Shown here: one piece after another, positions 1-64,000 of the stretch
Layout of the letters: the number at the start of each line of letters is the position of its first letter
How positions within the stretch are numbered: position 1 is the stretch's first letter
Source: Gouania willdenowi
Taxonomy: Eukaryota
Direction: 5' to 3'
NCBI RefSeq assembly: GCF_900634775.1
Contig: NC_041064.1
Location: forward strand, 1,444,717-1,508,716
DNA: 64,000 nucleotides
Made by a program: the position numbers and the translations under genes
The notes under the pieces: model-generated
Told to the model about the DNA's origin: nothing
The model's input: the letters and a program-made list of their open reading frames with translations, nothing else
Database searches by the model: none

Positions 1-559
1 GAATGGAATCATGTTAGCAGGGATGCTGCTAATTGGAGCTGGCGGCTATCTGATCTATCGCAAAGTCTGTATTACGTTGGCAGCCATTTTGGGAAGGCTG
101 CCAGTCAACACTGAAGGTTTGGGGAGGGCTTTGAACTCTGACTATAAGGAATCGATCTTGGAAAGAATGGAGAGGATGTTTGATCCCACAATATTAGATT
201 ACTGTGACCAGAGACTTTCAAGGATCCTGGAAAGAATGCTAGCCTGTAACAAAAACAATTCACTATCACCGATTGACCTCCACCAACATGCTTAAGGATG
301 TGTCCAATTTCACTGGGATGTTTACAGATGTGACTCTCTGTCCTCATCCCAGCTGAACTCTCGGCTCTGAACCATAACATCCGACTGTATCAGAGGAGAG
401 CAAAGTTTATTGAGTCTATGTCTTCTCTGCTTTGGTTTTCGCCGGCCCTCTACCCCCCACCTTCCCCTCCAGCTCATGGAAGTGTGTGGAGCAGCGCCTA
501 CTACTGACAGCACGCTGCAACCCCCCTACCCCAGCGGCTGGATATTCCCTCCCCCTCTT

Positions 560-2760
560 CGCCCTGACCCACGTCCAACGCCCAACATCCCATGTGCTAT
601 ACTGTGACTGTGTGTTATCTTATTTGTGTTTTTCTTGCTGAGAGGTTTTTCCTGGTATTCTATTACGTTACCTGTCCTACCTGGGTTTTGTGATAAACTC
701 GGAAAAGAGCATGTTGTCCCCAGCATAGGAAATGGCCTTCCTGGTACTATCCCTGCATTCAGTGTCTTTCACGACGCACCTCTCAGTGGAACAGGTGAAA
801 GCGTTCAGGGCATGCCTCACACTTTTCCAACTGTGCAAATCTGTTCAATTCAGATTATGTCTTCGGGTATTCGGGCTGATGGCATCTGTCATCCTCGTAC
901 TCTGCCTCGGTCGCCTCCAGAATTCCAGCTGTGGGTGAACTCGTGCGGGCTGGACCACATACAGAATGGCACACGGAGGGTACTGGTCAAGCCGGAGTGT
1001 GCCGAGGCTTTATGCAGAGTCTCTACCGGGTGCTGTCGTGTCCAGGAAGGTGGTCATCATGGACACCAGCCTGACAGGCTGGGGTGGGATTCACGAGGGC
1101 CGGTCTCTGAGGGGCCACTGAAGTGTGGACCTCCAGCACTCTCGCATAAATTATTTGGAGCTTTCAGAGGTTTTACTCTCGCTGAAAAGTATCCTCCCAT
1201 CTCTCATGGGACACCATGTCCTGGTGAAGATGGATAATACAATTGCGTATATCAATGCCAGGGTGGATTGCTCTGTCGGTTGCATATGTTGGCACGCAAA
1301 CTGATTCTGTGGAGTTGTGTTTGCTTCCTCTTTCACACACATCCAGAGAGTCCTGAACACGGACGCTGACCTGTTGTCCAAGGACGCGCTGCTGTACAGG
1401 GTGCTGATGTTACACCCGTATGTAGTGCAACAGTTACTGACCCGTTCCGAGTTCTGTTCACCGAGGCAGGAGATGCACAGTGTACGCTGTTTAACTCCCT
1501 GCGCAGCACGGGCGCTCCCCTCGGCATAGGAGCACTAGCGCACATTTGGCCGTGCGTGTTTCTTTATGTTATTCCCCCAGTTGGCTCTGTTGCCCCCTAT
1601 TCTGACCAGGGTGAGGGAGCATGAAACCACTGATCCTGGTGGCTCCACATTGGCCTGCGATGCACTGGCTGGTAGAGATTTACCAGTTACTGCGCGCTCG
1701 CCCCTGGCAGCTCCCGCTGCGCAGGGACTTGCTTTCGCAGGGAAAGGGCACGGTTTTCCACCCAAACCCGGAGTGCTTGGCGCTGTGGGTTTCACCCCTG
1801 AGTGGTTCAATCTTTCAGCTGTGGGATTCTCACAGTGTGATCTCTACTATACAGATTGCCCGAGCGTTTGGGGATGGTGTCACCAGGAGGGACATACCCC
1901 TTTTTAGTGTCCGGTAGGAATGATTTTGTCATTTCTGCAGGATCTGATTAATGAACGGAAAGACTGTGACAGTGTGTTTGGCAGTGATTGCCACTTGTCA
2001 CGTGGGCTTTGGGAAGAAAACAGCAAGCCAACACCCAGTGATTTGCCATTTTGTGAAAGGAGCATGCAGGCTCCTCCCCGTGTCCAGACCGCTCGTGCCA
2101 CCGTGGGATCTGGCAGTGGAGGGACAAAAATGTCTTTCTTTTGAACCGCTAAGGGAGACAGGCTTCAAGTTTGTCTCTCTGAAAACAGTTTTGTCACTGG
2201 CTCTGGTGGGTCAGTGACATCCATGCGTTTTTGGTACACCCGTCATCCGCTCAGCTCTTCCCGGGCAATGTAAGGCTGATTTTGAAGACGAACTTGGCCT
2301 TTGTACTGAAGGTGTTTGGCTCATGTTCTCCAATTGACCTCATGGCCTTCTCTATCTTATAGGGTGAGCAGCGGCCTCATATGTTGTATCCGATTTTTGC
2401 AGTGCACGCTTACAGTGCATGGACATGATGGGGAGCTTCAACTGTTCGTCTTCTGGGCTAATCTTCATAAGGGAAAACCTGTCACAAAGCAGCGCCTGTC
2501 CCCCTGGGTGGTGGAGACTGGTACCCTACTGTGCCTGGGGGGTAGAGGTTGCCGGCGTGCTCTTTGGGGCCTGTATGGTTCTAGGGGTGCCGCGTGGTCC
2601 CTGGGGCCTCGCGGCGCCGCTTGCTCTCCGGTTGCTTGCTGTCTGGACGGGCCGTGCTCACAGCAAACAGGCCTCCTACACAGACAATTCACTTAATTTC
2701 CAGCTGGTCTGGCTCTTTCACGTTGTGCATCACACCCCGTTTTATTAAGCTTAACATGTA
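560..2760 (+). mobile_element. DIRS-like tyrosine-recombinase retrotransposon, 3' portion (RNase H, downstream domain, YR), frameshifted and degraded
   Basis: Frameshifted translations give an RNase H-like stretch 'VIMDTSLTGWGG...RINYLELSEVLLSLKSILPSLMGHHVLVKMDNTIAYIN' (~1050-1290). ORF 1621-1917 reads 'ILVAPHWPAMHWL...LPLRRDLLSQGKGTVFHPNPE'. ORFs 1951-2217 and 2316-2696 read 'PWDLAVEGQKCLSFEPL..LSLKTVLSLAL' and 'LFVFWANLHKGKPVTKQRLSPWVVE', which are recombinase-like. Several frames, so this is a decayed copy. Confidence 0.55.
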
Positions 2761-2924
2761 AACATCAGTCTTGTGGAAAAAGTGTGTGTGCAGGCCGTCT
2801 CTGAGGGAGATCTTAATAAATGTGAGTAAAGTAGAATCATCATCTGAATCTGTTCTAGTGTCTAAAGGACCCTTAACTGAGCAAGTGATTTGTCACACAA
2901 GTATAAGATTAAAGATTAAAGATT

Positions 2925-3145
2925 AAATCGGGGCTTTCGCCTTTAATTGGCCATGTATTGTTAATGGAATTTGTCCTCTGCATTTAACCCATCCCTGAGG
3001 AGCAGTGGGCAGCCATTTTGCGGCGCCTGGGGAGCAGTTCGGGGTTAAGGGACTTGCTCAACATCCCACAGTTATGGCCCAGGTGAGGCTTGAACAGGCA
3101 ACCCTCCGATTACAAGCACAGCGTCCTTAACCACTAGGCCACCAC
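2925..3145 (-). mobile_element. tRNA-derived SINE
   Basis: The reverse complement starts 'ggggagtggtggcctagtggttaagg...tgttcaagcc', with tRNA-like A and B boxes, followed by a conserved teleost SINE body. Related copies at 52500-52660 and 52800-53095. Confidence 0.6.
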
Positions 3146-3440
3146 TCCCCTAAGAACACCTGAAACCTGGACAATTTGGTGTTATCAAATTAATAGAAAT
3201 GGCATCTGGATGGTGTAAAGCAAACTGTATGATGTCATCAAGAATAGACGCCCTCACAGGAGCAAGAATACATTCTGTTTTTATCATTACGTAACTTGTA
3301 GAGCCATAGGTCTCTGAGGGAGGTTCCATCCTCAGGTCCAACCTCCACATCCCTGTGTTTGAGCAGGAATAATATATCAGTTGTACATCAGAGAGCCTGA
3401 GGCAGAACGCTGCAGAGCTCAGCAGGTTCTCCTCCTCACT

Positions 3441-3613
3441 ATGAGCACACCTGATGAAGCTGAGCTCTGCTATCCACACCTGGGAAACTCCTCGTGCAGG
3501 AGGATCATGCGCTCTCACTCAGTGTCTGTGCTCATTTCCATCATCCTGTCCTCCATCTCTGTGCTCACTGTGACCCTCAACCTGCTGGTCATCATCTCTA
3601 TCTCACACTTCAA
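3441..3613 (+). CDS. TAAR-like GPCR (class III-like), coding exon 1 (N-terminus and TM1)
   Basis: ORF 'MSTPDEAELCYPHLGNSSCRRIMRSHSVSVLISIILSSISVLTVTLNLLVIISISHF', paralogous to the N-terminus of the minus-strand gene at 57804. GT donor at 3614, phase 2. Confidence 0.7.
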
Positions 3614-3750
3614 GTAATGACATGTTCTGTTGTTTAATGAACTGTTGTTACATTGTTGAATGTTTCTGTGTTTGACTCCTGCTGTTATCTGCTTTGATCA
3701 GAACTGTCGTATAATATAATGATCAGTGTGTTGCTCTCTAACTCCTGCAG

Positions 3751-4561
3751 GAAGCTGCACACTCCCACCAACTTCCTCCTCCTCTCTCTCGCTCTGTCAG
3801 ATTTCTCTGTGGGATTTGTTTGGATTTTTCAGATCCTGCTCTTAGACGGCTGCTGGTATTTCAGTGATGGCTGGTGTGTCTTTAATGCATTCTTAACTTC
3901 TATTTCAACTGCTGCTTCAGTAGGAACTGTTGTGCTGATATCAGTTGATCGTTATGTGGCTGTTTGTGATCCAATGCACTATTCTACCAAAGTTACTCCA
4001 AACACAGCAAAGATGAGTGTTGTCTTATGTTGGTTTTGTTCTGTGGTCTGTTACACTACAATGCTCAAAGACAATATTGAACATCCAGGTGGGTTTAATA
4101 CCTGTGTAGGAGAGTGTGTAGTTTATTTACCTCCTGTTGCAGGAATTGTGAGTCTCCTTCTGAAATTCCTCATTCCAGTGAGTATCATAGTGGTCTTGTA
4201 TGTGAGAGTGTTTGCAGTGGCTGTGTCTCAGGCCCGGGCCATGCGCTCTCATGTTACAGTGGTGACACTTCATGGATCACTGAAGGTTAACAGATCAGAG
4301 CTGAAAGCAGCCAGAGCTCTGGGTGTAGTGGTTGTTGTGTCTATAATGTGTTTATCTCCACTTTATATTGCTACACTTTCAGCAGGGTTTGCAGGGTTAA
4401 AGGCATCATCTTATGTTGTTTTTTCATGTGTGTTTTTTATCAACTCCTTACTAAACCCTGTGATCTATGCATTTCTGTATCCTTGGTTCAGGAAATGTGT
4501 GAAATGTATTTTTTCTCTTCAGATTCTGAAGTCTGGTTCCAGTGAGGCCAACATACTGTAA
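3751..4561 (+). CDS. TAAR-like GPCR, coding exon 2 (TM2-TM7, stop at 4559-4561)
   Basis: Acceptor 'ctcctgcag' ends at 3750. Encodes 'KLHTPTNFLLLSLALSDF...SVDRYVAVCDPMHY...NPVIYAFLYPWFRK': DRY motif plus the TAAR fingerprint NPxIYxxFYxWF. No Asp3.32, as in teleost class III TAARs. Confidence 0.75.
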
Positions 4562-4578
4562 AGAGAGAGAGAGAGAGA
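4561..4578. repeat. (GA)n microsatellite immediately after the TAAR stop codon
   Basis: Sequence 'aaagagagagagagagagac'. Confidence 0.8.
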
Positions 4579-5329
4579 CTGCTGATGTGTAATTGTATCA
4601 CACTGTGCTGTTGATGTCTGAAAATCTTCTTCTCAAACTGTGATGATTGTAGAGAGCAGCTGCTCACATGCAAAGTTTGTGTTGATGATATTTGGGAGTT
4701 GCCCTTGAAATAAAATGTGGATGATCTGCACACTAATGATGATTTGATCCAATGATTGGGATAAGTGGTGAGAAATACTTTGAGGTGAGGAAACAAATGA
4801 ATGTTATTATGTAGTGATGAAACCAAATCAGGGTCTTGACATGAACTCAGGCGTTTAACTTTAACTTTACAAGCAGGATAAATTGATGATCTTTAAATGA
4901 AAAATCCTCAGACAAATGTGCACAAACACTTTAAGGCCTGAACCTCACTGCATTATTCCTTTCATAACAGTAAAAACAATCAGAATAGGAGAGTTACATG
5001 TAACACTGTCTCTGTGTGCAGCATCACTGCCTGAAATCTAATCTACAGATGTGCCAAATGTGATAAAACATGATGTTTTATAACATTTGAAAAAGGTCAA
5101 AAAACCCTGTATCTTATTTTCAAAGAAAACCGACAGAGAGGCAAAAATTAAAAACTGGTCGTAGACGAGCTTTACTTAGATGGCCAACTTTTTAGGAATT
5201 CGAACATCATCACCTGACTCTACTAAGAAAAAAAAAACAAAAACAGGTGAGTCAACATTCAAAGGATAATTCTCCACTCATGTTGAAGCTAAGGTAGCAC
5301 TATTTTAAAGGTAAAATAAATGTATGTGC

Positions 5330-5406
5330 TCTATGTGTGTGTATGTGTATGTATAAGTATATGCATATATATATGCATACACATACACACATACACACAT
5401 ACACAT

Positions 5407-5502
<96 letters not shown>

Positions 5503-5512
5503 GAAATAAAAC
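5330..5512. repeat. Compound microsatellite (TG/CA)n-(CATA)n-(AT)n
   Basis: Direct reading. About 90 bp of pure (AT)n at 5416-5500, flanked by (CA)n and (GTAT)n. Confidence 0.9.
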
Positions 5513-6989
5513 AATAATAATTAGAAAAAAAATAAAAAGAATTAAAAAGTGAAAAAAAATGTCTATATACGTAAGTGGATGTGTGTGTATGTATGTATGT
5601 GTAGGGAACCAAACCACATCAAGCCTAAAGACCCTCTTCCTAACAGGAATTAACAAAGGAGCCTGTTTCTTTATCACAAACTGTTTTTTATTACAAAATA
5701 ACTGCCCCAGTAACTTTGAGGTGCATAGCTAACCCCACTATGCGGCCTTTTGAACCCAATAACGTAGCCGAAAAGACTGGCCCAACACTTTGAAGAGTTC
5801 AGTATGAACTCTTTTTACGACTCCACACGGGGGAAGAACATCCGTCTTCTCCCTCCTTTACAAACAGATACCTTTGGGATGCTGTAAGATCACAGAACTG
5901 TCCCACTGACCCCTGACCCCCTGTGGTGAGCTGTCACAGAAGGACACTTTCCAGGCCTTCTCTGAGATGTGTCCCAGTGAAAAAGGAGAACAAACAAATT
6001 GTATTATGTTTGAAAAGTTACAAACAAAAACATTATTGGAATGGTTTCTGCAGAAATTGAAATTGCAAATATTGTCTGTCCTATTCCACTCTTTTCAGAT
6101 AATTTTGTACCCACAGAATGCTATTTTAAATGTTTCATCATTTAAAAAGTGCTTAAAATACCAGAAAACATCACAAAAGTTAGTTTAAGGTATCTACTGC
6201 AACCATATAGTACAGAAGAGGCATCACATGATTTTTTACATTTATGTTTACGAGTAATCACAAGTAAAATTCATTAACCGGTTCCTAAAGTAATACTAGG
6301 CTATTTTCCAGTCGTGTCTGGTATCAAAATGTTTCATAATACATGATATGATTTGATGTTGAAAAGATGTTTTGAAATATGTGGAATTAATTATCAGGCA
6401 TTTTTCTATGTTTAGGAATTCCCTCTGTTGTCTGTCATTCCACTTTACACACACACCCCAGACACACCCACAGGCAGTCAGCTGAGATGTTGGCAACTTT
6501 AAACCAATCAACAAAGCCTTTCCTCTTGGGAGGCAAGTCTCAAAGACAATCTTTTAAAAGGAAGAAAGCCGCTCCAAACTTTAGTTTTGGGACGCTGGTG
6601 ATTCATACTCAACGCGTTTCCCTTCCCCATCTTTTCATTTATTTTATTTTATTTTTAGTTGAAACAGTTTTTGGAACAACAGCTTGCTTGGTTCGGACGA
6701 ATCCAGCATCTAGTGACATGCATAACAGCCGAAAGAAGCCCGGCTCGCGACCCACTGTGGTATGCCACGAGCCACTCTCTAACCCAGCTGTGAAGGCCAG
6801 AACCGCTTGGATCGGCTGAAGGGGCTATACACGTCCCGCTGCATTTCTACAATACAGAACCTCCAGGTCCAACCCTGACATCATCTTCAAGGTACCTGAA
6901 CGAACTTGCATCAGCAAACTTGATCCACTATAGTTCACATACATACTTCTATAACTGCACACATACCTACACGCACATGTTCCACACAG

Positions 6990-7250
6990 TTCATCTCATT
7001 CATGTTTGTTCGTTCTCCCCGTCTGTCTTCTGCCCTTTGTTTTATGAGCTCTCTTTATGATTTTATTCTTCGATTTCATGATCTTATTATTTGAATATGT
7101 ATCCTGCATTGCCCTGTGATGGACTGGCGCCCTGTCCAGGGTGTACCCCCGCCAAGCGCCCTATGAGAGCCAGAAATTGGCACCGGCAGACCCCCGCGAC
7201 CCTGTTAAACGGGAATAAGCGGGTATGAAAATGGATGGATGGATGTATCC
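6990..7250 (+). mobile_element. SINE 3' portion, same family as 52800-53095
   Basis: Shares '...ttctccccgt...ccctgt(g/a)atggactggcgccc...cccgccaagcgccctatgagagccagaaattggcaccggcagacccccgcgaccctg...' with the 52800-53095 copy. Confidence 0.45.
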
Positions 7251-7949
7251 TGCATTTTTATTCAATACTTAGTAGATTAGCATTCACCTAGAATAGTGGT
7301 TTCACTTTATTACATATAATCCTCACTTTTATTAGCCGAGAAATGCATTTTATCATGATTTAATTATCCCATTTCAATTGATATTTTGACTGTGTTAATT
7401 GTTGAATTTTGAATAAAGGCTAAACGTAATCTTTGATTCCTCTGATTCATTAAAGCTGTGATTATGGTGTAGATTTGCTGTTAGAATTCACTTTTCCCTG
7501 GTTTCAAATTAATGGGTTTAGTCTAAAAACTTAGACATAATTCTCCTGTTAACAGGAGTGGCACGCCGCAAAAGTTGAAGTAATATTAATAATCATAATT
7601 AATATTCTTAGTTATATAACCTATTATTAACTCATCCTCCTACATATGTATGTATGCTATATATTTGCACAGATGTTGGTAAACACGTATAGGCGCGTAC
7701 ACTCTCACAGGACACTCTCTACCCCCATGTCAACACTTTACTCTCCAACCCCCCCCAACACTTCATATAACCACCTCTTGCTTGTCTTACTCTTTTTATA
7801 GTGTTTGTTGTTGTTGTAGTGATATCGCATGATAAGTATTTCTCCTCTTTTTTTCTTGCATCCAAGCTTTCTATGACACAGCTGTGCACCAATGCTCAGA
7901 CTCAGGGTTATGCTCACATCTGTATGGACTAAACACCACTACTCTCCAT

Positions 7950-10100
7950 GTCTCACTTTACAGTAACATTCTGGAATGTGCGTGGCATTCGCTCGCAGGC
8001 TAAAAAGATTAAGATATTTAATTATGTATCGAGATTAAATGCAGATGTCCTCTTTTAATAAACTCACTGACTTAAATCAGAAGAAAAATCTCTGACAGAC
8101 TCAAATTTAGATATATAGATAGTTTTAGATATATAATTCGTGTTACAATTCCAGACAAAGAGGAGTCTTGATTCTTTTCAACAAAAGGTTGCTCTTTAAC
8201 ATAATCAACTCCACCATAGACCCAGAGCGTAGATATATTATTATCAAAGTGGTAATCTATAATAAATGTTTCATAATTCTAAACCTCTATGCCCCCAATA
8301 ATGACGACCCTGAATTCATCCATAAAGTTTTTTCGGAGCTATCAGACCTTTCTGCTGACTCATCATTAATCATCGGAGGTGACTTCAATCTGACACTCAA
8401 CACATCATTAGACAGATCCAGTAAGTGCCCAAATACAAAACCATCCCGATCTGCTAAAGTATTAATGAATTACATGGATGATCATGGAATAGGAGACGTA
8501 TGGAGACTGAACAACTCAACTAAAAAAAGAATACACCTTCTTCTCCCCTGTGCATAAATCCTTCTCCCGAATTGATTTCTTTCTCTCAAATAATTCCATC
8601 GTACATAAGATTTCCTCTCAAAAAATCCTATAATCATTAGCAATCATGCGCCGATATCCCTCACCCTGAAGTGTGACTTTAATTAGAAATTATCCTCTCT
8701 ATGGCGCTTTAATACTTCATTACTTAATAACTGTGAATTTGGAAAAATGATAAGAAAAGAATGGGAGGACTTTCTATGAACAAACGACTCCCCGGAAGTG
8801 TCACCGTCCTTACTCTGGGAAACTGGCAAGGCTGTCATCAGAGGGAAGATTATATCATACATGCAGAAAAAGCATTCGATAGAGTCAACTGGTCATTCCT
8901 CCTAACTGTCCTTGGCAAATTTGGCTTTGGAGAATCATTCATACAATGGATCTCCACCCTCTACACTAAACCTAAGGCCTTAGTAACCACAAACAAAATA
9001 ACATCCCAAAGCTTCTCACTGCAGAGGGGAACCAGACAAGGTTGTCCACTCTCACCTTTGCTTTTTGCAATATTTGTTGAACCTCTCGCAGCAGTTGTAC
9101 GTCAGAACTCTGTTATTAAAGGAATCCACTCATCCATCTCAGAACACAAAATTAATCTTTATGCGGATGATATTTTACTTTATTTAGAAGAACCCCAATC
9201 CTCATTAGAAGAATTATTTAAACTAATAAACAGCTTCTCTAAATTATCAGACTATTCCATTAACTGGTCAAAATCATCAATCCTTCCTTTAACAAAAAAA
9301 TCATGGAACCCAGTAAGCCATAACCCACAATACCCCTCCCCCACAAATACAATTAAATATCTAGGCTTAAATATATCACCAAACCTAAATGAATTAATTA
9401 AACTGAACCTGGATCCACTGTTGGATAAAGTCACAGAAGATCTGCGGAGATGGAACAATCTCCACATCTCACTCCTTGGCAGAATAGCCTCAGTTAAAAT
9501 GAAAATCTTACCTAAAATAAACTATCTGTTCTCTATGATCCACTGAAACCACCAACACAATGGTTCAAAAGATTAGATTCTGCAATTACAAAATTCTATG
9601 CTAGGAATAAAAAACCTAAAATAAGCCTTTCAACCCTTCAAAACAATAAAAGCGAGGGTGGGTTGGAAGCTCCTAATTTCATGCATTATTACCTAGCAAA
9701 CCAAATTCTATATTTAACAGAATGGCTAAAACCAAAAGAATACCACAACACCTGACTAGAAATAGAACAGTTAGACTGTAAACATATTAAACTCTCTGAT
9801 CTCCCTTTTATCTCTGCGACCCTCAAACATCATAACTGCTTTAAAAACCCACTGATTGCCTCCACCCTGACTGCGTGGTGGAAAGCCCTGGACATTACAA
9901 ATGTTCAGTTAAAAACTAGCATCCTGTCTCCAAGCCGGCACATCCCTGACTTTGGAAATAGAAAAACACTGCTCTATCTAAAAACATGGGAAGAGAGCAG
10001 AATTATCCATCTCCAAGACCTCTTTGGAATTGGAAAGATAAAAAATCCTAAACATAAATCAATGGCAAAATCTCCTCATATTTTTTATTATTTCCAGTCA
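7950..10100 (+). mobile_element. L1/Tx1-like LINE, degraded (APE endonuclease plus reverse transcriptase)
   Basis: 'VTFWNVRGIRSQAKKIKIFNYVSRLNADVLF' at 7958. EN ORF 8168-8557 ('LNLYAPNNDDPEFI...IIGGDFNLTLN'). RT ORF 8761-9546 ('RQGCPLSPLLFAIFVEPLA...LYADDILLY'). Stops and frameshifts lie between the pieces. Confidence 0.65.
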
Positions 10101-10677
10101 TCTCCGTCCTGATGTGGGACCAACACTGACCTTTGTATTTTCACTTCATGTTCTAATCACCATCATTTATGTGTGTTTTCTTGTTGTTTGTCTGATGTTT
10201 TTTATTATTCAATGTATTTTTCTCTTATTTTATGCAGTTTTGTTGTCGTTTTTGACCTGGTGTTCCAGGCTGTGGCCCCCAGACTCTGGAATGACCTTCA
10301 CCAGTTTCTCAGGGAGCTCAACTGTGTGGTCACGTTAAGAAACTGTTGAAGACTTCACTTTTCAGAAAAGCTTTTAGTTAAATGGAATTAATTAATTATC
10401 CTTTTATGATGTTGTTCCTGTTGTTTTATTTTCTCCTTTGTTCTGTACAGCACTTTGTGATTTTATCTGCAAAAAGCACTTTATAAATAAATTACTTACT
10501 TATTTACTTACTTGGTGGGGTCAGAGGGGCCGTAGGCGCAAAATAGCAACTGCACTTTTGTCAGTCAGCCCCAGGGCAGCTGTGGCTACATTGTAGCTTA
10601 CCACCACCGGTATGACTGTTGTGAGTAAATTGGTTTCTGTGCACACTTTGTGTCTTTGAAGAAAGTGCTATATAAAT

Positions 10678-10683
10678 CAAAGC

Positions 10684-10757
<74 letters not shown>
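10678..10757. repeat. (AAT)n microsatellite
   Basis: About 26 uninterrupted 'aat' units. The preceding 'aagtgctatataaatcaaagc' resembles a teleost SINE tail. Confidence 0.9.
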
Positions 10758-10758
<1 letters not shown>

Positions 10759-11009
10759 CACATTGAATCCTAATTTGCAAAAAGGTTTAAAGGCACAAAG
10801 GTTTATTCAGTGTTGGGTTCAACAGTTTGGTGAAAGTAACAAATCTGTAGCAGACATGGTGTGAAATGTAGAGGTTTGCTGTAGCGCCACCTTGAGGGCC
10901 ATTGGCCTGTTTTTGCTGCTTAGAAGACAAAGAAATAAATAACTATTAACTTTAGTTCTGTTTATATTGCTGATCATTTGTGAAGCTCAAATCATGAGGG
11001 TGAAACTTT

Positions 11010-11170
11010 TATTTTGAAAGTCTGCCGTATTCAGGTGGATGCGCATGCGCGCGTCAAAACGAGCGCACACAGGCAGCTTGACCCCCTGCCCACGGGCTCA
11101 CGGCGGTGGGAATCAAACAGTCAACCTTTGCCAGTCACTGAGCGGCTCCAGCTGCTGCACAGCTGTAAGG
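11010..11170 (+). promoter_or_regulatory. parp4: Candidate parp4 promoter or non-coding first exon (speculative)
   Basis: Locally CG-rich ('gatgcgcatgcgcgcgtcaaaacgagcgcac') and ~600 bp upstream of the ATG. A possible donor 'ctgtaag|gtatct' at ~11167 and an acceptor 'ttcctcag' ending at 11777 lie just before the ATG at 11785. Confidence 0.2.
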
Positions 11171-11455
11171 TATCTCCTCTTTATTTACCTTACACACACA
11201 AACGTGTGAGAAATTCTTTATTTTTGTCCAACACTTCCGGTTTTCCTGCTTCCTGGTTCAGTGTGTGATTAAAAACGTGCTTTTGTGAGTGTGTTATCCA
11301 TAGCGTGTGTGTGTGTGTGTGTGTAGATGTGTGTGTAGGTGTTGATTCACACTGACTTTAAACGTTTGTTTGGCTGAGTTGACACTTTACTTCCGCGTGT
11401 CTTGTTCCCTGTAGTACTGATAGAAACCAGCAGGAGGAGACAATGTGCAAAGTAA

Positions 11456-11492
<37 letters not shown>

Positions 11493-11784
11493 GGTACCAA
11501 TCACACTGAGAGAAAAACCTCCCAATTATATGATGCCAAACTCCAATGACCCTTAATTTAGGTTAATTATTTGCAAGTCTCTAATTAATTAGATAACTTT
11601 TTTATTTGATTCCCACCAATAATAATATGTAATGTATTATAATTTCTTCTGAAGGGCAGGTGATGATGATTATGTAATGTGATGTCTTCCCTCTTCCATT
11701 CCTTTCTCACCAGTTTTTTGTCACTAATCCAGACATTGATCGTCTTCGCTTTCCCTCCTGAATCCTTTGCTTCCTCAGGTCAAC

Positions 11785-11910
11785 ATGTTGGTTTTTGAGA
11801 ACTGCTCCGTGTTTCTGGAGCTAAGGAACTTGTCCCTCAGCGAGAAGAAGAAGCTGAGATCAGCGGTGACGGAGAACGGAGGAAGCATCACCTTCATCAT
11901 CACAGCACAG
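11785..11910 (+). CDS. parp4: PARP4 (vault PARP) exon 1, BRCT domain start
   Basis: 'MLVFENCSVFLELRNLSLSEKKKLRSAVTENGGSITFIITAQ' aligns with my recollection of the human PARP4 N-terminus, from memory and not database-checked. Donor 'cag|gtacag'. Confidence 0.75.
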
Positions 11911-11929
11911 GTACAGATAGATACACAAT

Positions 11930-12181
11930 AGATCTGGTCCTGTCAAAGTGGTGGTCTCGTGTCTCCATCAGTGGTCTCTGGTGGTCTCGTGTCTCCATCA
12001 GTGGTCTCTGGTGGTCTAGTGTCTCCTACAGTGGTCTCTGGTGGTCTAGTGTCTCCTACAGTGGTCTCTGGTGGTCTAGTGTCTCCTACAGTGGTCTCTG
12101 GTGGTCTAGTGTCTCCTACAGTGGTCTCTGGTGGTCTAGTGTCCCCTACAGTGGTCTCTGATGGTCTCATGTGTCCTACAG
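11930..12181. repeat. 30-bp minisatellite (~8 units 'gtggtctctggtggtct(a/c)gtgtctcc(t/a)aca')
   Basis: Direct reading. Every unit ends in 'cctacag'. The last unit supplies the exon 2 acceptor. Confidence 0.9.
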
Positions 12182-12401
12182 TGTTCTTTGGTCGTGGTCT
12201 CTGACGTGTCCCAGCTCAGTTCCACGCGGCTACGCAGCGTCCAGAGGCACCAGGTGCCCGTGGTGAGCCCGGAGTACCTGCACCGCTGTTTGGAGAGCGG
12301 ACAGCTGCTCTCTGTGGACGGGTTCAAGTTGGACACGTCCTCGCCTCACTCAGTTGTTCCTGCTCCGCCTCCACCCAGACAGGCTCCGCCCACAGAACAA
12401 G
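12182..12401 (+). CDS. parp4: PARP4 exon 2, rest of BRCT
   Basis: 'CSLVVVSDVSQLSSTRLRSVQRHQVPVVSPEYLHRCLESGQLLSVDGFKLD...' matches the remembered human 'CTHIILDNADVLSQYQLNSIQ' (recalled, not checked). Phase 0 after exon 1. Donor 'caag|gtgaga'. Confidence 0.7.
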
Positions 12402-12469
12402 GTGAGATATCAACTACTCTCAGGTCCCTCAGAGGTCGAATGCTTAGATGACCTCTGAACTTTGACCTC

Positions 12470-24152: not shown

Positions 24153-25124
24153 AGACATTAAGTGAAACAAAATAGTCTGATAAGTCAAACTCTAACAATA
24201 ACTCTCAGCACTGTTCAGGTTTAACACATAAAATACAGAACAATACACACTTTTACAGTTCAGTCGTCTTCCACAAATCCACCAAATTCTTCATCTTCAG
24301 TATCTGAGTTAAACAGTTGTGCGATTGCAGCATCAAGCATGCCTGGATCCCTCTCGTCATTATCCGAGTCAGTCCCGTTGCTGTCACTCAGCTGTTCGGT
24401 GATGATTCCAGACAAACAGGAAGCGCCAAGAAGGACCTCCTCGGAAGTCGTTGATCTTTATATCAAGTGTTACCGCTGCGGCTTTGAGTCAAATAGAGAC
24501 TGTAGAGACGTTTCTACCTGCTGTTCTCTGTTCAATAACCCACTGTTCAATTTTGTTCTCTAACCGTGGCCATTTTGCTTTGTTCCCTCGGAAACTCTGT
24601 TTGGTCTTTTTTAATTGGCGCAGGTTGTCTTCTTGCTTCTCTCACTTCTGCACCATTGATTCATTAACATTGAATTCTCTTGCACCTGCTCTATTCCCAT
24701 GCTCTAAAGCGTGACTGATAGCCTTGAGTTTGAAATCCGCTTCGTAAGCATGTCTCTTAACAGGTGTCATTTTGGGGTCCTTATACACACAATAACACCG
24801 GTATTACCAGTTTGTTGAAGCACAGTACTCATACATATCACTCCTCGAGGCGCCTGACTACGGTAGCCCTGAAGCGTGCAGCTTCATACTTGACCAAAGT
24901 TGTACTAAAACATTTTGACATATTAATACATGCATAAGGCGCACCTGATTATAAGTCCGAAAAATACGGTAATTTCAGTAGTAGGCAGTGTTAGGCGGTA
25001 ATGTATGTTACATGTAACACGTTACAGCCCCAACATTACTTTTGACAGTAACTAGTACTGTAACGCAATATTTGGTAAAGAAATAACACAGTTACCATTT
25101 CAATATGGTGGGTTTGTTGATAGT

Positions 25125-25420
25125 GAAGGTCACCTGATCACTATAACTTCACTCACGCCACACCTGCGTCTTCGTGTGACTGATATGTTTATGTTTGTTA
25201 GGTGTACATCCAGGTGTGGCGTAGGTGTGCATACACTTGAATGTGTATGTACATTAAAGCACACATGCGGACGTGACTTGTGCATGTGCCCGTCTACCCA
25301 TTCTAAGTCATTGGAAAATGTAGATCAGACGTGCAGGCGCGCAGGGTACGCGTTCGTTTATGCGTTCGTTGGACTAATGCGCATGAATTTAGAAGTGATC
25401 CACCCCTCATAACACCACAG
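25125..25420 (+). mobile_element. ~300-bp interspersed repeat (copies also at 23930-24010, 28585-28880 inverted, 29090-29310, 54100-54300)
   Basis: Shared ends: 'tcacctgatcactata(a/g)cttcactca(c/t)gccacacctg...' and '...gcgcatgaatttagaag(t/c)gatcca(c/t)ccc'. Copies sit next to (TG)n tracts. Confidence 0.55.
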
Positions 25421-25445
25421 CTTTAGCTGCACCTTCCAGCATCAA

Positions 25446-25491
<46 letters not shown>

Positions 25492-25525
25492 TGTTGTGTG
25501 TGCGTGCGCGTGCGTGCGTTCACAG

Positions 25526-25668
25526 GTGAGCCCTTCCAGGAGGACAGCGGTCTAAACCCAACCAACCCTCTGGACTCTGTTGCATCTGGACTCCTGGACA
25601 GCAGTGGTCAGCAGCTCCCTCTGGAGGCGGTTCATGTGAAGTGTAAACTGATGGATCTGCTCGGTCAG
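25526..25668 (+). CDS. parp4: PARP4 exon 14
   Basis: '(G)EPFQEDSGLNPTNPLDSVASGLLDSSGQQLPLEAVHVKCKLMDLLGQ'. The acceptor follows (TG)n/(GCGT)n. Donor 'cag|gtgagg'. Confidence 0.65.
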
Positions 25669-25737
25669 GTGAGGAAATAGAACCTGTTCACCTTCAGCTT
25701 GAAACTTTCTCATTAATCATCAGCTTTTTTCCTCCAG

Positions 25738-25869
25738 GTGATAATTTTTCAGAAATACACCAATCACAGCGCGGTGCCCATTGAAGCCAAGTACGTGTTC
25801 CCATTGGAGGATTCTGCAGCAGTGTGTGGGTTCGAAGCCTTTATTAATGGGAAACATGTGGTGGGAAAG
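25738..25869 (+). CDS. parp4: PARP4 exon 15 (VIT domain start)
   Basis: 'VIIFQKYTNHSAVPIEAKYVFPLEDSAAVCGFEAFINGKHVVGK'. Acceptor 'cctccag'. Donor 'aag|gtaagg'. Confidence 0.7.
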
Positions 25870-26513
25870 GTAAGGTGGTAATTCTTTTTCTTATTCCATC
25901 ATCTTTAAATCCCAACTCTGCATTTACCTAAAGTAATAATCAGGGTTTTCTGGTTTTTTTCTGTGACAATGACAAGACGACGACAAGAAAAACTTCATAA
26001 TAACATTTGTTCACAATACAACACTGAAATCCACCAGGTGGCAGGGGCGTGGTCAGCCTGACAGAACTCTCAGTTTGGCCACGCCCAGTAACAACTTATA
26101 AGGACACATCAAAATGATCAACAGATGCCTCTGAGGAAGACTGACAGTTGACAGTCGGAACATGTCAGGAGATCAAAAAAGGTTGTCTGAATAAATGAAA
26201 CCTTAAAATATCAACTTCTAGGTCCTCTCACTTTACTGCCCTTTGACCTCCACCGTGATTGGCTCTTAGCGTACACTTACAATACCCTATGAGAATGAAA
26301 TATTCCCATGGTATTTCCTTATCAGAATCAATACTTAATTATAATCTAGGTTCCCACCCTCAGACCATTCTCTTCTTCTTTGTAGTATCCCTGTTCTTCG
26401 TAGTAGTATTTTTTGTTGTAGTCTTCTACGTAGTCTTCTTCTTTTTCTTCTTCATAGTCTTTTTTGTAGTTTTCATCTTCATCATCATCTTCTTCTTTTG
26501 TGTTTGAACACAG

Positions 26514-26600
26514 GTGAAAGAGAAGGAGGCGGCCCGTAGGGAGTACAGGCAGGCGGTGCAGAGTGGCCATGGAGCTTATCTGATGGACCAGGAGGCTGCG
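26514..26600 (+). CDS. parp4: PARP4 exon 16 (VIT)
   Basis: 'VKEKEAARREYRQAVQSGHGAYLMDQEAA'. Donor 'gcg|gtagca'. Confidence 0.65.
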
Positions 26601-26605
26601 GTAGC

Positions 26606-26670
<65 letters not shown>

Positions 26671-26689
26671 AGTGGCTCCTCCTCCACAG
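26601..26689. repeat. Intron 16 made almost entirely of (AC)n (~33 units)
   Basis: 'gtagcaac(ac)n...ctgagtggctcctcctccacag'. 89 nt between the exon 16 donor and the exon 17 acceptor. Confidence 0.8.
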
Positions 26690-26857
26690 GATGTGTTCAC
26701 CATCAGCGTGGGGAACCTGCCGCCCGCCGCCTCCGTCCTCATCAAGGTGACCTTTGTGTGTGAGCTGGTGGTCTGTAGGAGCGGCAGCATCCTCTTCTCC
26801 CTACCTGGCTCGGTGGCTCCGTGGCAAGAGACCGCGGCGCTCAACCAGAACACACAG
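26690..26857 (+). CDS. parp4: PARP4 exon 17 (VIT)
   Basis: 'DVFTISVGNLPPAASVLIKVTFVCELVVCRSGSILFSLPGSVAPWQETAALNQNTQ' versus the remembered human '...DVFTVSVGNLP...TVAPWQQDKALNENLQ' (recalled, not checked). Confidence 0.75.
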
Positions 26858-26952
26858 GTCAAAGGGGTGTGGTCAAGGGGGCGTGGTCAGAACGGCCCAG
26901 TGAGAAGCTAGACAATAGGTTTGTAACAGGAGTTTTGTTTGTCCCTCTACAG

Positions 26953-26999
26953 GACACGGTGAAGAAGCTGCATGTGAGCGCTGAGTCAGCCAGTACCAG
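26953..26999 (+). CDS. parp4: PARP4 exon 18
   Basis: 'DTVKKLHVSAESAST' versus the remembered human 'DTVEKICIKEIGTKQ' (recalled, not checked). Donor 'ag|gtacag', phase 2. Confidence 0.65.
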
Positions 27000-27014
27000 G
27001 TACAGAACCTCCGT

Positions 27015-27900
27015 CACATTCTGCTGACCAGGCATTAAACCAGCTTGAAGGAATGTGAATTATTAACGATCATCGTTGCATTCTCTGCTCAGGAACAAAG
27101 ATGTTGTGATTGGTTTGATTTAGTGATGAATCAATCAAAGCTTAAAGATCTGTGTTTAACTAAACACATTATTATGTATTAAAAATAGGACTACTTTACA
27201 GTTGTAGAGCCTGTGTTCCTCCATCTTGGAATCATGTGGTTGACGATGTCACATGGCCCCACTGCCTGTAAACATCCCATTGTTTTCTATTGGAGAACTG
27301 TGAAGGACTTCCACCCAAAAGTCCTTCTATCCTCTGGGTTTGCCTGTCTTTAACAGTCTGTGATTTACTCTCTAACTTCAGCCACCACAGCGTGTCAGCC
27401 CACTGTTTAAGGAAGAGTAAAGGTCCCTTAGGAAAGCTCTTCCTCTCTGCATCATTGTTTACTACCAAACCTCAGAGTTGGAACTACCACCCCCTGCATC
27501 ACATATTTCTTTTGGGTCACAACTGTTTTTATCCTGTTTCTGTAAACAAAATAGGTTTACATTGACATCTTTAACTTTTCCTGTTTTTTAGAGCAACCAA
27601 AAGCAGCACAAGTTGTTAATGTGGCTGAAAAATCTACTAAATGATCTAAAAATCAGGCTGAATGTTTCACTTCAGTAGAAAACATGGGATGTTTACAGGC
27701 AGGGCCGTGTGACATCATCAATCACATGATTTCAAGATGGAGGAACACAGGCTGTAAAACTGTAGTCCTACTTTAAAAGGCAAAGAAATGAATATGATAC
27801 ATAATGTGTTTTATTAGACAGAGATATGCTAATGAGGACATTTAGAAGATTTTAGGCCAAATTTGTAAAAACAGTGGAAGGAGACGAGTGTCACTGAATA
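27015..27900. mobile_element. Near-palindromic MITE (copy 1)
   Basis: 27150-27300 is the reverse complement of 27640-27790 ('...ggactac(t)ttacag(t)tttacagcctgtgttcctccatcttg(g/a)aatcatgtg(g/a)ttga(c/t)gatgtcaca(t/c)ggcc...ctgcctgtaaacatccc'). A second copy in the same orientation lies at 32870-33870. Confidence 0.6.
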
Positions 27901-28481
27901 CCGCCCCCTACTGATGTGGAGGTATTTATTATAATAATAATAATAATAATAATAATGCATTGCATTTTAAATAGCGCTTTATCATAGACACTCAAAGACG
28001 CTTTACAGAATTAGGGCATTATTCTTTCACTCCACACTTAGTGGTGGTAAACTACTATTGTAGCCACAGCTGCCTTGGGGCAGACTGAAGGAAGTGAGGC
28101 TGCCATATTGCGCAATCGTCCCCTCCCACCACCACCAACACTCACTCACACACTACATTCATACTAGGCAATGTGGGTGAAGTGCCTTGCCCAAGGACAC
28201 AATGACAGATACCACTGCAGTGACTGTTCTCAGTGGTCTCCATCTAACTACTAACCAGGACCAGACCTGCTTAGCTTCACAGATCTAACCAGATCATATG
28301 ACAGACTGGTATGGTTTATTTAATTAAGCGAGCATACAGTGTAACAGATTTGATCAGTTTTCCCAGCTCCGCTCAGTGAAAGTGTGTTCCTTACATTAGT
28401 GACATTTAACTTTAGGGGCCGTTATTCAAACCCAAGCATGGCTAAAATCACCACTTCCTAAGAACGTCTCTCTTTTCTCAG

Positions 28482-28563
28482 AGAGTTCAGCTTGGACATG
28501 TCGGTGGAGATGCCGTGTGTCGTCTCCAGCCTGCAGTGCATCACTCACAAAGTCAAGATGAAG
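28482..28563 (+). CDS. parp4: PARP4 exon 19
   Basis: '(R)EFSLDMSVEMPCVVSSLQCITHKVKMK' versus the remembered human 'SFSLTMSIEMPYVIEFIFSDTHELKQK' (recalled, not checked). Followed by 'gtaaga' then (TG)n. Confidence 0.7.
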
Positions 28564-31099
28564 GTAAGAGTGTGTGTGCGTGTGTGTGTGTGGCGCTTCT
28601 AAATTCATGCGCACCAGTCCAGCGAACTCGTACCCGTGGTCCTGCACGTCTGATTTACATTTCCCATAGACTTAGAATGGGTAGACGGGCACAATGCACA
28701 AGCATGTGTGCTTGCAGACATGTTAACATGCTTGCAGACGTGCCCACACATACGCCACACTGGGCACAAATGGATGTACACCTAATAAACATAAATATAT
28801 CAGTCACACGTAGACACAGGTGTGGCGTGAGTGAAGCTATAGCGATCAGGTGACCTTCACTATCAATAACCGTCTACGTGACATGTAAACACTTGGAAAA
28901 AATTGTTACGCACTTAAGCGTGCAGGCGTGTACACGTGTGCAGGTATGTAAGTGTGTGTGTGAGTATATAACAGATCACCATTTAGTCTGGTTACAGTCT
29001 GTGTCACTACACCCGTTCATAGAGTGGTAGTGACTGTAGTGCTACGCTCTGAGTCAGATCATTGCTGTGATTGGACAGAATACAACACTTACTGACGTGC
29101 ATGTGTGTAAGTGCGTAACAATGATTTCTTAGTGTTTACATGTCATGTAGACGGTGCTACATAGTGAAGGTCACCTGATCACTATAGCTTCACTCATGCC
29201 ACACCTGCCACTACACCTAACCACGTAAATTAGGTAAGTTTAGTGAAAGTTAGGCAGGCAGGTACGCGTGTTGGACTGGTGCACATGAATTTAGAAGCGA
29301 TCCATCCCCCGTAGTGTGCGCGTGTGCGTTCTAGGGATGCAACAATGCAGTCAGCCCACGGTTCAATATGTACCTCGTTTTTTGGTCACGGTTTGGCTCT
29401 GATGGTCCAGGCCGTTACAGTGTTTGCAGTGAAATAAAACCATCATTGTGCTACATTTAAAATTTTCTACATTTGTGACGTCACAAGTAAAATTGGGAAT
29501 CATTGTTGCCAGATCAGATCTTAGAACCCGCCCATTCCAATAAAAACAGCCCAAACACGAACCACGAATCTGGCAACACTTGTGTTTGTTACACAATGCG
29601 ACGAAGTGGTTTCCCAAAACAGCGGACTATTGAATGGACTATTCCTGTAATCTCTACATGAGATGATGACAATAAAGCAACGTAGCACTTCCGGTAAGTG
29701 TTTGAAGCAGCTGACTCAGCTGCTTTTGCTGTTGAAGATGCTGTTGCTGCACGGTGCATACACTTCATAAAACTGTGTTTTTCTGACTCAATCTCTGCTT
29801 AAATATCCATGTGTTTTACTGTGAAGTGTAGTTTTTTGGCTGAAAACAACGAGTGTGTGAATAGCAAAAGAAAGTCGCTAGTGATCAACTGCTGTGTGGA
29901 GTCCACGTCTATAGACACGCCCACTCAAACAGTCCGGTTTTAAAAGTGGTCAGAAAGTGACTTTTCAGAGACTAAAACTCTGGAAAACAGGTGAGTTTGG
30001 GAAAATAAACCTCAAATACTAGGTTGTTGGGGTTCTTAGAACAAATGGAGATGGGTAAAAAATAACATTTGTCCCATTTAAACCGTTTTATTTTACGTTG
30101 AAGCAAAATCAAATTCATACACATTCCTGTATATAGTGTATTTTATGATATAAAACAAACACAACTTCATAAAATACATATAAAATAACACTTCCAAAGG
30201 ACAAGTGCTTAACCCTGGCAGTCCATATACAAACTAAGGAAATATTCATTAAAAAATAAAATAAAAAACAAACAAAAAATTCACTACTTTAAATAAATAA
30301 ACCTGTACTTCAGTAAACCTGGCCATTTATTTAGTAACATGGATCCAGTGCCATACCAAAAGTACATAATGTTGTGAGCGTCACCAAACTTTAGCGCGTT
30401 GTGATTGGCTTATTAACTCACTTGGTGGGTTTTCCTTACCCTGGCTGAGCAGTAGTAACCAATGAGCTTTGCCTAAAATCTCATTTACTTGCCAGGCTTG
30501 AAACTCACAGAGATAAATACAGGTGACACATGTAGAGTTAAATACTGCTTCACTTGATAACTTTTGGTATTAAATGAACCATCTTTAAATGTTTATTTTC
30601 ACTGAAACATTGAGACAAATGTACAGTAAGTGTTGCAGAGAGGATTTTATTTAAGAAGCTGCAGATTTTTGTGAAATATTACACAATAATTTAATGTACA
30701 AATGTTACATGCTTTACGAGTGGTTAAAAAGTTGTTAGTGGCTAGTAAAATAGGGACAATGATTTCCTTTGAAATTTAATGAAAGTAAAACAATTTCTTG
30801 AATGAAGAAAAAAAAAGTAATAGTAATAATTCAGTACGTTTGAAGTAGCTCGCAGTTTCAGAAAGGTTGGTGACACTATTAGTGCTGTCAAGAGATTAAA
30901 AAATTGGTACGATTAATTAATTACGCTCTGTAATTAACTAATCTATTCTTTAATCGCACCTAAATATTGCAGAGAAACGCCCTCAACTTGAGGTATTCAT
31001 TTAAATTACATTATTGTGGCAGATAAAAAGATTGGTATATAACAAAGTGGCTTTATGAAGTAATTTATTGTTTTTAACAAAGTTCCTCTGAATGTGAGA

Positions 31100-31925
31100 C
31101 TCGTCCCGAGGGCTGCTGACGTCTTTAGTTCAGACCATCAGGGAATTATTTGTGTACTTTAGTCAATCTACACATAATAGAATACAGTATACAAATGAAA
31201 TAAAACATCAGGACTTATTCATTTTTGCTCTGAACCCTGTCATCTTGTCAAGTTTGGCAACACGGCGTGCTTGGAGCATGTTGGAGTTAGCACTACCGAG
31301 CTGTCCATGCTAGCTGCTACATGTTTAGCATTGAGGTGCTATCTGCTGCATGTTTAGCATTGAGGTGATAGCTGGTACATGTTTAGCATTGAGGTGCTAG
31401 CTGCTACATGTTTAGCATTGAGGTGCTAGCTGCTACATGTTTAGCATTGAGGTGCTAGCTGCTACATGTTTAGCATTGAGGTGCTATCTGCTACAAGTTT
31501 AGCATTGAGGTGTTAGCTGCTACATGTTTAGCATTGAGGTGCTAGCTGCGCCATATTTAGCATTGAGGTGCTAGCTGCTACATATTTAGCATTGAGGTGC
31601 TAGCTGCTACATATTTAGCATTGAGGTGCTTGCGGAGGCTGCAAAGCCTCGGTCGTTGACAAACTTGTACTTGCTTGATTTGCACACAACGAGGCCTGTG
31701 TTTTCCATCCAATGTTTTTATAAGCCAAAATTAACGCAAACAAAGCTGAGAAGCTTGGTAGTCTTCTGTCTGTGCATCAGTATAATGGGTATACCGGGAA
31801 CTCTTGAAATGAAAAAGGTTCTGCGCTGTTAAGAGTGTTAAAAAAAATTGATTAACAGCATTATATTTTTAGCGCGTTATTTTTTCCTGTAATTAATTAA
31901 TCACAATTAACGTGTTAAAGTGACA
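31100..31925 (-). mobile_element. Repeat element carrying a 33-bp minisatellite (copy A; inverted relative to copy B at 37770-38700)
   Basis: 31300-31640 holds ~10 units of 'gctagctgctacatgtttagcattgaggt'. 31640-31925 is the reverse complement of 37770-38080 ('...ctgtaattaattaat(c/t)a(c/t)aattaacgtgttaaag...'). Confidence 0.6.
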
Positions 31926-32124
31926 GCCCTTGAGCCTAAACTGTAAAAACTGCAGTTCACGTGTCTGTATTGAACCGTGGAGGCCGTACTGAACGGTTTA
32001 TTATGTTATTGAGAATCATTGCATAGTGTGTTCACATGTGAGCAGAGAAACTGAAATGGTTTGAGCTGTTTTTTCTCCTGCATGTCCTCGGACGACCAAT
32101 AAAATGTATTATTATTATTATTAG

Positions 32125-32262
32125 AGGACGGACTGTAAGGCGGTGCTCAGCGTGCTTCCTGGAGCCGTCCTCGGCCCCGACGGTTTCCAGCTGTCCATCA
32201 CTCTGTCAGATGTCCACCTTCCTAGGATGTGGGTGGAGAAACACCCAGAGAAGGACAGCCAG
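32125..32262 (+). CDS. parp4: PARP4 exon 20
   Basis: 'RTDCKAVLSVLPGAVLGPDGFQLSITLSDVHLPRMWVEKHPEKDSQ' versus the remembered human 'RTDCKAVISTMEGSSLDSSGFSLHIGLSAAYLPRMWVEKHPEKESE' (recalled, not checked). Confidence 0.8.
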
Positions 32263-32341
32263 GTCTGAGCCTCCTCTTCCTCCTCATCTTCCTCTCAGAG
32301 CCCACCCTGTGTTCTGATTCATCCTGTCTCCCCCCCCGTAG

Positions 32342-32531
32342 GCCTGCATGTTGGTGTTCTACCCAGACTTTGAGTCCAGTTCCAGCGCAGACAGCAGTGA
32401 GGTGGTTCTCCTGTTGGACGTGTCTCAGTCCATGAGAGGAGAACCTCTAAGAACCGCTCAGAGAGTTGCTCTGCTCGTGCTCAACAACCTCCACCACAAC
32501 ACCAGAGTCAACGTCATCCAGTTCAGCACAG
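32342..32531 (+). CDS. parp4: PARP4 exon 21 (vWA domain start)
   Basis: 'ACMLVFYPDFESSSSADSSEVVLLLDVSQSMRGEPLRTAQRVALLVLNNLHHNTRVNVIQFST' versus the remembered human 'ACMLVFQPD...VIICLDCSSSMEG...KQKVNIIQFGT' (recalled, not checked). Donor 'g|gtaggg', phase 1. Confidence 0.8.
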
Positions 32532-32869
32532 GTAGGGGGCGACCAGGAGTCTGTACTCAGACTGTAATGCTGGTTTTTAAAAAGCTATTGTTTTTAAAAT
32601 GAAAGAAAGAAAATCTTTATTGTTTGCAGTGACAGAAAGTCACGTCACTTGTGCAACACATTGACACATAAGGAAGTTTAAGGATAATTCTAAAAAGCAT
32701 TCTAAAGTGTTGGAGATTATTTATGAACTATTGTTCGTTTAAAGGGATCCTCCACTTTGTTTACTAGTTTGGCCTAAAATCTTCTCAATGTTCTTATGTA
32801 CTTACCTATGTCTAACAAAACACATTATTATGCACCAAATTAATTTAAATTTTCTTTTAAAAATAGAAC

Positions 32870-33870
32870 CTCACATTCTGCTGACCAGGCATTAAACCAG
32901 CTTGAAGGAATGTGAATTATTAACGACCCTGTCTCAAATGATCACCGTTGCATTCTCTGCTCAGGAACAAAGATGTTGTGATTGGTTTGATTTAGTGATG
33001 AATCAATCAGAGCTTAAAGATCTGTTTCTAACTAAACACATTATTGTGTATTAAAAATAGGACTACTTTACAGTTTTAGAGCCTGTGTTCCTCCATCCTG
33101 GAATCACATGATTGATGATGTCACACAGCCTCACTGCCTGTAAACATCCCATTGTTTTTTATTGGACTGAAACATTCAGCCTGATTTATAGATCATTTAA
33201 CAACTTTTTAGATCATTTAGAAGCTTCTTCAATCACAACTTGTGCTGCGTTTAATTGCTCTAAAAAAAGTAATCACAGCCTGTTGAAGACACACAAACCC
33301 TGGGGATAGAAGTCCTTTTGAGTGGGAGTCGTGATTACTCATTAACTTGCGCCACCAGAGCGTGTCAGCGTACTGTTTAAGGGAGATTAAAGGCCCCTTA
33401 GGAGAGCTTTTCTTCTGTTTCATTGTCTACTACCAAACCTCAGAGTTGCAACTGCCGCGCCCTGTGGTCACAACTGTTTTTATCCTCTTTCTATAAACAA
33501 AAGGTTTACAACAACATATTTAACTTTTCCTGATTATTTAGAGCAACCAAAAGCAGCACAAGTTATTATTGTGACTGAAAAATCTACTAAATGATCTATA
33601 AATCTGCTAAATGATCTATAAATCAGGCTGAATGTTTCACTCCAATAGAAAACAATGGGATGTTTACAGGCAGTGGGGTCGTGTGACATCATCAGTCACA
33701 TGATTTTAAGATGGAGGAACACAGGCTCTAAAACTGTAAAGTAGTCCCATTTTTAAGGAAATTAAATTAATAGGGTACATAATAATGTGTTTTGTTAGAC
33801 ATAGATCTACTAATAGGGACATTTAGAAGATTTTAGGCAAAACTTGTAGAAATGTTAAGGGATCCTTTAA
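32870..33870. mobile_element. Near-palindromic MITE (copy 2, same family as 27015-27900)
   Basis: 32880-33170 is ~90% identical to 27015-27300. An internal inverted arm at 33640-33760 pairs with 33060-33170. Confidence 0.6.
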
Positions 33871-33987
33871 GATGTTAATATGCTGTAAATGTTCTTCTTT
33901 CTCGTTTGGGTGGATTTGTCACTTATGATCTCCTCTGGTTTCGAACACTGTCCAAATGAGCTCCTTTTGTCTTTGCTTTCCTTTAAG

Positions 33988-34058
33988 TCTACAGAGAAGC
34001 CTTCCTGACAACTCGACCAATAGCAGAGGCCCGTCAGAAAGCGGAGCGCTTCATCAGG
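33988..34058 (+). CDS. parp4: PARP4 exon 22 (vWA)
   Basis: '(V)YREAFLTTRPIAEARQKAERFIR' versus the remembered human '(G)YKELFSYPKHITSNTMAAEFIMS' (recalled, not checked). Donor 'agg|gtgagt'. Confidence 0.6.
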
Positions 34059-35980
34059 GTGAGTCAGGGCTCCTCCTATTGGTTGATGAAGTTACCTTCA
34101 TCGTTGGACTTCTGAGCTACTCTGACTGTGGGTTTGTGATTCCTCTTTGTTTTAACACATGTTGTCAGTATGTCTGTGCTGAGAGGGATCAGCCGCCCTC
34201 CTGTTTCCACTCAGGTGTGCCTATCTTCAGATTACCTTCCTTCAGCATTTAAAAACGTGCTTGGACAGTGTTGTTGGTTTCTGTCTGGATGTGTTCTTTG
34301 TTGGTTTGAGTTTGAACTTCTCTCAGCTTGTTTCTACTTATTTGGACTTTATTTTGATCTCTACAATTCATTAAAATGGCTTTATTATTATTTTTTTTTT
34401 TTTTTTTTGTTTTTTTTTTTTTCTCTTGTCTGCACATTCTGTCGAAGGTTAACACTACAAGAAGTGCAATCTTTTAACAGCAATGCATATTTTGTTATTG
34501 CAATTAAATAAATTTATTTATTTCATTGCATAATTGTGACCATCACCAGCCCTCCCTAGGGAAGGGTAAGAAATACTTTATTAAAGGGAGGATGTAAAAA
34601 AAGAGAGGGCAGTGTTACACCAAGGTGAGGGGGTGGAGGGGGGTGGGGAAGTTAACAGGGAAGAGGAATACAAGATAGGAAATGGAATGGGTGGGGAGTA
34701 GTCGATAGGTTTCAAGTGATGCGATGTGAAATTGTGGTTGTGTATATTGTGCTTATCGTTATCAAGCCAGTTTGGTGACCAGTGTGCGGCTTAGGAATAA
34801 TGGTGGTGGCTGTGAACAGAGGAATGGCTTTATTAGATACTCGTGCCTGGTGTAGGTTGTGGCTCAGTGACTTTTCCACCTATGTCACATATGTTGAACC
34901 ATTATTGTCAGTTTTAACCTTTTTTCACCATATTTTATGATTCTTTTTGGCCAATTTAACCACATTCACTATTAGTCATGCTCATTGTTTTCCAGTTTAA
35001 GCTAATTTAAGCTAATTAAGCTAATACTTCAGGATCCTCATGTGAGCGTTCAGATAATTTTGACTAAATGGTTCCGACAAACCTCACAACCAAATGGTTA
35101 CTCAAGTGTTCCTGACTCTATCCCAACCTAAGGGCTTTTCTCATGTGGATTCTCATTTGAGTTTGTAGCCTTTGTAATGTAGCGCATGCTGCTGTTGGTT
35201 CTCCAACTTTGAAAATAACTGTTTTTCAGCATTGAAGGCAAACGAGCTGGGTTTTCATCACAGATTTTAGCAAAATAAAAGCGATTTTTCTGAATGTCAA
35301 CATATATTGTGCTTTGAACGTCTTTCCATTGCAGGTTGTTGTGGAGCCTGGTAACTCTGGTAAAATCTCATCTTTGCTGACTTTGCTGCATAAAGACAAA
35401 CGCTCCAAACCTCCTTAGAATACTCTGCATTCCTTTGTTGTTTCACGTCTATTGTGGCAGTAATAATTATTAGGTGTAATAAGAAATGTCTGGGTCTCCT
35501 CTTCTGTCCACACGTACCGTTCCATGTTTTCTTGGAGAGAAGGTTTGTCAGTTTTGTGACGTGTATTTGTGTAAAAAGTGTTTCCATGGCGCTTTTGCGT
35601 AACATTGCAATATCGAAACGTCTGAAAAACCTCCTTATGAAAGCGTAAAAAGTTTTTGCCGATATTTGAGTGTTTTCCAATTGCCCCATGGGGCTAATTA
35701 ACGTTTTTTCTGATTCTGATTTATTTTAAATTCAGGTGTTTACATTACTAGTTTTTATTGAGATATTTAGATTTTGTGCATTTTCAAGGGTAATGGAAAC
35801 ACAGCTATTGTCAGCGTGTTGTGATGCAGTTACCCTGAGGGAGAGGGACCATGGGTCAGTTAATGTCCTTACATGGCCCAGCCCTAGCTTGATGGATTTA
35901 AAATATTTGACAGTTTTCCATAGTTTTCCTCCTGTTTTGTGTCCTGTAGCTCATTAAGTTATGTTTCTCTCTGCTGTCAG

Positions 35981-36168
35981 CATCCTGTACTCTCATTGGA
36001 CAGCACTGAGCTGTGGCGGCCTCTGCGGGCCCTCAGCCTGCTCCCTCTGTCCCGCGGGGTCAGAAACTTGCTGCTGCTGTCGGACGGACACATCCAGAGC
36101 TCTGAGCTCACGCTGAGGCTGGTCAGAGAAAACCAGAGGCACAGTCGCCTGTTCTGCTGCGGCCTCAG
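35981..36168 (+). CDS. parp4: PARP4 exon 23 (vWA)
   Basis: 'HPVLSLDSTELWRPLRALSLLPLSRGVRNLLLLSDGHIQSSELTLRLVRENQRHSRLFCCGL' versus the remembered human 'TPTMGNTDFWKTLRYLSLLYPARGSRNIFLVSDGHLQDESLTLQLVKRSRPHTRLFACGI' (recalled, not checked). Confidence 0.75.
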
Positions 36169-36239
36169 GTCAGCACACACACCTCAGCCACAGCTCTACC
36201 TGCAGGACGCCCGCGGTCTCACTTCTGATGTTCTTTCAG

Positions 36240-36339
36240 CCCCACGGCCAACCGGCACATGCTGAGGGCGCTGGCACAGGCGGGGGGCGGGGCCTGTGAG
36301 TTCTTCGACACAAAAGCTGAACACAACTGGAAGGAGAAG
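36240..36339 (+). CDS. parp4: PARP4 exon 24
   Basis: '(S)PTANRHMLRALAQAGGGACEFFDTKAEHNWKEK' versus the remembered human 'GSTANRHVLRILSQCGAGVFEYFNAKSKHSWRKQ' (recalled, not checked). Confidence 0.75.
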
Positions 36340-36589
36340 GTGAGAGTTATTTTCCTTGTGCTGTTTTTTTTTTCCTTTCTTTTTTTTTTCTCTTTTTCTT
36401 TTTTTTTTTACTTTGTCTGCTCTCACTGTCAAAGGTCAACACTACAACAACACTCCTTATGCTGTTTTTAAACTGTACTTGGCAAATAAAAACCTTTGTG
36501 ATTCTAAATGGGCTATAAAATACACTATTAATCATATTCATCAATTTGGCGACCCACTTGCTCAAAACAACATTATTTTAGCATAAGTT

Positions 36590-37110
36590 AGCATTGGCTA
36601 GCATTAACATTAATATACGTTAGCATTAGCTCGTTTTAGCATTAGCTCGTTTTAGCATTAGAATAAGTTAGCATTAAAGTTAGCATTAGCATTAACCTAG
36701 CAATAACGTTAGCATAAATTGGCATTAGTGTTAACATTAACATTAGTATCTAGCTAGCATTTACATTAGCCTAGCATTAGCATTGGCCTGATAACAGCAT
36801 TAGCATAAGTGTTAGCATTAACGTTAGCATAGGTTAGCATTAGCATTATCCTAGCAATAACATAATCTAGCTTTAGCTCTAACCTAGCATTAGCATATCA
36901 TTAGCCTAACGGTAGCATTAGCATATCATTAGCCTAACGGTAGCTTTAGCATATCATTAGCCTAACGGTAGCTTTAGCCTAACAATGCCAATAGTATAAG
37001 CGCCAACCTAGCATTAGTGCCAACCTAGCATTACCACTAACTTAGCATTAGCACTAACCTAACCTAGCATTAGCACCAACCTAGCATTAGCACCAACCTA
37101 GTATTAGCTG
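36590..37110. repeat. Satellite-like array of 'tagcattagc', 'gttagcat' and 'ctagcattagca' motifs
   Basis: Direct reading. About 500 bp. Related short arrays at 48790-49010. Confidence 0.8.
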
Positions 37111-37565
37111 AACATGAGTAATAAGGTTTAAAAAGGTTTTAGCTGAAAGTGTTCAGACAGCTAAACATGTTGAAGGTTGAAATCTGTTTAAAAAGTTGAA
37201 AATGTGAATGGGGAAATGAAAAATTAAAAAGTTAAATAATTGAAAAAGTTAGAAAGTTAGAAATAGCTAATACATAGCACAATGTCCAGAAATTATTTGA
37301 GCATTTTGACACCAAACTTGTTGCCTCCTGCATCCTCATTAATTACTCCATAATTGTAATTAATTACCAATTACAATTAAAATTGACCCCAATTCTACTG
37401 CCAAACATTTAGCCATAAATGAACTGAATTCCAAATCTAAAAGAATTCAGGTGCAAAGCTTTTTCTTCTAATAATGCACATTCCACCTTCTGCTCATACG
37501 AATATTTATTATACGATCTCTATGAAGCGTTGGTGTGAAAGCCGTGGTTGGGCGTCTGTGTGCAG

Positions 37566-37736
37566 GTGAGTGCTCAGGTGGAGCGCATGGCATCCGTGGG
37601 TTGTAGCTCAGTGTCAGTGAAGTGGCAACAGTTCAACTCTGAGGCAGCTCCTCCTCTCCAAGCTCCCAGTGCTCTGCAGGCGCTGTTCAACGACTCCCAC
37701 ACGCTGGTGTATGGCTTTGTGCCGCACTGCACTCAG
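37566..37736 (+). CDS. parp4: PARP4 exon 25
   Basis: 'VSAQVERMASVGCSSVSVKWQQFNSEAAPPLQAPSALQALFNDSHTLVYGFVPHCTQ' versus the remembered human 'IEDQMTRLCSPSCHSVSVKWQQLNPDAPEALQAP...LLVYGFIPHCTQ' (recalled, not checked). Confidence 0.8.
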
Positions 37737-37769
37737 GTACGCCTCCTACACTACAAACATGGGTTAGTA

Positions 37770-38700
37770 CTAGGGCTGGGCCTTTAACACGTTAATTATA
37801 ATTAATTAATTACAGAAAATTAACGTACTAAACAAAAAAACGCATTTTTTTCCACTCCAAACAGAGCAGAACTTTTCTTATTGCACGAGTTCCCGGTATA
37901 CCCATAATACTGATGCACAGACCACAACACAAGAAACAGGAGAACCAGAGGAGAAGTCGTTGCTGTGTTTTGTGGGCGTTAATTTTATTTTAAATAAAAA
38001 CACTGGATGGAAAACTAAAGCCCATCTGTGTGAAAATTGTTAGAGAAAGAGTTCGTGAATCAGAGCTCTGTTAGCCTCAGCTAGCACCTCAATGCTAAAC
38101 ATGTTGCAGCTTGCACCTCAATGCTAAACATGTAGCAGCTCGCACCTCAAAGCTAAATATTTAGCCGCTAGCAGCTAGCACCTTAATGTTAAACATGAAG
38201 CAGCCAGCACCTCAATGCTAAAGATGTAGCAACTAGCACCTCAATGCTAAACATGTAGCAACTAGCACCTCAATGCGAAATATATAGCAGCTAGCACCTC
38301 AAAGCTAAATATTTAGCAGCTAGTAGCTCAATGCTAACCACGTTGCAGCTAGCACCTCAATGTTAAACATTTAGCAGCTAGCACCTCAATGCTAACATGT
38401 AGCAGCTAACACCTCAAGGCTAACATGTTGCAGCTAACACCTCAGTGCTAACATGTAGCAGCTAGCACCTCAATGCTAACATGTTGCAGCTAACACCTCA
38501 ATGCTAACATGTTGCAGCTAACACCTCAGTGCTAACATGTAGCAGCTAGTACCTCAATGCTAACATGTAGCAGCTAGCAGGGACAATGGTCCTAGTGGAG
38601 CAGACAGTGTCTCCAATCTACACTGACACTCAGACAGGGTTCAGAACCAATAATAAATCCATGAGTAACAAATGAACAAAGTCAGTGATAAATGATTGTA
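37770..38700 (+). mobile_element. Repeat element carrying the 33-bp minisatellite (copy B, inverted relative to 31100-31925)
   Basis: Starts 'tagggctgggcctttaacacgttaatt'. 38080-38590 holds ~15 units of 'agctagcacctcaatgctaaacatgtagc'. Confidence 0.6.
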
Positions 38701-39575
38701 GTGACAGTCGACCACTCTGTGGTAGAGGATGTGGGCGGGGCTAGAAGCGCTGCTACAGATAGCATCGTCTGATCCAACTTATCAACTGTTATGTAGAAAA
38801 ACTATTTCAAACTAAATTCATCATCTTCATCAGTTGTTCTGTTTATTTCATGATATCCACAGATATTATAAATATTTTACACTGTTCAGTTTATATTTCT
38901 CTGGAATGTTCTGGAATAAGTGATTTTTCATTTTAGGCATTTTATTATTGCAGACTTTGTTAGGACTGATATGCCACTTATTGCTTGGATTTTGTCAGTT
39001 TTTTACATATTTTGTGCTTTATGTAAATGTAGAAGTGTAAACTAGGGCAATAATATTGAAACTAATTGTTTTCTGCATAAAATCTGTGGCCCACTTGAGA
39101 TCAAACTGCTCAGTAGCCCCTGGACTACATGAAGGGACATCATTCGACATTTGGCTCAATGCCCATTGTGCTTGTGTCGTCTGTTGCAGGGCAGTGATTC
39201 CCAAACTGGGGTACGTGTACCCCTAGGGGAACTTTACCACCTCTCAGGAGGTACACAGAAATATTTGTCAGTTTATTTTTTAACATTATAGATTTTTTTT
39301 TACATGCACACAGACTTTTTTTTCTCATCCATCAATAATAATCTGTTGTACAACTCTTTAAAATGCACCAAAAGTTGAAGTTCTAAAACGAGCAAAACAT
39401 CAGAAATAAATGAATAAAAAAGGCCTAAATTCAAGGTTAATGTTGGACGAGACACAGGAAAGAGTTTAGACGAGCCTGCAGACACTAATGATGTATAACA
39501 TGAGCTCAGGGGTACATGGGGCGATAAAGTTTGGGTAATTACTGGGTTTACTAAAGTTTCTCGTGGCTCCCACAG

Positions 39576-39656
39576 GCCACGCTGACAGGAAACCTGGGGG
39601 GTCAGGAGTTGGAAACTATGGTGTCGACCACCGAGCTGCAGAAAAGCACTGGCACG
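39576..39656 (+). CDS. parp4: PARP4 exon 26
   Basis: 'ATLTGNLGGQELETMVSTTELQKSTGT' versus the remembered human 'ATLCALIQEKEFCTMVSTTELQKTTGT' (recalled, not checked). Confidence 0.75.
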
Positions 39657-39745
39657 GTACGAGCACGGTACCCCACCCCTCCCCACCCCCTGTCTGCGGC
39701 CCTGCAGGCCTCACCACGCCTGTTTCTTTCTTTATGTGTTGGCAG

Positions 39746-39826
39746 TTCCTTCACAAGCTGACGGCGAGGGCCCTCATCAGGGACTATGAAGATGGAAACC
39801 TGGACATCAGCGAGGCAGAGCACGAG
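39746..39826 (+). CDS. parp4: PARP4 exon 27
   Basis: 'FLHKLTARALIRDYEDGNLDISEAEHE' versus the remembered human 'MIHKLAARALIRDYEDGILHENETSHE' (recalled, not checked). Confidence 0.75.
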
Positions 39827-40033
39827 GTCTGTTTCTGTTTCACACAGGAATGACTTCTCCATGATGCTACTTATGTAATCGTTGAGTGTAATAATCGAAC
39901 CATAGTTTATTGGTAATGATGATGTCATCATGCAGCTCTACAGAGAAGCCTGCAGGGCATTAGCCCTCCAGGACCAGATTAGCGCCCCCTAGTGTTTTGA
40001 TGCAGAGTTTGAGGAGTATTGTGTGTGTTTCAG

Positions 40034-40129
40034 GGTAAAAAAGCTGAGTTGAGGTCTTTCATCGTTGAGCTGAGCAAAGAGTTCTCCATCCTGTCACAGT
40101 TCACCAGCTTTGTGGCGGTGGAGGAGCGG
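40034..40129 (+). CDS. parp4: PARP4 exon 28
   Basis: 'GKKAELRSFIVELSKEFSILSQFTSFVAVEER' versus the remembered human 'MKKQTLKSLIIKLSKENSLITQFTSFVAVEKR' (recalled, not checked). Confidence 0.75.
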
Positions 40130-40199
40130 GTTGGTCCATCAACATCCTGCTCTAAAGCTGATTGGTTGGTGAGTAAGTCTGACCTTTTCTGTGCGTCAG

Positions 40200-40361
40200 G
40201 ATCCAGAGCGAGTGGAGGAGCTCTTCACAGACATCCTACAGCTGGTTGCAGCCGAGGACGTGGACTTCCTCCCCTACATCAGCTGGATTCCTCCCTTGGG
40301 GGAAGAAGAAGAAGAAGAAGAAGAAGCAGAAATTCATGAAACGAGTGATTCAGACGATGAT
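40200..40361 (+). CDS. parp4: PARP4 exon 29 (contains the coding (GAA)8 poly-Glu tract)
   Basis: 'DPERVEELFTDILQLVAAEDVDFLPYISWIPPLGEEEEEEEEAEIHETSDSDDD' versus the remembered human 'ELIAKEDVDFLPYMSW' (recalled, not checked). Donor 'gat|gtgagt'. Confidence 0.7.
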
Positions 40362-43300
40362 GTGAGTTTGTTTTCTACACACAACTATTGTGATGGGGTG
40401 GAGTAGGGGTGTGTCCACACAGAAGCAACGAAGCACCAGGCTCTGCACTCACAAGCTAATTCTACCACGGACTACTCTTTGCAGTCTACTTTTTTGGGGG
40501 AGTTATAATTGTAAATAATCAGATTTTAATATTTGAACTATTACAATTATTAAATTATTATTAAATATTTGTATAATATTAAAATACAATATTAATATTA
40601 AAGCAGTAACACTTAAAAACTGAGTTAGATTGAAATGTATTTTAAAAATTTAAATACAATCAATAAATATAGTATTATTATCAAAATAAAGTTTGTAAAA
40701 TATACAGAGTAAAAAAAGTGTGGCTAGGGGTGTCCCGATCCGATATTGATGTCGCACATCGGTCCGATAACAGCAAGGAAATGAATATCGTATTTCATCG
40801 GTATTGCATCTAAAATTGATATCAGCGCTCCGATAAGTTTTTGTTGTTTTTGTCCCCGCCCTCAGTTGTTCCCACCATGTACTGACAGTAAAAAATAACT
40901 GAAGTGAACTTGAATTCATTTCAATTCAACTTTATTTGTATAGCACAAGTTACAACAAAGTCATCTCAATGAGCTTATCAAAATATAAAATTGATAATAA
41001 GAAAGAAAAAACCCAACAAGATCCACATGAACAAGCATTTAGTGACAGTGGGAAGAAACAACTGGTTGTGGTTAATAAACAGAAGGACCAACAGAACAGG
41101 ATAGAGAGATAGAACATCAGAGTGTCTCAGACTAGTTGAGCCGTGAACCACAGATCAGGAAGTGACATCATCAGCTTCACGACACCTGAAACAGAGCAGA
41201 GAGAGAAGAATGAGGAGAAGACACTGACTGCAGAAAAATATGATACATTATTATCAAGTCATCCTGTGTTGGCCTTGGGGCTCACTCCCAGTGCCTAGTC
41301 AGCACTTATTATAAAGATGATCAATCTCTTCCTGTTTGTTGGTAAGATAACAGTGACCGTTCACAGACGAATCCATGTCCGCTCTAGTGGTTAGATTATG
41401 TTATGATTCAGGTTGTAAATAAACAAATTAGTGCACTAGCGCCCCCTCAAATTGAGGTCAGAAGCGGAATTGTTAGGTTTCATTATTAGTATACAAGACT
41501 GTGTTCTCATTAATTTATGAAGATATGTGGTCCACGAGTGCAATCAACACAAAATGCCTCTGCGATAAACGCGTTGAGCACCACTGGTTTAAAGGGTTCC
41601 TGTAGTGAAAATGTATATCACAAAAAATGTGTTTAAAGGAATTCTCCACTGTTTTTACAAATGTGGTCAAAACTATTGAAATGTCCTTATTAGAAGATCT
41701 ATGCCTAACAAAACGCATTGTTTTGCACCATATTCATTTTATTAACTTTTTTAAATGGAGTTCTATATGAGGTGAAGCATTCAGGATCATTTAGCAGCTT
41801 TTTCAGTCAAAATAACAACTTGTGCTACTTTGGGTTGCTCTAAAAATCAGTCAAAATTAAAAAAAAGTCGATGTAAACGTCTTTTGTTTATCAAAATTTG
41901 ATAAAACAAAATCCGTGAACCAAAAAAATCTGTGACCGCAGCGGGCGACAGTTCCAACGCTGCTGTTTTGTCGACATCATGAAGAAGAGAAGAAGAGCTC
42001 CGGTGGCAGGAAACCAGGATCCACTGCTGCTCAGAGCAGTGGATCCTGGTTTATCCTGGTTTACCGATATGGAGCCAACGTCTGGATAACTTAGCGACTT
42101 AGTGTCGTTTATTTGGCTCAGACGCTAAATAAATGTTTCTGTTGTTAAATCAACCATTAGCTTTACACTCCTCCATTGTTCAGAAACTGTAGACCAATGA
42201 CACACTGTTGCCTAGCAACAACTAACAGGAATCATATCATATTTAGACTAAAATGGTGGCTCGCCATATTTTATGATTCAAGGTATAAAATCATTCTAAA
42301 AAGCCATTTTCACATGTTTTTTTTTAAGGTGCACATATTTTGTTTATTGGTAATACAATAAACACATTTTTTGTTATATGCATTTTCATTATAGGTACAC
42401 TTTAAATCAGGTCAGAAAAAGAAGTGGATCCTTACAGAGGAAAGTCGCTCCCGTGGGTTTGTGCTCATGCTGAGTCACCTTAAAGAACAACTCATAGCAC
42501 GGGGGCCAAATCCGGCCCTTAGGGGCATCCAATTTGGCCTGCAGGATGAAGTAAAGATGAAAAAAGATATTCCTCAAATTATTACAAAATGTTTCCCTTA
42601 ATTAAATAGAAATTTGTTACAAAGTGTAAGAAATTTAAATTGACTTTAGCTAAACTTAATTTTCAGCACTTATTTAAACCCTTTTCACCACTTTTACACC
42701 TAATGTCACATATGTTGACTCATCACTTTTAACTTCTTTTCACCATATTTCATGCTTATTTTTTGCCAATTTAACCACATTCACCATTTCTCATTCCCAT
42801 TATTTGCCAGTTTAAACTAATTGTTACAAGATTGACACTTTAAACCTTTTTACCACTTTTTCTGTCTGTTTCTTTTCACTCTAACTTAAAACTTTTAACT
42901 AATTTCTGTGGTTTTAATCCCATTTCACCAACTTTTACCACCATTTTTGGTCATTTTGAACCATTTTATTAGTGATTAAAACCAGGATTTCCATCTTTAA
43001 GATGACTATAATAATAATAATAAACGTTCCTGGATAACAGTGGATATTATTCAGATGAATAAATAAATGTGGTTATCACAGATTCATAGAACAATGGACC
43101 ATCATTTTACTGACTTTATGGATGGGCCCCAAAAATCTCTCCTTTATTCCCCCTTATAGATGGTCCTGTCTCCACATGACTGTTCTTCAATGTTCATGTC
43201 TGTGTTCAACCACCTTCAGCTACAGTGGGGGTCCCTGCTCTATGGAACCTTTATTTTGGGGGTCGCAGGCTTTGGAGTACAGACAGAGCCGTGTGTAAAA

Positions 43301-43566
43301 GTGATCAATGTGTTGCCATAATTGATTGAAATCGTTGGTGAATTGTGTCCTTTTTGCTTGTGTGTTGCAGTTTGGTTTGGATGTGAGCTTTTATTCAAAC
43401 TGTTCTGTCAAGGTGAGTTCAGCTCTTCTAACCTAAAGCTTCCTCTGATGAGGGCAGAGTGTCTCTTCACACGTTTCAAACAGACCAAAGAAGCAGTGAC
43501 TGCAGAGCTAGTTCGTCCTCATCTTTTCACTGTTAAACTTATTTTCTGTTTTTTCTGTTTCTTTAG

Positions 43567-44844
43567 AGTCAATTCTCTCCTTTTCTCCATGAACCCAAGA
43601 TGAGGAGTCACAGTCTGTCAATACGTAAACCTTCTGAAGATTTGAGATTGTCAGATCAATGTCGGGAAGATGAGAGTGAGTCTTTGGGCAGCTCTATAAG
43701 GGATCCTGGTGAAGACTACATTGCTCCTCCTCTTCTAATGGCTGAAAGCTTGGCAGTCTTTGAAGCACCAGAGGAGGACGTGGACATGGATTATGATGAT
43801 ACCACTTTACTTTTTCCTACAGAGGATCATAGCAACTCTCACCTTGAAGTATCTAATGCAATCTCCACTACTGAATCTTCCATTCGCCGTACGAGGAGGA
43901 AGCTAAAAGATCTAGGAGTTTTACATTCTGCTGCTCCACCTGCATCTCCACCTCGTCTTCTCCCACAGTCATCGAGCTGTAACATTCTACAGAAATGTTC
44001 GTTTGATAGTTCAGTGACTTCATCTATAGATCAAGATTTTGCTGATCCACCTTCACCCACCTGGGTCTCCATTGGATCAGGCAAAGCTTTTGGAGGCATT
44101 CTGCCTCCACCTTGTCCTCCTCTTGGAGGTGCTCCTCCACCACCTCCACCCACTGGGTTCTCCTTTGGATCTGGCAGAGGTTTTGGAAGCGCTCTGGCTC
44201 CACCTTGTCCTCCTTTTGGAAGTGCTCTGGCTCCACCTTGTTTTCCTTTTGGAGGTGCTCCTCTACCACCTCCACCCACCGGGTTCTCCTTTGGATCTGG
44301 TGAAGGTTTTGGAAGCGCTCTGCCTCTATCTACACCTGGTCTTCTTTTTGGAGCCACTCCTCCACCACCTCCACCTACCGGGTTCTCCTTTGGATCTGGT
44401 GAAGGTTTTGGAAGCGCTCTGCCTCTATCTACACCTGGTCTTCTTTTTGGAGCCACTCCTCCACCACTTCCACCTACCGGGTTCTCCTTTGGATCTGGTG
44501 AAGGTTTTGGAAGCGCTCTGCCTCTATCTACACCTGGTCTTCTTTTTGGAGCCACTCCTCCACCACTTCCACCTACCAGTAAGAGTTTGCCTCAGCGTTT
44601 AAGATCTGTCTCTGAATTCTTCCGTCAAAGCAATGCATACCAACCGATGTCGGTAAATAGTCCATTAACAAAGACAAGGTTGAGCTGCAAACAAGTTGAT
44701 CAAAAAGAAACCGTTGTGGAGCTCCAGGGTTCAGAATCACCTAAAGCAATACAGTTCGACGGTGTTGAGAAGACAGCGTTCATCAGAGCCAGAAGAAATT
44801 GTCTAAAGACGTCCTTTAGAGGTTTGAGGGCCAAACAGGAGTGC
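43567..44844 (+). CDS. parp4: PARP4 large exon 30, Pro/Gly/Phe-rich repeat region (the 3' boundary could instead be 44861)
   Basis: Acceptor 'tttctgtttctttag'. A 426-codon open frame in phase with exon 29. Contains ~3 near-identical 108-nt repeats encoding 'TGFSFGSGEGFGSALPLSTPGLLFGATPPPLPP'. Candidate donors 'tgc|gtgagg' at 44845 and 'at|gtaagc' at 44862. Confidence 0.55.
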
Positions 44845-46295
44845 GTGAGGAACGTCGTTATGTAAGCCTTTCATCCTTCACACCCACCAATAAAACAACA
44901 TGATGTTCATGTTCTCTCCTCTCAGGAGCAGATGTTGCACTTATGATAATAAAACAAACATCTTTAGATGATCAAACAGCAGTGCTCTCACACAACTGTG
45001 AAACTTTCTTTTTAAAAGGTCACCTCCAAACCAGCTCACGTATTATTAAATTAAGGTTTATATGTTAACTTTATGACCTGTCCACTGCAGACAACAACAG
45101 GATGGTTTTAGTGGAAAATAGCAGCATTTAGAATAGAATAGAATATACCTTTATTGATCCTTGAAAGGGAAATTCAGCAGCAACATGACAAAAAGGAGCA
45201 GACAGTAAGAATCTAAAATAAATACCAACATAGATAATAGTGCACGTAGGACAGAAATGATAATGAAACATTTGTTCTAAACAAAACAACAAATAAATCA
45301 GCCGATTGGAATCTTTGTTCTTTGAGTGAATCACTTTTTGTTAAATTATAAAATACATTAAAGGTGTTTATGGGGTATTTTGGTGCAAACTTTTGAATCT
45401 AAACAAAGAGCTAACATGCTAATGCTACTTTTAGAAGAGCTAACCAGTTAGGAATTACATTATTAAAAGTTTGTCTTCACTCAGTTTTTATTCTCTGATA
45501 CGTTCAGAATTTAAAGACTTTGTTTAAAGCAAAATCTTAACCACATAAACTGCTGAAGGTTCAGTTTTGGTGTCGTTCCAGGGACGTTTCTGCTGAGTCA
45601 GCATCAGCCGCCTCCGAGCTCAAATGGACGAAGATTTTCCAAATGCAGAATTCAGTGAGAGCCTTTTTCTTTCTTTTTATTTACGAGTTGTGCACAAAAT
45701 CTTCACTCCTCTTATCACTGCAAAGATGCTTCTGTCAACACATTTCTCACAGTACGCTGTAAACGCTCTATAAACGTTAACGTAAACATTAAACGTCCTG
45801 GATAAGAAGCCTAAATCATATCAACTCTAGCTGGGTTTCCATCACAGATTTTCGCAAAAACAAAAGTTATATTTCTTAATGTCGACAAGTATAAGGAGCT
45901 GGAGATGCGTAAATCCCGTGAAATCTCATCCCGTGAGACTTTGCTGCAGAAAGACGAACGTTCTAAACCTTAGAACACTCGGTATTCCTTTGTTGTTTCA
46001 CGTCTAATGTGGCAGTAATCATTTAATAATAATAAGTATAATGTCTGGGTCTCCTCTTCTGTCCACACGTACCACGTCATGTTTTTTCAGGAGTGATCAT
46101 GTGACCAGGTACATCCTGTCCTGTGACGTACATGGTCACATGACCACTTCTCTCTGAGAAAACATGTTTTATATTTTATCATCTTTTATTAAATGACTTC
46201 TGTGTGAAGCACTTGGATCTACATTTGAATTTGTGAGGTCATGGTGGGATGTGGATGGATGGATCTGCTGATGTGTCATTGTGGTCCTTTTGAAG

Positions 46296-46398
46296 GAGGG
46301 CTTCTGGGACTTCACCTCTGCCCTGGGTCAGCTGATCAACATCAACGTGGAGCTTCTGACCAACGACTTCCTGACGAAGAAAGGAATCTATTCCCTTG
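46296..46398 (+). CDS. parp4: PARP4 exon 31
   Basis: 'EGFWDFTSALGQLININVELLTNDFLTKKGIYSL' versus the remembered human 'EDGFWKLTPELGLILNLNTNGLHSFLKQKGIQSL' (recalled, not checked). Donor 'g|gtgagc'. Confidence 0.7.
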
Positions 46399-47007
46399 GT
46401 GAGCTCCATGTCTGCTCTGTGTTTTAGCCGTTAGCGTGGGAGTGTTTTAGCCGTTAGCGTGGGAGTGGCTAAGCTATCGTTTCAACACGGATTCTTTTCA
46501 AATACTCAACTTATAACTTTTATAGGTGGCTTTTGTTTGTGTTTTCCCAGATTTCAACACAATAAGACAGATATGGTAGAATGAATACACAGTATAACAT
46601 GTAACGTTTCTGGTTTAGTTCACTATTTTAATGCTTCTTGAGATCTTTGTACACAAACATTTTATGTATGTTTTCAGCTGAGCTTGTGATCTATTGAGAC
46701 ACCCAAATGTTGTCAATCTTTACAATATCAAATTCCAAATTCAAATCTCCATCTGTTTTACAGTTTCCAAACAGCATTACTTTAATCTGATCTAAATTAA
46801 CTGACTTCTGTCAAACCAACATTTAAGTTTCTGTAAGTCTTCATTCACCTCTTTTGTTGCTGCTGCAGGTTCTCCCCACAACATAAAATATTTGTGTCAT
46901 CTGTAAAAATGATAAATTACAGAACAATGACAGTATGAATAAAGTTGATTACTTCACAGGCTGCTTCATTCATGGTGTCATCATCTAATCCTGTCCTCTG
47001 TGCTGCA

Positions 47008-47140
47008 GGGTTGAAGGCTCGTACTGACATCCTGCGGCTGCTGGCGACGCTCCTGGTGCTGCAGCTGATGAAGTTGGAGGAGCTGGAGGAAGGAAAACTG
47101 CTGAGGGGGCTTTTTTCCCTGAAGGAGGCGACGGAGCCGA
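47008..47140 (+). CDS. parp4: PARP4 exon 32
   Basis: '(G)LKARTDILRLLATLLVLQLMKLEELEEGKLLRGLFSLKEATEP' versus the remembered human 'VKGRECLLDLIATMLVLQFIRTRLEKEGIVFKSLMKMDDP' (recalled, not checked). Confidence 0.7.
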
Positions 47141-48139
47141 GGTCAGTGGATCACTGAGCGCTCACACACAGCTGGTCACATGATCAAATCAGTCATTAAT
47201 TAGTGCTGGAGCACCATTTCTCATTGAAATATTATCACATTGTTACCAAATGTGAAAAGTTTCATCTTTGACTAAGCCTGGGCGATAAAACTATAACAAT
47301 ATATATCGCGATAGAGATTTAATCAATATCAATAGAAACTGTGATAAACCAGGAAACCATCACATCTGATCCAGTTTAATTAAAGGATATCAGTGAAATA
47401 TTTATCAACCATAACTTTATGTAACTCATTATCAGATATAAACTAAATTAGATTCAGCAGCAGTAAAAACACTATTGGAGTTATTTTTCCTTTTCATGTT
47501 GGTTCTACGTCAGGTGTTTATCACTGATTTATTATTTACTAAACGTGTTGTACATTTTGTTTGATTAAGTATTTATTTCATGTCTATATTTGTACATTGA
47601 ACAGTTTTTTTTGGAATTGACGTTTCTTTAACTTTATTTCCGTTTTGTTGACTTCTTTTTAAATATTAAAGATTATGTTTAAAATAAAAATATTTGAATT
47701 TGGCCTTTTTTCTATTGGTTCTTATTTTGAAGAGGTTAAAAAAAAACATGTGAACTCCTGCTTCAACTAACAATAACTAAATGTTTGACATGTCAAACCC
47801 TCTGAATCACTATTGCCTGCATTTTGGTGGCAACATTTTGTGAAGTAAAGTTTCTTTAATCTTTGTTATATATCAAAGATTCATTATATATCAAGTAATG
47901 AGTTGATTTAGTGATAATGAATGTAGTTATATAGTTACTCATGCTGGTATAGTTCCTCCACTAATAAACACTGTAGAGACAATAAATAACATTAGATTCA
48001 AAGACGAGCTTCAGCTTTAAAACTCCCATGCTTAGACCTCCTAGTGATTGGTCAATGAGTGTCATGTGACTCACGTATACAGTACACGGGTGTGGATTCC
48101 ATCCTCTGACACAATGGTCATGTTTACATGGGAGCTTTA

Positions 48140-49445
48140 ATTCCTTTTTAAAGGGGACATATGATGCTAAATCCACTTTTTTAGCCCTTAAATGCATTTT
48201 GTTGTATATTTAGAGTGTTTAGAAGTACAGAAAAAATCAAATTAGTCTCTTCAGATGCTCCGTAGATATCTTTATATTCTGTTTTGCTCATATTTTTCAA
48301 TCTGTTTCGATTTTTCGATTCTCTATTACGTTTTTTGAACAATAACGTCAGCAGAACTGCTAAATTAGTTCATCAACTCCAGGTCCAACACTTCGAGCAA
48401 TCCGCCATTTTTATTTCAGGCTTTTATTTTGTAGTCCAAGCTCCAGGATGCAGAAGTTACGAGAGGATAAGTCAAAATGTTGGGTTGTTGGATGTAGTAA
48501 CCCACACGCTTCATTACACCGTCTCCCAGCATCAGAACCTTTTCAAAGTGTCTGGTTGAGTTTTATTTTTTATAGAAATGTACCCACATCTGTGGATAAG
48601 GTCATTTTTGTGTGTGTGAAGCACTTCAATGATGACTGCTTCATCAACCTCCACCAGTATAAAGAAGGATTTACAGAAAGACTTTGTCTGATTGAGGGTT
48701 CAATTCCTTCTATCTTTGGAGACGATGAACAGAGCACTTCGGTAAGCTGTAAATAACGCTAAAAAGTGATGATAAGACGTCCCTGTCATTGTTTTGTTAG
48801 CATTAGCATTAGCACCGTCTTCATATGTTAGCGCTGTGTGCTCGTTTTAGATCCTTGATGATATGGCCTACGTGATTTAATTTAAGTCTAAAGTTTTCAT
48901 TAGTCATTTCATTTTGACGTTTTTGTCTTTGAAAAGACTGTATTAAAATGCATTTCGTGACGTTAGCTTGGCGCTAGCGTTAGCTCGGTGCTTGTGTTAG
49001 CTCACTTGTTAGGGTTCTGCAGGTTCATCATCTTCATTTTCATCTCGCTCCACTGGGTCAGACTCTGGCTGGAACATGTAAGGCTGGATGGACAAGTCTA
49101 ACGTTGTTGACATTGTGTAAATAACGTGTGAATAAAAAGTTTATGCTCCGCTACATAGCCGTATCTCTACTATCAAACTACAAAAATGGCCGAGCAGGGT
49201 GGAGTTGAACCGAGTGTCACCTGAAGAGGGGGCGGGGTATGGAGTGTCTCATTTGCATTTAAAGAGACAGCACCAAAACGAGTTGCTCTCAGAAGCACAT
49301 CAGAAAAGGGGTAGAAAAGGGGTGGAGCTATAATAATGAGGAATTCAGACCCAAACATTGCAGTAACACTTTATATAGACACAACTGTATGATTTATATG
49401 TAAAAAGGAAGGATTTAAAACCATGATATGTCCCCTTTAAAACAG
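48140..49445 (+). mobile_element. TIR-bounded element carrying a THAP-domain ORF (P-element-like non-autonomous transposon candidate)
   Basis: 48150 'ttaaaggggacatatgatgctaaatcc' versus the reverse complement of 49405-49440, 'ttaaaggggacatatcatggttttaaatcc'. Internal ORF 48448-48756 has C-x2-C...H and a terminal 'SIPSIF', which match the THAP C2CH and AVPTIF pattern. Confidence 0.5.
48448..48738 (+). CDS. THAP zinc-finger domain ORF (transposase- or THAP9-like N-terminus), first exon only; followed by 'gtaagc'
   Basis: 'KCWVVGCSNPHASLHRLPASEPFQSVWLSFIFYRNVPTSVDKVIFVCVKHFNDDCFINLHQYKEGFTERLCLIEGSIPSIF'. Confidence 0.5.
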
Positions 49446-50274
49446 ATTAAAAGTGAATTTTTTAAACTGACCTTGTAAACACTTCCTAATAATTCTTATT
49501 ATTAAAGTTTAATCTGAATTAAGTGGCTGGTTTATTCTGATTTGAATTCTGAATTAAATGATTTTGTCTTATTCCGCTTTAAGTTAATTCCGGTCGTTCT
49601 GAACATGCGCGACTTGCCGCAATTACACGCTGGTGACGACACAATCCAAGATGGCCGCCTGGTCTAGAGCTGATACTATTTATTTAATAAGAACCTTAAA
49701 AGACATGGATATAATGTAGAGTGGATGGACAGAAGAATAAACACAAGGACAGACTTATTACACATGGACATCGGCTTCACTAATGACACGTGGATCATTA
49801 TAAAGTCATTTTTCACTCAACGTCTTGTATATTGGAGGTAGAACAGATGTTCTATTAACAGCTGGCTTTGGTTGACCAAAGTACGTCTTCTATCATCTTC
49901 TCCTGCTCAGCTGAAATGTTATTGTCAAGCTGCTGCTTCAAAACTACTTTCAAAATAAAAGTGACTACAGTTCTTATCATGTGGTTTTCTATGTTGTACC
50001 TGAAAAGAAAAGGTTTGTTGTGTTTTTCCCAATATTAGTGATATGTCACGTTCTCCTGTATAATCAGAACCTTTCCAACCTAAAGAGGAATTTAATAAAG
50101 GTGAATAAACCTTTTCATGTAAACACGAACCAGAACACTTTCATTTTGAATAATGTAATTAGGAATAACTAATTCTGAATTAAAAAACATCATGTAACCA
50201 TTAATATAACCAGAGACACACAAACAGGTGTTGATTCCATTGTTCTCCATTCTCCAGCTGTTCCTGTGCAAAGA

Positions 50275-50306
<32 letters not shown>

Positions 50307-50339
50307 GTAGGACCTGCAGTAATATTGGGACTGTTATGG

Positions 50340-51080
50340 ATGCGCCCCCCCACAAAAAAAAAAAATTCATTTAATATTTTTCTATTGTTTTATTTAATAG
50401 ATGTATTTTTGTGACGCACACTGTTTATATTAGAGGTGATTATTGTTTATTGTTTGAACACAGTAGAGCTTTAATCACACCTAAAATATAAGACCCACAG
50501 ATTTACTTAACAAAATAAGTTGATTTATGACACATGTCACAAAATACAGATGCTTAAAAAGTGACCTGAAATTCCTGTAAAATGAAAATAGATTTTTTTT
50601 TAATTATTATTAAAACAAAAGACAATCTTAAACAACTATATTTCTATACTTTCACTTTGTGAATTTAGTTCAACTAAAATGCATTAAAAATAAATACAAA
50701 TCTGAGATCAAACATGATTAAAAACTAATTCTGAAAAAGTGTATTTTGGGGTCACCAGAGATTATTGATATGGAACAGGGGTCACGATCCAAAAAAGGTT
50801 GGGAGCCATTGGACTAAATACTGTTTATTTAGTTCAAGTCTGACCCATCACTGTGGGATGCTGAGCAAGTCCCTGTAGTTTGGCACCCCACTGGTACCCC
50901 TCAGGGAAAATGGGTAAAAATGCAGGGAAGAATTTTATACGGTGATCAATAATGGTTACATAATTATTGTTATTATTATTATAGTCAAACAAAGGGGGGA
51001 CTTGGATTCAGAAATAAGAGAAAGGGGGACTAGAGCCAAAATAGTTCAACAAACACTTGTAGGGGATCAAAATCTGGGTC
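50340..51080. mobile_element. Second copy of the interspersed repeat seen at 20500-21420
   Basis: Shared blocks listed under the 20500-21420 entry. Confidence 0.5.
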
Positions 51081-51094
51081 AGGGACCCCTACGT

Positions 51095-51420
51095 TTACAG
51101 TCTGTAGTTTAACAGTCTGTGGTTTAACAGTCTGTGGTTTAACAGTCTGTAGTTTAACAGTCTGTAGTTTAACAGTCTGTGGTTTAACAGTCTGTGGTTC
51201 AACAGTCTGTGGTTCAACAGTCTGTAGTTTAACAGTCTGTGGTTTAACAGTCTGTAGTTTAACAGTCTGTGGTTCAACAGTCTGTAGTTTAACAGTCTGT
51301 GGTTCAACAGTCTGTAGTTTAACAGTCTGTGGTTTAACAGTCTGTAGTTTAACAGTCTGTGGTTCAACAGTCTGTAGTTTAACAGTCTGTGGTTTAACAG
51401 TCTGTAGTTTAACAGTCTGT
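51095..51420. repeat. 15-bp minisatellite 'aacagtctgt(a/g)gttt' x ~22
   Basis: Direct reading. About 100 bp upstream of the last parp4 exon. Confidence 0.9.
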
Positions 51421-51516
51421 ATGGTCAGTAGACGTAGTAAAGAGTCAAAGGTTTAAAGGTTGATTAACTGCGTGTGGTTGTTTTATTCTGAAGTGTAAAA
51501 GGCTTTTATTTTGTAG

Positions 51517-51727
51517 CAGGGTGGAGAGGTGGGAGGTGGTGAAGAAGGCAGCAGACTGGGTGCGCTGGGCGGACTGGCAGTATCCCAGTATCTACAGCCG
51601 GCTGGAGTTGGCTCTGAGCTGGGAGGCGTTCACTCGTCAGTTGCTGGGATACGAGGACGTCCCTCCGTTCTCTGAGCTGCGTGGCCTCCACCTGCAGTTG
51701 GTCCCGCCTCCTCTCCTGGTTCACTGA
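51517..51727 (+). CDS. parp4: PARP4 terminal coding exon (MVP-interacting C-terminus); stop at 51725-51727
   Basis: '(S)RVERWEVVKKAADWVRWADWQYPSIYSRLELALSWEAFTRQLLGYEDVPPFSELRGLHLQLVPPPLLVH*' versus the remembered human 'EWVRRTEGQYPSICPRLELGNDWDSATKQLLG' (recalled, not checked). NAGNAG acceptor, so the start is 51517 or 51520. Confidence 0.7.
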
Positions 51728-51841
51728 GCCGACCCGTGAGAAACAGAACCTGCCTTGATTTACGCTTCAGTTTCACCTTGTTCCTCATTCCAACCTTTAT
51801 CAGAACAATATGTGTCATCAGGCCTGATGACACATATTGAT

Positions 51842-52320
51842 TATTAAACATAGGGCTGGGCGACATAGACAAAAACACATATCTCAGTATATTTCCTCCA
51901 AACAGCGATAAACGATATAAATGTTGATCATTTTAAATCAAATGACGTTCAACCAGAAAAACAGTTCAGGGTTAAATTTGTTGATGCAAACACAGGAAGA
52001 TTAAAAAACAGGAGTTTTGGTTGATTAATTACAGATAACTTGATGTGGGATGTCAAGTGTCTATGTTGTAAGATAAAGACATTTTTGATTGTACATTTTC
52101 AATATTAAATATTAACAGGTGGCCATATGGGCCAGTCAAGGTTTCTGTCAAATAAGCATCATATTTAGATATTTAGGTCCAGAACCTTAGAAATGTGTTT
52201 TTAATTCTAATAATGTGACTTTTGGTTGGCTAGGAACTGAAAAAACCTGTTTTTGGGTGGACGCCATTTTGAATTGTTCATTATGGCGACCCCTTTGAGA
52301 ATGATCAAAATAAGATGTAA

Positions 52321-52359
<39 letters not shown>

Positions 52360-52412
52360 ATAGGTAATATTGGAATTTTCTATATCACCATGATAGCCCA
52401 GCCCTATTTAAA
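51842..52412. mobile_element. hAT-like MITE (TIR 'TAGGGCTGGGCGA')
   Basis: 51842 'tagggctgggcgacatagac' versus 52385-52412 'gatagcccagccctat' (inverted). Includes (TA)n at 52325-52360. Confidence 0.5.
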
Positions 52413-52499
52413 TATTAATACCAGACATTTGTCATCACAGGACATCCATCATTATCGAACCAACTTCACCCCAAAACATTTAGAGGAAGTTTTTTTCAG

Positions 52500-52660
52500 T
52501 GGTTAAGGAAGTGGGCTTGTAATCAGAGGGTCATTGGTTCTAATCTTTCTGCTCCGTCACTGTGGGACATTGATCACTTCCTTATATGAAGCTTAACCAT
52601 GGCTGCTCCTCAGGGAGGGGTTAAATGCAAAGAACTAATTTCGTGCGTGTACCCGAAAAT
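52500..52660 (+). mobile_element. tRNA-derived SINE (partial, same family as 2925-3145)
   Basis: 'ggttaaggaagtgggcttgtaatcagagggtcattggttctaatc...ctcagggaggggttaaatgcaaag'. Confidence 0.55.
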
Positions 52661-52799
52661 ATATAACAATAAAGTAAAGTCTTTTTATTCTATTCAAAAT
52701 CTGGTAATTTCGCACAATTGTGTGTTGACCCTTTGCATTACAATGTTATCAAAATATATTTCTCGCTAGTTTTATGGAAGTCTGGGTTTTATAGACGTA

Positions 52800-53095
52800 A
52801 AAAACAAACGACTGTGGGTAGTGGTTAGTACGTCTGCCTCACAGCAAGAAGGTTCTGGGTTCAAGCCCTGGGGTGGACACCTGGGTCCTTTCTGTGTGGA
52901 GTTTGCATGTTCTCCCCGTGCTGCGTGGGCTTCCTCCAGGTACTCCGGCCCATAGGAGTGAATGAGAGTGAGTGGTCTGTGTTGCCCTGTAATGGACTGG
53001 TGTACCCCCGCCCAGCGCCCAATGAGAGCCAGAGATTGACACCGGCAGACCCCCGCGACCCTGATCAGTGGGTCTGAAAATGAATGAATGAATGT
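52800..53095 (+). mobile_element. tRNA-derived SINE with a conserved teleost core
   Basis: tRNA-like head 'gtgggtagtggttagtacgtctgcctcacagcaagaaggttctgggttcaagccc', then 'gagtttgcatgttctccccgtgctgcgtgggcttcctccaggtactccgg'. Confidence 0.65.
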
Positions 53096-55689
53096 CTGAC
53101 TGTAAAAGAGTCCAAACCAACCACACGAGACGTGACTACAGATGAACGTATGAATGTTGCAGTAGCTTTTATCATGGCCACATTGGAGGGGATGTGGGTG
53201 GGTGAACTGGTTCATTGTGTTTATTGCTAATCTAAATGTTTGCACTTAAATTCTTTATGTTTCATTGTAAAGATGATGTAATGCTTTGGGCCCTTATTCA
53301 CCTATTGCAGCTTTAATGGAATTTAAAAAAATAAAATGAGTATAATTGACTTTTTCTGTAGATTTTGTCATTTTTGTCCAAAGCGAGGGCTAAATATAGA
53401 ACATTGTGGTTTGTGGATCGGATTCACACAGACAAACACAGAAACAGGTTGTGTAGCTTCACCACAAATCTTCTGGTACTTGGTCTCTCACAGGGTTGAG
53501 GGTGTAGAGTTGCAGATTAAAGTTACTAAACTATAGGAAAGTCTTCACTTGACCATAGTTTTTCACCACAGATTTCATAGGACCTTAAGGTCACTCTGAA
53601 TAAAAAGGGAAGAAGCATTGTAAGAACAGGTCACGGTTTACAGAGTTCATTCTCTAATCTCACCACCTCCAGAATGACTTTTATGATATGGAAAAACCAA
53701 AGCCCAGGATCAGCACCAGACTTGCATCATTTATACTATGGTCGCTCAAGGTTGAGGCAGGTTCCCATAGTCTTTATTATCCTGTGCAGAGGAATCGTGT
53801 TCCATGTGCAGTCAGTACTGGTTGTGTCCTCCAGCCGCTCAGTCTGATCCTTTCTACCAGACTCACCACTGCCCTGGCTTAGGCCTGGACATCATCTGTC
53901 CGACCCAACGCAGTAAATCACTTTTCTTTTTACACTCACCTTTTGCTTATTTGTAACAACACACAGCCACACCCCCCAGCGGCAGGGCGGCCAATTGCAT
54001 AGTGAGGCGTTCCCTTCACCTAAGGGCCAGCCTCCGTGTCACGTTGACGGCATACCCCCGTGTAGGTCCTGACGCTGAACCTTAAACCAGGCTTTACTGA
54101 CACGCCTGCATGCCTAACAATTAAGTGTTTACATGTCACGCAGACGGCGCTACATCGTGAAGGTCACCTGATCACTATAGCTTCACTCACACCACACCTG
54201 CCACTACACCTAACTACTGACATTAGGTAAGTTTAGTGAAACTTAGACAGGTATACGTGTGTTAGACTGGTGTGTATGAATTTAGAAACGATCCACCCCC
54301 CATACTTACCTGAAGCTGCTGTGCTGCAGTACGTCATTGACCGTTACTTGCTGAAGGTCCAGACAACCCTCCAACAAAGGGAACCAGTCAAGTTCCTCCT
54401 CCAGATCCTCCCAAAGTTCCCACCAACACGGTGACAGAGAACAATTATGAACTGGTAAGTAAAGCTAACTAAACTAAGCTAATCCACCAACACACAGACT
54501 AGGCTCAGACTCAGAGCTAATGCTAACCACTCCATTTAAGGAATAGACCAATTAAAAAGTACACGTCATCAGCCTGATCTGGTGTAATTATAATAAATCA
54601 GAGATATTTATCAATCGTAGCTTTATGTACAGTAACTCATTATCAGATATAAAATAAACTTGATTCAGTAACAGTAAAAATTAGTTATTAATGCTTTTCA
54701 TGTGTTTTTTTTGGCACTGTCTACAGTTATTTTTATTGTATGTGTTAGTGATAAATTGTGTGAAGTTTCAGATCGATAAGACCAGATTCAGCAGAGATAT
54801 CATATTACATATTTACTGTTTCAGGGATTAAAATGGCGTTCTCGACCAGAGTTGAAGTCTAGCCACGCCCACACTGTGTGAGATATGGAAATACGATTAA
54901 GACCTATTGACTTGTCATCAGTTCTTCAGTGATGTGCACAGGTTTCAGGCCTCTGTGATGATTCCTCTTGGAGCTAGAAGCTAAAATGATGAATCTATTA
55001 AATTGGATTAAAAGACTTCTGTGTGTTTTCAAATATGGTTTCAAGAGACTTTTTTCTGTGTTTCTTAAGGATCCTATAAGTCTGTACATTTTGATCCATC
55101 CTGCAAATATGCTATAGTTTATTTCATGCACTGTTCATTGAATGTTCTGTACTAACCTCTGTTTTTTATTTATTTATGTTTTTATAAACAAAAACACACT
55201 TGTTTTAGAAAGTTTACAGAAATTCCAGAAAATCATAAATATAGTTTGATTAAATTTATATTAGTGCTTTGTGAACAATGCAATCAAAATATTTTTATTC
55301 ATATTACACATTATGTTATCACTCAGTAATGGAAATAATAAACAATATTTAACTGTTTAAGATTGTTTATTGTTCACTTGTGTCAAATAATGTTTCAACA
55401 TTTATTTAGATTAATTGAGATTAATAAATTACAAAGTCACTAATAAATTAGATTGACACCACTATAATATAAACTAATATCTTACCTATTATAGATCATA
55501 ATAGTGCTATTTTGTAGTAAAAGTTACATATTACATTTACTTGTGTTGCTGTAATTTAGTCAATTTTTAGTTTTCATAAAAAAAATTATAATTTTACTTC
55601 AGTTAATTTTTTTTGGAAGTTTTCTCTACATTTTAATTTGCATCTGTCACTGAGTAAAAATGTTGTTTATTATTGTCATATTTAGTGGT

Positions 55690-55830
55690 GTATGTATGTG
55701 TTGAATGCTACGTGGCTGTTTGGGATGTGATGCACTATCAAACTAAAGTCATGGCTTACAGAGCAAAGATGAGCATTGTTCAATCACATGTGAAGACAGC
55801 TGCTGCTTTACCTGCTCAGCTTCACATTTA
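55690..55830 (+). pseudogene. TAAR-like pseudogene fragment (TM3/IL2 region only)
   Basis: 'CVECYVAVWDVMHYQTKVMAYRAKMSIV' resembles 'SVDRYVAVCDPMHYSTKVTPNTAKMSVV' of the gene at 3751-4561. No flanking TM coding sequence. Confidence 0.45.
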
Positions 55831-56715
55831 CCATTTTTATTTGAATTCAACCCAAAATGTTAAGATAATGTTAGGTTTTTAATCATTAAAGGAGGAAAAG
55901 CTTTACATCTGTAAATATTTGATCTTCAGGATTTATTACAAACTGTCCTTTGTCTTTTCCCTGTTAATTCCATTGTTAAATAAGATGAAAACTCTGCTGG
56001 ACAAGGTTTCATGAAGCAACGTTTATTTAGAGACCAATGTGAGAAAAAGCTCAGAGCTACAAACAGCGTTACAGTGCGCAGGCTGATAGAACATTTACAT
56101 AAAGACTGAAATACAATAATAATCTCCAAATATTGTCAAAAACACAGAGATGTCAGTTATTATAGGGACATGAAGACAATCAACTCATTAAACACAATCA
56201 GGTCTAATAAAGAGACAGTGATATTATATTTAACATAGATATTTAACCCTCGGACTAAACAGGGTGAAACAAAGAGTCCTTTAGGCAGGACTTACAGCTG
56301 CCAAAATGATGGTCGCCACAAGGTGGAAGCCCCTCACTCTCTGTCTCACTGACAGTGGGTCATGACATGTATTGACATTGCTTACCTAGAGCTCTCCACG
56401 GCACAGACACATGGTGCAAAGGAGAGCACCACCAATATGTGGGACAGTGCAATCAAAAGTCATCTTTTCTTGAAGTTACATTTTTGTTTGAGTGCAGATT
56501 GCGTTTCATCATGTAGTGTTCTTGTTGCCATGGACTTGTGTATGTTAGTGTTTTTTGTTGTTTGAAAATTAATTTATAAAAAAAAGAAAATTGATGAAAA
56601 AGAAAAACAAAATGTTAGGATTAGGGTTAGAATTAAACAATCATTGGTTTAAACTTTACTGTACTGATAAATGCTGGAAATTGTGTTATTGTTCAAAGCA
56701 TTAGGGGCTGCTTTG

Positions 56716-57550
56716 TCAGCGTTTCCGCTCTCTGTGCAGCAGGTTAATATCACTGGAGCCAGGCTTCATTATCTGAAAGGTACCAATGAGCTTGATGGAC
56801 TTTCTGAACCAGGGGTAAAACAGTGCATAGATCAGAGGGTTGAAAAAGGAGTTCAGGTAAAACAGACACATCACAAAAGCCAAAGTGGAAGCATTTAAAA
56901 CAGAGTCTGCTCCAGTCATAGAAACACAAAAATATGGACAGGTGCACAGGAGAAAAACCACAATGACAACGCTGATTGTGCTGAAAGCTTTAAGCTCAGA
57001 TTTCTTTGTGGTGAATTGGGACTCGTGTGCAGGTCTCACAGATGCAACATGAGAACGCATAGAATGAGCATGAGACAAAGCCACCACAAACACCCTCAGA
57101 GACATCAGTACGATGACAATAACAGGTCCAATAAATGACAGGATAACATCTACAATGCTACCAACATAACTGACAACTACTACACACTCCCCAAGGCACG
57201 TGCTGTACTGGCCTGGTTGTTCCAGGTTATCTTTAAAAAGGTAAAATTGATAGAAAACAGAAATGATCCAGCACAGAGAAACACATACTTTCACTCTGTT
57301 TGCTGTGACTTTAGTGGGATACTGCAGAGGTTCACACACTGCCACGTAGCGATCCACTGAGAGCAGAACCATTGTTCCTATTGAAGCTGAGGTGAAGATA
57401 TATTCCAAATAATAATACACAAAACACAACAGCGCCCCAAACAACCAACAACCATCAATAAGTGATATTTGGAAGATCATAAGGATGCCCACGAAGAAAT
57501 CTGAGATAGCCAGAGAGAGGAGGAGGAGGTTGGTGGGAGTGTGGAGCTTC
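56716..57550 (-). CDS. TAAR-like GPCR gene 2, coding exon 2 (TM2-TM7, stop at 56716-56718)
   Basis: 'KLHTPTNLLLLSLAISDFFVG...SVDRYVAVCEPLQYPTKVT...NPLIYALFYPWFRKSIK'. The minus-strand acceptor is 'cacttttcag'. Confidence 0.75.
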
Positions 57551-57634
57551 CTGAAAAGTGAGAGATAAAGAAAAGTCAGATCAGATTTTATGAAAACAGA
57601 ACCTCCTAAACACTGTGAAAGAATATTTAAATAC

Positions 57635-57804
57635 CTGAAGTGTGAGATGGAGATGATGACCAGCAGGTTGAGGTTCACAGTCATCACAGAGATGGAGGAG
57701 AGGGTGATATAAATCAGCACAGAGACTGAGTGAGGACGCACGATCCTCCTGCACGATGAGTTAAGATTTGAAAAGCAGAACTCAGCGTCGTCAACGGTTG
57801 CCAT
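57635..57804 (-). CDS. TAAR-like GPCR gene 2, coding exon 1 (start codon at 57802-57804 on -)
   Basis: 'MATVDDAEFCFSNLNSSCRRIVRPHSVSVLIYITLSSISVMTVNLNLLVIISISHF'. Minus-strand donor 'cag|gtatttaaat'. The 84-nt intron (57551-57634) is stop-free and in frame. Confidence 0.7.
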
Positions 57805-58497
57805 CTTTGACCCCTCTGCCTCTCACTCTAATGTTGCACTGATTTATAAAACCTTTTCTCTTATTGCTCCGCCCTCCTTTGATCTGGTAACTTCCTTTTT
57901 GAATGAATATTTAGATGATTTGACCTCTGGGTTGTTTTTGCTTAATCTGTTTGAATTTGTTTGAAAAGGCCATCCACATTTAAAACGCAACTTTAAGACA
58001 AATTCCAATTCCAGAGAAAAGTGACCTGAAATGCTCTGCTCAACACACGACTTTTAGGGGAAAAAAATTATAGAAGTTCAACAAATGTAAAAATGTTTGC
58101 AGAACTACGTCTGTTAGTAGTTTAATGTTGTAGCAAGACTGCTTGTTTTTGTGGCTTTTTTTGGGCAAAACAAGCCATTCCACTTTATTGAGCTCTGAGA
58201 ACTGCATCCTGTGTCTCCTCCGCAGGAGTTTTGTGCAGACTGCCAGTCCCTCCCTGACCTACATTTCTCCACAGATCATCTCTAACCTGTTAACTACACA
58301 TGTGGCGGTGTGTAGTAGAGCATCATCTGGTCAACCAAATTCTCAACCGCGATTAAGTGAGAAAGTCAGCCAGAACCATCTGAAACCCTGGTCTATGGAT
58401 CACTCTAAACTTAAAAGAATGTAAAGCCAGATACTACAGATTGATCTGCTAATTTGTGTCGTTCAAATGGTGGAGCAGTGCATGGTCCAAACAGTGG

Positions 58498-59290
58498 TCA
58501 AAGGGCATTCCCAGGAGGTAGTAGCGCAGGCCATTGATCGCCCACCGAATTGCAAGACACTCTTGTTTTTAACTGTGCTGTACTTACTTTCTTTTCCGAC
58601 AGTTTTTGTCTGATGTAGGCCACTGGACGATTGACTCCCGTTACCTCCTGAGACAAATCAACCCCCACACCTCTGTTCGACCCATGTGTTTGTAAGATAA
58701 AAGTCAGAGAGAAATCAGGTGTGTCAAGAAGTGGTTCACCACAGAGAGTTTTCTTTACCTGTTTAAATGCCTGCTGGCATTGCTCCGTCCAGTGGACCGG
58801 ATTTGAGGCACCTTTGCGCGTATGGGTTAGGGGGGCAGTCTGATAAGCAAAGTTTTGAATGTATTTCTGCCATACCCAAGAACCCCCAATGTCTTTTTTT
58901 GGTTTGGGGCCGTGGACAGGCCGCAATCGCTGCGGTAGTTTTATCTACTTAAAGTCTGTCCACAACCCAAGTGGTACCCCAGACACCGTACCGCACACTT
59001 CTTTGGGTTGGCTGTGAGCCCCACCTGTCTTAATGCACCCAACACGGCACTTGCCTCCCGCCTTAATATCAGGACATTGAGGTAGTAGTTTTCTTTCTTA
59101 ATCTTTGTTTGATGTCTCACTATGGGATGCACATCCCTGCTGCAGACCTCAGAAGTGATTGTGGTCTGTCCACGGCCCCAGTCCAAAAAAGACATTAGGG
59201 GTTCTTGGATATGGCAGAAGTACATTCCAAACTTTGCTGACCAGACTGTCCCCCAAACCGACCTTACTTGCAAAGGTGCCTCAGATCCGG
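58498..59290 (-). mobile_element. Gypsy/ERV-like pol fragment (RT to RNase H linker) with an inverted internal duplication
   Basis: ORF 58498-58926 reads '...NPVHWTEQCQQAFKQVKKTLCGEPLLDTPDFSLTFILQTHGSNRGVGVDLSQ'. 58770-58930 is the reverse complement of 59140-59290. Confidence 0.5.
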
Positions 59291-59879
59291 TCCAGTGAAC
59301 GGAGCAGTGTCAGCAGGTGTTTAAACAAGTAAAGAAAACTATAGGTTATTTACATAACCCGGTTCTCTGAGTAATATGAGTGAGATGTTTCACTGTGGGA
59401 TATATGCCTCTGCGTCATATCTCAGAAGCCCTATCTCATTACACTAATTCTGATTTGCTATTGAAAAGTATCTGTCCGCCGCAGGTACTCCCACCTACCA
59501 TAAATAGCGCAGGCTGACGGTACTACACCATTCAAACACCTCTTCTCACTCGAAGCATATCTCACATCCACTAGTGGCCCAACTGTCCGCAAATGCATCT
59601 TTTCTAGCCTTCGTTGCCAGGCGTTGCTGGTAGGAAGCTTGTTTCATACTGACCAGTGCTTATCTTGCATCCACTCTCAGTTTCGCACTGCCCTCGATGC
59701 CCCACCATGGCTGTCAAGCTTCCTGACAATTAACACACCAGTTAATAGCTCGGTTTGACTGCCTAGACGCCCCACCATGACTGTCGGGCCTGTTTGGTTT
59801 TCTTTTCGATTAGCACGCCAGCTAGCTGCCACGTGTTTGCGCTAGCTAGCAGCCTCGTCTCCCTGCCCACACTCGTGAG

Positions 59880-60960
59880 AGATGGAGGCCAAAGTTCCTC
59901 ACACCAGAGGGTTCAGAGACTCTGTTGCCCGACTCTACCAATGCGGCAATAAGATATCAGGCAAAGACACACACCAGGTCTTCTCCCTTCACATGGCGCT
60001 GCCGTTACAACAAGAGAGGAGGCGGGGGCCGCCACGGCGGTACCAGATACCAGCTGGGGCTCCCAGCTCGACCTGTCCGCTGTCCCTCTGCACAAGGATG
60101 ACGTCCTCGAGCTGGACTTTGGGGAGGATAAAGATGCCGCCTCTGAACTCCTCATCACAGAAGAGGAAGATGAGGATGACGTCTTCATGATTCCGGCTCT
60201 GGCTGCACAGTCTGCTGCCTCTGCTGCTTCTTGTGAGGGAGAAGAGGGAAGCACACCAGCTTCTCCTCTCCCTGGCTTGGACATGCTTGACATGTGCAAA
60301 CGTGCAACTGCCCGGCTAGCCGTCCCCTGTCCTGCTGCTTTGGCCATGTCCACAAGCACGCACACACACAAGATTTATTAAAAAGAATAAAGTGTGTACA
60401 GCTGTTGCCCCGAGCCAATAGCGCAGCAAATAAAAGCAGAACTTGTCACAATAAGCAGCGCGGTGACGGCACCCGCTGTTCCCCTCCGGTAGGCGGCCTT
60501 GGGCCCCTCCTGGCTCGGAAGCAGCAGGGCCTCTGTCATCACACTGATGTTGCCGTTCCACCAAAAAAGGGTGCCACCGCACCATGGATTGAGCCTCTCA
60601 TGGATGACGGACTGCAGCATATGCCCGCCCTCTCCCTCAGATGCCAGAAGTCAGCCGCGCTTGCAGTGTTACGGACAATATTGAAAGGATACAGGCTGCA
60701 GTTTGCCGCTGTTCCTCCTCGTTTCAACCGGTATAATACACTCACGGGCTCAGGGAGAGTCAGCCCGTTTTTTTACAGGAGGAAATTTTGCCACTGTTAA
60801 ACAAATGAGCAATTTCTGTTGTCTCTCCTGGACTGTTTCAGAGCAGGTTTTATTCCAGTCCCCAAGTGGGAGGGGAGCGGTATTTGCCCTATCCTGGATC
60901 TACGTGCTCTGAACAGGTATCTCAGGAAATACAGGTTCACGCTGGTTTAGGTCACCCTCG
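59880..60960 (+). mobile_element. DIRS-like retrotransposon fragment (region upstream of and entering RT)
   Basis: 'ILKGYRLQFAAVPPRFN' (60670-60720) and 'FQSPSGRGAVFALSWIYVL' resemble the DIRS1 'LxKGYRIQF..PPRF' and 'ESGFYSRYFLVPKKDGGLRPILDLR' blocks. Frameshifted. Confidence 0.4.
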
Positions 60961-61307
60961 TGGAAAACATCCATAAGCAGGATCTGAAGGTCATGCTAGT
61001 TGATAAAGGTCCTTCCACGAGGGGGACCTCAAAAGTCTCCCATGTGGAAGACTTCCATAAAGGCTACCTAAAAGCGGCCCAATGCAAGTCAAGTAAAGGT
61101 CATGCAAGTTGACAGAGGTGATTCCATGAGGGGGACCTCAAAAGCCCCGTCCTCGTGGCAACCTTTATTTTTGAAGGCAGGCATTCTTGAAATTGGCTTT
61201 AGACTCCACTGCCCAAATTTCATCTTAATCGGAAGACATGCCTCCAAATGGAAACTGAACTGCCCCTCCTCCACACTGAGCAGAAATTTTCATAATTCAA
61301 AATTGGC

Positions 61308-61340
61308 TTATAATAATAATAATAATAATAATAAATTTTA
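61308..61340. repeat. (AAT)n microsatellite at the LINE 3' end
   Basis: Sequence 'aataataataataataataataa'. Confidence 0.85.
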
Positions 61341-61449
61341 TTTACAATGCACTTTACATTTCAAATAAAATATCAAAGTGCTACATAGTAAAACAGGATA
61401 AAAATACAATACAATACAACAATAAAAGCAGGACAAGTTAAAATTAGCT

Positions 61450-64000
61450 ATAGGCTTTTTTAAAAAGGAAGGTCTTTCATCCTTTTTTAAAAGCATCCAC
61501 CGTGTGGAGACCTAAGGTGGTCAGGAAGGGCGTTCCACAGACGAGGAGCGGCAGCTTCGAAAGCCCTGTCCCCCATTGTCATGAGCCGCGTCCTGGGCGT
61601 GAGCAGACGGTGCTGTTGGCCTGACCGGGTCCTGGTTGAGGTGTGTGGTGTGAGGAGGTCAGTGAGGTAGGAGGGGGCATCACCGTGCAGACAGTGGTGG
61701 GTGTGTAGGAGGACCTTGTACTCTATGCGGGCGGAGATGGGAAGCCAGTGGAGAGTGCGGAGTATGGGGGTGATATGGTCGTATTTCCGCACCCTCATCA
61801 GGACCCTGGCAGCGCTGTTTTGGACATACTGGAGTTTTTGGATGTTCCTGCCAGGGATCCCGATGAGGAGTGCGTTACAGTAGTCCAACCTGGAGGAGAC
61901 AAACGCATGGACGAGCCTCTCTGCAGCCGAAAGGGAGAGGAAAGGACGGAGTTTTGAGATGTTACGGAGGTGAAAGAAAGAGGTTTTGCATATGTGGGTG
62001 ACATGGTTGTCGAAGGAGAGGTGGGGGTCAAACTTCACCCCAAGGTTGGTAAAGGTGGGAGAGAGGGGAATGCTGTGGCCAAAAATTGAAACTGAGGCGA
62101 TGGGGGAGGCACGGAGTTGTTGAGGGGTACCAATTTGGATGGCTTCTGTTTTTGAGCTATTCAGCTGCAAGAAGTTTTGTCTCATCCATGCGTTTATCTC
62201 CTCCAGGCAGGAGCTGAGACGAGTGAGGGTGGCAGAGGGGGACCCAGAGGGGGAGACCTTGAGTTAGAGTTGTGTGTCGTCAGCATAGCAGTGGAAGTTA
62301 ATTCCGTGCCTGCCGACGACACACCCGAGGGGAAGCATGTAAATAGTGAAGAGGGTGGGGCCGAGCACGGAGCCCTGGGGGACCCCACAGGTGACAGTTT
62401 TGGGGCGGGATTTAGCATTCTTCAGGACCACGTACTCGGTCCTGTCAGTGAGGTAGGAACGGAACCAGTGAAGGACGTGTCAGAAAGGCCAATGTGCTGG
62501 AGACGGTGGAGAAGGATGTTGTGGTCGATGGTGTCAAAGGCAGCAGAGAGGTCGAGAAGAATGAGGGATGTGGAACCGGAGTCAGAGGTCATCAGCAGGT
62601 CATTTGTGACTCTGATGAGTGCTGTTTCTGTACTGTGGGAGGGGCGGAAACCAGATTGGAATTTTTCATGTAGGCTGTTAGTTTTGAGGTGATTGTGGAG
62701 CTGAGAGGAGACTACTTTTTCCAGGATTTTGGATATGAATGGGAGGTTGGAGATGGGACGGTAATTTGATAAGTTTTCAGGGTCAAGAGAAGGTTTTTTC
62801 AGGAGTGGTTTGATTAAAGCTGTGTAACGAACAGGACGTTCGTTACGTGCACTTGCACTTTACACACACAGCACTTTTATATTCACTAGCACTTTTATGC
62901 ACACTGCACTTGAAACACGCTAATTTGCACAAATAAAAGTATTGCACACGTTGGTCAGTTTTAAATTGTTTATTGAAAAGATTTGTTGTTGTTGCCCGTG
63001 GGTCCGGTCGGGATGCGTCGCCTCCGGTAATGGCGGCCGGTCCTGCGGAGGCAACAGGATATTTGGGATTGTGCAATACTATGTGCCATGTTTTAAGAAT
63101 TAGTTGATGCGTTAGGTGTTGCGTGCATGCGGTGAATGTTTGGGTGGGTGAATGTGTATCTGTGTGGGTGCAAGCTACTTACGTTTCCTCTTGTGTCCAG
63201 GGTGGCGGTGTCTGGCCAAAAGATTCCCCAGGGAAACAGACGCCGCTGAAAAGCATTCCAGGCTGGACCAAGGGGCGAAAAAGCTTGGGGGTGGCTGAAT
63301 AGGTTTTAACCGGTTTTAGGATGTAGTTTTGATTCAGTTAGGTGATTTTGGTTGGGAGTTTATTGTAGTGGGGTTTTTCTTTGTTTATATTATGGCTATG
63401 GGTTTTATTGGAGGATTTGAATGTGGTTTTAGAAGCTAATGTTATTTTCTACACCTGCTTAGCTTTATGGTTTTATCCAGTTTAGTGGGAGGGTATTTAA
63501 GGCGCCTGATGCCCTCACTCTAGGTTCTGCTGCTGGAGGAGACCTGTCAGTCCTTTGATGCACCTTTGTTTTGCACTGTGCACTTTATTGTATTTTCGCA
63601 TCAAAAAATAAATGCCCAAAAAAAAAGGAAGTGGACCACTAAGACGGCCTCCCTGGTCTTTTTTCTCATTACTCACCGCCTCCTGCTCATGCCGCCCTGT
63701 CACAAGCTGTTTTGAGGGAAAGTGGGACGTTGCCAGTTTTCAGGGAGAGATTGATGATTTTGGTTATGAGGGGGCTAATGACTTGGTTGTGACTTTTGAG
63801 CAGAGGAGAGGGAATGGGATCCAGGGAGCAGGTGGATGATTTTGAGGTGCAGACAATCTTCTCGACCTCCTGCTGCGTTGTGGGTATGAAGTGTGTGAGA
63901 TGTTGTTTAACGGGTGTGGTCGGGATGTCATGGACGGAATTTTGAAGAGGTGCGAGAGATGAGCGGATATTGTCAATTTTGGATGTAAAACTATCAAGGA
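61450..64000 (-). mobile_element. L2/CR1-like LINE, 3' part (RT C-terminal region); runs off the window edge
   Basis: ORF 61487-62185 (-) reads '...LDYCNALLIGIPGRNIQKLQYVQNSAARVLMRVRKYDHITPILRTLHWLPISARIEYKVLLHTHHCL', the characteristic L2-clade tail. Upstream minus-strand frames carry RT-like segments with frameshifts. Confidence 0.6.

Follow-up and report, generated by a model that had tools for sequence, protein, structure and literature searches.

Two putative spliced class III TAAR genes on either side of parp4 in the clingfish Gouania willdenowi

The DNA analysed here, a stretch of 64,000 nucleotides (the window), lies on a 39-Mb chromosome of Gouania willdenowi and carries the parp4 gene between two predicted two-exon rhodopsin-type G-protein-coupled receptor genes, T1 upstream and T2 downstream of parp4. 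This arrangement raises the question of whether the receptors belong to a TAAR cluster in which parp4 became embedded or whether TAAR copies were dispersed to the flanks of an unrelated gene; the initial annotation had left both alternatives standing. The reading favoured here, with a probability of about 0.9, is that the window is part of a class III TAAR cluster lying against parp4 and that T1 and T2 represent intact spliced class III receptors of the odorant type. Those members of the family that have been studied serve as odorant receptors in olfactory sensory neurons, and family membership suggests olfactory expression and function for T1 and T2 as well.

Gene models and receptor family

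Both complete genes lie where the initial annotation had placed them, and their boundaries were confirmed to the base (Table 1). T1 encodes an intact product of 327 aa and T2 an intact product of 334 aa, each from two exons; the spliced proteins are identical to the G. willdenowi RefSeq entries XP_028291864.1 (T1) and XP_028291865.1 (T2), and the splice models are valid because of this letter-for-letter match to public proteins. The genes are already annotated publicly with exactly these coding sequences, and the finding is correct but ordinary. A single intron after TM1, at ISHF(K/R)|KLHTPTN, had been proposed for both genes, and both junctions are as described, with GT..AG borders. T1 exon 1 ends with ISHF and the AA of a Lys codon, and the junction ISHFK|KLHTPTN is split within that codon (AA|G; F57|K58), while the T2 junction ISHFR|KLHTPTN is split within an Arg codon (AG|G; F56|R57). 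A 362-aa ORF reads through the T2 intron because the intron is in frame and contains no stop codon.

Table 1. Coordinates of the features in the window.
Feature	Coordinates	Strand	Remarks
T1 coding exon 1	3441..3613	+	ATG and GTAATG donor; N-terminus, TM1, start of intracellular loop 1
T1 intron	3614..3750	+	137 nt, GT..AG, phase 2; position as in class III family A intron (PMC4415300)
T1 coding exon 2	3751..4561	+	TM2-TM7, C-terminus, stop codon included
parp4 (vault poly-ADP-ribose polymerase)	11785..51727	+	ATG to stop
TAAR relic (end of TM3, intracellular loop 2)	55695..55780	+	85 nt; blastn and tblastn to T1
T2 coding exon 2	57550..56716	-	Stop codon included, ends at 56716
T2 intron	57634..57551	-	84 nt, GT..AG, phase 2
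T2 coding exon 1	57804..57635	-	ATG at 57804

Database comparisons support the identification of both proteins as putative TAARs and not as other aminergic GPCRs. The Pfam 7tm_1 profile was matched by T1 (E = 1.7e-42) and T2 (E = 1.3e-42), in each case over profile positions 2-260 of 260. The top 15 PDB sequences for T1 and T2 were all TAARs; solved TAARs were matched at E = 1e-56 to 1e-66, the best of them being zebrafish TAAR13a-e (190-226 bits). TAAR1, 7f, 9 and 13a-e together scored 152-226 bits, lamprey TAAR348 114-132 bits and the best non-TAAR receptors (alpha-1A, beta-1, H2) 103-118 bits. TAAR structures, standing ~70-110 bits above any aminergic receptor for T1 and T2, thus head the list, and not a non-TAAR receptor, an outcome that the initial annotation had allowed for.

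Both proteins keep the DRY motif reported earlier, NPxxY, the TM3 and ECL2 cysteines, an N-terminal N-glycosylation site and the TAAR signature. The TM7 signature, which reportedly reads NSxxNPxx[YH]xxx[YF]xWF, was found in both in the form NSxxNPxxYxxxYxWF, the sequences being NSLLNPVIYAFLYPWF in T1 and NSFFNPLIYALFYPWF in T2. A C-terminal fingerprint, NPxIYxxFYPWFRK, had also been ascribed to both genes; it holds for T2 (NPLIYALFYPWFRK) but not for T1, where Leu replaces the Phe of the pattern (NPVIYAFLYPWFRK).

The intron ties T1 and T2 to a described group. In the spliced class III TAARs of neoteleosts, which Azzouzi et al. 2015 (PMC4415300) place in family A as subfamilies A1-A4 and A7, two coding exons are separated by a loop-1 intron near codon 55-57, as in T1 and T2, and T1 and T2 fall in the same clade as the stickleback, tilapia, sea bass and grouper members of family A, at 57-66% protein identity. 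The family A intron interrupts intracellular loop 1 between Phe and Arg or between Phe and Lys; it is confined to the spliced class III subfamilies of neoteleosts, and zebrafish class III genes are intronless (PMC4415300). The intron had been listed among the hallmarks of class III in general; the class III assignment stands, but the intron marks the neoteleost spliced subfamilies only. Its phase is given as 0 in PMC4415300, whereas it is 2 in T1 and T2 (AA|G, AG|G), as required by the GT..AG borders and the exact match to RefSeq. Blenny and tilapia relatives share the intron position, their tblastn exon-2 alignments starting at residue 56-58, and the single short intron would have been inherited from the ancestor of the subfamily.

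A neighbour-joining tree (the only type of tree built; Kimura distance, 200 bootstraps), with zebrafish, medaka and fugu references that were machine-read from the PDF of Additional file 1 of PMC4415300 and contain letter errors, joined T1 and T2 with zebrafish TAAR14-20 and the spliced medaka and fugu genes in a class III clade with 100% bootstrap, in agreement with the placement expected earlier. Within it, a neoteleost subclade of T1, T2 and the fugu and medaka spliced genes received 89% bootstrap; zebrafish TAAR12/13 (class II) and class I fell outside the class III clade. The tree and the intron support the assignment of T1 and T2 as predicted neoteleost spliced class III TAARs, and the features highlighted at the outset (loop-1 intron, TM7 signature, variable Asp3.32) are published properties of this group.

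The parp4 gene and the surrounding TAAR cluster

Up to position 40300, the gene between the receptors comprises at least 28 conserved exon blocks; a large exon follows at 43567-44862, and the last one ends at 51727. The exon translations matched, in this order along the forward strand, the Pfam families BRCT_2 (2e-10), PARP (4e-20), VIT (9e-34) and VWA_3 (3e-16), and protein database matches to the exons, fragments only, are named PARP4; hand-joined exons gave no match to PARP4-specific Pfam families, including that of the C-terminal region. According to tblastx, the exon blocks of the window run in the same order as those in the parp4 loci of Dissostichus mawsoni and Goodea atripinnis; they are also collinear with the 3' end of the gene for an 1870-aa PARP4 in the blenny Ophioblennius macclurei. 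The end of this blenny gene, for which a PARP4_MVP-ID match is on record, shares 68% identity with the last exon (51512-51679). Domains, database names and collinearity with other fishes bear out the earlier proposal that parp4 lies between TAAR genes. T1 and T2 are convergent, with stop codons 52.2 kb apart, as the initial annotation had also described (opposite orientation, ~52 kb). Transposon fragments flank T1, namely a GC-rich block at 1-3400 and a LINE at 8129-9543.

Between parp4 and T2, 1 kb from the latter, lies the TAAR relic. A TM3 remnant had been proposed at 55690-55830, and such a remnant exists, but similarity is restricted to the shorter interval given in Table 1. It shares 73% nucleotide identity over 85 nt with T1 nucleotides 3939-4023 (E = 2e-11, blastn against the two TAAR gene regions only) and 64% identity over 22 aa with the T1 protein (E = 0.014, tblastn against the window); its DRY motif has degenerated to ECY, and further TAAR exon sequence was not detectable around it. 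The relic is the decayed leftover of another TAAR copy between parp4 and T2.

A synteny comparison with other teleost parp4 loci revealed TAAR adjacency in the blenny. In O. macclurei (OZ308445.1, about 36.57-36.60 Mb), a TAAR array of at least 7 genes begins 3.1 kb after the stop codon of the PARP4 gene, so that TAARs lie a few kb past parp4, as they do here; this is the one species outside clingfish in which the adjacency was seen. The most similar gene to T2 in the blenny array is the first one (60%), which is oriented as parp4, whereas T2 is inverted relative to it. The same 38.98-Mb G. willdenowi chromosome carries six other RefSeq-annotated T2-like paralogues (those of the 90% cluster of T2) and two T1-like ones. 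The Dissostichus and Goodea parp4 loci showed no TAAR, but only 0.6 and 3.5 kb upstream, respectively, were covered, which is no evidence either way; similarly, no parp4 was found within 10 kb of the tilapia and Menidia TAAR loci, a result that is uninformative as the clusters are large. Literature searches for TAAR with parp4 gave nothing relevant and for Gouania willdenowi with TAAR nothing at all, and no paper describing the parp4-TAAR adjacency was found.

Arrival of the TAARs at the flanks of parp4 by dispersal, either transposon-mediated or through retroposition, instead of growth of a resident cluster, would fit the scatter of the T1 clade over at least 8 chromosome-scale sequences and 6 scaffolds of G. 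willdenowi, the transposon fragments around T1 and the position of the nearest blenny relatives of T1, which lie downstream of parp4 and not upstream. It is nevertheless unlikely. Retroposition of a spliced mRNA is ruled out because T1 and T2 keep the family intron; the blenny shares the adjacency, and the chromosome also carries close paralogues of each gene. A comparison of the T1 and T2 regions revealed no repeat common to their flanks; the matches were confined to the coding region and the adjoining intron ends. The blenny array and the same-chromosome paralogues instead support a cluster in which parp4 appears to be embedded, and dispersal is not the supported alternative of the two originally offered. 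In such a cluster, parp4 would be an unrelated housekeeping-type gene, bracketed only through growth or rearrangement of the TAAR array on both sides.

Amine-contact residues and integrity of the receptors

In TAARs, salt bridges to amines are formed by Asp3.32 and Asp5.42, and receptors with both detect di-cations (PMC4695389); Asp279(6.58) of TAAR13c is an external gating site (PMC4914996). The residues at 3.32 and 5.42 were located by their distance from DRY and P5.50 together with an alignment to TAAR13c/d. T1 has Thr107 at 3.32, Ser192 at 5.42 and no acid in the TM6/ECL3 segment; T2 has Glu106 at 3.32, Asp191 at 5.42 and an acidic residue aligned to the gating Asp279. Only T1, of the two, is without both amine-contact acids. 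Loss of Asp3.32 had been claimed for both genes, and it is real in T1, while in T2 it is not a simple loss, the acid staying as Glu. Position 7.40 is Cys, not Trp, in both. Hussain et al. 2009 reportedly described loss of the aminergic motif (Asp3.32, Trp7.40) for class III; in the percomorph clade this loss is not diagnostic, because Asp3.32 is kept in 10 of the 13 close T2 paralogues sampled and in 87/132 other sampled percomorph relatives.

It may also be asked whether either gene, or both, is silent or has died recently and looks intact only through recent duplication. TAAR families are rich in pseudogenes, a decayed copy lies next to T2, T2 has several paralogues at 95-99% identity and T1 has lost all known amine-contact acids. 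All the same, complete ORFs, canonical splice sites and conserved receptor motifs are present in both genes, and T1, at 54% identity to T2 and 93-98% to its nearest paralogues, shows no frame disruption; silence or death of either copy is considered distinctly improbable, and T1 and T2 are treated here as intact, putatively functional receptors.

An assignment of both genes to class II, as classical amine receptors like TAAR13 or TAAR8, has very little to recommend it: the RefSeq names '13c-like' and '8a-like', the best structure matches to zebrafish TAAR13a-e and the TAAR13c-like acids of T2 at both 3.32 and 5.42 point that way, but TAAR13 is just the nearest solved relative, since no class III structure occurs among the PDB matches listed (best 60 per search), while the present tree, with zebrafish TAAR13a/c and TAAR12 outside the 100% clade of T1, T2 and TAAR14-20, refutes it, and Cys7.40 and the loop-1 intron, a mark of class III family A, also oppose it.

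Predicted ligands and the clingfish-only clade

Within the class III assignment, the pockets of the two receptors suggest different ligands. T2 resembles zebrafish TAAR13c/13d (cadaverine and diamine receptors; 9m2s, 9m0x) in its 3.32 acid, Asp5.42 and the acid aligned to Asp279; zebrafish TAAR13, however, is class II and intronless, with Asp3.32 and Trp7.40, whereas T2 has Glu3.32 and T1 is without all three acids. The zebrafish receptors TAAR16c/e/f (Li et al. 2015, PMC4695389) are class III amine receptors with Asp5.42 only, a pattern shared by about 17/40 members of the T1 clade; T1 itself has Ser5.42 and T2 adds Glu3.32, so that the non-classical pattern of Li et al. 2015 (Asp5.42 without Asp3.32) is that of neither gene. 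T2 (Asp5.42 with Glu3.32) is nearer to the two-acid 'di-cation' type and, by analogy with zebrafish receptors carrying two pocket aspartates, might sense di-cationic amines of the diamine or polyamine type; this ligand class is a guess, Glu3.32 TAARs being without ligand precedent (PMC4695389). A classical amine is an improbable ligand for T1, which has Thr3.32, Ser5.42 and no TM6/ECL3 acid and would be unable to form either known amine salt bridge.

T1 belongs to a subfamily of about 37 clusters at 90% identity, which form a Gouania-only clade with 100% bootstrap; this branch is outside the sampling of Azzouzi et al. 2015 (PMC4415300). None of 40 clade members has an acid at 3.32, and none has an acid aligning to the TAAR13c gating Asp279; the majority (22/40, including T1) is without acid at both 3.32 and 5.42. 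Zebrafish TAAR19f (1/112) and some Siniperca chuatsi TAARs (2/68) are likewise without Asp3.32 and Asp5.42, like T1 and 21 further clade members; such receptors are rare in these two species, in contrast to their majority in the clingfish clade. Perhaps T1 represents a TAAR subfamily, confined to clingfish, that has departed from amine detection, an idea that the residue patterns make conceivable but that we hold only tentatively, as more doubtful than likely; on this reading, its members may have spread otherwise than by tandem duplication.

That T1 and T2 flank parp4 matters little in itself. The adjacency of parp4 and TAARs, common to clingfish and blenny, is a possible synteny anchor for a fast-evolving cluster. 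If the receptors of the T1 clade are expressed and functional, they would represent a branch of TAARs specialised for ligands of some class outside the classical amines, and the clade offers a natural test set for asking whether TAARs without a known amine-contact acid still detect amines.

Two spliced receptor genes and their family

The TAAR-like receptor genes on either side of parp4, T1 and T2, occupy exactly the intervals proposed in the initial annotation, 3441-4561 (+) and 56716-57804 (-), and the single intron it placed after TM1, at ISHF(K/R), was borne out in both. The introns have GT..AG ends, and the spliced products coincide letter for letter with RefSeq XP_028291864.1 (T1, 'trace amine-associated receptor 8a-like') and XP_028291865.1 (T2, '13c-like'), both placed on a 38,978,045-bp Gouania willdenowi sequence; this identity to public entries validates the splice models. 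The genes were thus annotated previously. T1 and T2 share 54% protein identity. A 362-aa ORF runs across the T2 intron, since this preserves the frame and lacks a stop codon; its retention would add 28 residues to intracellular loop 1, and the equivalent intron is read through in one UniProt model, that of the near-identical T2 paralogue P0004.

Pfam searches assigned both proteins to a sole family, the rhodopsin-type 7TM receptors (E about 1e-42). TAARs filled the first 15 places among the sequences with solved structures: scores were 181-226 bits for zebrafish TAAR13a-e and 150-196 bits for the mouse receptors TAAR9, TAAR7f and TAAR1, compared with 103-118 bits for the top non-TAAR aminergic receptors. 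Both proteins also carry DRY, NPxxY and the TAAR TM7 signature (NSLLNPVIYAFLYPWF and NSFFNPLIYALFYPWF); given these scores and motifs, a non-TAAR aminergic identity, which best hits to such receptors would have indicated, finds no backing.

Class III placement, intron phase and ligand contacts

A neighbour-joining tree (200 bootstraps, class I root) was built from T1, T2, 21 database relatives and the zebrafish, medaka and fugu proteins of Additional file 1 of Azzouzi et al. 2015, taken from machine-read text with some letter errors. It placed T1 and T2, as had been proposed, in a class III clade with 100% support, together with zebrafish TAAR14-20 and the spliced medaka and fugu genes; zebrafish class II TAAR12 and TAAR13 fell outside, and a neoteleost subclade containing T1 and T2 received 89% support. 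The gene structure agrees with the published description of neoteleost class III genes (PMC4415300). According to this, about 80% of the TAARs of cichlids consist of two coding exons, the intron between them interrupts intracellular loop 1 where Phe meets Arg or Lys, close to codon 55-57, two-exon genes constitute class III family A, and zebrafish and mammalian TAARs are intronless. Blenny and tilapia relatives share the exon boundary of T1 and T2. The homologous cichlid intron is given as phase 0 by Azzouzi et al. 2015, whereas in T1 and T2 the Lys or Arg codon after ISHF is interrupted (AA/G, AG/G), indicating phase 2; the GT..AG ends and the exact RefSeq proteins allow no other phase.

Residue positions were numbered relative to DRY and P5.50, with alignments to the zebrafish class II receptors TAAR13c/d as a check. 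Position 3.32 is Thr107 in T1 and Glu106 in T2; position 5.42 is Ser192 in T1 and Asp191 in T2. The suggestion that both lack Asp3.32 is therefore literally true, but it is misleading for T2, where an acid is kept. Asp3.32 is present in 10 of 13 sampled close T2 paralogues, one of them 99% identical, and in 87 of 132 other sampled percomorph relatives, 83 of which also have Asp5.42. Asp3.32 and Asp5.42 form the amine salt bridges, receptors with both sense di-cations, and no ligand is known for TAARs with Glu3.32 (Li et al. 2015, PMC4695389); Asp279(6.58) of TAAR13c is an external gating site (PMC4914996), and a T2 Asp aligns with it. Considering these published roles, Glu3.32, Asp5.42 and the Asp279-aligned residue suggest a ligand of the diamine or polyamine type for T2, while the ligand of T1 may be one held by neither known salt bridge.

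A TAAR cluster adjoining parp4

Exon translations of parp4 contain, in order, BRCT, PARP catalytic, VIT and vWA domains, and their database relatives carry the name PARP4. At least 28 exon blocks (11785-40300) are collinear with the Dissostichus mawsoni and Goodea atripinnis parp4 loci (tblastx), and the final exon (51512-51727) aligns with the end of the PARP4 gene (1870 aa) in the blenny Ophioblennius macclurei. A large exon at 43567-44862 (+), which gave no Pfam match, includes an in-frame 99-nt (33-aa) tandem repeat at 44234-44577 (3.5 copies, 96% identity) with a Pro/Gly/Phe-rich motif (...PPPPPTGFSFGSGEGFGSALPLSTPGLLFGAT...). Two of the intronic minisatellites, 31308-31630 and 38078-38579, are built of 29-nt units, the unit of one array being the reverse complement of that of the other.

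Features of the window
Feature	Position	Strand	Details
GC-rich block, listed with transposon fragments	1-3400		upstream of T1; 51% GC vs about 39% elsewhere; long multi-frame ORFs; no Pfam match
T1 exon 1	3441-3613	+	ATG at 3441
T1 intron	3614-3750	+	137 nt, GT..AG
T1 exon 2	3751-4561	+	spliced product 327 aa
LINE endonuclease and reverse transcriptase	8129-9543	+	between T1 and parp4
parp4	11785 (ATG) to 51727 (stop)	+	exon translations, tblastx, domain order
parp4-intron minisatellites	11949-12192, 14457-14988, 18703-18908, 31308-31630, 38078-38579, 51093-51421		periods 15-30 nt, 8-27 copies
130-aa ORF with THAP zinc-finger domain	48364-48753	+	within parp4 intron; Pfam E = 7e-9; probably transposon-derived
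TAAR relic	55695-55780	+	73% over 85 nt to T1, 64% over 22 aa
T2 exon 2	57550-56716	-	spliced product 334 aa
T2 intron	57634-57551	-	84 nt, GT..AG
T2 exon 1	57804-57635	-	ATG at 57804
Transposon fragments: second reverse transcriptase, gypsy-type RNase H	61490-62859, 58501-58944	-	beyond T2

The fragment near T2, described initially as a TM3 remnant at 55690-55830, is TAAR-derived but shorter (for the 85-nt match to T1, E = 2e-11 in a search restricted to the two TAAR gene regions); its DRY has decayed to ECY, and no further TAAR-derived sequence was detectable in the rest of the fragment. It is a small remnant and lacks a recognisable pseudogene body.

The initial annotation left a choice between a TAAR cluster with parp4 embedded in it and dispersal of copies. 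In O. macclurei (OZ308445.1, 36,570,214-36,591,265), the first TAAR lies 3.1 kb past the end of parp4 and at least six more follow within 20 kb, making at least seven, in mixed orientation; the first is the most similar to T2 there (60%), although T2 is inverted relative to it. In G. willdenowi, the chromosome that bears T1 and T2 also carries all six remaining RefSeq-annotated T2-like paralogues of the 90% cluster to which T2 belongs, as well as two T1-like paralogues, with identities of 98% and 93%. The blenny array and the shared chromosome argue for the first alternative, a resident cluster adjoining parp4, common to at least one clingfish and one blenny. Retroposition as the origin of T1 and T2 is ruled out, since both keep introns. 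Literature searches found no published description of the parp4-TAAR adjacency.

The T1 clade in clingfish

The nearest relatives of T1 are about 37 Gouania-only clusters at 90% identity (P0204-P0242), 64-93% identical to it, which form a clade with 100% bootstrap support (neighbour-joining), sister to a Salarias gene; the contigs bearing them include eight different chromosome-scale sequences and six scaffolds. Acids are absent from all members at 3.32 and at the position aligned with TAAR13c Asp279, and in 22 of 40 from 5.42 as well, while TAARs without both Asp are rare in zebrafish (1/112) and Siniperca chuatsi (2/68). The sister blenny genes retain Asp3.32 and the Asp279-like acid. The T1 clade represents a lineage-specific expansion in which the pocket charges have been lost.

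Overall, the initial observation is confirmed and its interpretation supported with corrections. The family to which T1 and T2 belong is well described, both genes are already annotated, and their distinctive features have been published; some potential for novelty lies only in the acid-less, dispersed T1 subfamily, mostly outside the window.

Follow-up and report, generated by a model that had tools for sequence, protein, structure and literature searches.

The window, i.e., the whole 64-kb stretch of Gouania willdenowi DNA under analysis, harbors the gene parp4, which lies, with the exons, intron 1, and the array described below, on the + strand. A human PARP4 sequence used as tblastn query gave 21 colinear HSPs that cover human residues 3-1720 and spread over 11785-51691. 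In several fish, the relatives that databases return for the VIT/VWA part bear the name PARP4, and they carry PF00644, PF08487/PF13757, and VWA domains. In two loci of other fish (L001 and L002), the neighboring gene calls encode BRCT, then PARP and VIT, then VWA. The colinear matches and the names of the relatives identify the gene as parp4, as the preliminary description of this DNA had proposed. The first coding exon (11785-11910) runs from the ATG at 11785 through 42 codons to a phase-0 end, with the donor gt at 11911-11912. Its translation, MLVFENCSVFLELRNL...ITAQ (in full, MLVFENCSVFLELRNLSLSEKKKLRSAVTENGGSITFIITAQ), can be aligned with residues 3-44 of human PARP4 as well as with exon 1 at seven loci of five fish species. 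Intron 1 (11911-12181) is 271 nt long, and its boundaries were set by the homology of both flanking exons. The second coding exon (12182-12401) begins with CSLVVVSDVSQLSSTRLRS..., reads CSLVVVSDVSQLSSTRLRSVQRHQ... from 12182 on, and has its 3' end placed by the donor consensus AAG|GTGAGA at 12401|12402.

An acceptor-like site directly precedes the exon with the ATG (cttcctcag|gtcaacATG, with the upstream part at 11771-11784), and two other fish have equivalent sites, ctcctcacag|gcATG in L001 (around 575-585) and ctgcttgcag|cATG in L002 (around 3543-3552). Hence, parp4 probably has an upstream non-coding exon, and what had been called exon 2 is to be understood as the second coding exon. We keep the name exon 2 in this sense.

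When exon 1 is joined to 12182, the product reads '...ITAQ|CSLVVVSD...' across the junction. Over residues 2-90, this spliced product of exons 1 and 2 matches both BRCT and BRCT_2 of Pfam (about 5e-10). The N-terminal BRCT domain is split, after about residue 42, by a phase-0 intron. The boundary is at the same place in other fish and in human (residues 3-44), and the earlier placement of the junction inside the BRCT domain holds. The position of this phase-0 intron, Q|CSL ('...KQ|CSL...'), is the same in eight loci of six other fish, including Dissostichus mawsoni and Goodea atripinnis, and about a dozen further ORFs read through the end of the intron as '...HFPQ|CSL(I/V)VT...'. Because only 12181 restores the conserved BRCT sequence, 12181|12182 is, by homology, the conserved authentic acceptor. 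We retrieved the N-terminal relatives with a profile of three fish N-termini, since the spliced N-terminus of 115 aa, used alone as the query of a protein search, returned no relatives. None of the relatives found exceeds about 67% identity in exons 1-2. Exact-match metagenome scans for the repeat unit described below and for unique exon-2 sequence gave no matches, and we found no transcripts of Gouania willdenowi in the searchable collections.

Most of intron 1 consists of a tandem array. TRF reports a single array at 11949-12192, with a period of 30, 8.1 copies, 94% matches, no indels, and a score of 397. The 31-mer given as the repeat in the preliminary description has six matches with three mismatches or fewer, all within the array, for 0 expected from 100 shuffles, and this search of the whole 64-kb window found no repeat unit outside the array. 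The announced 30-bp minisatellite before exon 2 is thereby confirmed. It accounts for 86% of intron 1 (233 of 271 nt), and the only non-repetitive sequence left is the 38 nt at 11911-11948. It also overruns the acceptor, in register, by around 11-14 nt into exon 2 (the TRF end at 12192 corresponds to 11 nt). A CAG occurs every 30 nt, with its G at 11971, 12001, 12031, 12061, 12091, 12121, 12151, and 12181, and the last of these is the acceptor that had been taken as the used one, an assignment now supported by the homology of the spliced product and by the same intron position in other fish. Eight tandem units had been counted; the tandem arrangement stands, but upstream of exon 2 there are seven full units and one partial unit of 23 nt rather than eight full ones. 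Likewise, the ending 'cctacag', previously ascribed to every unit, is found in six of the eight, but the first two end in 'ccatcag'.

The units are not all alike. At the 5' edge (11949-12001) lie the partial unit (11949-11971) and one edge unit (11972-12001, TGGTCTCTGGTGGTCTCGTGTCTCCATCAG), which share the variant '...tctcgtgtctccatcag', differ from the consensus at three positions, and have neither an internal AG nor an in-frame stop. They are followed by four identical core units (12002-12121, TGGTCTCTGGTGGTCTAGTGTCTCCTACAG) and by a core unit with one mismatch (12122-12151). Each of the core units 3-7 (12002-12151) contains a 'tctag', which provides both an extra AG and a TAG in the frame of exon 2 (12017-19, 12047-49, 12077-79, 12107-09, and 12137-39). 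The terminal unit (12152-12181, tggtctctgatggtctcatgtgtcctacag, or TGGTCTCTGATGGTCTCATGTGTCCTACAG in register after the AG) contains the authentic acceptor AG at 12180-12181, shows four differences from the consensus, and has 0 internal AG and 0 stops. The array has thus a homogenized core, i.e., four identical units and one with a single mismatch, and diverged boundary units. The four identical units suggest, at the level of the single haplotype analyzed, that turnover has been recent. TRF also finds a weak period-10 substructure (69% matches). The unit contains CTGGTGG, seven of the eight bases of chi, which may amount to a resemblance to PRDM9/chi motifs.

We found no array at the intron-1/exon-2 junction in the DNA of six other fish, where intron 1 measures 68-799 nt. 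In five of these six, the intron ends in a conserved '(c)ctacatttcccacag', '(t)ctgcctacatttcccacag', or the variant 'cctatttcccacag' (compared at 860-881 of L001, 4456-4477 of L002, and the equivalent positions of L003-L007). The last 17 nt or so of the intron (cctacatttcccacag; cctatttcccacag in one species) are thus common to five of six fish from different orders, a conservation that is unusually strong for the end of an intron. In many database ORFs this stretch reads through as 'LHFPQ' or close variants. The conserved end ctacatttcccacag has been lost in the window of Gouania willdenowi. One of the other fish has an unrelated 21-bp array (AAGATACTAAGTCATTATTTC, 16 copies) upstream of exon 2 (L003, 3-330), more than 200 nt away from the junction.

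To assess where the unit comes from, we compared it with the sequences around the junction. Downstream of each AG in the array, 15 nt agree in register with the start of the gene's own exon 2 at 11 of 15 positions, and with the orthologous starts of exon 2 at 11-13 of 15. Only 1.4e-4 of all the 15-mers in the window reach 11/15. A blastn-short search with a dimer of the unit, run against orthologous sequences that comprise intron 1 and 60 nt of the exon, had its top match at the junction itself, where ACAG|TGGTCTCTGGTGGT aligned to ACAG|TGCTCTCTGGTGGT of Goodea (17/18, E=4e-4). The 'ACAG' preceding the exon copy matches the ancestral '...cccacag', and the pseudo-start of exon 2 in the unit encodes WSLVV, versus CSLVV in the exon. 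To judge from these alignments, each unit appears to copy the splice junction, with a pseudo-acceptor (...acag) that precedes a pseudo-start of exon 2 (about 14 nt). The signal is fainter on the other side of the unit: local alignments of its 3' half with the ancestral intron end gave p-values of 0.06-0.13 against shuffles, and the edge variant shows about equal similarity to exon 2 at 12204-12219 (p=0.03, uncorrected). Hence, two histories are possible: either a segment straddling the junction was duplicated, or only exon sequence was, with a later displacement of the acceptor. A simple model of junction duplication would not predict the observed 5' end of the array (11949), which lies within the exon-derived portion of the unit.

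Tandem duplications spanning an intron/exon boundary are known in amphioxus as 'mirage' minisatellites (PMC3087553, PMC3902484). We propose that the array of parp4 would be a lineage-specific minisatellite of the mirage type, built from tandem copies of the intron-1/exon-2 junction. Most likely, tandem duplication would have affected a segment containing an AG and the beginning of exon 2, the exon copy TGGTCTCTGGTGGT deriving from the ancestral TGCTCTCTGGTGGT (encoding CSLVV). Unequal exchange or slippage would then have homogenized the middle of the array and left older units at its edges. We infer that the events took place in this order. The array may also have interacted with the exon itself: a 10-mer of exon 2 (GTGGTCTCTG, at 12194-12203) is identical to the start of the unit, and this identity suggests exchange or conversion between the array and exon 2. 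Codons 6-7 of exon 2 are GTC TCT (Val-Ser) here, versus ACC AGT/AGC (Thr-Ser) in several other fish. This change involves a switch of serine codon family and creates the 10-mer.

One might have expected an ordinary GT-rich intronic minisatellite that arose by slippage of the 10-mer GTGGTCTCTG and happens to abut the acceptor, without any homology to the junction. The weak period-10 substructure points in this direction, the window contains many intronic minisatellites and microsatellites, and GT-rich acceptor tracts are frequent in parp4. However, such an origin would leave to coincidence an in-register match to the exon start that has an empirical frequency of 1.4e-4, and it does not account for units that resemble the orthologous exon starts more than their own and whose best orthologous match is the junction. 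Moreover, the unit occurs nowhere else in the window. We thus consider this origin quite unlikely. The array, or its number of copies, might also have been created or mis-sized during assembly, as often happens with short tandem arrays and as occurred for one amphioxus mirage in a genome draft (PMC3087553). Yet the variants are ordered along the array, from the edge variants through the identical core to a terminal unit of its own kind, both neighboring exons are undamaged and keep their frame, and removing the array would leave an intron of only around 38-68 nt. An artefact is therefore very improbable.

The copies of the acceptor raise the question of what would be translated if they were used. 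With exon 1 ending in phase 0, splicing to any AG of the array leads into the frame of exon 2. In this frame, the array reads ...WSLVVSCLHQ WSLVV*CLLQ WSLVV*CLLQ ... WSLMVSCVLQ|CSLVVVSD, with 'WSLVV*CLLQ' for the core unit. Only two acceptors give clean insertions: 12151, which adds 10 aa (WSLMVSCVLQ), and the 'tag' at 12139, which adds 14 aa (CPLQWSLMVSCVLQ). Any AG upstream of 12139 leads to an in-frame TAG within 5-15 codons. Because of the in-frame TAGs in units 3-7, acceptors at least 60 nt upstream of the authentic one would give premature stops and not repeat peptides. To judge from these reading frames, the use of most extra copies would mostly truncate the protein instead of adding repeat-encoded peptides. 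The junction of intron 1, and hence any insertion, falls inside the BRCT domain. In the BRCT fold, this position is expected to correspond to the beta2/beta3 transition. A single-sequence AlphaFold model of the N-terminus, of low confidence (pLDDT 43), hints that the junction lies between two strands (E34-37 | E44-48), and an insertion would probably be located between strands beta2 and beta3.

We then scored the sites with a crude position weight matrix (PWM) for 3' splice sites, built from approximate, generally known frequencies. All the CAG sites of the array, including the real one, score 1.5-2.1, which ranks them near the 92nd percentile among the window's AGs and agrees with the earlier view that the upstream units could formally serve as 3' splice sites. 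A much lower score, -3.1, was obtained for the 'tag' sites. For comparison, the median of 19 other parp4 acceptors is 2.4, and the orthologous acceptors of intron 1 range from 3.2 to 7.0. By this crude PWM, the acceptor at 12181 is weaker than those of the orthologues. The equal scores within the array imply that local context does not single out 12181. A polypyrimidine tract with an AG had been attributed to each unit; the CAG is indeed present in all eight, but the tract is weak (61-67% pyrimidine). As the array fills most of the intron, the predicted branch point, the pyrimidine tract, and the AG of the working site all lie in repeat sequence. Folding of the RNA of intron 1 was no better than that of shuffles (z = +1.06), and masking of the upstream copies by RNA structure is accordingly unsupported.

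A distinguishing element may be found in the terminal unit. A motif scan of the whole intron 1 revealed only two yTnAy motifs, both in this unit: CTGAT at 12158-12162, the candidate branch point, whose A (A12161) is 20 nt from the G of the acceptor, and CTCAT at 12166-12170, whose A (A12169) is 12 nt from it. Among the late units, moreover, the terminal one is alone in having no internal AG. As a consensus, yUnAy is loose, and departures from it are frequent at vertebrate branch points. We propose that the branch point would be either A12161 (CUGAU) of the terminal unit or the A of the 'cctAcag' that ends the penultimate unit, and that the spliceosome would then take the first usable AG downstream. 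This would be the one at 12181, since no other unit than the terminal one has lost the internal 'tag'. Such a choice would follow the first-AG scanning rule, in which AGs less than 12-15 nt from the branch point are bypassed (PMC1431707). The upstream copies, devoid of yUnAy, would act as mostly silent decoys, and any use of them would produce transcripts with premature stops that are likely degraded by NMD, with the exceptions of 12151 (+10 aa) and 12139 (+14 aa). The use of 12181 and the silence of the decoys are thus predicted from homology and from precedent in other genes. In divergence, the terminal unit (four changes) is comparable to the 5' edge units (three), and we therefore do not claim selection on it. 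Its branch-like motifs and its missing TAG may be ancestral or due to chance. Taken as a whole, a junction minisatellite of the mirage type together with this mode of site selection is, in our view, the probable explanation of the locus.

In two other readings, the upstream copies would be used. In the preliminary description, cryptic acceptors at multiples of 30 nt upstream would have put in-frame repeat peptides ('VVSGGLVSPT') into the BRCT domain. It is true that the 30-nt units are a multiple of 3 and end in CAG, that their crude scores equal that of the real site, and that an ORF exists at 11959-12204. But this ORF is in another frame than exon 2 and stops within the exon, at 12202-12204. 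No AG of the array opens the frame of the peptide, and the frame that every one of them does open reads WSLVV* in units 3-7. Even the two peptides that could be inserted, from 12151 and 12139, are different ones (WSLMVSCVLQ and CPLQWSLMVSCVLQ). This outcome is hardly credible. Alternatively, a measurable share of the transcripts might be spliced to upstream units, meet a premature stop, and be removed by NMD, with the number of copies tuning the output of parp4. In line with this, the seven near-identical acceptors score alike, any AG upstream of 12139 runs into an in-frame TAG, and the intron is so short that pairing across it could favor upstream sites (introns of 61-241 nt). Furthermore, changes of splicing caused by intronic VNTRs and by repeat-borne AGs are known, as for the ABCA7 VNTR (PMC5954066) and for CAG repeats (PMC10614865). 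On the other hand, the documented junction minisatellites, i.e., the amphioxus mirages and F7 IVS7, leave normal splicing undisturbed, and the decoy units lack a yUnAy motif. We regard such tuning as unlikely. If it were true, the length of the VNTR would set the dosage of parp4 (vault PARP), and the features of the terminal unit (CUGAU and the lost 'tag') would keep the gene working.

The reading that we favor, a junction minisatellite with mostly silent decoys, has close precedents. Mirages have been described in Adh3 (units of 10-72 bp), in the globins BflGb6 and BflGb9, in troponin C, and in PGBD5, and the one in BflGb6 comprises an intron's 3' end together with the 5' portion of exon 2 (PMC3087553, PMC3902484). 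AG/GT signals are present in many of the mirage units, splicing proceeds normally, length is unstable, and the cores are homogenized while the edge units are excluded (PMC3087553, PMC3902484). The array of parp4 shares the tandem structure, the crossing of the boundary, units that bear splice signals (CAG in eight of eight), and the pattern of edges and core. As in BflGb6, it lies on the side of the intron 3' end and of the start of exon 2. It differs from mirages in its host, a teleost instead of a cephalochordate, in filling 86% of its intron, and in the in-frame stop of units 3-7. Its unit is also much shorter than those of the globin mirages (30 bp versus 150-160 bp). Normal splicing and length instability were demonstrated in amphioxus, whereas the array of parp4 is known from its sequence. 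By structural criteria, it is best classified as a teleost example of this known kind of junction minisatellite.

A related change affects a human intron/exon acceptor junction, which is duplicated in CBS 844ins68. Splicing reportedly uses its downstream copy and yields a normal mRNA. It is a single duplication of 68 bp, unlike the array of parp4. In one paper, it is said to be a variant that 'generates an alternative splicing site' (PMC4296076). On the donor side, human F7 IVS7 contains a 37-bp VNTR whose first element spans the boundary between exon 7 and IVS7, creating a row of silent pseudo-donors in which the site that adjoins the exon is used (PMC1557585). Similarly, the authentic site of parp4 adjoins the exon and is flanked by near-identical intronic pseudo-sites. 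However, F7 concerns donors, its first element, and scanning from 5' to 3', whereas parp4 concerns acceptors and the last element. As 3' sites are selected through the branch point and the first AG downstream (PMC1431707), the rules of the two cases need not mirror each other. Tandem acceptors of the NAGNAG type resemble the array in having several AGs that compete at one intron end, with in-frame differences in length. Yet NAGNAG sites are spaced by 3 nt, which is within the range of direct competition between AGs (<12 nt, PMC1431707), whereas the spacing is 30 nt in parp4 (12/18 when the 'tag' is counted), and each site there would need its own branch point. We thus rejected this class for parp4: the nearest upstream AG is 30 nt from 12181, and the terminal unit is without internal AG.

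The array has consequences for annotation, since eight equally scoring AGs spaced by 30 nt invite wrong gene models, and the model that starts from 12151 is open, adds 10 aa, and would pass a naive check. For the study of splicing, an intron of 271 nt that is nearly all repeat and holds seven near-identical acceptors is a natural substrate for the competition between 3' splice sites. It poses the question of whether the choice of the site depends on scanning from the branch point, on closeness to the exon, or on pairing across the intron. In this respect, the array is the acceptor-side mirror of the use made of the F7 VNTR for donor sites. In terms of evolution, the intron end ctacatttcccacag, common to most of the sampled fish, has been replaced here by an array born from duplication. 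The duplication of junctions can lengthen or remodel introns, an idea already raised for the amphioxus mirages, and such duplications occur in teleosts too. Altogether, this is a neat case that brings no new principle and is unsurprising to a specialist.

Many other minisatellites and microsatellites are found in the introns of the window, and repeat-rich introns are the norm in parp4. We considered the arrays at 17305 and 46419, near the ends of parp4 exons, as further junction arrays and rejected both, because they start inside the intron and do not straddle a boundary. Several short introns of parp4 are largely made of simple repeats. For example, the 92-nt intron at 26598-26689 is mostly (AC)31, and a (TG)30 tract (25448-25506) is just upstream of the exon at around 25540. 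A 29-bp minisatellite (TGCTAGCTGCTACATGTTTAGCATTGAGG) occurs in two introns in opposite orientations, with 11 copies at 31308-31630 and 17 copies at 38078-38579, and these two arrays bracket the exons of the VWA region. A 99-bp tandem repeat with an open frame (33 aa, 'PPPPPPTGFSFGSGEGFGSALPLSTPGLLFGAT') is present in around 3.5 copies with 96% matches at 44047-44577, in the span of parp4 between the matches to human residues around 1203 and 1564. This repeat is probably translated, as a coding VNTR of the proline-rich C-terminal region. Finally, a 15/30-bp minisatellite (GTTTAACAGTCTGTA) of 22 copies with 92-94% matches is located at 51093-51421, about 100 nt upstream of an exon of parp4, and each of its units contains an 'acag'.

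Follow-up and report, generated by a model that had tools for sequence, protein, structure and literature searches.

Two inverted repeats in the introns of parp4

Within the window, by which we mean the whole 64-kb stretch of Gouania willdenowi DNA that was analysed, six coding exons of parp4 are enclosed by two inverted copies of a repeat, each of which contains a minisatellite. The features of the locus are as follows.

30880..31931, minus strand: left copy, a complete non-autonomous hAT element of 1052 bp, whose ends align with the ends of the relatives L001-L004
30880..31000, minus strand: 3′ terminal and subterminal region of the left copy, which aligns with the 3′ ends of L001-L004
31308..31630, minus strand: left minisatellite, 11 units of 29 bp (TRF period 29, 11.1 copies, 93% matches)
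31631..31931, minus strand: unique 5′ part of the left copy, 79% identical to 37771-38077
32125..37736, plus strand: six parp4 coding exons between the copies (tblastn with fish PARP4 fragments, splice-consistent open model)
37771..~38836, plus strand: right copy, which retains the 5′ portion of a longer hAT element and whose 5′ terminal repeat aligns with the family 5′ ends
38078..38579, plus strand: right minisatellite, 17 units (TRF period 29, 17.3 copies, 84% matches; period 28, 14.4 copies)

The enclosed exons (32125-32262, 32342-32531, 33988-34058, 35981-36168, 36240-36339 and 37566-37736) total 858 nt in phase 0 and in frame, and they encode the end of the VIT region and the vWA domain. 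Their closest relatives are fish PARP4. The initial annotation had placed six coding exons with a vWA domain between the copies, and this was borne out by tblastn, the splice model and the Pfam match (VWA_3, E=4.9e-14). The left copy lies antisense to parp4, running from its 5′ end at 31931 to its 3′ end at 30880, whereas the right copy lies in the sense orientation; the inner ends of the two are separated by 5.8 kb.

The claim that these are inverted homologous copies with a common minisatellite was confirmed by TRF, BLAST and the inverted matches between the arrays. Far from being absent, long inverted matches, which reach 243 nt (84% identity) and 227 nt (89%), are formed by the two arrays, and the unique parts beside the arrays are also homologous in inverted orientation (31678-31930 against 38037-37772; BLAST E=1.8e-33). 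A unique part of ~300 bp was therefore correctly described, but its identity is lower than the 85-90% first given: left 31631-31931 and right 37771-38077 are 79% identical over 287 ungapped columns, and 71% identical when gaps are counted. Similarly, the minisatellite is real but its period is 29 bp rather than 33 bp (the unit originally quoted is itself 29 nt long), and 11 and 17 units were counted by TRF and unit listing where 10 and 15 had been reported. The copies also extend beyond the intervals originally assigned to them (31300-31925 and 37770-38590), the left reaching 30880 and the right ~38836. No third copy of the repeat was found by BLAST in the 64-kb window.

Transposon identity of the repeats

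The two repeats are transposon relics, a point that the initial annotation missed. A scan with the repeat unit identified a 967-bp relative, L001, in the DNA of another fish. In L001 the 29-bp unit is present as a single copy that encodes HLNAKHVAAS, the ORF encodes an intact BED finger that matches Pfam zf-BED above the gathering score (E=2.7e-8), and the 8-mers on either side, GTTTTTAT and TTTTTTAT, agree at 7/8 positions. The ends of L001 recur in three further relatives, L002-L004, whose 8-bp target duplications match at 8/8 positions in L003 (ATTATTTT) and L004 (ATAATAAT) and at 6/8 in L002. The termini of the family are TAGGGCTG, and TAGGGCCGGGACT terminal repeats are found at both ends of L001, L003 and L004. 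Short terminal inverted repeats of the hAT type, (T/C)A(G/A)NG, are present in the relatives, at both ends of the left window copy and at the 5′ end of the right one, and these window ends align with those of the family. Among relatives of the N-terminal peptide, the full-length ones (P0063, P0086, P0087, P0102 and P0083) contain zf-BED together with Dimer_Tnp_hAT. Decayed BED remnants persist in both window copies and post-BED transposase remnants in the right copy, while no dimerisation domain is left in the window.

In the left copy, the terminal repeats are AAGGGCTGTCA (at 31931, reverse complement) and TAGTGCTGTCA (at 30880). The unique 5′ part comprises the terminal repeat, a subterminal ATTAATTAATTA region, the 5′ UTR and the beginning, now decayed, of the BED-finger frame, BED-finger peptides match at 31599-31724 (tblastn), and the 3′ region matches L001 1588-1665 (BLAST). 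The 8-mers that flank the copy, GACACTAT and GAGCCTAA, match at 5/8 positions, as in a degraded target duplication. An 822-bp version of the left element, with a second terminal repeat (AGGGCTG) at 31109, was considered and dropped, the 3′ ends of the family aligning at 30880. The copy is a complete internal-deletion derivative: its two termini, its 5′ UTR and the beginning of the frame are preserved, and the transposase is gone. MITEs are usually shorter than about 600-800 bp, non-coding and present in high copy number. The left copy has no intact ORF and measures 1052 bp, or ~760 bp without its array, and at about 1 kb the window copies are longer than typical MITEs.

The right copy begins with the 5′ terminal repeat TAGGGCTGGGCC. 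Past its array, the sequence is colinear with the N-terminal region of the transposase, and residues 127-159 of P0063 match 38738-38836 (tblastn, E=3.3e-4). A 3′ terminus and a target duplication were sought downstream of 38665 and not found. The right copy is a 5′ fragment in which about 160 decayed transposase codons are left, more of the frame than in the left copy, and its mode of arrival is suggested by one feature only, the exact 5′ terminus.

We considered that the repeats are very probably old, immobile relics of one BED-finger hAT family, which inserted independently and in opposite orientations into two parp4 introns. The window copies and their family resemble non-autonomous BED-finger hAT elements of the Ac/Ds type in their short terminal inverted repeats starting TAGGG, the 8-bp target duplications of family members, the AT-rich subterminal repeats, the remnant of a BED N-terminus, and the full-length relatives with a hAT dimerisation domain. 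Unlike typical elements of this type, the window copies are heavily decayed and bear a 29-bp array inside the former BED coding sequence. Against the transposon reading, it must be said that the 5/8 target-duplication match of the left copy, taken alone, would arise by chance in ~3% of cases, and that identity between the window copies and the external relatives amounts to only about 70-80%. The two window copies are ordinary genome content and represent no new kind of element. In the two teleosts checked, Plectropomus leopardus and Goodea atripinnis, the orthologous parp4 regions contain neither insertion; by this comparison, the insertions are lineage-specific.

Several other searches returned nothing. 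Exact scans of metagenome, prokaryotic genome and viral collections with the conserved core GTTCCCGGTATACCCATWATACTG gave no match, nor did a scan of prokaryotic genomes with the repeat unit or a protein search for further copies in public assemblies with a spurious ORF that crosses the left unique part. A SINE or structured-RNA origin was dropped after a tRNA scan of 30.5-39.5 kb detected no tRNA and Rfam gave one sub-threshold chance match only.

Alternative explanations of the inverted arrangement

How else might such a pair have arisen, and what might it do? A local inverted duplication of one locus would place two copies in the same gene only about 6 kb apart, as is seen here, and unrelated simple repeats might look alike by chance; we give these possibilities the least credence of all. 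In both copies the homology sets in at the very terminus of the transposon, beyond which the flanking sequences are unrelated, the internal structures and deletion end points differ, the unique parts match far too well for chance (the E value of 1.8e-33 given above), and independent members of the family from other fish can be aligned with both copies. It had also been proposed that the arrays are a substrate for inversion; on this reading, non-allelic homologous recombination between the copies would invert the 5.8-kb segment with the vWA exons in some individuals. The inverted orientation and the array homology (227-243 nt at 84-89%) favour this idea, as does the presence of hAT-derived repeat arrays at inversion breakpoints in Atlantic cod (PMC12368964), although the cod arrays are long and highly similar. 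The proposal was nevertheless weakly supported. Efficient exchange in vertebrate cells needs a few hundred bases of near-identity, and hundreds of base pairs at roughly >=95% are not present here: because the longest perfect stretch common to both arms is 30 nt and the arrays are 84-89% identical, with unique parts at only 79%, inversion by homologous recombination is unlikely. Moreover, an inversion would destroy parp4 and would therefore be selected against. We regard its occurrence as very improbable.

The proposal of a long intronic RNA duplex fared better, but as a matter of thermodynamics only. When both arrays are cofolded, 297 intermolecular pairs form and the energy is -561 kcal/mol, compared with -111 and -146 kcal/mol for the arrays alone (-257 together); the duplex energy is -505, whereas shuffled partners average about -143. 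Complementary sequence in both flanking introns is thus predicted to be able to pair across the exons, as in introns that flank circRNAs. If the arms pair in the pre-mRNA, an imperfect duplex of ~300 bp would bring the 3′ splice site at 32125 near the 5′ splice site at 37736. A duplex geometry that joins such splice sites is known to promote both back-splicing and ADAR editing, and the predicted duplex could, on this model, encourage back-splicing or A-to-I editing. An effect at the RNA level is the pair's sole plausible activity. The pair might accordingly be a functional RNA element whose arm pairing loops out the vWA exons, yielding an 858-nt circRNA or an in-frame vWA-skipped transcript, together with an ADAR site. 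This reading draws on the strong predicted duplex, the position of the right copy, which begins 35 nt past the 5′ splice site (37736/37737), and of the left copy, which stops 193 nt short of the 3′ splice site, the phase-0 length of the enclosed exons, the lack of a competing copy elsewhere in the window, and the established role of transposon dimers in driving back-splicing (PMC8516420). However, the two other teleost orthologues examined lack the insertions, so any RNA effect would be lineage-specific rather than a conserved feature of parp4. The decay looks neutral in rate (79% identity, indels), each array also folds on itself, and dimers associated with circRNAs are mainly young elements (PMC8516420). 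We therefore judge a functional RNA element to be unlikely, and most likely the pair is a neutral intronic passenger. Somewhat more doubtful still is the specific expectation that the inverted hAT pair yields an 858-nt in-frame vWA circRNA or a vWA-less isoform and that the duplex is an ADAR hotspot, stronger or weaker in different individuals according to the length of the minisatellite.

In its arrangement, the locus recalls Alu, B1 or ID dimers, in which inverted copies of one family lie in introns around an exon block, near splice sites, with a strong predicted duplex (PMC8516420). It differs in that the pair consists of old DNA-transposon relics with minisatellite arms, not young SINEs. 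Were the duplex to drive back-splicing, this would be one more lineage-specific circRNA locus made by transposons, a known phenomenon. Beyond annotation, the significance of the finding is small: a conspicuous inverted repeat is explained as two transposon relics.

Origin of the minisatellite

The repeat unit derives from transposase coding sequence. The consensus of the left array in element orientation is TAGCACCTCAATGCTAAACATGTAGCAGC; in the right array, ten units are of 29 bp (one of these being 36 bp) and the last seven of 28 bp, and the 28-bp units include an 84-bp higher-order duplication. A 29-bp stretch of BED-finger coding sequence (codons H-L-N-A-K-H-V-A-A-S) was amplified in tandem to form the minisatellite. 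The array junctions have the same phase in both copies, while the contents of the arrays differ. Because the phase is shared, the amplification is most likely older than both copies and would have taken place in an ancestor element that was already non-functional. No array-bearing copy was found outside the window in the sequences scanned, and for this reason the relative age of the amplification is read from two copies. After insertion, each array would have changed separately by slippage or unequal exchange, and such changes may have produced the difference between 11 and 17 units, the 28-bp variant and the duplication of the 84-bp block.

Comparable structures have been reported in other animals. 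In the Atlantic cod, a teleost, hAT-derived non-autonomous elements with internal tandem repeats are known (gadMor-hAT-1784; PMC12368964), and DTC84 of the clam Donax trunculus is a MITE that contains tandem repeats (PMC3879986). As in these elements, the window copies are non-autonomous DNA transposons with a short tandem array in the interior, the copy number of which varies between copies. The likeness noted here is one of structure. The window unit is 29 bp long and derived from transposase coding sequence, whereas in the cod elements the units measure 167-169 bp and make up long terminal repeats, and the elements themselves lie at megabase inversion breakpoints (PMC12368964). The locus offers a clean, small case in which transposase coding sequence, here that of the second half of a BED zinc finger, gave rise to a minisatellite, and similar arrays rich in GCTAGC/TTAGCA in teleost introns may have the same BED-finger origin.

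Inverted copies flanking the vWA exons of parp4

The inverted repeat in parp4 is real and well above chance level. Each copy carries a minisatellite array, and the longest inverted matches that the inverted-repeat finder gives between the two arrays reach 243 nt (84%) and 227 nt (89%). The unique parts adjoining the arrays are also homologous in inverted orientation (31678-31930 versus 38037-37772, E=1.8e-33), and pairwise alignment of both copies revealed ~65 more homologous bases distal to the arrays; no third copy of the repeat was found in the 64-kb window. The features are as follows.

30880-31931, antisense to parp4: left copy (alignment of the family termini)
31308-31630: left minisatellite array, 29-bp unit, 11.1 copies, 93% matches (Tandem Repeats Finder)
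32125-32262, 32342-32531, 33988-34058, 35981-36168, 36240-36339 and 37566-37736, plus strand: six parp4 exons (mapped with fish PARP4 fragments)
37771 to at least 38836, sense to parp4: right copy (family 5′ end and transposase remnant)
38078-38579: right array, the reverse complement of the left, 17.3 copies, 84% (Tandem Repeats Finder)

These results from the two repeat finders and from the alignment bear out the initial annotation, which had described inverted homologous copies with a common minisatellite, but its dimensions need correction. The period is 29 bp rather than 33 bp (the unit typed there is itself 29 nt), the copy numbers are 11 on the left and 17 on the right rather than 10 and 15, and the identity of the unique parts, put at 85-90%, was overestimated: the alignment, which has 287 ungapped columns and several indels, gives 79%. 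Because the Jukes-Cantor distance of the unique parts is 0.245, both copies are old.

The enclosure of six parp4 vWA exons was likewise upheld. The model mapped from PARP4 fragments is consistent with the splice sites and open from end to end (858 nt, 286 codons, phase 0), its product matches Pfam VWA families, and its closest relatives are annotated PARP4 proteins of Plectropomus leopardus and Austrofundulus limnaeus.

Origin of the repeats from a hAT transposon

What is the source of the repeat unit? Metagenome contigs were scanned for exact matches to 23 nt of it, and one contig was returned, L001, which is fish DNA and holds a 967-bp element (716-1682) with perfect 13-bp terminal inverted repeats, TAGGGCCGGGACT, flanked by the 8-mers GTTTTTAT and TTTTTTAT. 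Its ORF (MNDT...VVCKLCNKKFAYHRSTSSLKYHLNAKHVAAS...) matches Pfam zf-BED (E=2.7e-8), and the 29-bp unit, single-copy here, codes for the finger's second histidine pair (H-L-N-A-K-H-V-A-A-S). Used as a protein query, this ORF picked up a dozen short BED peptides encoded in fish DNA. Elements of the same kind lie on three of the corresponding contigs (L002-L004, of which one is from Merluccius polli); each contains the unit once, and their 8-bp target duplications agree at 8/8, 8/8 and 6/8 positions. An exhaustive search with P0040 retrieved full-length proteins that carry both zf-BED and the hAT C-terminal dimerisation domain; the family therefore belongs to the hAT transposons. The elements at L001 716-1682, L003 639-1119 and L004 2412-3354 are non-autonomous and lack the transposase core, and their BED-finger ORFs of 82-142 residues, start codon included, are apparently intact.

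In both parp4 copies the alignment to the 5′ end of the family begins at base 1. In the left copy the family's 3′ end is present as well, at 30880, together with the AT-rich subterminal region and TAGTGCTGTCA; this copy is therefore a complete non-autonomous element of 1052 bp, and its flanking 8-mers match at 5/8 positions. The right copy starts 35 nt past a 5′ splice site, and beyond its array it is colinear with the N-terminal region of the transposase (VVEDVG / GLEALLQIASSDPTYQLLCRKTISN). Since this region matches residues 127-159 of the full-length hAT transposase P0063 (E=3.3e-4), the right copy extends to at least 38836; we looked for its 3′ terminus and did not find it. The points of internal deletion or truncation differ between the copies.

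The two arrays share the unit consensus and the same start and end phase (...GCAGCTAGCA|[T/G]GGACA). The left consists of 11 uniform 29-bp units. The right opens with ten units of 29 bp, except for one of 36 bp, and continues with seven of 28 bp, which include an 84-bp block duplication. The simplest reading, based on two copies only, is a single amplification event in an ancestor that would already have been non-functional, because 29 is not divisible by 3. Slippage or unequal exchange may then have altered the two arrays separately.

The element shows what characterizes a non-autonomous hAT derivative: it has terminal repeats, its family members have 8-bp duplications, and it descends from a transposase with BED and hAT-dimerisation domains. 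It resembles known tandem-repeat-bearing MITEs (PMC3879986, PMC12368964), and reviews already count transposons among the sources of tandem repeats (PMC9659126). The pair is ordinary, of a kind already known, and the derivation of the unit from BED-finger coding sequence is the sole mildly new detail.

The six-exon block spans 5.6 kb in the window, 2.2 kb in P. leopardus (L007) and 2.9 kb in Goodea atripinnis (L006), and neither of these two parp4 loci matches the hAT elements. The A. limnaeus locus (L005), where just two exons of the block were mappable, has no match either. Judging from these loci, the insertions are lineage-specific and not conserved in parp4.

Consequences for DNA and RNA

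The copies had been proposed as a substrate for recombination-mediated inversion, which would disrupt parp4. Homologous recombination in vertebrate cells requires near-identity over a few hundred bases. As perfect inverted matches reach 30 nt at most and identity is 79-89%, inversion by this route is improbable. The hAT-derived arrays at Atlantic cod inversion breakpoints, unlike those in the window, are long and highly similar (PMC12368964).

The suggestion of a long intronic RNA duplex fared better, in that the predicted pairing is favoured: the cofold of both arrays reaches -561 kcal/mol with 297 intermolecular pairs (alone, -111 and -146). As duplexes, the arrays have an energy of -505 versus a mean of -143 for shuffled partners, and the unique parts -255 versus -95; the unit is partly self-complementary (-248 in a sense-sense control). 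The left arm lies upstream of the 3′ splice site at 32125 and the right arm downstream of the 5′ splice site at 37736, a geometry that in transposon dimers favours back-splicing, although circRNAs are tied mainly to young elements (PMC8516420). Candidate outcomes at parp4 may include circularization, an isoform that skips the vWA domain, or A-to-I editing.

Other repeats in the window

Short relics at 11553-11625 and 55330-55480 (83-84% over ~50 nt to the 3′ subterminal region of the L001 family) suggest that this family left many fragments in the Gouania willdenowi genome. A separate hAT-type MITE of ~556 bp lies at 51851-52406, with ends TAGGGCTGGGCGAC... and ...GCCCAGCCCTA, flanking 8-mers ATTAAACA and TTTAAATA (6/8 match) and an (AT)18 microsatellite at 52320-52355. 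The intron between enclosed exons 2 and 3 contains a 188-nt inverted repeat (33051-33238 / 33569-33756, 89% complementary, 330-nt spacer), which is probably either a further transposon whose terminal repeats are long or a pair of inverted copies. A degenerate complex array of TTAGCA / TTAGCATTAGC motifs occupies 36578-37110, in the intron that precedes the sixth enclosed exon; it shares TAGCA with the 29-bp unit, but no homology to the hAT element emerged. Finally, a 99-bp (33-codon) tandem repeat (44047-44577, 3.5 copies at 96%) lies in a long open plus-strand frame (PPPPPTGFSFGSGEGFGSALPLSTPGLLFGAT...) and has the look of a Pro/Gly-rich coding repeat within a parp4 exon farther downstream.

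Follow-up and report, generated by a model that had tools for sequence, protein, structure and literature searches.

Results

The parp4 gene and its largest exon

The window (the whole 64,000-nucleotide stretch of Gouania willdenowi DNA analysed here) contains the parp4 gene of this clingfish. A tblastn search with the RefSeq PARP4 protein XP_028291259.1 placed colinear exons along the window at 95-100% identity. Pfam matches in the window exons and in XP_028291259.1 (BRCT 2-89, PARP 404-562, VIT 618-728, VWA 871-1026) follow the domain order of PARP4, in which a BRCT domain, the PARP catalytic domain, VIT and VWA precede a long linker and a C-terminal MVP-interaction domain. The gene and the parts of it discussed here are:

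11785..51727, + strand: parp4 gene span, from the ATG of the BRCT exon to the stop codon after '...LVPPPLLVH'
43567..44861, + strand: largest parp4 exon, 1295 nt, aa 1246-1677, 432 codons, encoding the linker, which is predicted to be disordered
45581..51724, + strand: downstream exons encoding the C-terminal MVP-interaction domain, aa ~1678-1849

The MVP-interaction domain was assigned from the precomputed annotation of homologues, since PF26156 (PARP4_MVP-ID) is present in 29 of the 29 homologues matched by the C-terminal 267 aa, and from similarity to the human C-terminus; our local Pfam search reported neither this family nor WGR-like_PARP4 (PF26166) for XP_028291259.1. Exons of the domain map by tblastn to 46296-46400 and 51515-51724, and one exon downstream of the large exon reads '...ELKWTKIFQMQNS'.

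The large exon is preceded by an AG acceptor at 43565-66 with a polypyrimidine tract upstream, and followed by a GTAAGC donor at 44862. The previous mapped exon ends at 40361 in phase 0, and the G of the split Met codon comes from the next exon. Its translation is 100% identical to aa 1246-1677 of XP_028291259.1; together with the BRCT-PARP-VIT-VWA architecture, this bears out an earlier sequence-only reading, which had placed an in-frame tandem repeat in the large parp4 exon. No Pfam domain was matched in the exon, no orthologue aligned with the large-exon flanks, and only PARP4 itself was matched among 1.84 billion representatives. When the whole exon served as query in a word-indexed protein search, nothing was returned; the search missed even the identical RefSeq protein, and the proteins listed by it were at most 1348 aa long.

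The exon is single and large, it is predicted to encode a disordered segment, and both its conservation is poor and its length varies, features that place it with the hypervariable largest exon described for PARP4. In human this is exon 30, which is under positive selection (Daugherty et al. [quoted passage not shown] The linker lies between ITIHL and MVPID (Suskiewicz et al. 2023, PMC10450202), and the Gouania exon shares with its human counterpart both this position, with the VWA/ITIH-like region before it and the MVP-interaction domain after it, and the predicted disorder. Splicing-out of the array-containing segment, which the sequence-only reading had said would count against it, was not seen: the segment is kept in all three RefSeq isoforms retrieved, which are predicted models. 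Single-sequence AF2 gave a pLDDT below 50 for exon residues 1-396, array included, in line with the disorder proposed for the segment; as such runs give low confidence for many proteins, this is weak evidence of disorder. The human PARP4 linker has been described as disordered (PMC4038475, PMC10450202, PMC12280208), and we infer that the array probably lies in an intrinsically disordered linker.

Anatomy of a 99-nt coding minisatellite

Within the exon, TRF reports a tandem repeat at 44234-44577 (period 99, 3.5 copies, 96% matches, score 618), where the sequence-only reading had seen one. That reading had given a period of ~108 nt, which proved wrong together with the unit boundaries drawn from it: the period is 99 nt (33 aa). 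Three near-identical units span 44269-44565 and are followed by a 12-nt partial unit. Upstream lie two older units of 93 and 126 nt, rather than the one diverged unit previously described, and the start formerly set at 44150 cuts off the first of them. The peptide quoted at the time was correct in content, but it comprised one 33-aa unit plus four overlapping residues. The whole array measures 528 nt and encodes 176 residues (aa 1407-1582 of XP_028291259.1). An anchor, 'GGGTTCTCCTTTGGATC', recurs at 44156, 44282, 44381 and 44480, with a diverged copy at 44063. The units are:

44050..44142, + strand: unit A, 93 nt, 31 aa, PSPTWVSIGSGKAFGGILPPPCPPLGGAPPP; the oldest and most degenerate copy
44143..44268, + strand: unit B, 126 nt, 42 aa, PPPTGFSFGSGRGFGSALAPPCPPFGSALAPPCFPFGGAPLP
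44269..44367, + strand: unit C, 99 nt, 33 aa, PPPTGFSFGSGEGFGSALPLSTPGLLFGATPPP
44368..44466, + strand: unit D, 99 nt, peptide identical to that of unit C
44467..44565, + strand: unit E, 99 nt, first residue changed from Pro to Leu, giving PPPLPP
44566..44577, + strand: partial sixth unit, 12 nt, CTTCCACCTACC (LPPT), the 3' edge of the array

TRF additionally reports 44047-44227 (period 93) in the region of unit A, and an internal 33-nt duplication in unit B (44181-44260). Unit lengths and indels are without exception divisible by three (93, 126, 99, 33, 6), and the 432-codon frame is open throughout. As a head-to-tail series of in-frame units of at least 10 nt inside a coding exon, the array is a coding minisatellite; it may also be a length-polymorphic VNTR, as the sequence-only reading had proposed.

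The minus-strand ORF that had been cited as spurious (44031-44555) does exist, but not all five other frames are open, as had been suggested: only two run across the whole array (+ 44030-44599 and - 44034-44591), and the others have a stop in every unit. These alternative frames are open because of the repeat alone. We rejected coding on the minus strand or in another frame, for which the products would be Gly/Pro or Leu homopolymer-like and are without splice or annotation support.

Age and selection

Units C and D match at 98 of 99 positions, as do D and E, while C and E match at 97; the sole difference between C and D is synonymous. The sequence 44370-44478 equals 44469-44577, a perfect 99-periodic run of 109 nt, and in the register starting ACC-GGG units D and E are identical. 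The older units are only 76-85% identical to C-E, unit A being 76-83% identical to the other units. The difference points to recent duplication or homogenisation of C-E, as the sequence-only reading had concluded from their near-identity; 'recent' here refers solely to within-array identity in one haplotype, and concerted evolution through gene conversion would be another way of keeping units alike. When the older units were compared with each other, pN/pS ranged from 1.1 to 2.9 (Sd 2-4, Nd 11-17), so that purifying selection on the entire unit is not indicated.

Motifs and composition of the array

Each module runs from a polyproline tract through (T)GFSFGSG, GFGSAL(A)P and a further ...FG to another polyproline tract. 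The 176 residues hold 14 FG dipeptides at a mean spacing of 11.7, including four or five FxFG motifs (four FSFG and one FPFG), as well as GFG and LLFG; eight matches fit the broader PhixFG pattern, to which FSFG and LLFG conform. Only five residues are charged and 27% are proline, with PPPPPP present twice, PPPP once and PPPLPP twice, the remaining tracts being PPP.

Orthologous exons in other fishes and in human

The array was absent from every orthologous exon retrieved. For the exon comparison, full-length orthologues were replaced by genomic loci; the Scomber data come from a separate C-terminal model, the Scomber locus, within 10 kb, stopping short of the large exon. In the Poecilia formosa locus a 21-kb N gap lies upstream of the large exon. 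The orthologous exons sit at the same position and have 338-436 codons of unrelated sequence. None of the six other percomorph exons examined carries the clingfish array, which therefore appears to be lineage-specific and, as the sequence-only reading had anticipated, young. Outside Gouania, the closest match to the C-terminal region was 68% identical, and the protein collections searched held no gobiesocid fragments. Five of the six exons have tandem arrays of their own, all different from that of Gouania:

Poecilia formosa orthologous exon: 33 nt x about 9-13
Pampus argenteus orthologous exon: 21 nt x 33
Simochromis orthologous exon: 75 nt x 2.9
Scomber orthologous exon: five copies of 'FLGSSHPPPPPPPP'
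Dicentrarchus orthologous exon: about three copies of 'PPPPPSIGAPIVGQSFSYDPSS'

The sixth, from Lycodopsis, is without an array but has three polyP tracts. Like the Gouania array, the other percomorph arrays are proline-rich, in-frame repeats of the largest parp4 exon, each specific to its lineage; their sequences differ from it, as do their unit lengths (21, 33 or 75 nt; about 15 or 24 aa in the remaining two). Since they are only 65-85% matched, they appear to be older. Their repeat units are without FxFG, Simochromis having one FSFG elsewhere in the exon. Polyproline tracts are the most widespread feature of percomorph linkers, with 3 tracts of at least four Pro in Lycodopsis, 7 in Poecilia, 16 in Pampus and 7 in Scomber, and the segment 'GAPPPPPP(T/G)G' is common to the Gouania array and the Poecilia repeat unit.

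A single module in the killifish Nematolebias, 'PPKPQGFTFGHSGSAGPCFGSAPVPFGSAP...PPPP', aligns end to end with Gouania unit B (BLASTP, 42% identity over 53 columns, E = 0.009). Because the unit thus aligns with single-copy orthologous killifish coding sequence, an origin from a transposable element was rejected.

Of 21 PARP4 linkers from outside Gouania, an unevenly sampled set that includes a few whole proteins, 8 contain FxFG, where 0.9 would be expected and none of 1000 shuffles gave more than 6; the motif is absent from the human, Lycodopsis, Pampus and Poecilia linkers. The pattern FG[SAG]x0-2[AVL]P, set post hoc, was seen 8 times against 0.5 expected, human FGSAAP included, and the human 'SFGSAAPP' is comparable to 'GFGSALAPP' of Gouania. 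Most orthologous linkers have only 1-4 FG. No run of at least four Pro occurs in human PARP4 aa 1314-1575, and polyproline is therefore not conserved across vertebrates, unlike an FG motif. The recurrence of a single FxFG and of 'FGSxAP' in other PARP4 linkers suggests that short linear motifs already present in the ancestor, along with polyproline tracts, are what the array multiplies. What is specific to Gouania, relative to the hypervariable exon elsewhere, is the 99-nt array with its FxFG content and its near-identical copies; in mammals, the changes described for the exon are positively selected point substitutions rather than expansions of a tandem repeat (PMC4038475).

Discussion

We consider it likely that a coding minisatellite specific to this lineage has formed in the largest parp4 exon of Gouania willdenowi, lengthening the linker and raising its motif count. 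A single module of about 31-42 aa, present once in other fishes, would have been duplicated in tandem, probably through replication slippage or unequal exchange; the two older copies (A and B) would then have diverged, and three (C-E) would have arisen or been homogenised very recently. As the linker joins the catalytic/ITIH-like body to the C-terminal vault-anchoring domain, the expansion may lengthen that tether. It would also multiply motifs, to four or five FxFG, eight PhixFG, 14 FG and several polyPro/PPLP tracts, and more motif copies would be expected to alter valency toward the putative partners of the linker. Such a course would fit the known role of the exon as a fast-evolving, length-variable 'specificity interface' of PARP4. 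The case is real yet fairly ordinary, in that an exon already known to be hypervariable has changed in length.

The array might instead be a neutral passenger, a slippage product tolerated in an unconstrained disordered linker, in which case copy number and the FG and polyproline motifs would have no specific function. We regard this as possible, if somewhat doubtful. A pN/pS of no less than 1 among the older units speaks for it, as do the extreme variability of the exon in sequence and length and the unrelated arrays in other fishes; moreover, the parp4 introns in the window are rich in minisatellites, which suggests a slippage-prone locus. Yet every indel has preserved the frame, FxFG and FGSxAP recur in teleost linkers and in human far above the shuffled expectation, and what has been reported for the exon is positive selection rather than neutrality, in addition to absolutely conserved residues (Daugherty 2014, PMC4038475).

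If the motifs do matter, the prolines could be the active part. In an array of the kind found in formin FH1 regions, the polyPro and PPLP tracts would recruit profilin or SH3, WW or EVH1 domains, and the FG residues would serve as spacers. The array resembles FH1 in these tracts, in its Gly/Ser/Ala-rich spacers and in lying in a disordered segment, and the hexaproline tracts, the segment shared with the Poecilia repeat unit and the prevalence of polyproline in percomorph linkers are all compatible with such a role. FH1, however, has several tracts of at least five Pro adjoining FH2, whereas the array has only two of PPPPPP and one of PPPP (2-3 tracts of at least four Pro), and Pfam found neither FH2 nor another actin-related domain in the protein. 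In the two newest units PPPLPP stands in place of PPPPPP, a decay which suggests that long uninterrupted tracts are not being maintained, and the human segment has kept the FG motif but not the proline runs. On balance a proline-recognition array appears unlikely.

The FG motifs invite comparison with nucleoporins, and the likeness drawn by the sequence-only reading holds at the level of the motif, FSFG being an FxFG, but does not extend to homology. The array has many FG at regular spacing within the range of about 10-20 residues seen in FG nucleoporins, low charge and predicted disorder, and its 'GFSFGS' is identical to the central hexapeptide of DSGFSFGSK, the classical FxFG peptide of nucleoporins (PMC3852005). 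Neither the search of 1.84 billion representatives, the word-indexed search nor PDB gave a homologous nucleoporin or other protein (phmmer of the array against PDB sequences had no matches, 9-residue FxFG peptides falling below its 20-residue limit), and the host is PARP4, in which no NPC-anchoring domain was found. The array is also short (176 aa, about five units), and its 27% proline is probably above the content of FG domains. Most orthologues have few FG, and the C-terminus of the host protein is anchored in the vault lumen (PMC12280208), not at the pore. A true FG-nucleoporin-like domain, forming a cohesive, phase-separating meshwork or binding nuclear transport receptors, is thus quite improbable. 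The same reading had called such composition unexpected inside a vault PARP, which is half right: the exon is a known hypervariable, disordered and length-variable part of PARP4 (PMC4038475), and FG, FxFG and polyPro recur in other fish linkers, with 'FGSAAP' in human.

A more specific idea, drawn by analogy, concerns docking. DSGFSFGSK is the standard FxFG peptide used with NTF2 and G3BP1 and has been crystallised with the G3BP1 NTF2L domain, which binds an FSFG peptide with a Kd of about 115 uM (PMC3852005); PhixFG or FGDF ligands of the G3BP NTF2-like domain include USP10, Caprin-1, alphavirus nsP3 and SARS-CoV-2 N (PMC11962251, PMC4450067). The eight PhixFG matches would be exposed in a disordered region, as in such ligands, and like the duplicated FGDF of the alphavirus nsP3 hypervariable domain they are tandem-duplicated within a disordered hypervariable region; both systems are tied to ADP-ribosylation and host-virus conflict. 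The array differs from high-affinity G3BP ligands, however, in having no acidic/aromatic continuation (FGDF), and PARP4 is largely inside vaults. We know of no interaction between PARP4 and G3BP. It is a long shot, then, that the PARP4 linker carries an ancient FxFG/PhixFG motif and the human-shared 'FGSxAP' that dock an NTF2-like or karyopherin-type pocket, amplified four- to five-fold in Gouania as a multivalent ligand; G3BP1/2 would be the most attractive candidates, and otherwise NTF2, NXT1 or importin-beta. If true, this would give PARP4 and the vault a physical link to G3BP as a stress-granule/antiviral hub, or else to transport receptors, and the linker would be evolving rapidly because viral mimics of PhixFG, among them alphavirus nsP3 and coronavirus N, compete with it.

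Finally, although near-perfect tandem copies are classic sites of assembly error and a single haplotype is at hand here, it is highly improbable that the copies stem from mis-assembly or over-polishing, or that the segment is non-coding, given an array far below long-read length, phase-informative differences between units, a 432-codon ORF with canonical splice sites used in all the RefSeq isoforms retrieved, and the occurrence in other fishes, at the corresponding position, of orthologous exons with 338-436 codons.

The lineage-specific minisatellite that we favour provides a concrete example of how the PARP4 linker changes in length, through in-frame minisatellite expansion, and at least six percomorph lineages appear to have undergone such expansion independently of one another. 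Gene models of other fish genomes also seem to be broken by the repeat-rich exon, PARP4 being split there into two annotated genes. FxFG, FGSxAP and polyproline are the first candidate linear motifs in the linker, a focus of positive selection in mammals, and if a motif is functional, the clingfish allele would constitute a natural 'valency series' for probing what the linker binds.

The largest parp4 exon of Gouania

The window (41% GC, no N) is genomic DNA of a teleost, and plus-strand exon-like ORFs spanning ~11.8-51.7 kb encode BRCT, PARP catalytic, VIT and VWA domains. When the translation of the exon at 43567-44861 (+) was searched against 1.84 billion representative proteins, we found a single match, with 100% identity across all 432 residues: RefSeq XP_028291259.1, [quoted passage not shown], with which isoforms X1 and X3 cluster. 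Gouania is a clingfish (Gobiesocidae, Blenniiformes, Ovalentaria). This protein maps colinearly onto the window; the exon start is preceded by a polypyrimidine tract and AG, its end is followed by GTAAGC, and its splice phases match those of the adjoining exons and fit the protein. Protein identity, splice sites and colinear mapping thus confirm a sequence-only reading that had placed a coding repeat in a large parp4 exon. The array covers residues 1407-1582. The exon was unchanged in 3/3 isoforms retrieved, which differ by single residues elsewhere, and at the level of RefSeq annotation the array is therefore kept rather than spliced out. Every homologue matched by the C-terminal 267 residues carries PF26156 (PARP4_MVP-ID). 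In a word-indexed protein search every PARP4 match listed was ≤1348 aa; it did not return the identical 1849-aa RefSeq protein that the exhaustive representative search found; the word index may omit long proteins, giving a biased view of full-length orthologues.

Daugherty et al. (2014, PMC4038475) found that the largest PARP4 exon, human exon 30, codes for >300 aa of disordered sequence. All ESTs contain this exon, positive selection in primates and bats is confined to it, and its [quoted passage not shown]. In the account of Suskiewicz et al. (2023, PMC10450202), this region is the intrinsically disordered segment between the ITIH-like part and the MVP-interacting domain (1570-1724). The PARP4 C-terminus is anchored on the vault inner wall, with the remainder mobile in the lumen owing to "long, disordered regions" (Lodwick et al. 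2025, PMC12280208). In agreement with the published disorder of this linker, AlphaFold2 on a single sequence (weak evidence alone) gave pLDDT <50 for exon residues 1-396, array included, with confident structure in just two helices at the extreme end.

Geometry and age of the array

Tandem Repeats Finder reported a period of 99 nt at 44234-44577 (3.5 copies, 96% matches, score 618), and, at 44047-44326, overlapping periods of 93, 126 and 33 nt that are older. The anchor GGGTTCTCCTTTGGATC occurs at 44156, 44282, 44381 and 44480, with a diverged copy at 44063, the successive spacings being 93, 126, 99 and 99 nt. The exon contains an in-frame minisatellite of five-and-a-bit units.

Units of the Gouania parp4 array, with borders set in the reading frame
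44050-44142, +, unit A, PSPTWVSIGSGKAFGGILPPPCPPLGGAPPP
44143-44268, +, unit B, PPPTGFSFGSGRGFGSALAPPCPPFGSALAPPCFPFGGAPLP, with a 33-nt duplication inside
44269-44367, +, unit C, (P/L)PPTGFSFGSGEGFGSALPLSTPGLLFGATPPP
44368-44466, +, unit D, (P/L)PPTGFSFGSGEGFGSALPLSTPGLLFGATPPP
44467-44565, +, unit E, (P/L)PPTGFSFGSGEGFGSALPLSTPGLLFGATPPP
ending at 44577, +, partial unit of 12 nt, LPPT

The repeat is thus real where it had first been noticed, and the peptide content quoted for it was right, but its geometry had been misread: the period is not 108 nt, the unit boundaries are those listed here, and two diverged units (A and B) lie upstream rather than one. As for the long spurious ORFs proposed for the other five frames, two frames are open across the entire array and three are not.

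The three 3' units are near-identical, with one base difference between C and D, one between D and E, and two between C and E. D and E become identical when the register is moved by a few bases (44370-44478 and 44469-44577), and units A and B share 76-85% identity with C-E. It is this internal identity that points to a recent origin. One difference per 99 nt corresponds to d of about 0.01, or roughly 1-2 million years if substitutions are assumed to accumulate at about 3e-9 per site per year; the absence of differences between D and E over 109 nt suggests that these are younger still, or that gene conversion is continuing. Comparison of the older units gave pN/pS of 1.1-2.9 from a very small number of sites; such values fit neutral evolution just as well as the relaxed or positive selection that characterises this exon.

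Orthologous exons in other fishes

Since no orthologue aligned with the exon flanks, we turned to genomic loci and to gene models of the C-terminal part.

Orthologous exons, from fetched loci (L) or C-terminal gene models (P)
Lycodopsis, L001:26124-27137, 3 polyPro tracts, no array
Simochromis, L002:35344-36651, 75-nt unit x 2.9, PPPPPSFMKRASDDVPxLSF
Poecilia formosa, L004:58972-60150, 33-nt unit x about 9-13, GAxGAPPPPPP
Pampus, L005:26286-27494, 21-nt unit x 33, SAAPPPP
Scomber, P0124, 5x FLGSSHPPPPPPPP
Dicentrarchus, P0130, about 3x PPPPPSIGAPIVGQSFSYDPSS

The Gouania array is missing from all six of these lineages, which are distant relatives inside or outside Ovalentaria with no other gobiesocid among them; the best identity beyond Gouania was 68%. 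Because it is missing from every orthologue compared, the array is lineage-specific, and because orthologous exons carry differing tandem arrays, the exon is a hot spot of independent in-frame tandem expansions.

Public annotation splits PARP4 into two gene models in Lycodopsis, Poecilia formosa and Nematolebias (L006), an N-terminal one with BRCT through VWA and a separate one with PARP4_MVP-ID, and the two models part at the large repeat-rich exon or immediately ahead of it. Homology-guided gene prediction apparently fails across this hypervariable exon.

Motifs multiplied by the array

The array consists of 27% Pro, 20% Gly and 11% each of Ser, Phe and Leu, with only 5 charged residues. It holds 14 FG dipeptides (mean spacing 11.7), 5 FxFG motifs (4 of them FSFG), 8 PhixFG motifs, and proline tracts PPPPPP (twice), PPPP (once) and PPPLPP (twice). 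Gouania is not alone in its FG content: 3-4 FG, against about 1 expected, are present in several linkers of other teleosts. The FxFG and FGSxAP motifs of the module are also found elsewhere.

Single FxFG motifs in other PARP4 linkers
TGFSFGS, Logan sequence P0133
VGFSFGA, protein P0127
QGFTFGH, Nematolebias
VFSFGA, Garra
GFCFGA, Denticeps
SFSFGI, Simochromis
PFSFGL, Characodon

Overall, FxFG occurs in 8 species among 21 non-Gouania linkers (0.9 expected, maximum 6 over 1000 shuffles), a set that includes Logan sequences without species assignment and a few whole proteins rather than trimmed linkers. The pattern FG[SAG]x0-2[AVL]P, defined post hoc, occurs 8 times in this set against 0.5 expected, human FGSAAP among them (human linker checked against PDB chain 9BW6). 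One entire Gouania unit aligns with a lone killifish module, from PPKPQGFTFG through PPPP (42% over 53 columns, E = 0.009). Most simply, a module (polyPro - GFxFG - FGSAxP - polyPro) that was ancestrally present once would have undergone tandem duplication in the clingfish lineage.

Other repeats and genes in the window

Tandem repeats are abundant at the parp4 locus as a whole. Two parp4 introns contain a 29-nt minisatellite, TGCTAGCTGCTACATGTTTAGCATTGAGG, in opposite orientations about 6.5 kb apart on either side of the VWA-coding exons, possibly an inverted duplication, or what is left of a transposable element that had repeats inside it. The (AC)31 tract forms an in-frame His/Thr run in the raw ORF.

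Further features
31308-31630, +, TGCTAGCTGCTACATGTTTAGCATTGAGG minisatellite, 11 copies
38078-38579, -, TGCTAGCTGCTACATGTTTAGCATTGAGG minisatellite, 17 copies
11949-12192, intronic parp4 minisatellite, 30 nt x 8.1 (94%)
18703-18908, intronic parp4 minisatellite, 21 nt x 9.8
51093-51421, intronic parp4 minisatellite, 15/30 nt x 22/11 (92-94%), a short distance upstream of the last coding exon
26607-26668, perfect (AC)31 microsatellite, in the short intron flanked by VIT-domain exons 26511-26600 and 26690-26857
3363-4558, +, rhodopsin-family GPCR gene flanking parp4 (Pfam 7tm_1, E about 1e-39)
56719-57822, -, rhodopsin-family GPCR gene flanking parp4 (Pfam 7tm_1, E about 1e-39)
48364-48753, +, THAP-domain ORF in a late parp4 intron (E = 7e-9)
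8129-9543, +, reverse-transcriptase-like ORF (RVT_1 E = 2e-25 for 8737-9543)
61490-62859, -, reverse-transcriptase-like ORF, LINE-like translation, no Pfam match

Both GPCR genes seem to have a short first exon, and judging by their sequence (KLHTPTNxLLLSLAxSDF) they may be trace-amine-associated receptors. The THAP ORF is probably a P-element/THAP-type transposon, domesticated or decaying, and the reverse-transcriptase-like ORFs appear to be LINE fragments outside parp4.

Discussion

The likeness to nucleoporin FG repeats proposed earlier holds for the motifs but not for family membership. The array's GFSFGS is the core of the standard FxFG nucleoporin peptide DSGFSFGSK, which binds the G3BP1 NTF2-like domain with a Kd of about 115 uM, while FG and GLFG peptides do not (PMC3852005; PMC11962251 Table 1). 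Protein searches, including the 1.84 billion representatives and PDB sequences, found no homology of the array to any nucleoporin; its host is PARP4, and the Gouania segment is short, with a very high proline content. The PhixFG ligands of G3BP (USP10, Caprin-1, the duplicated FGDF of the alphavirus nsP3 hypervariable domain, and SARS-CoV-2 N) are as close an analogue, and an attractive one, since a host-virus role has been proposed for this exon. An FH1-like function as a putative polyproline ligand is also possible, although in the youngest units the Pro tracts are becoming interrupted and the part of the human linker examined has no uninterrupted tract.

Slippage or unequal exchange would have produced the array, which may in turn provide a longer disordered tether within the vault and a higher valency of linear motifs, candidate mediators of the interactions of this fast-evolving region. 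The array is a good illustration of an exon hypervariability already described, and the conserved FxFG/FGSxAP motifs, together with their amplification, may offer a modestly novel lead.
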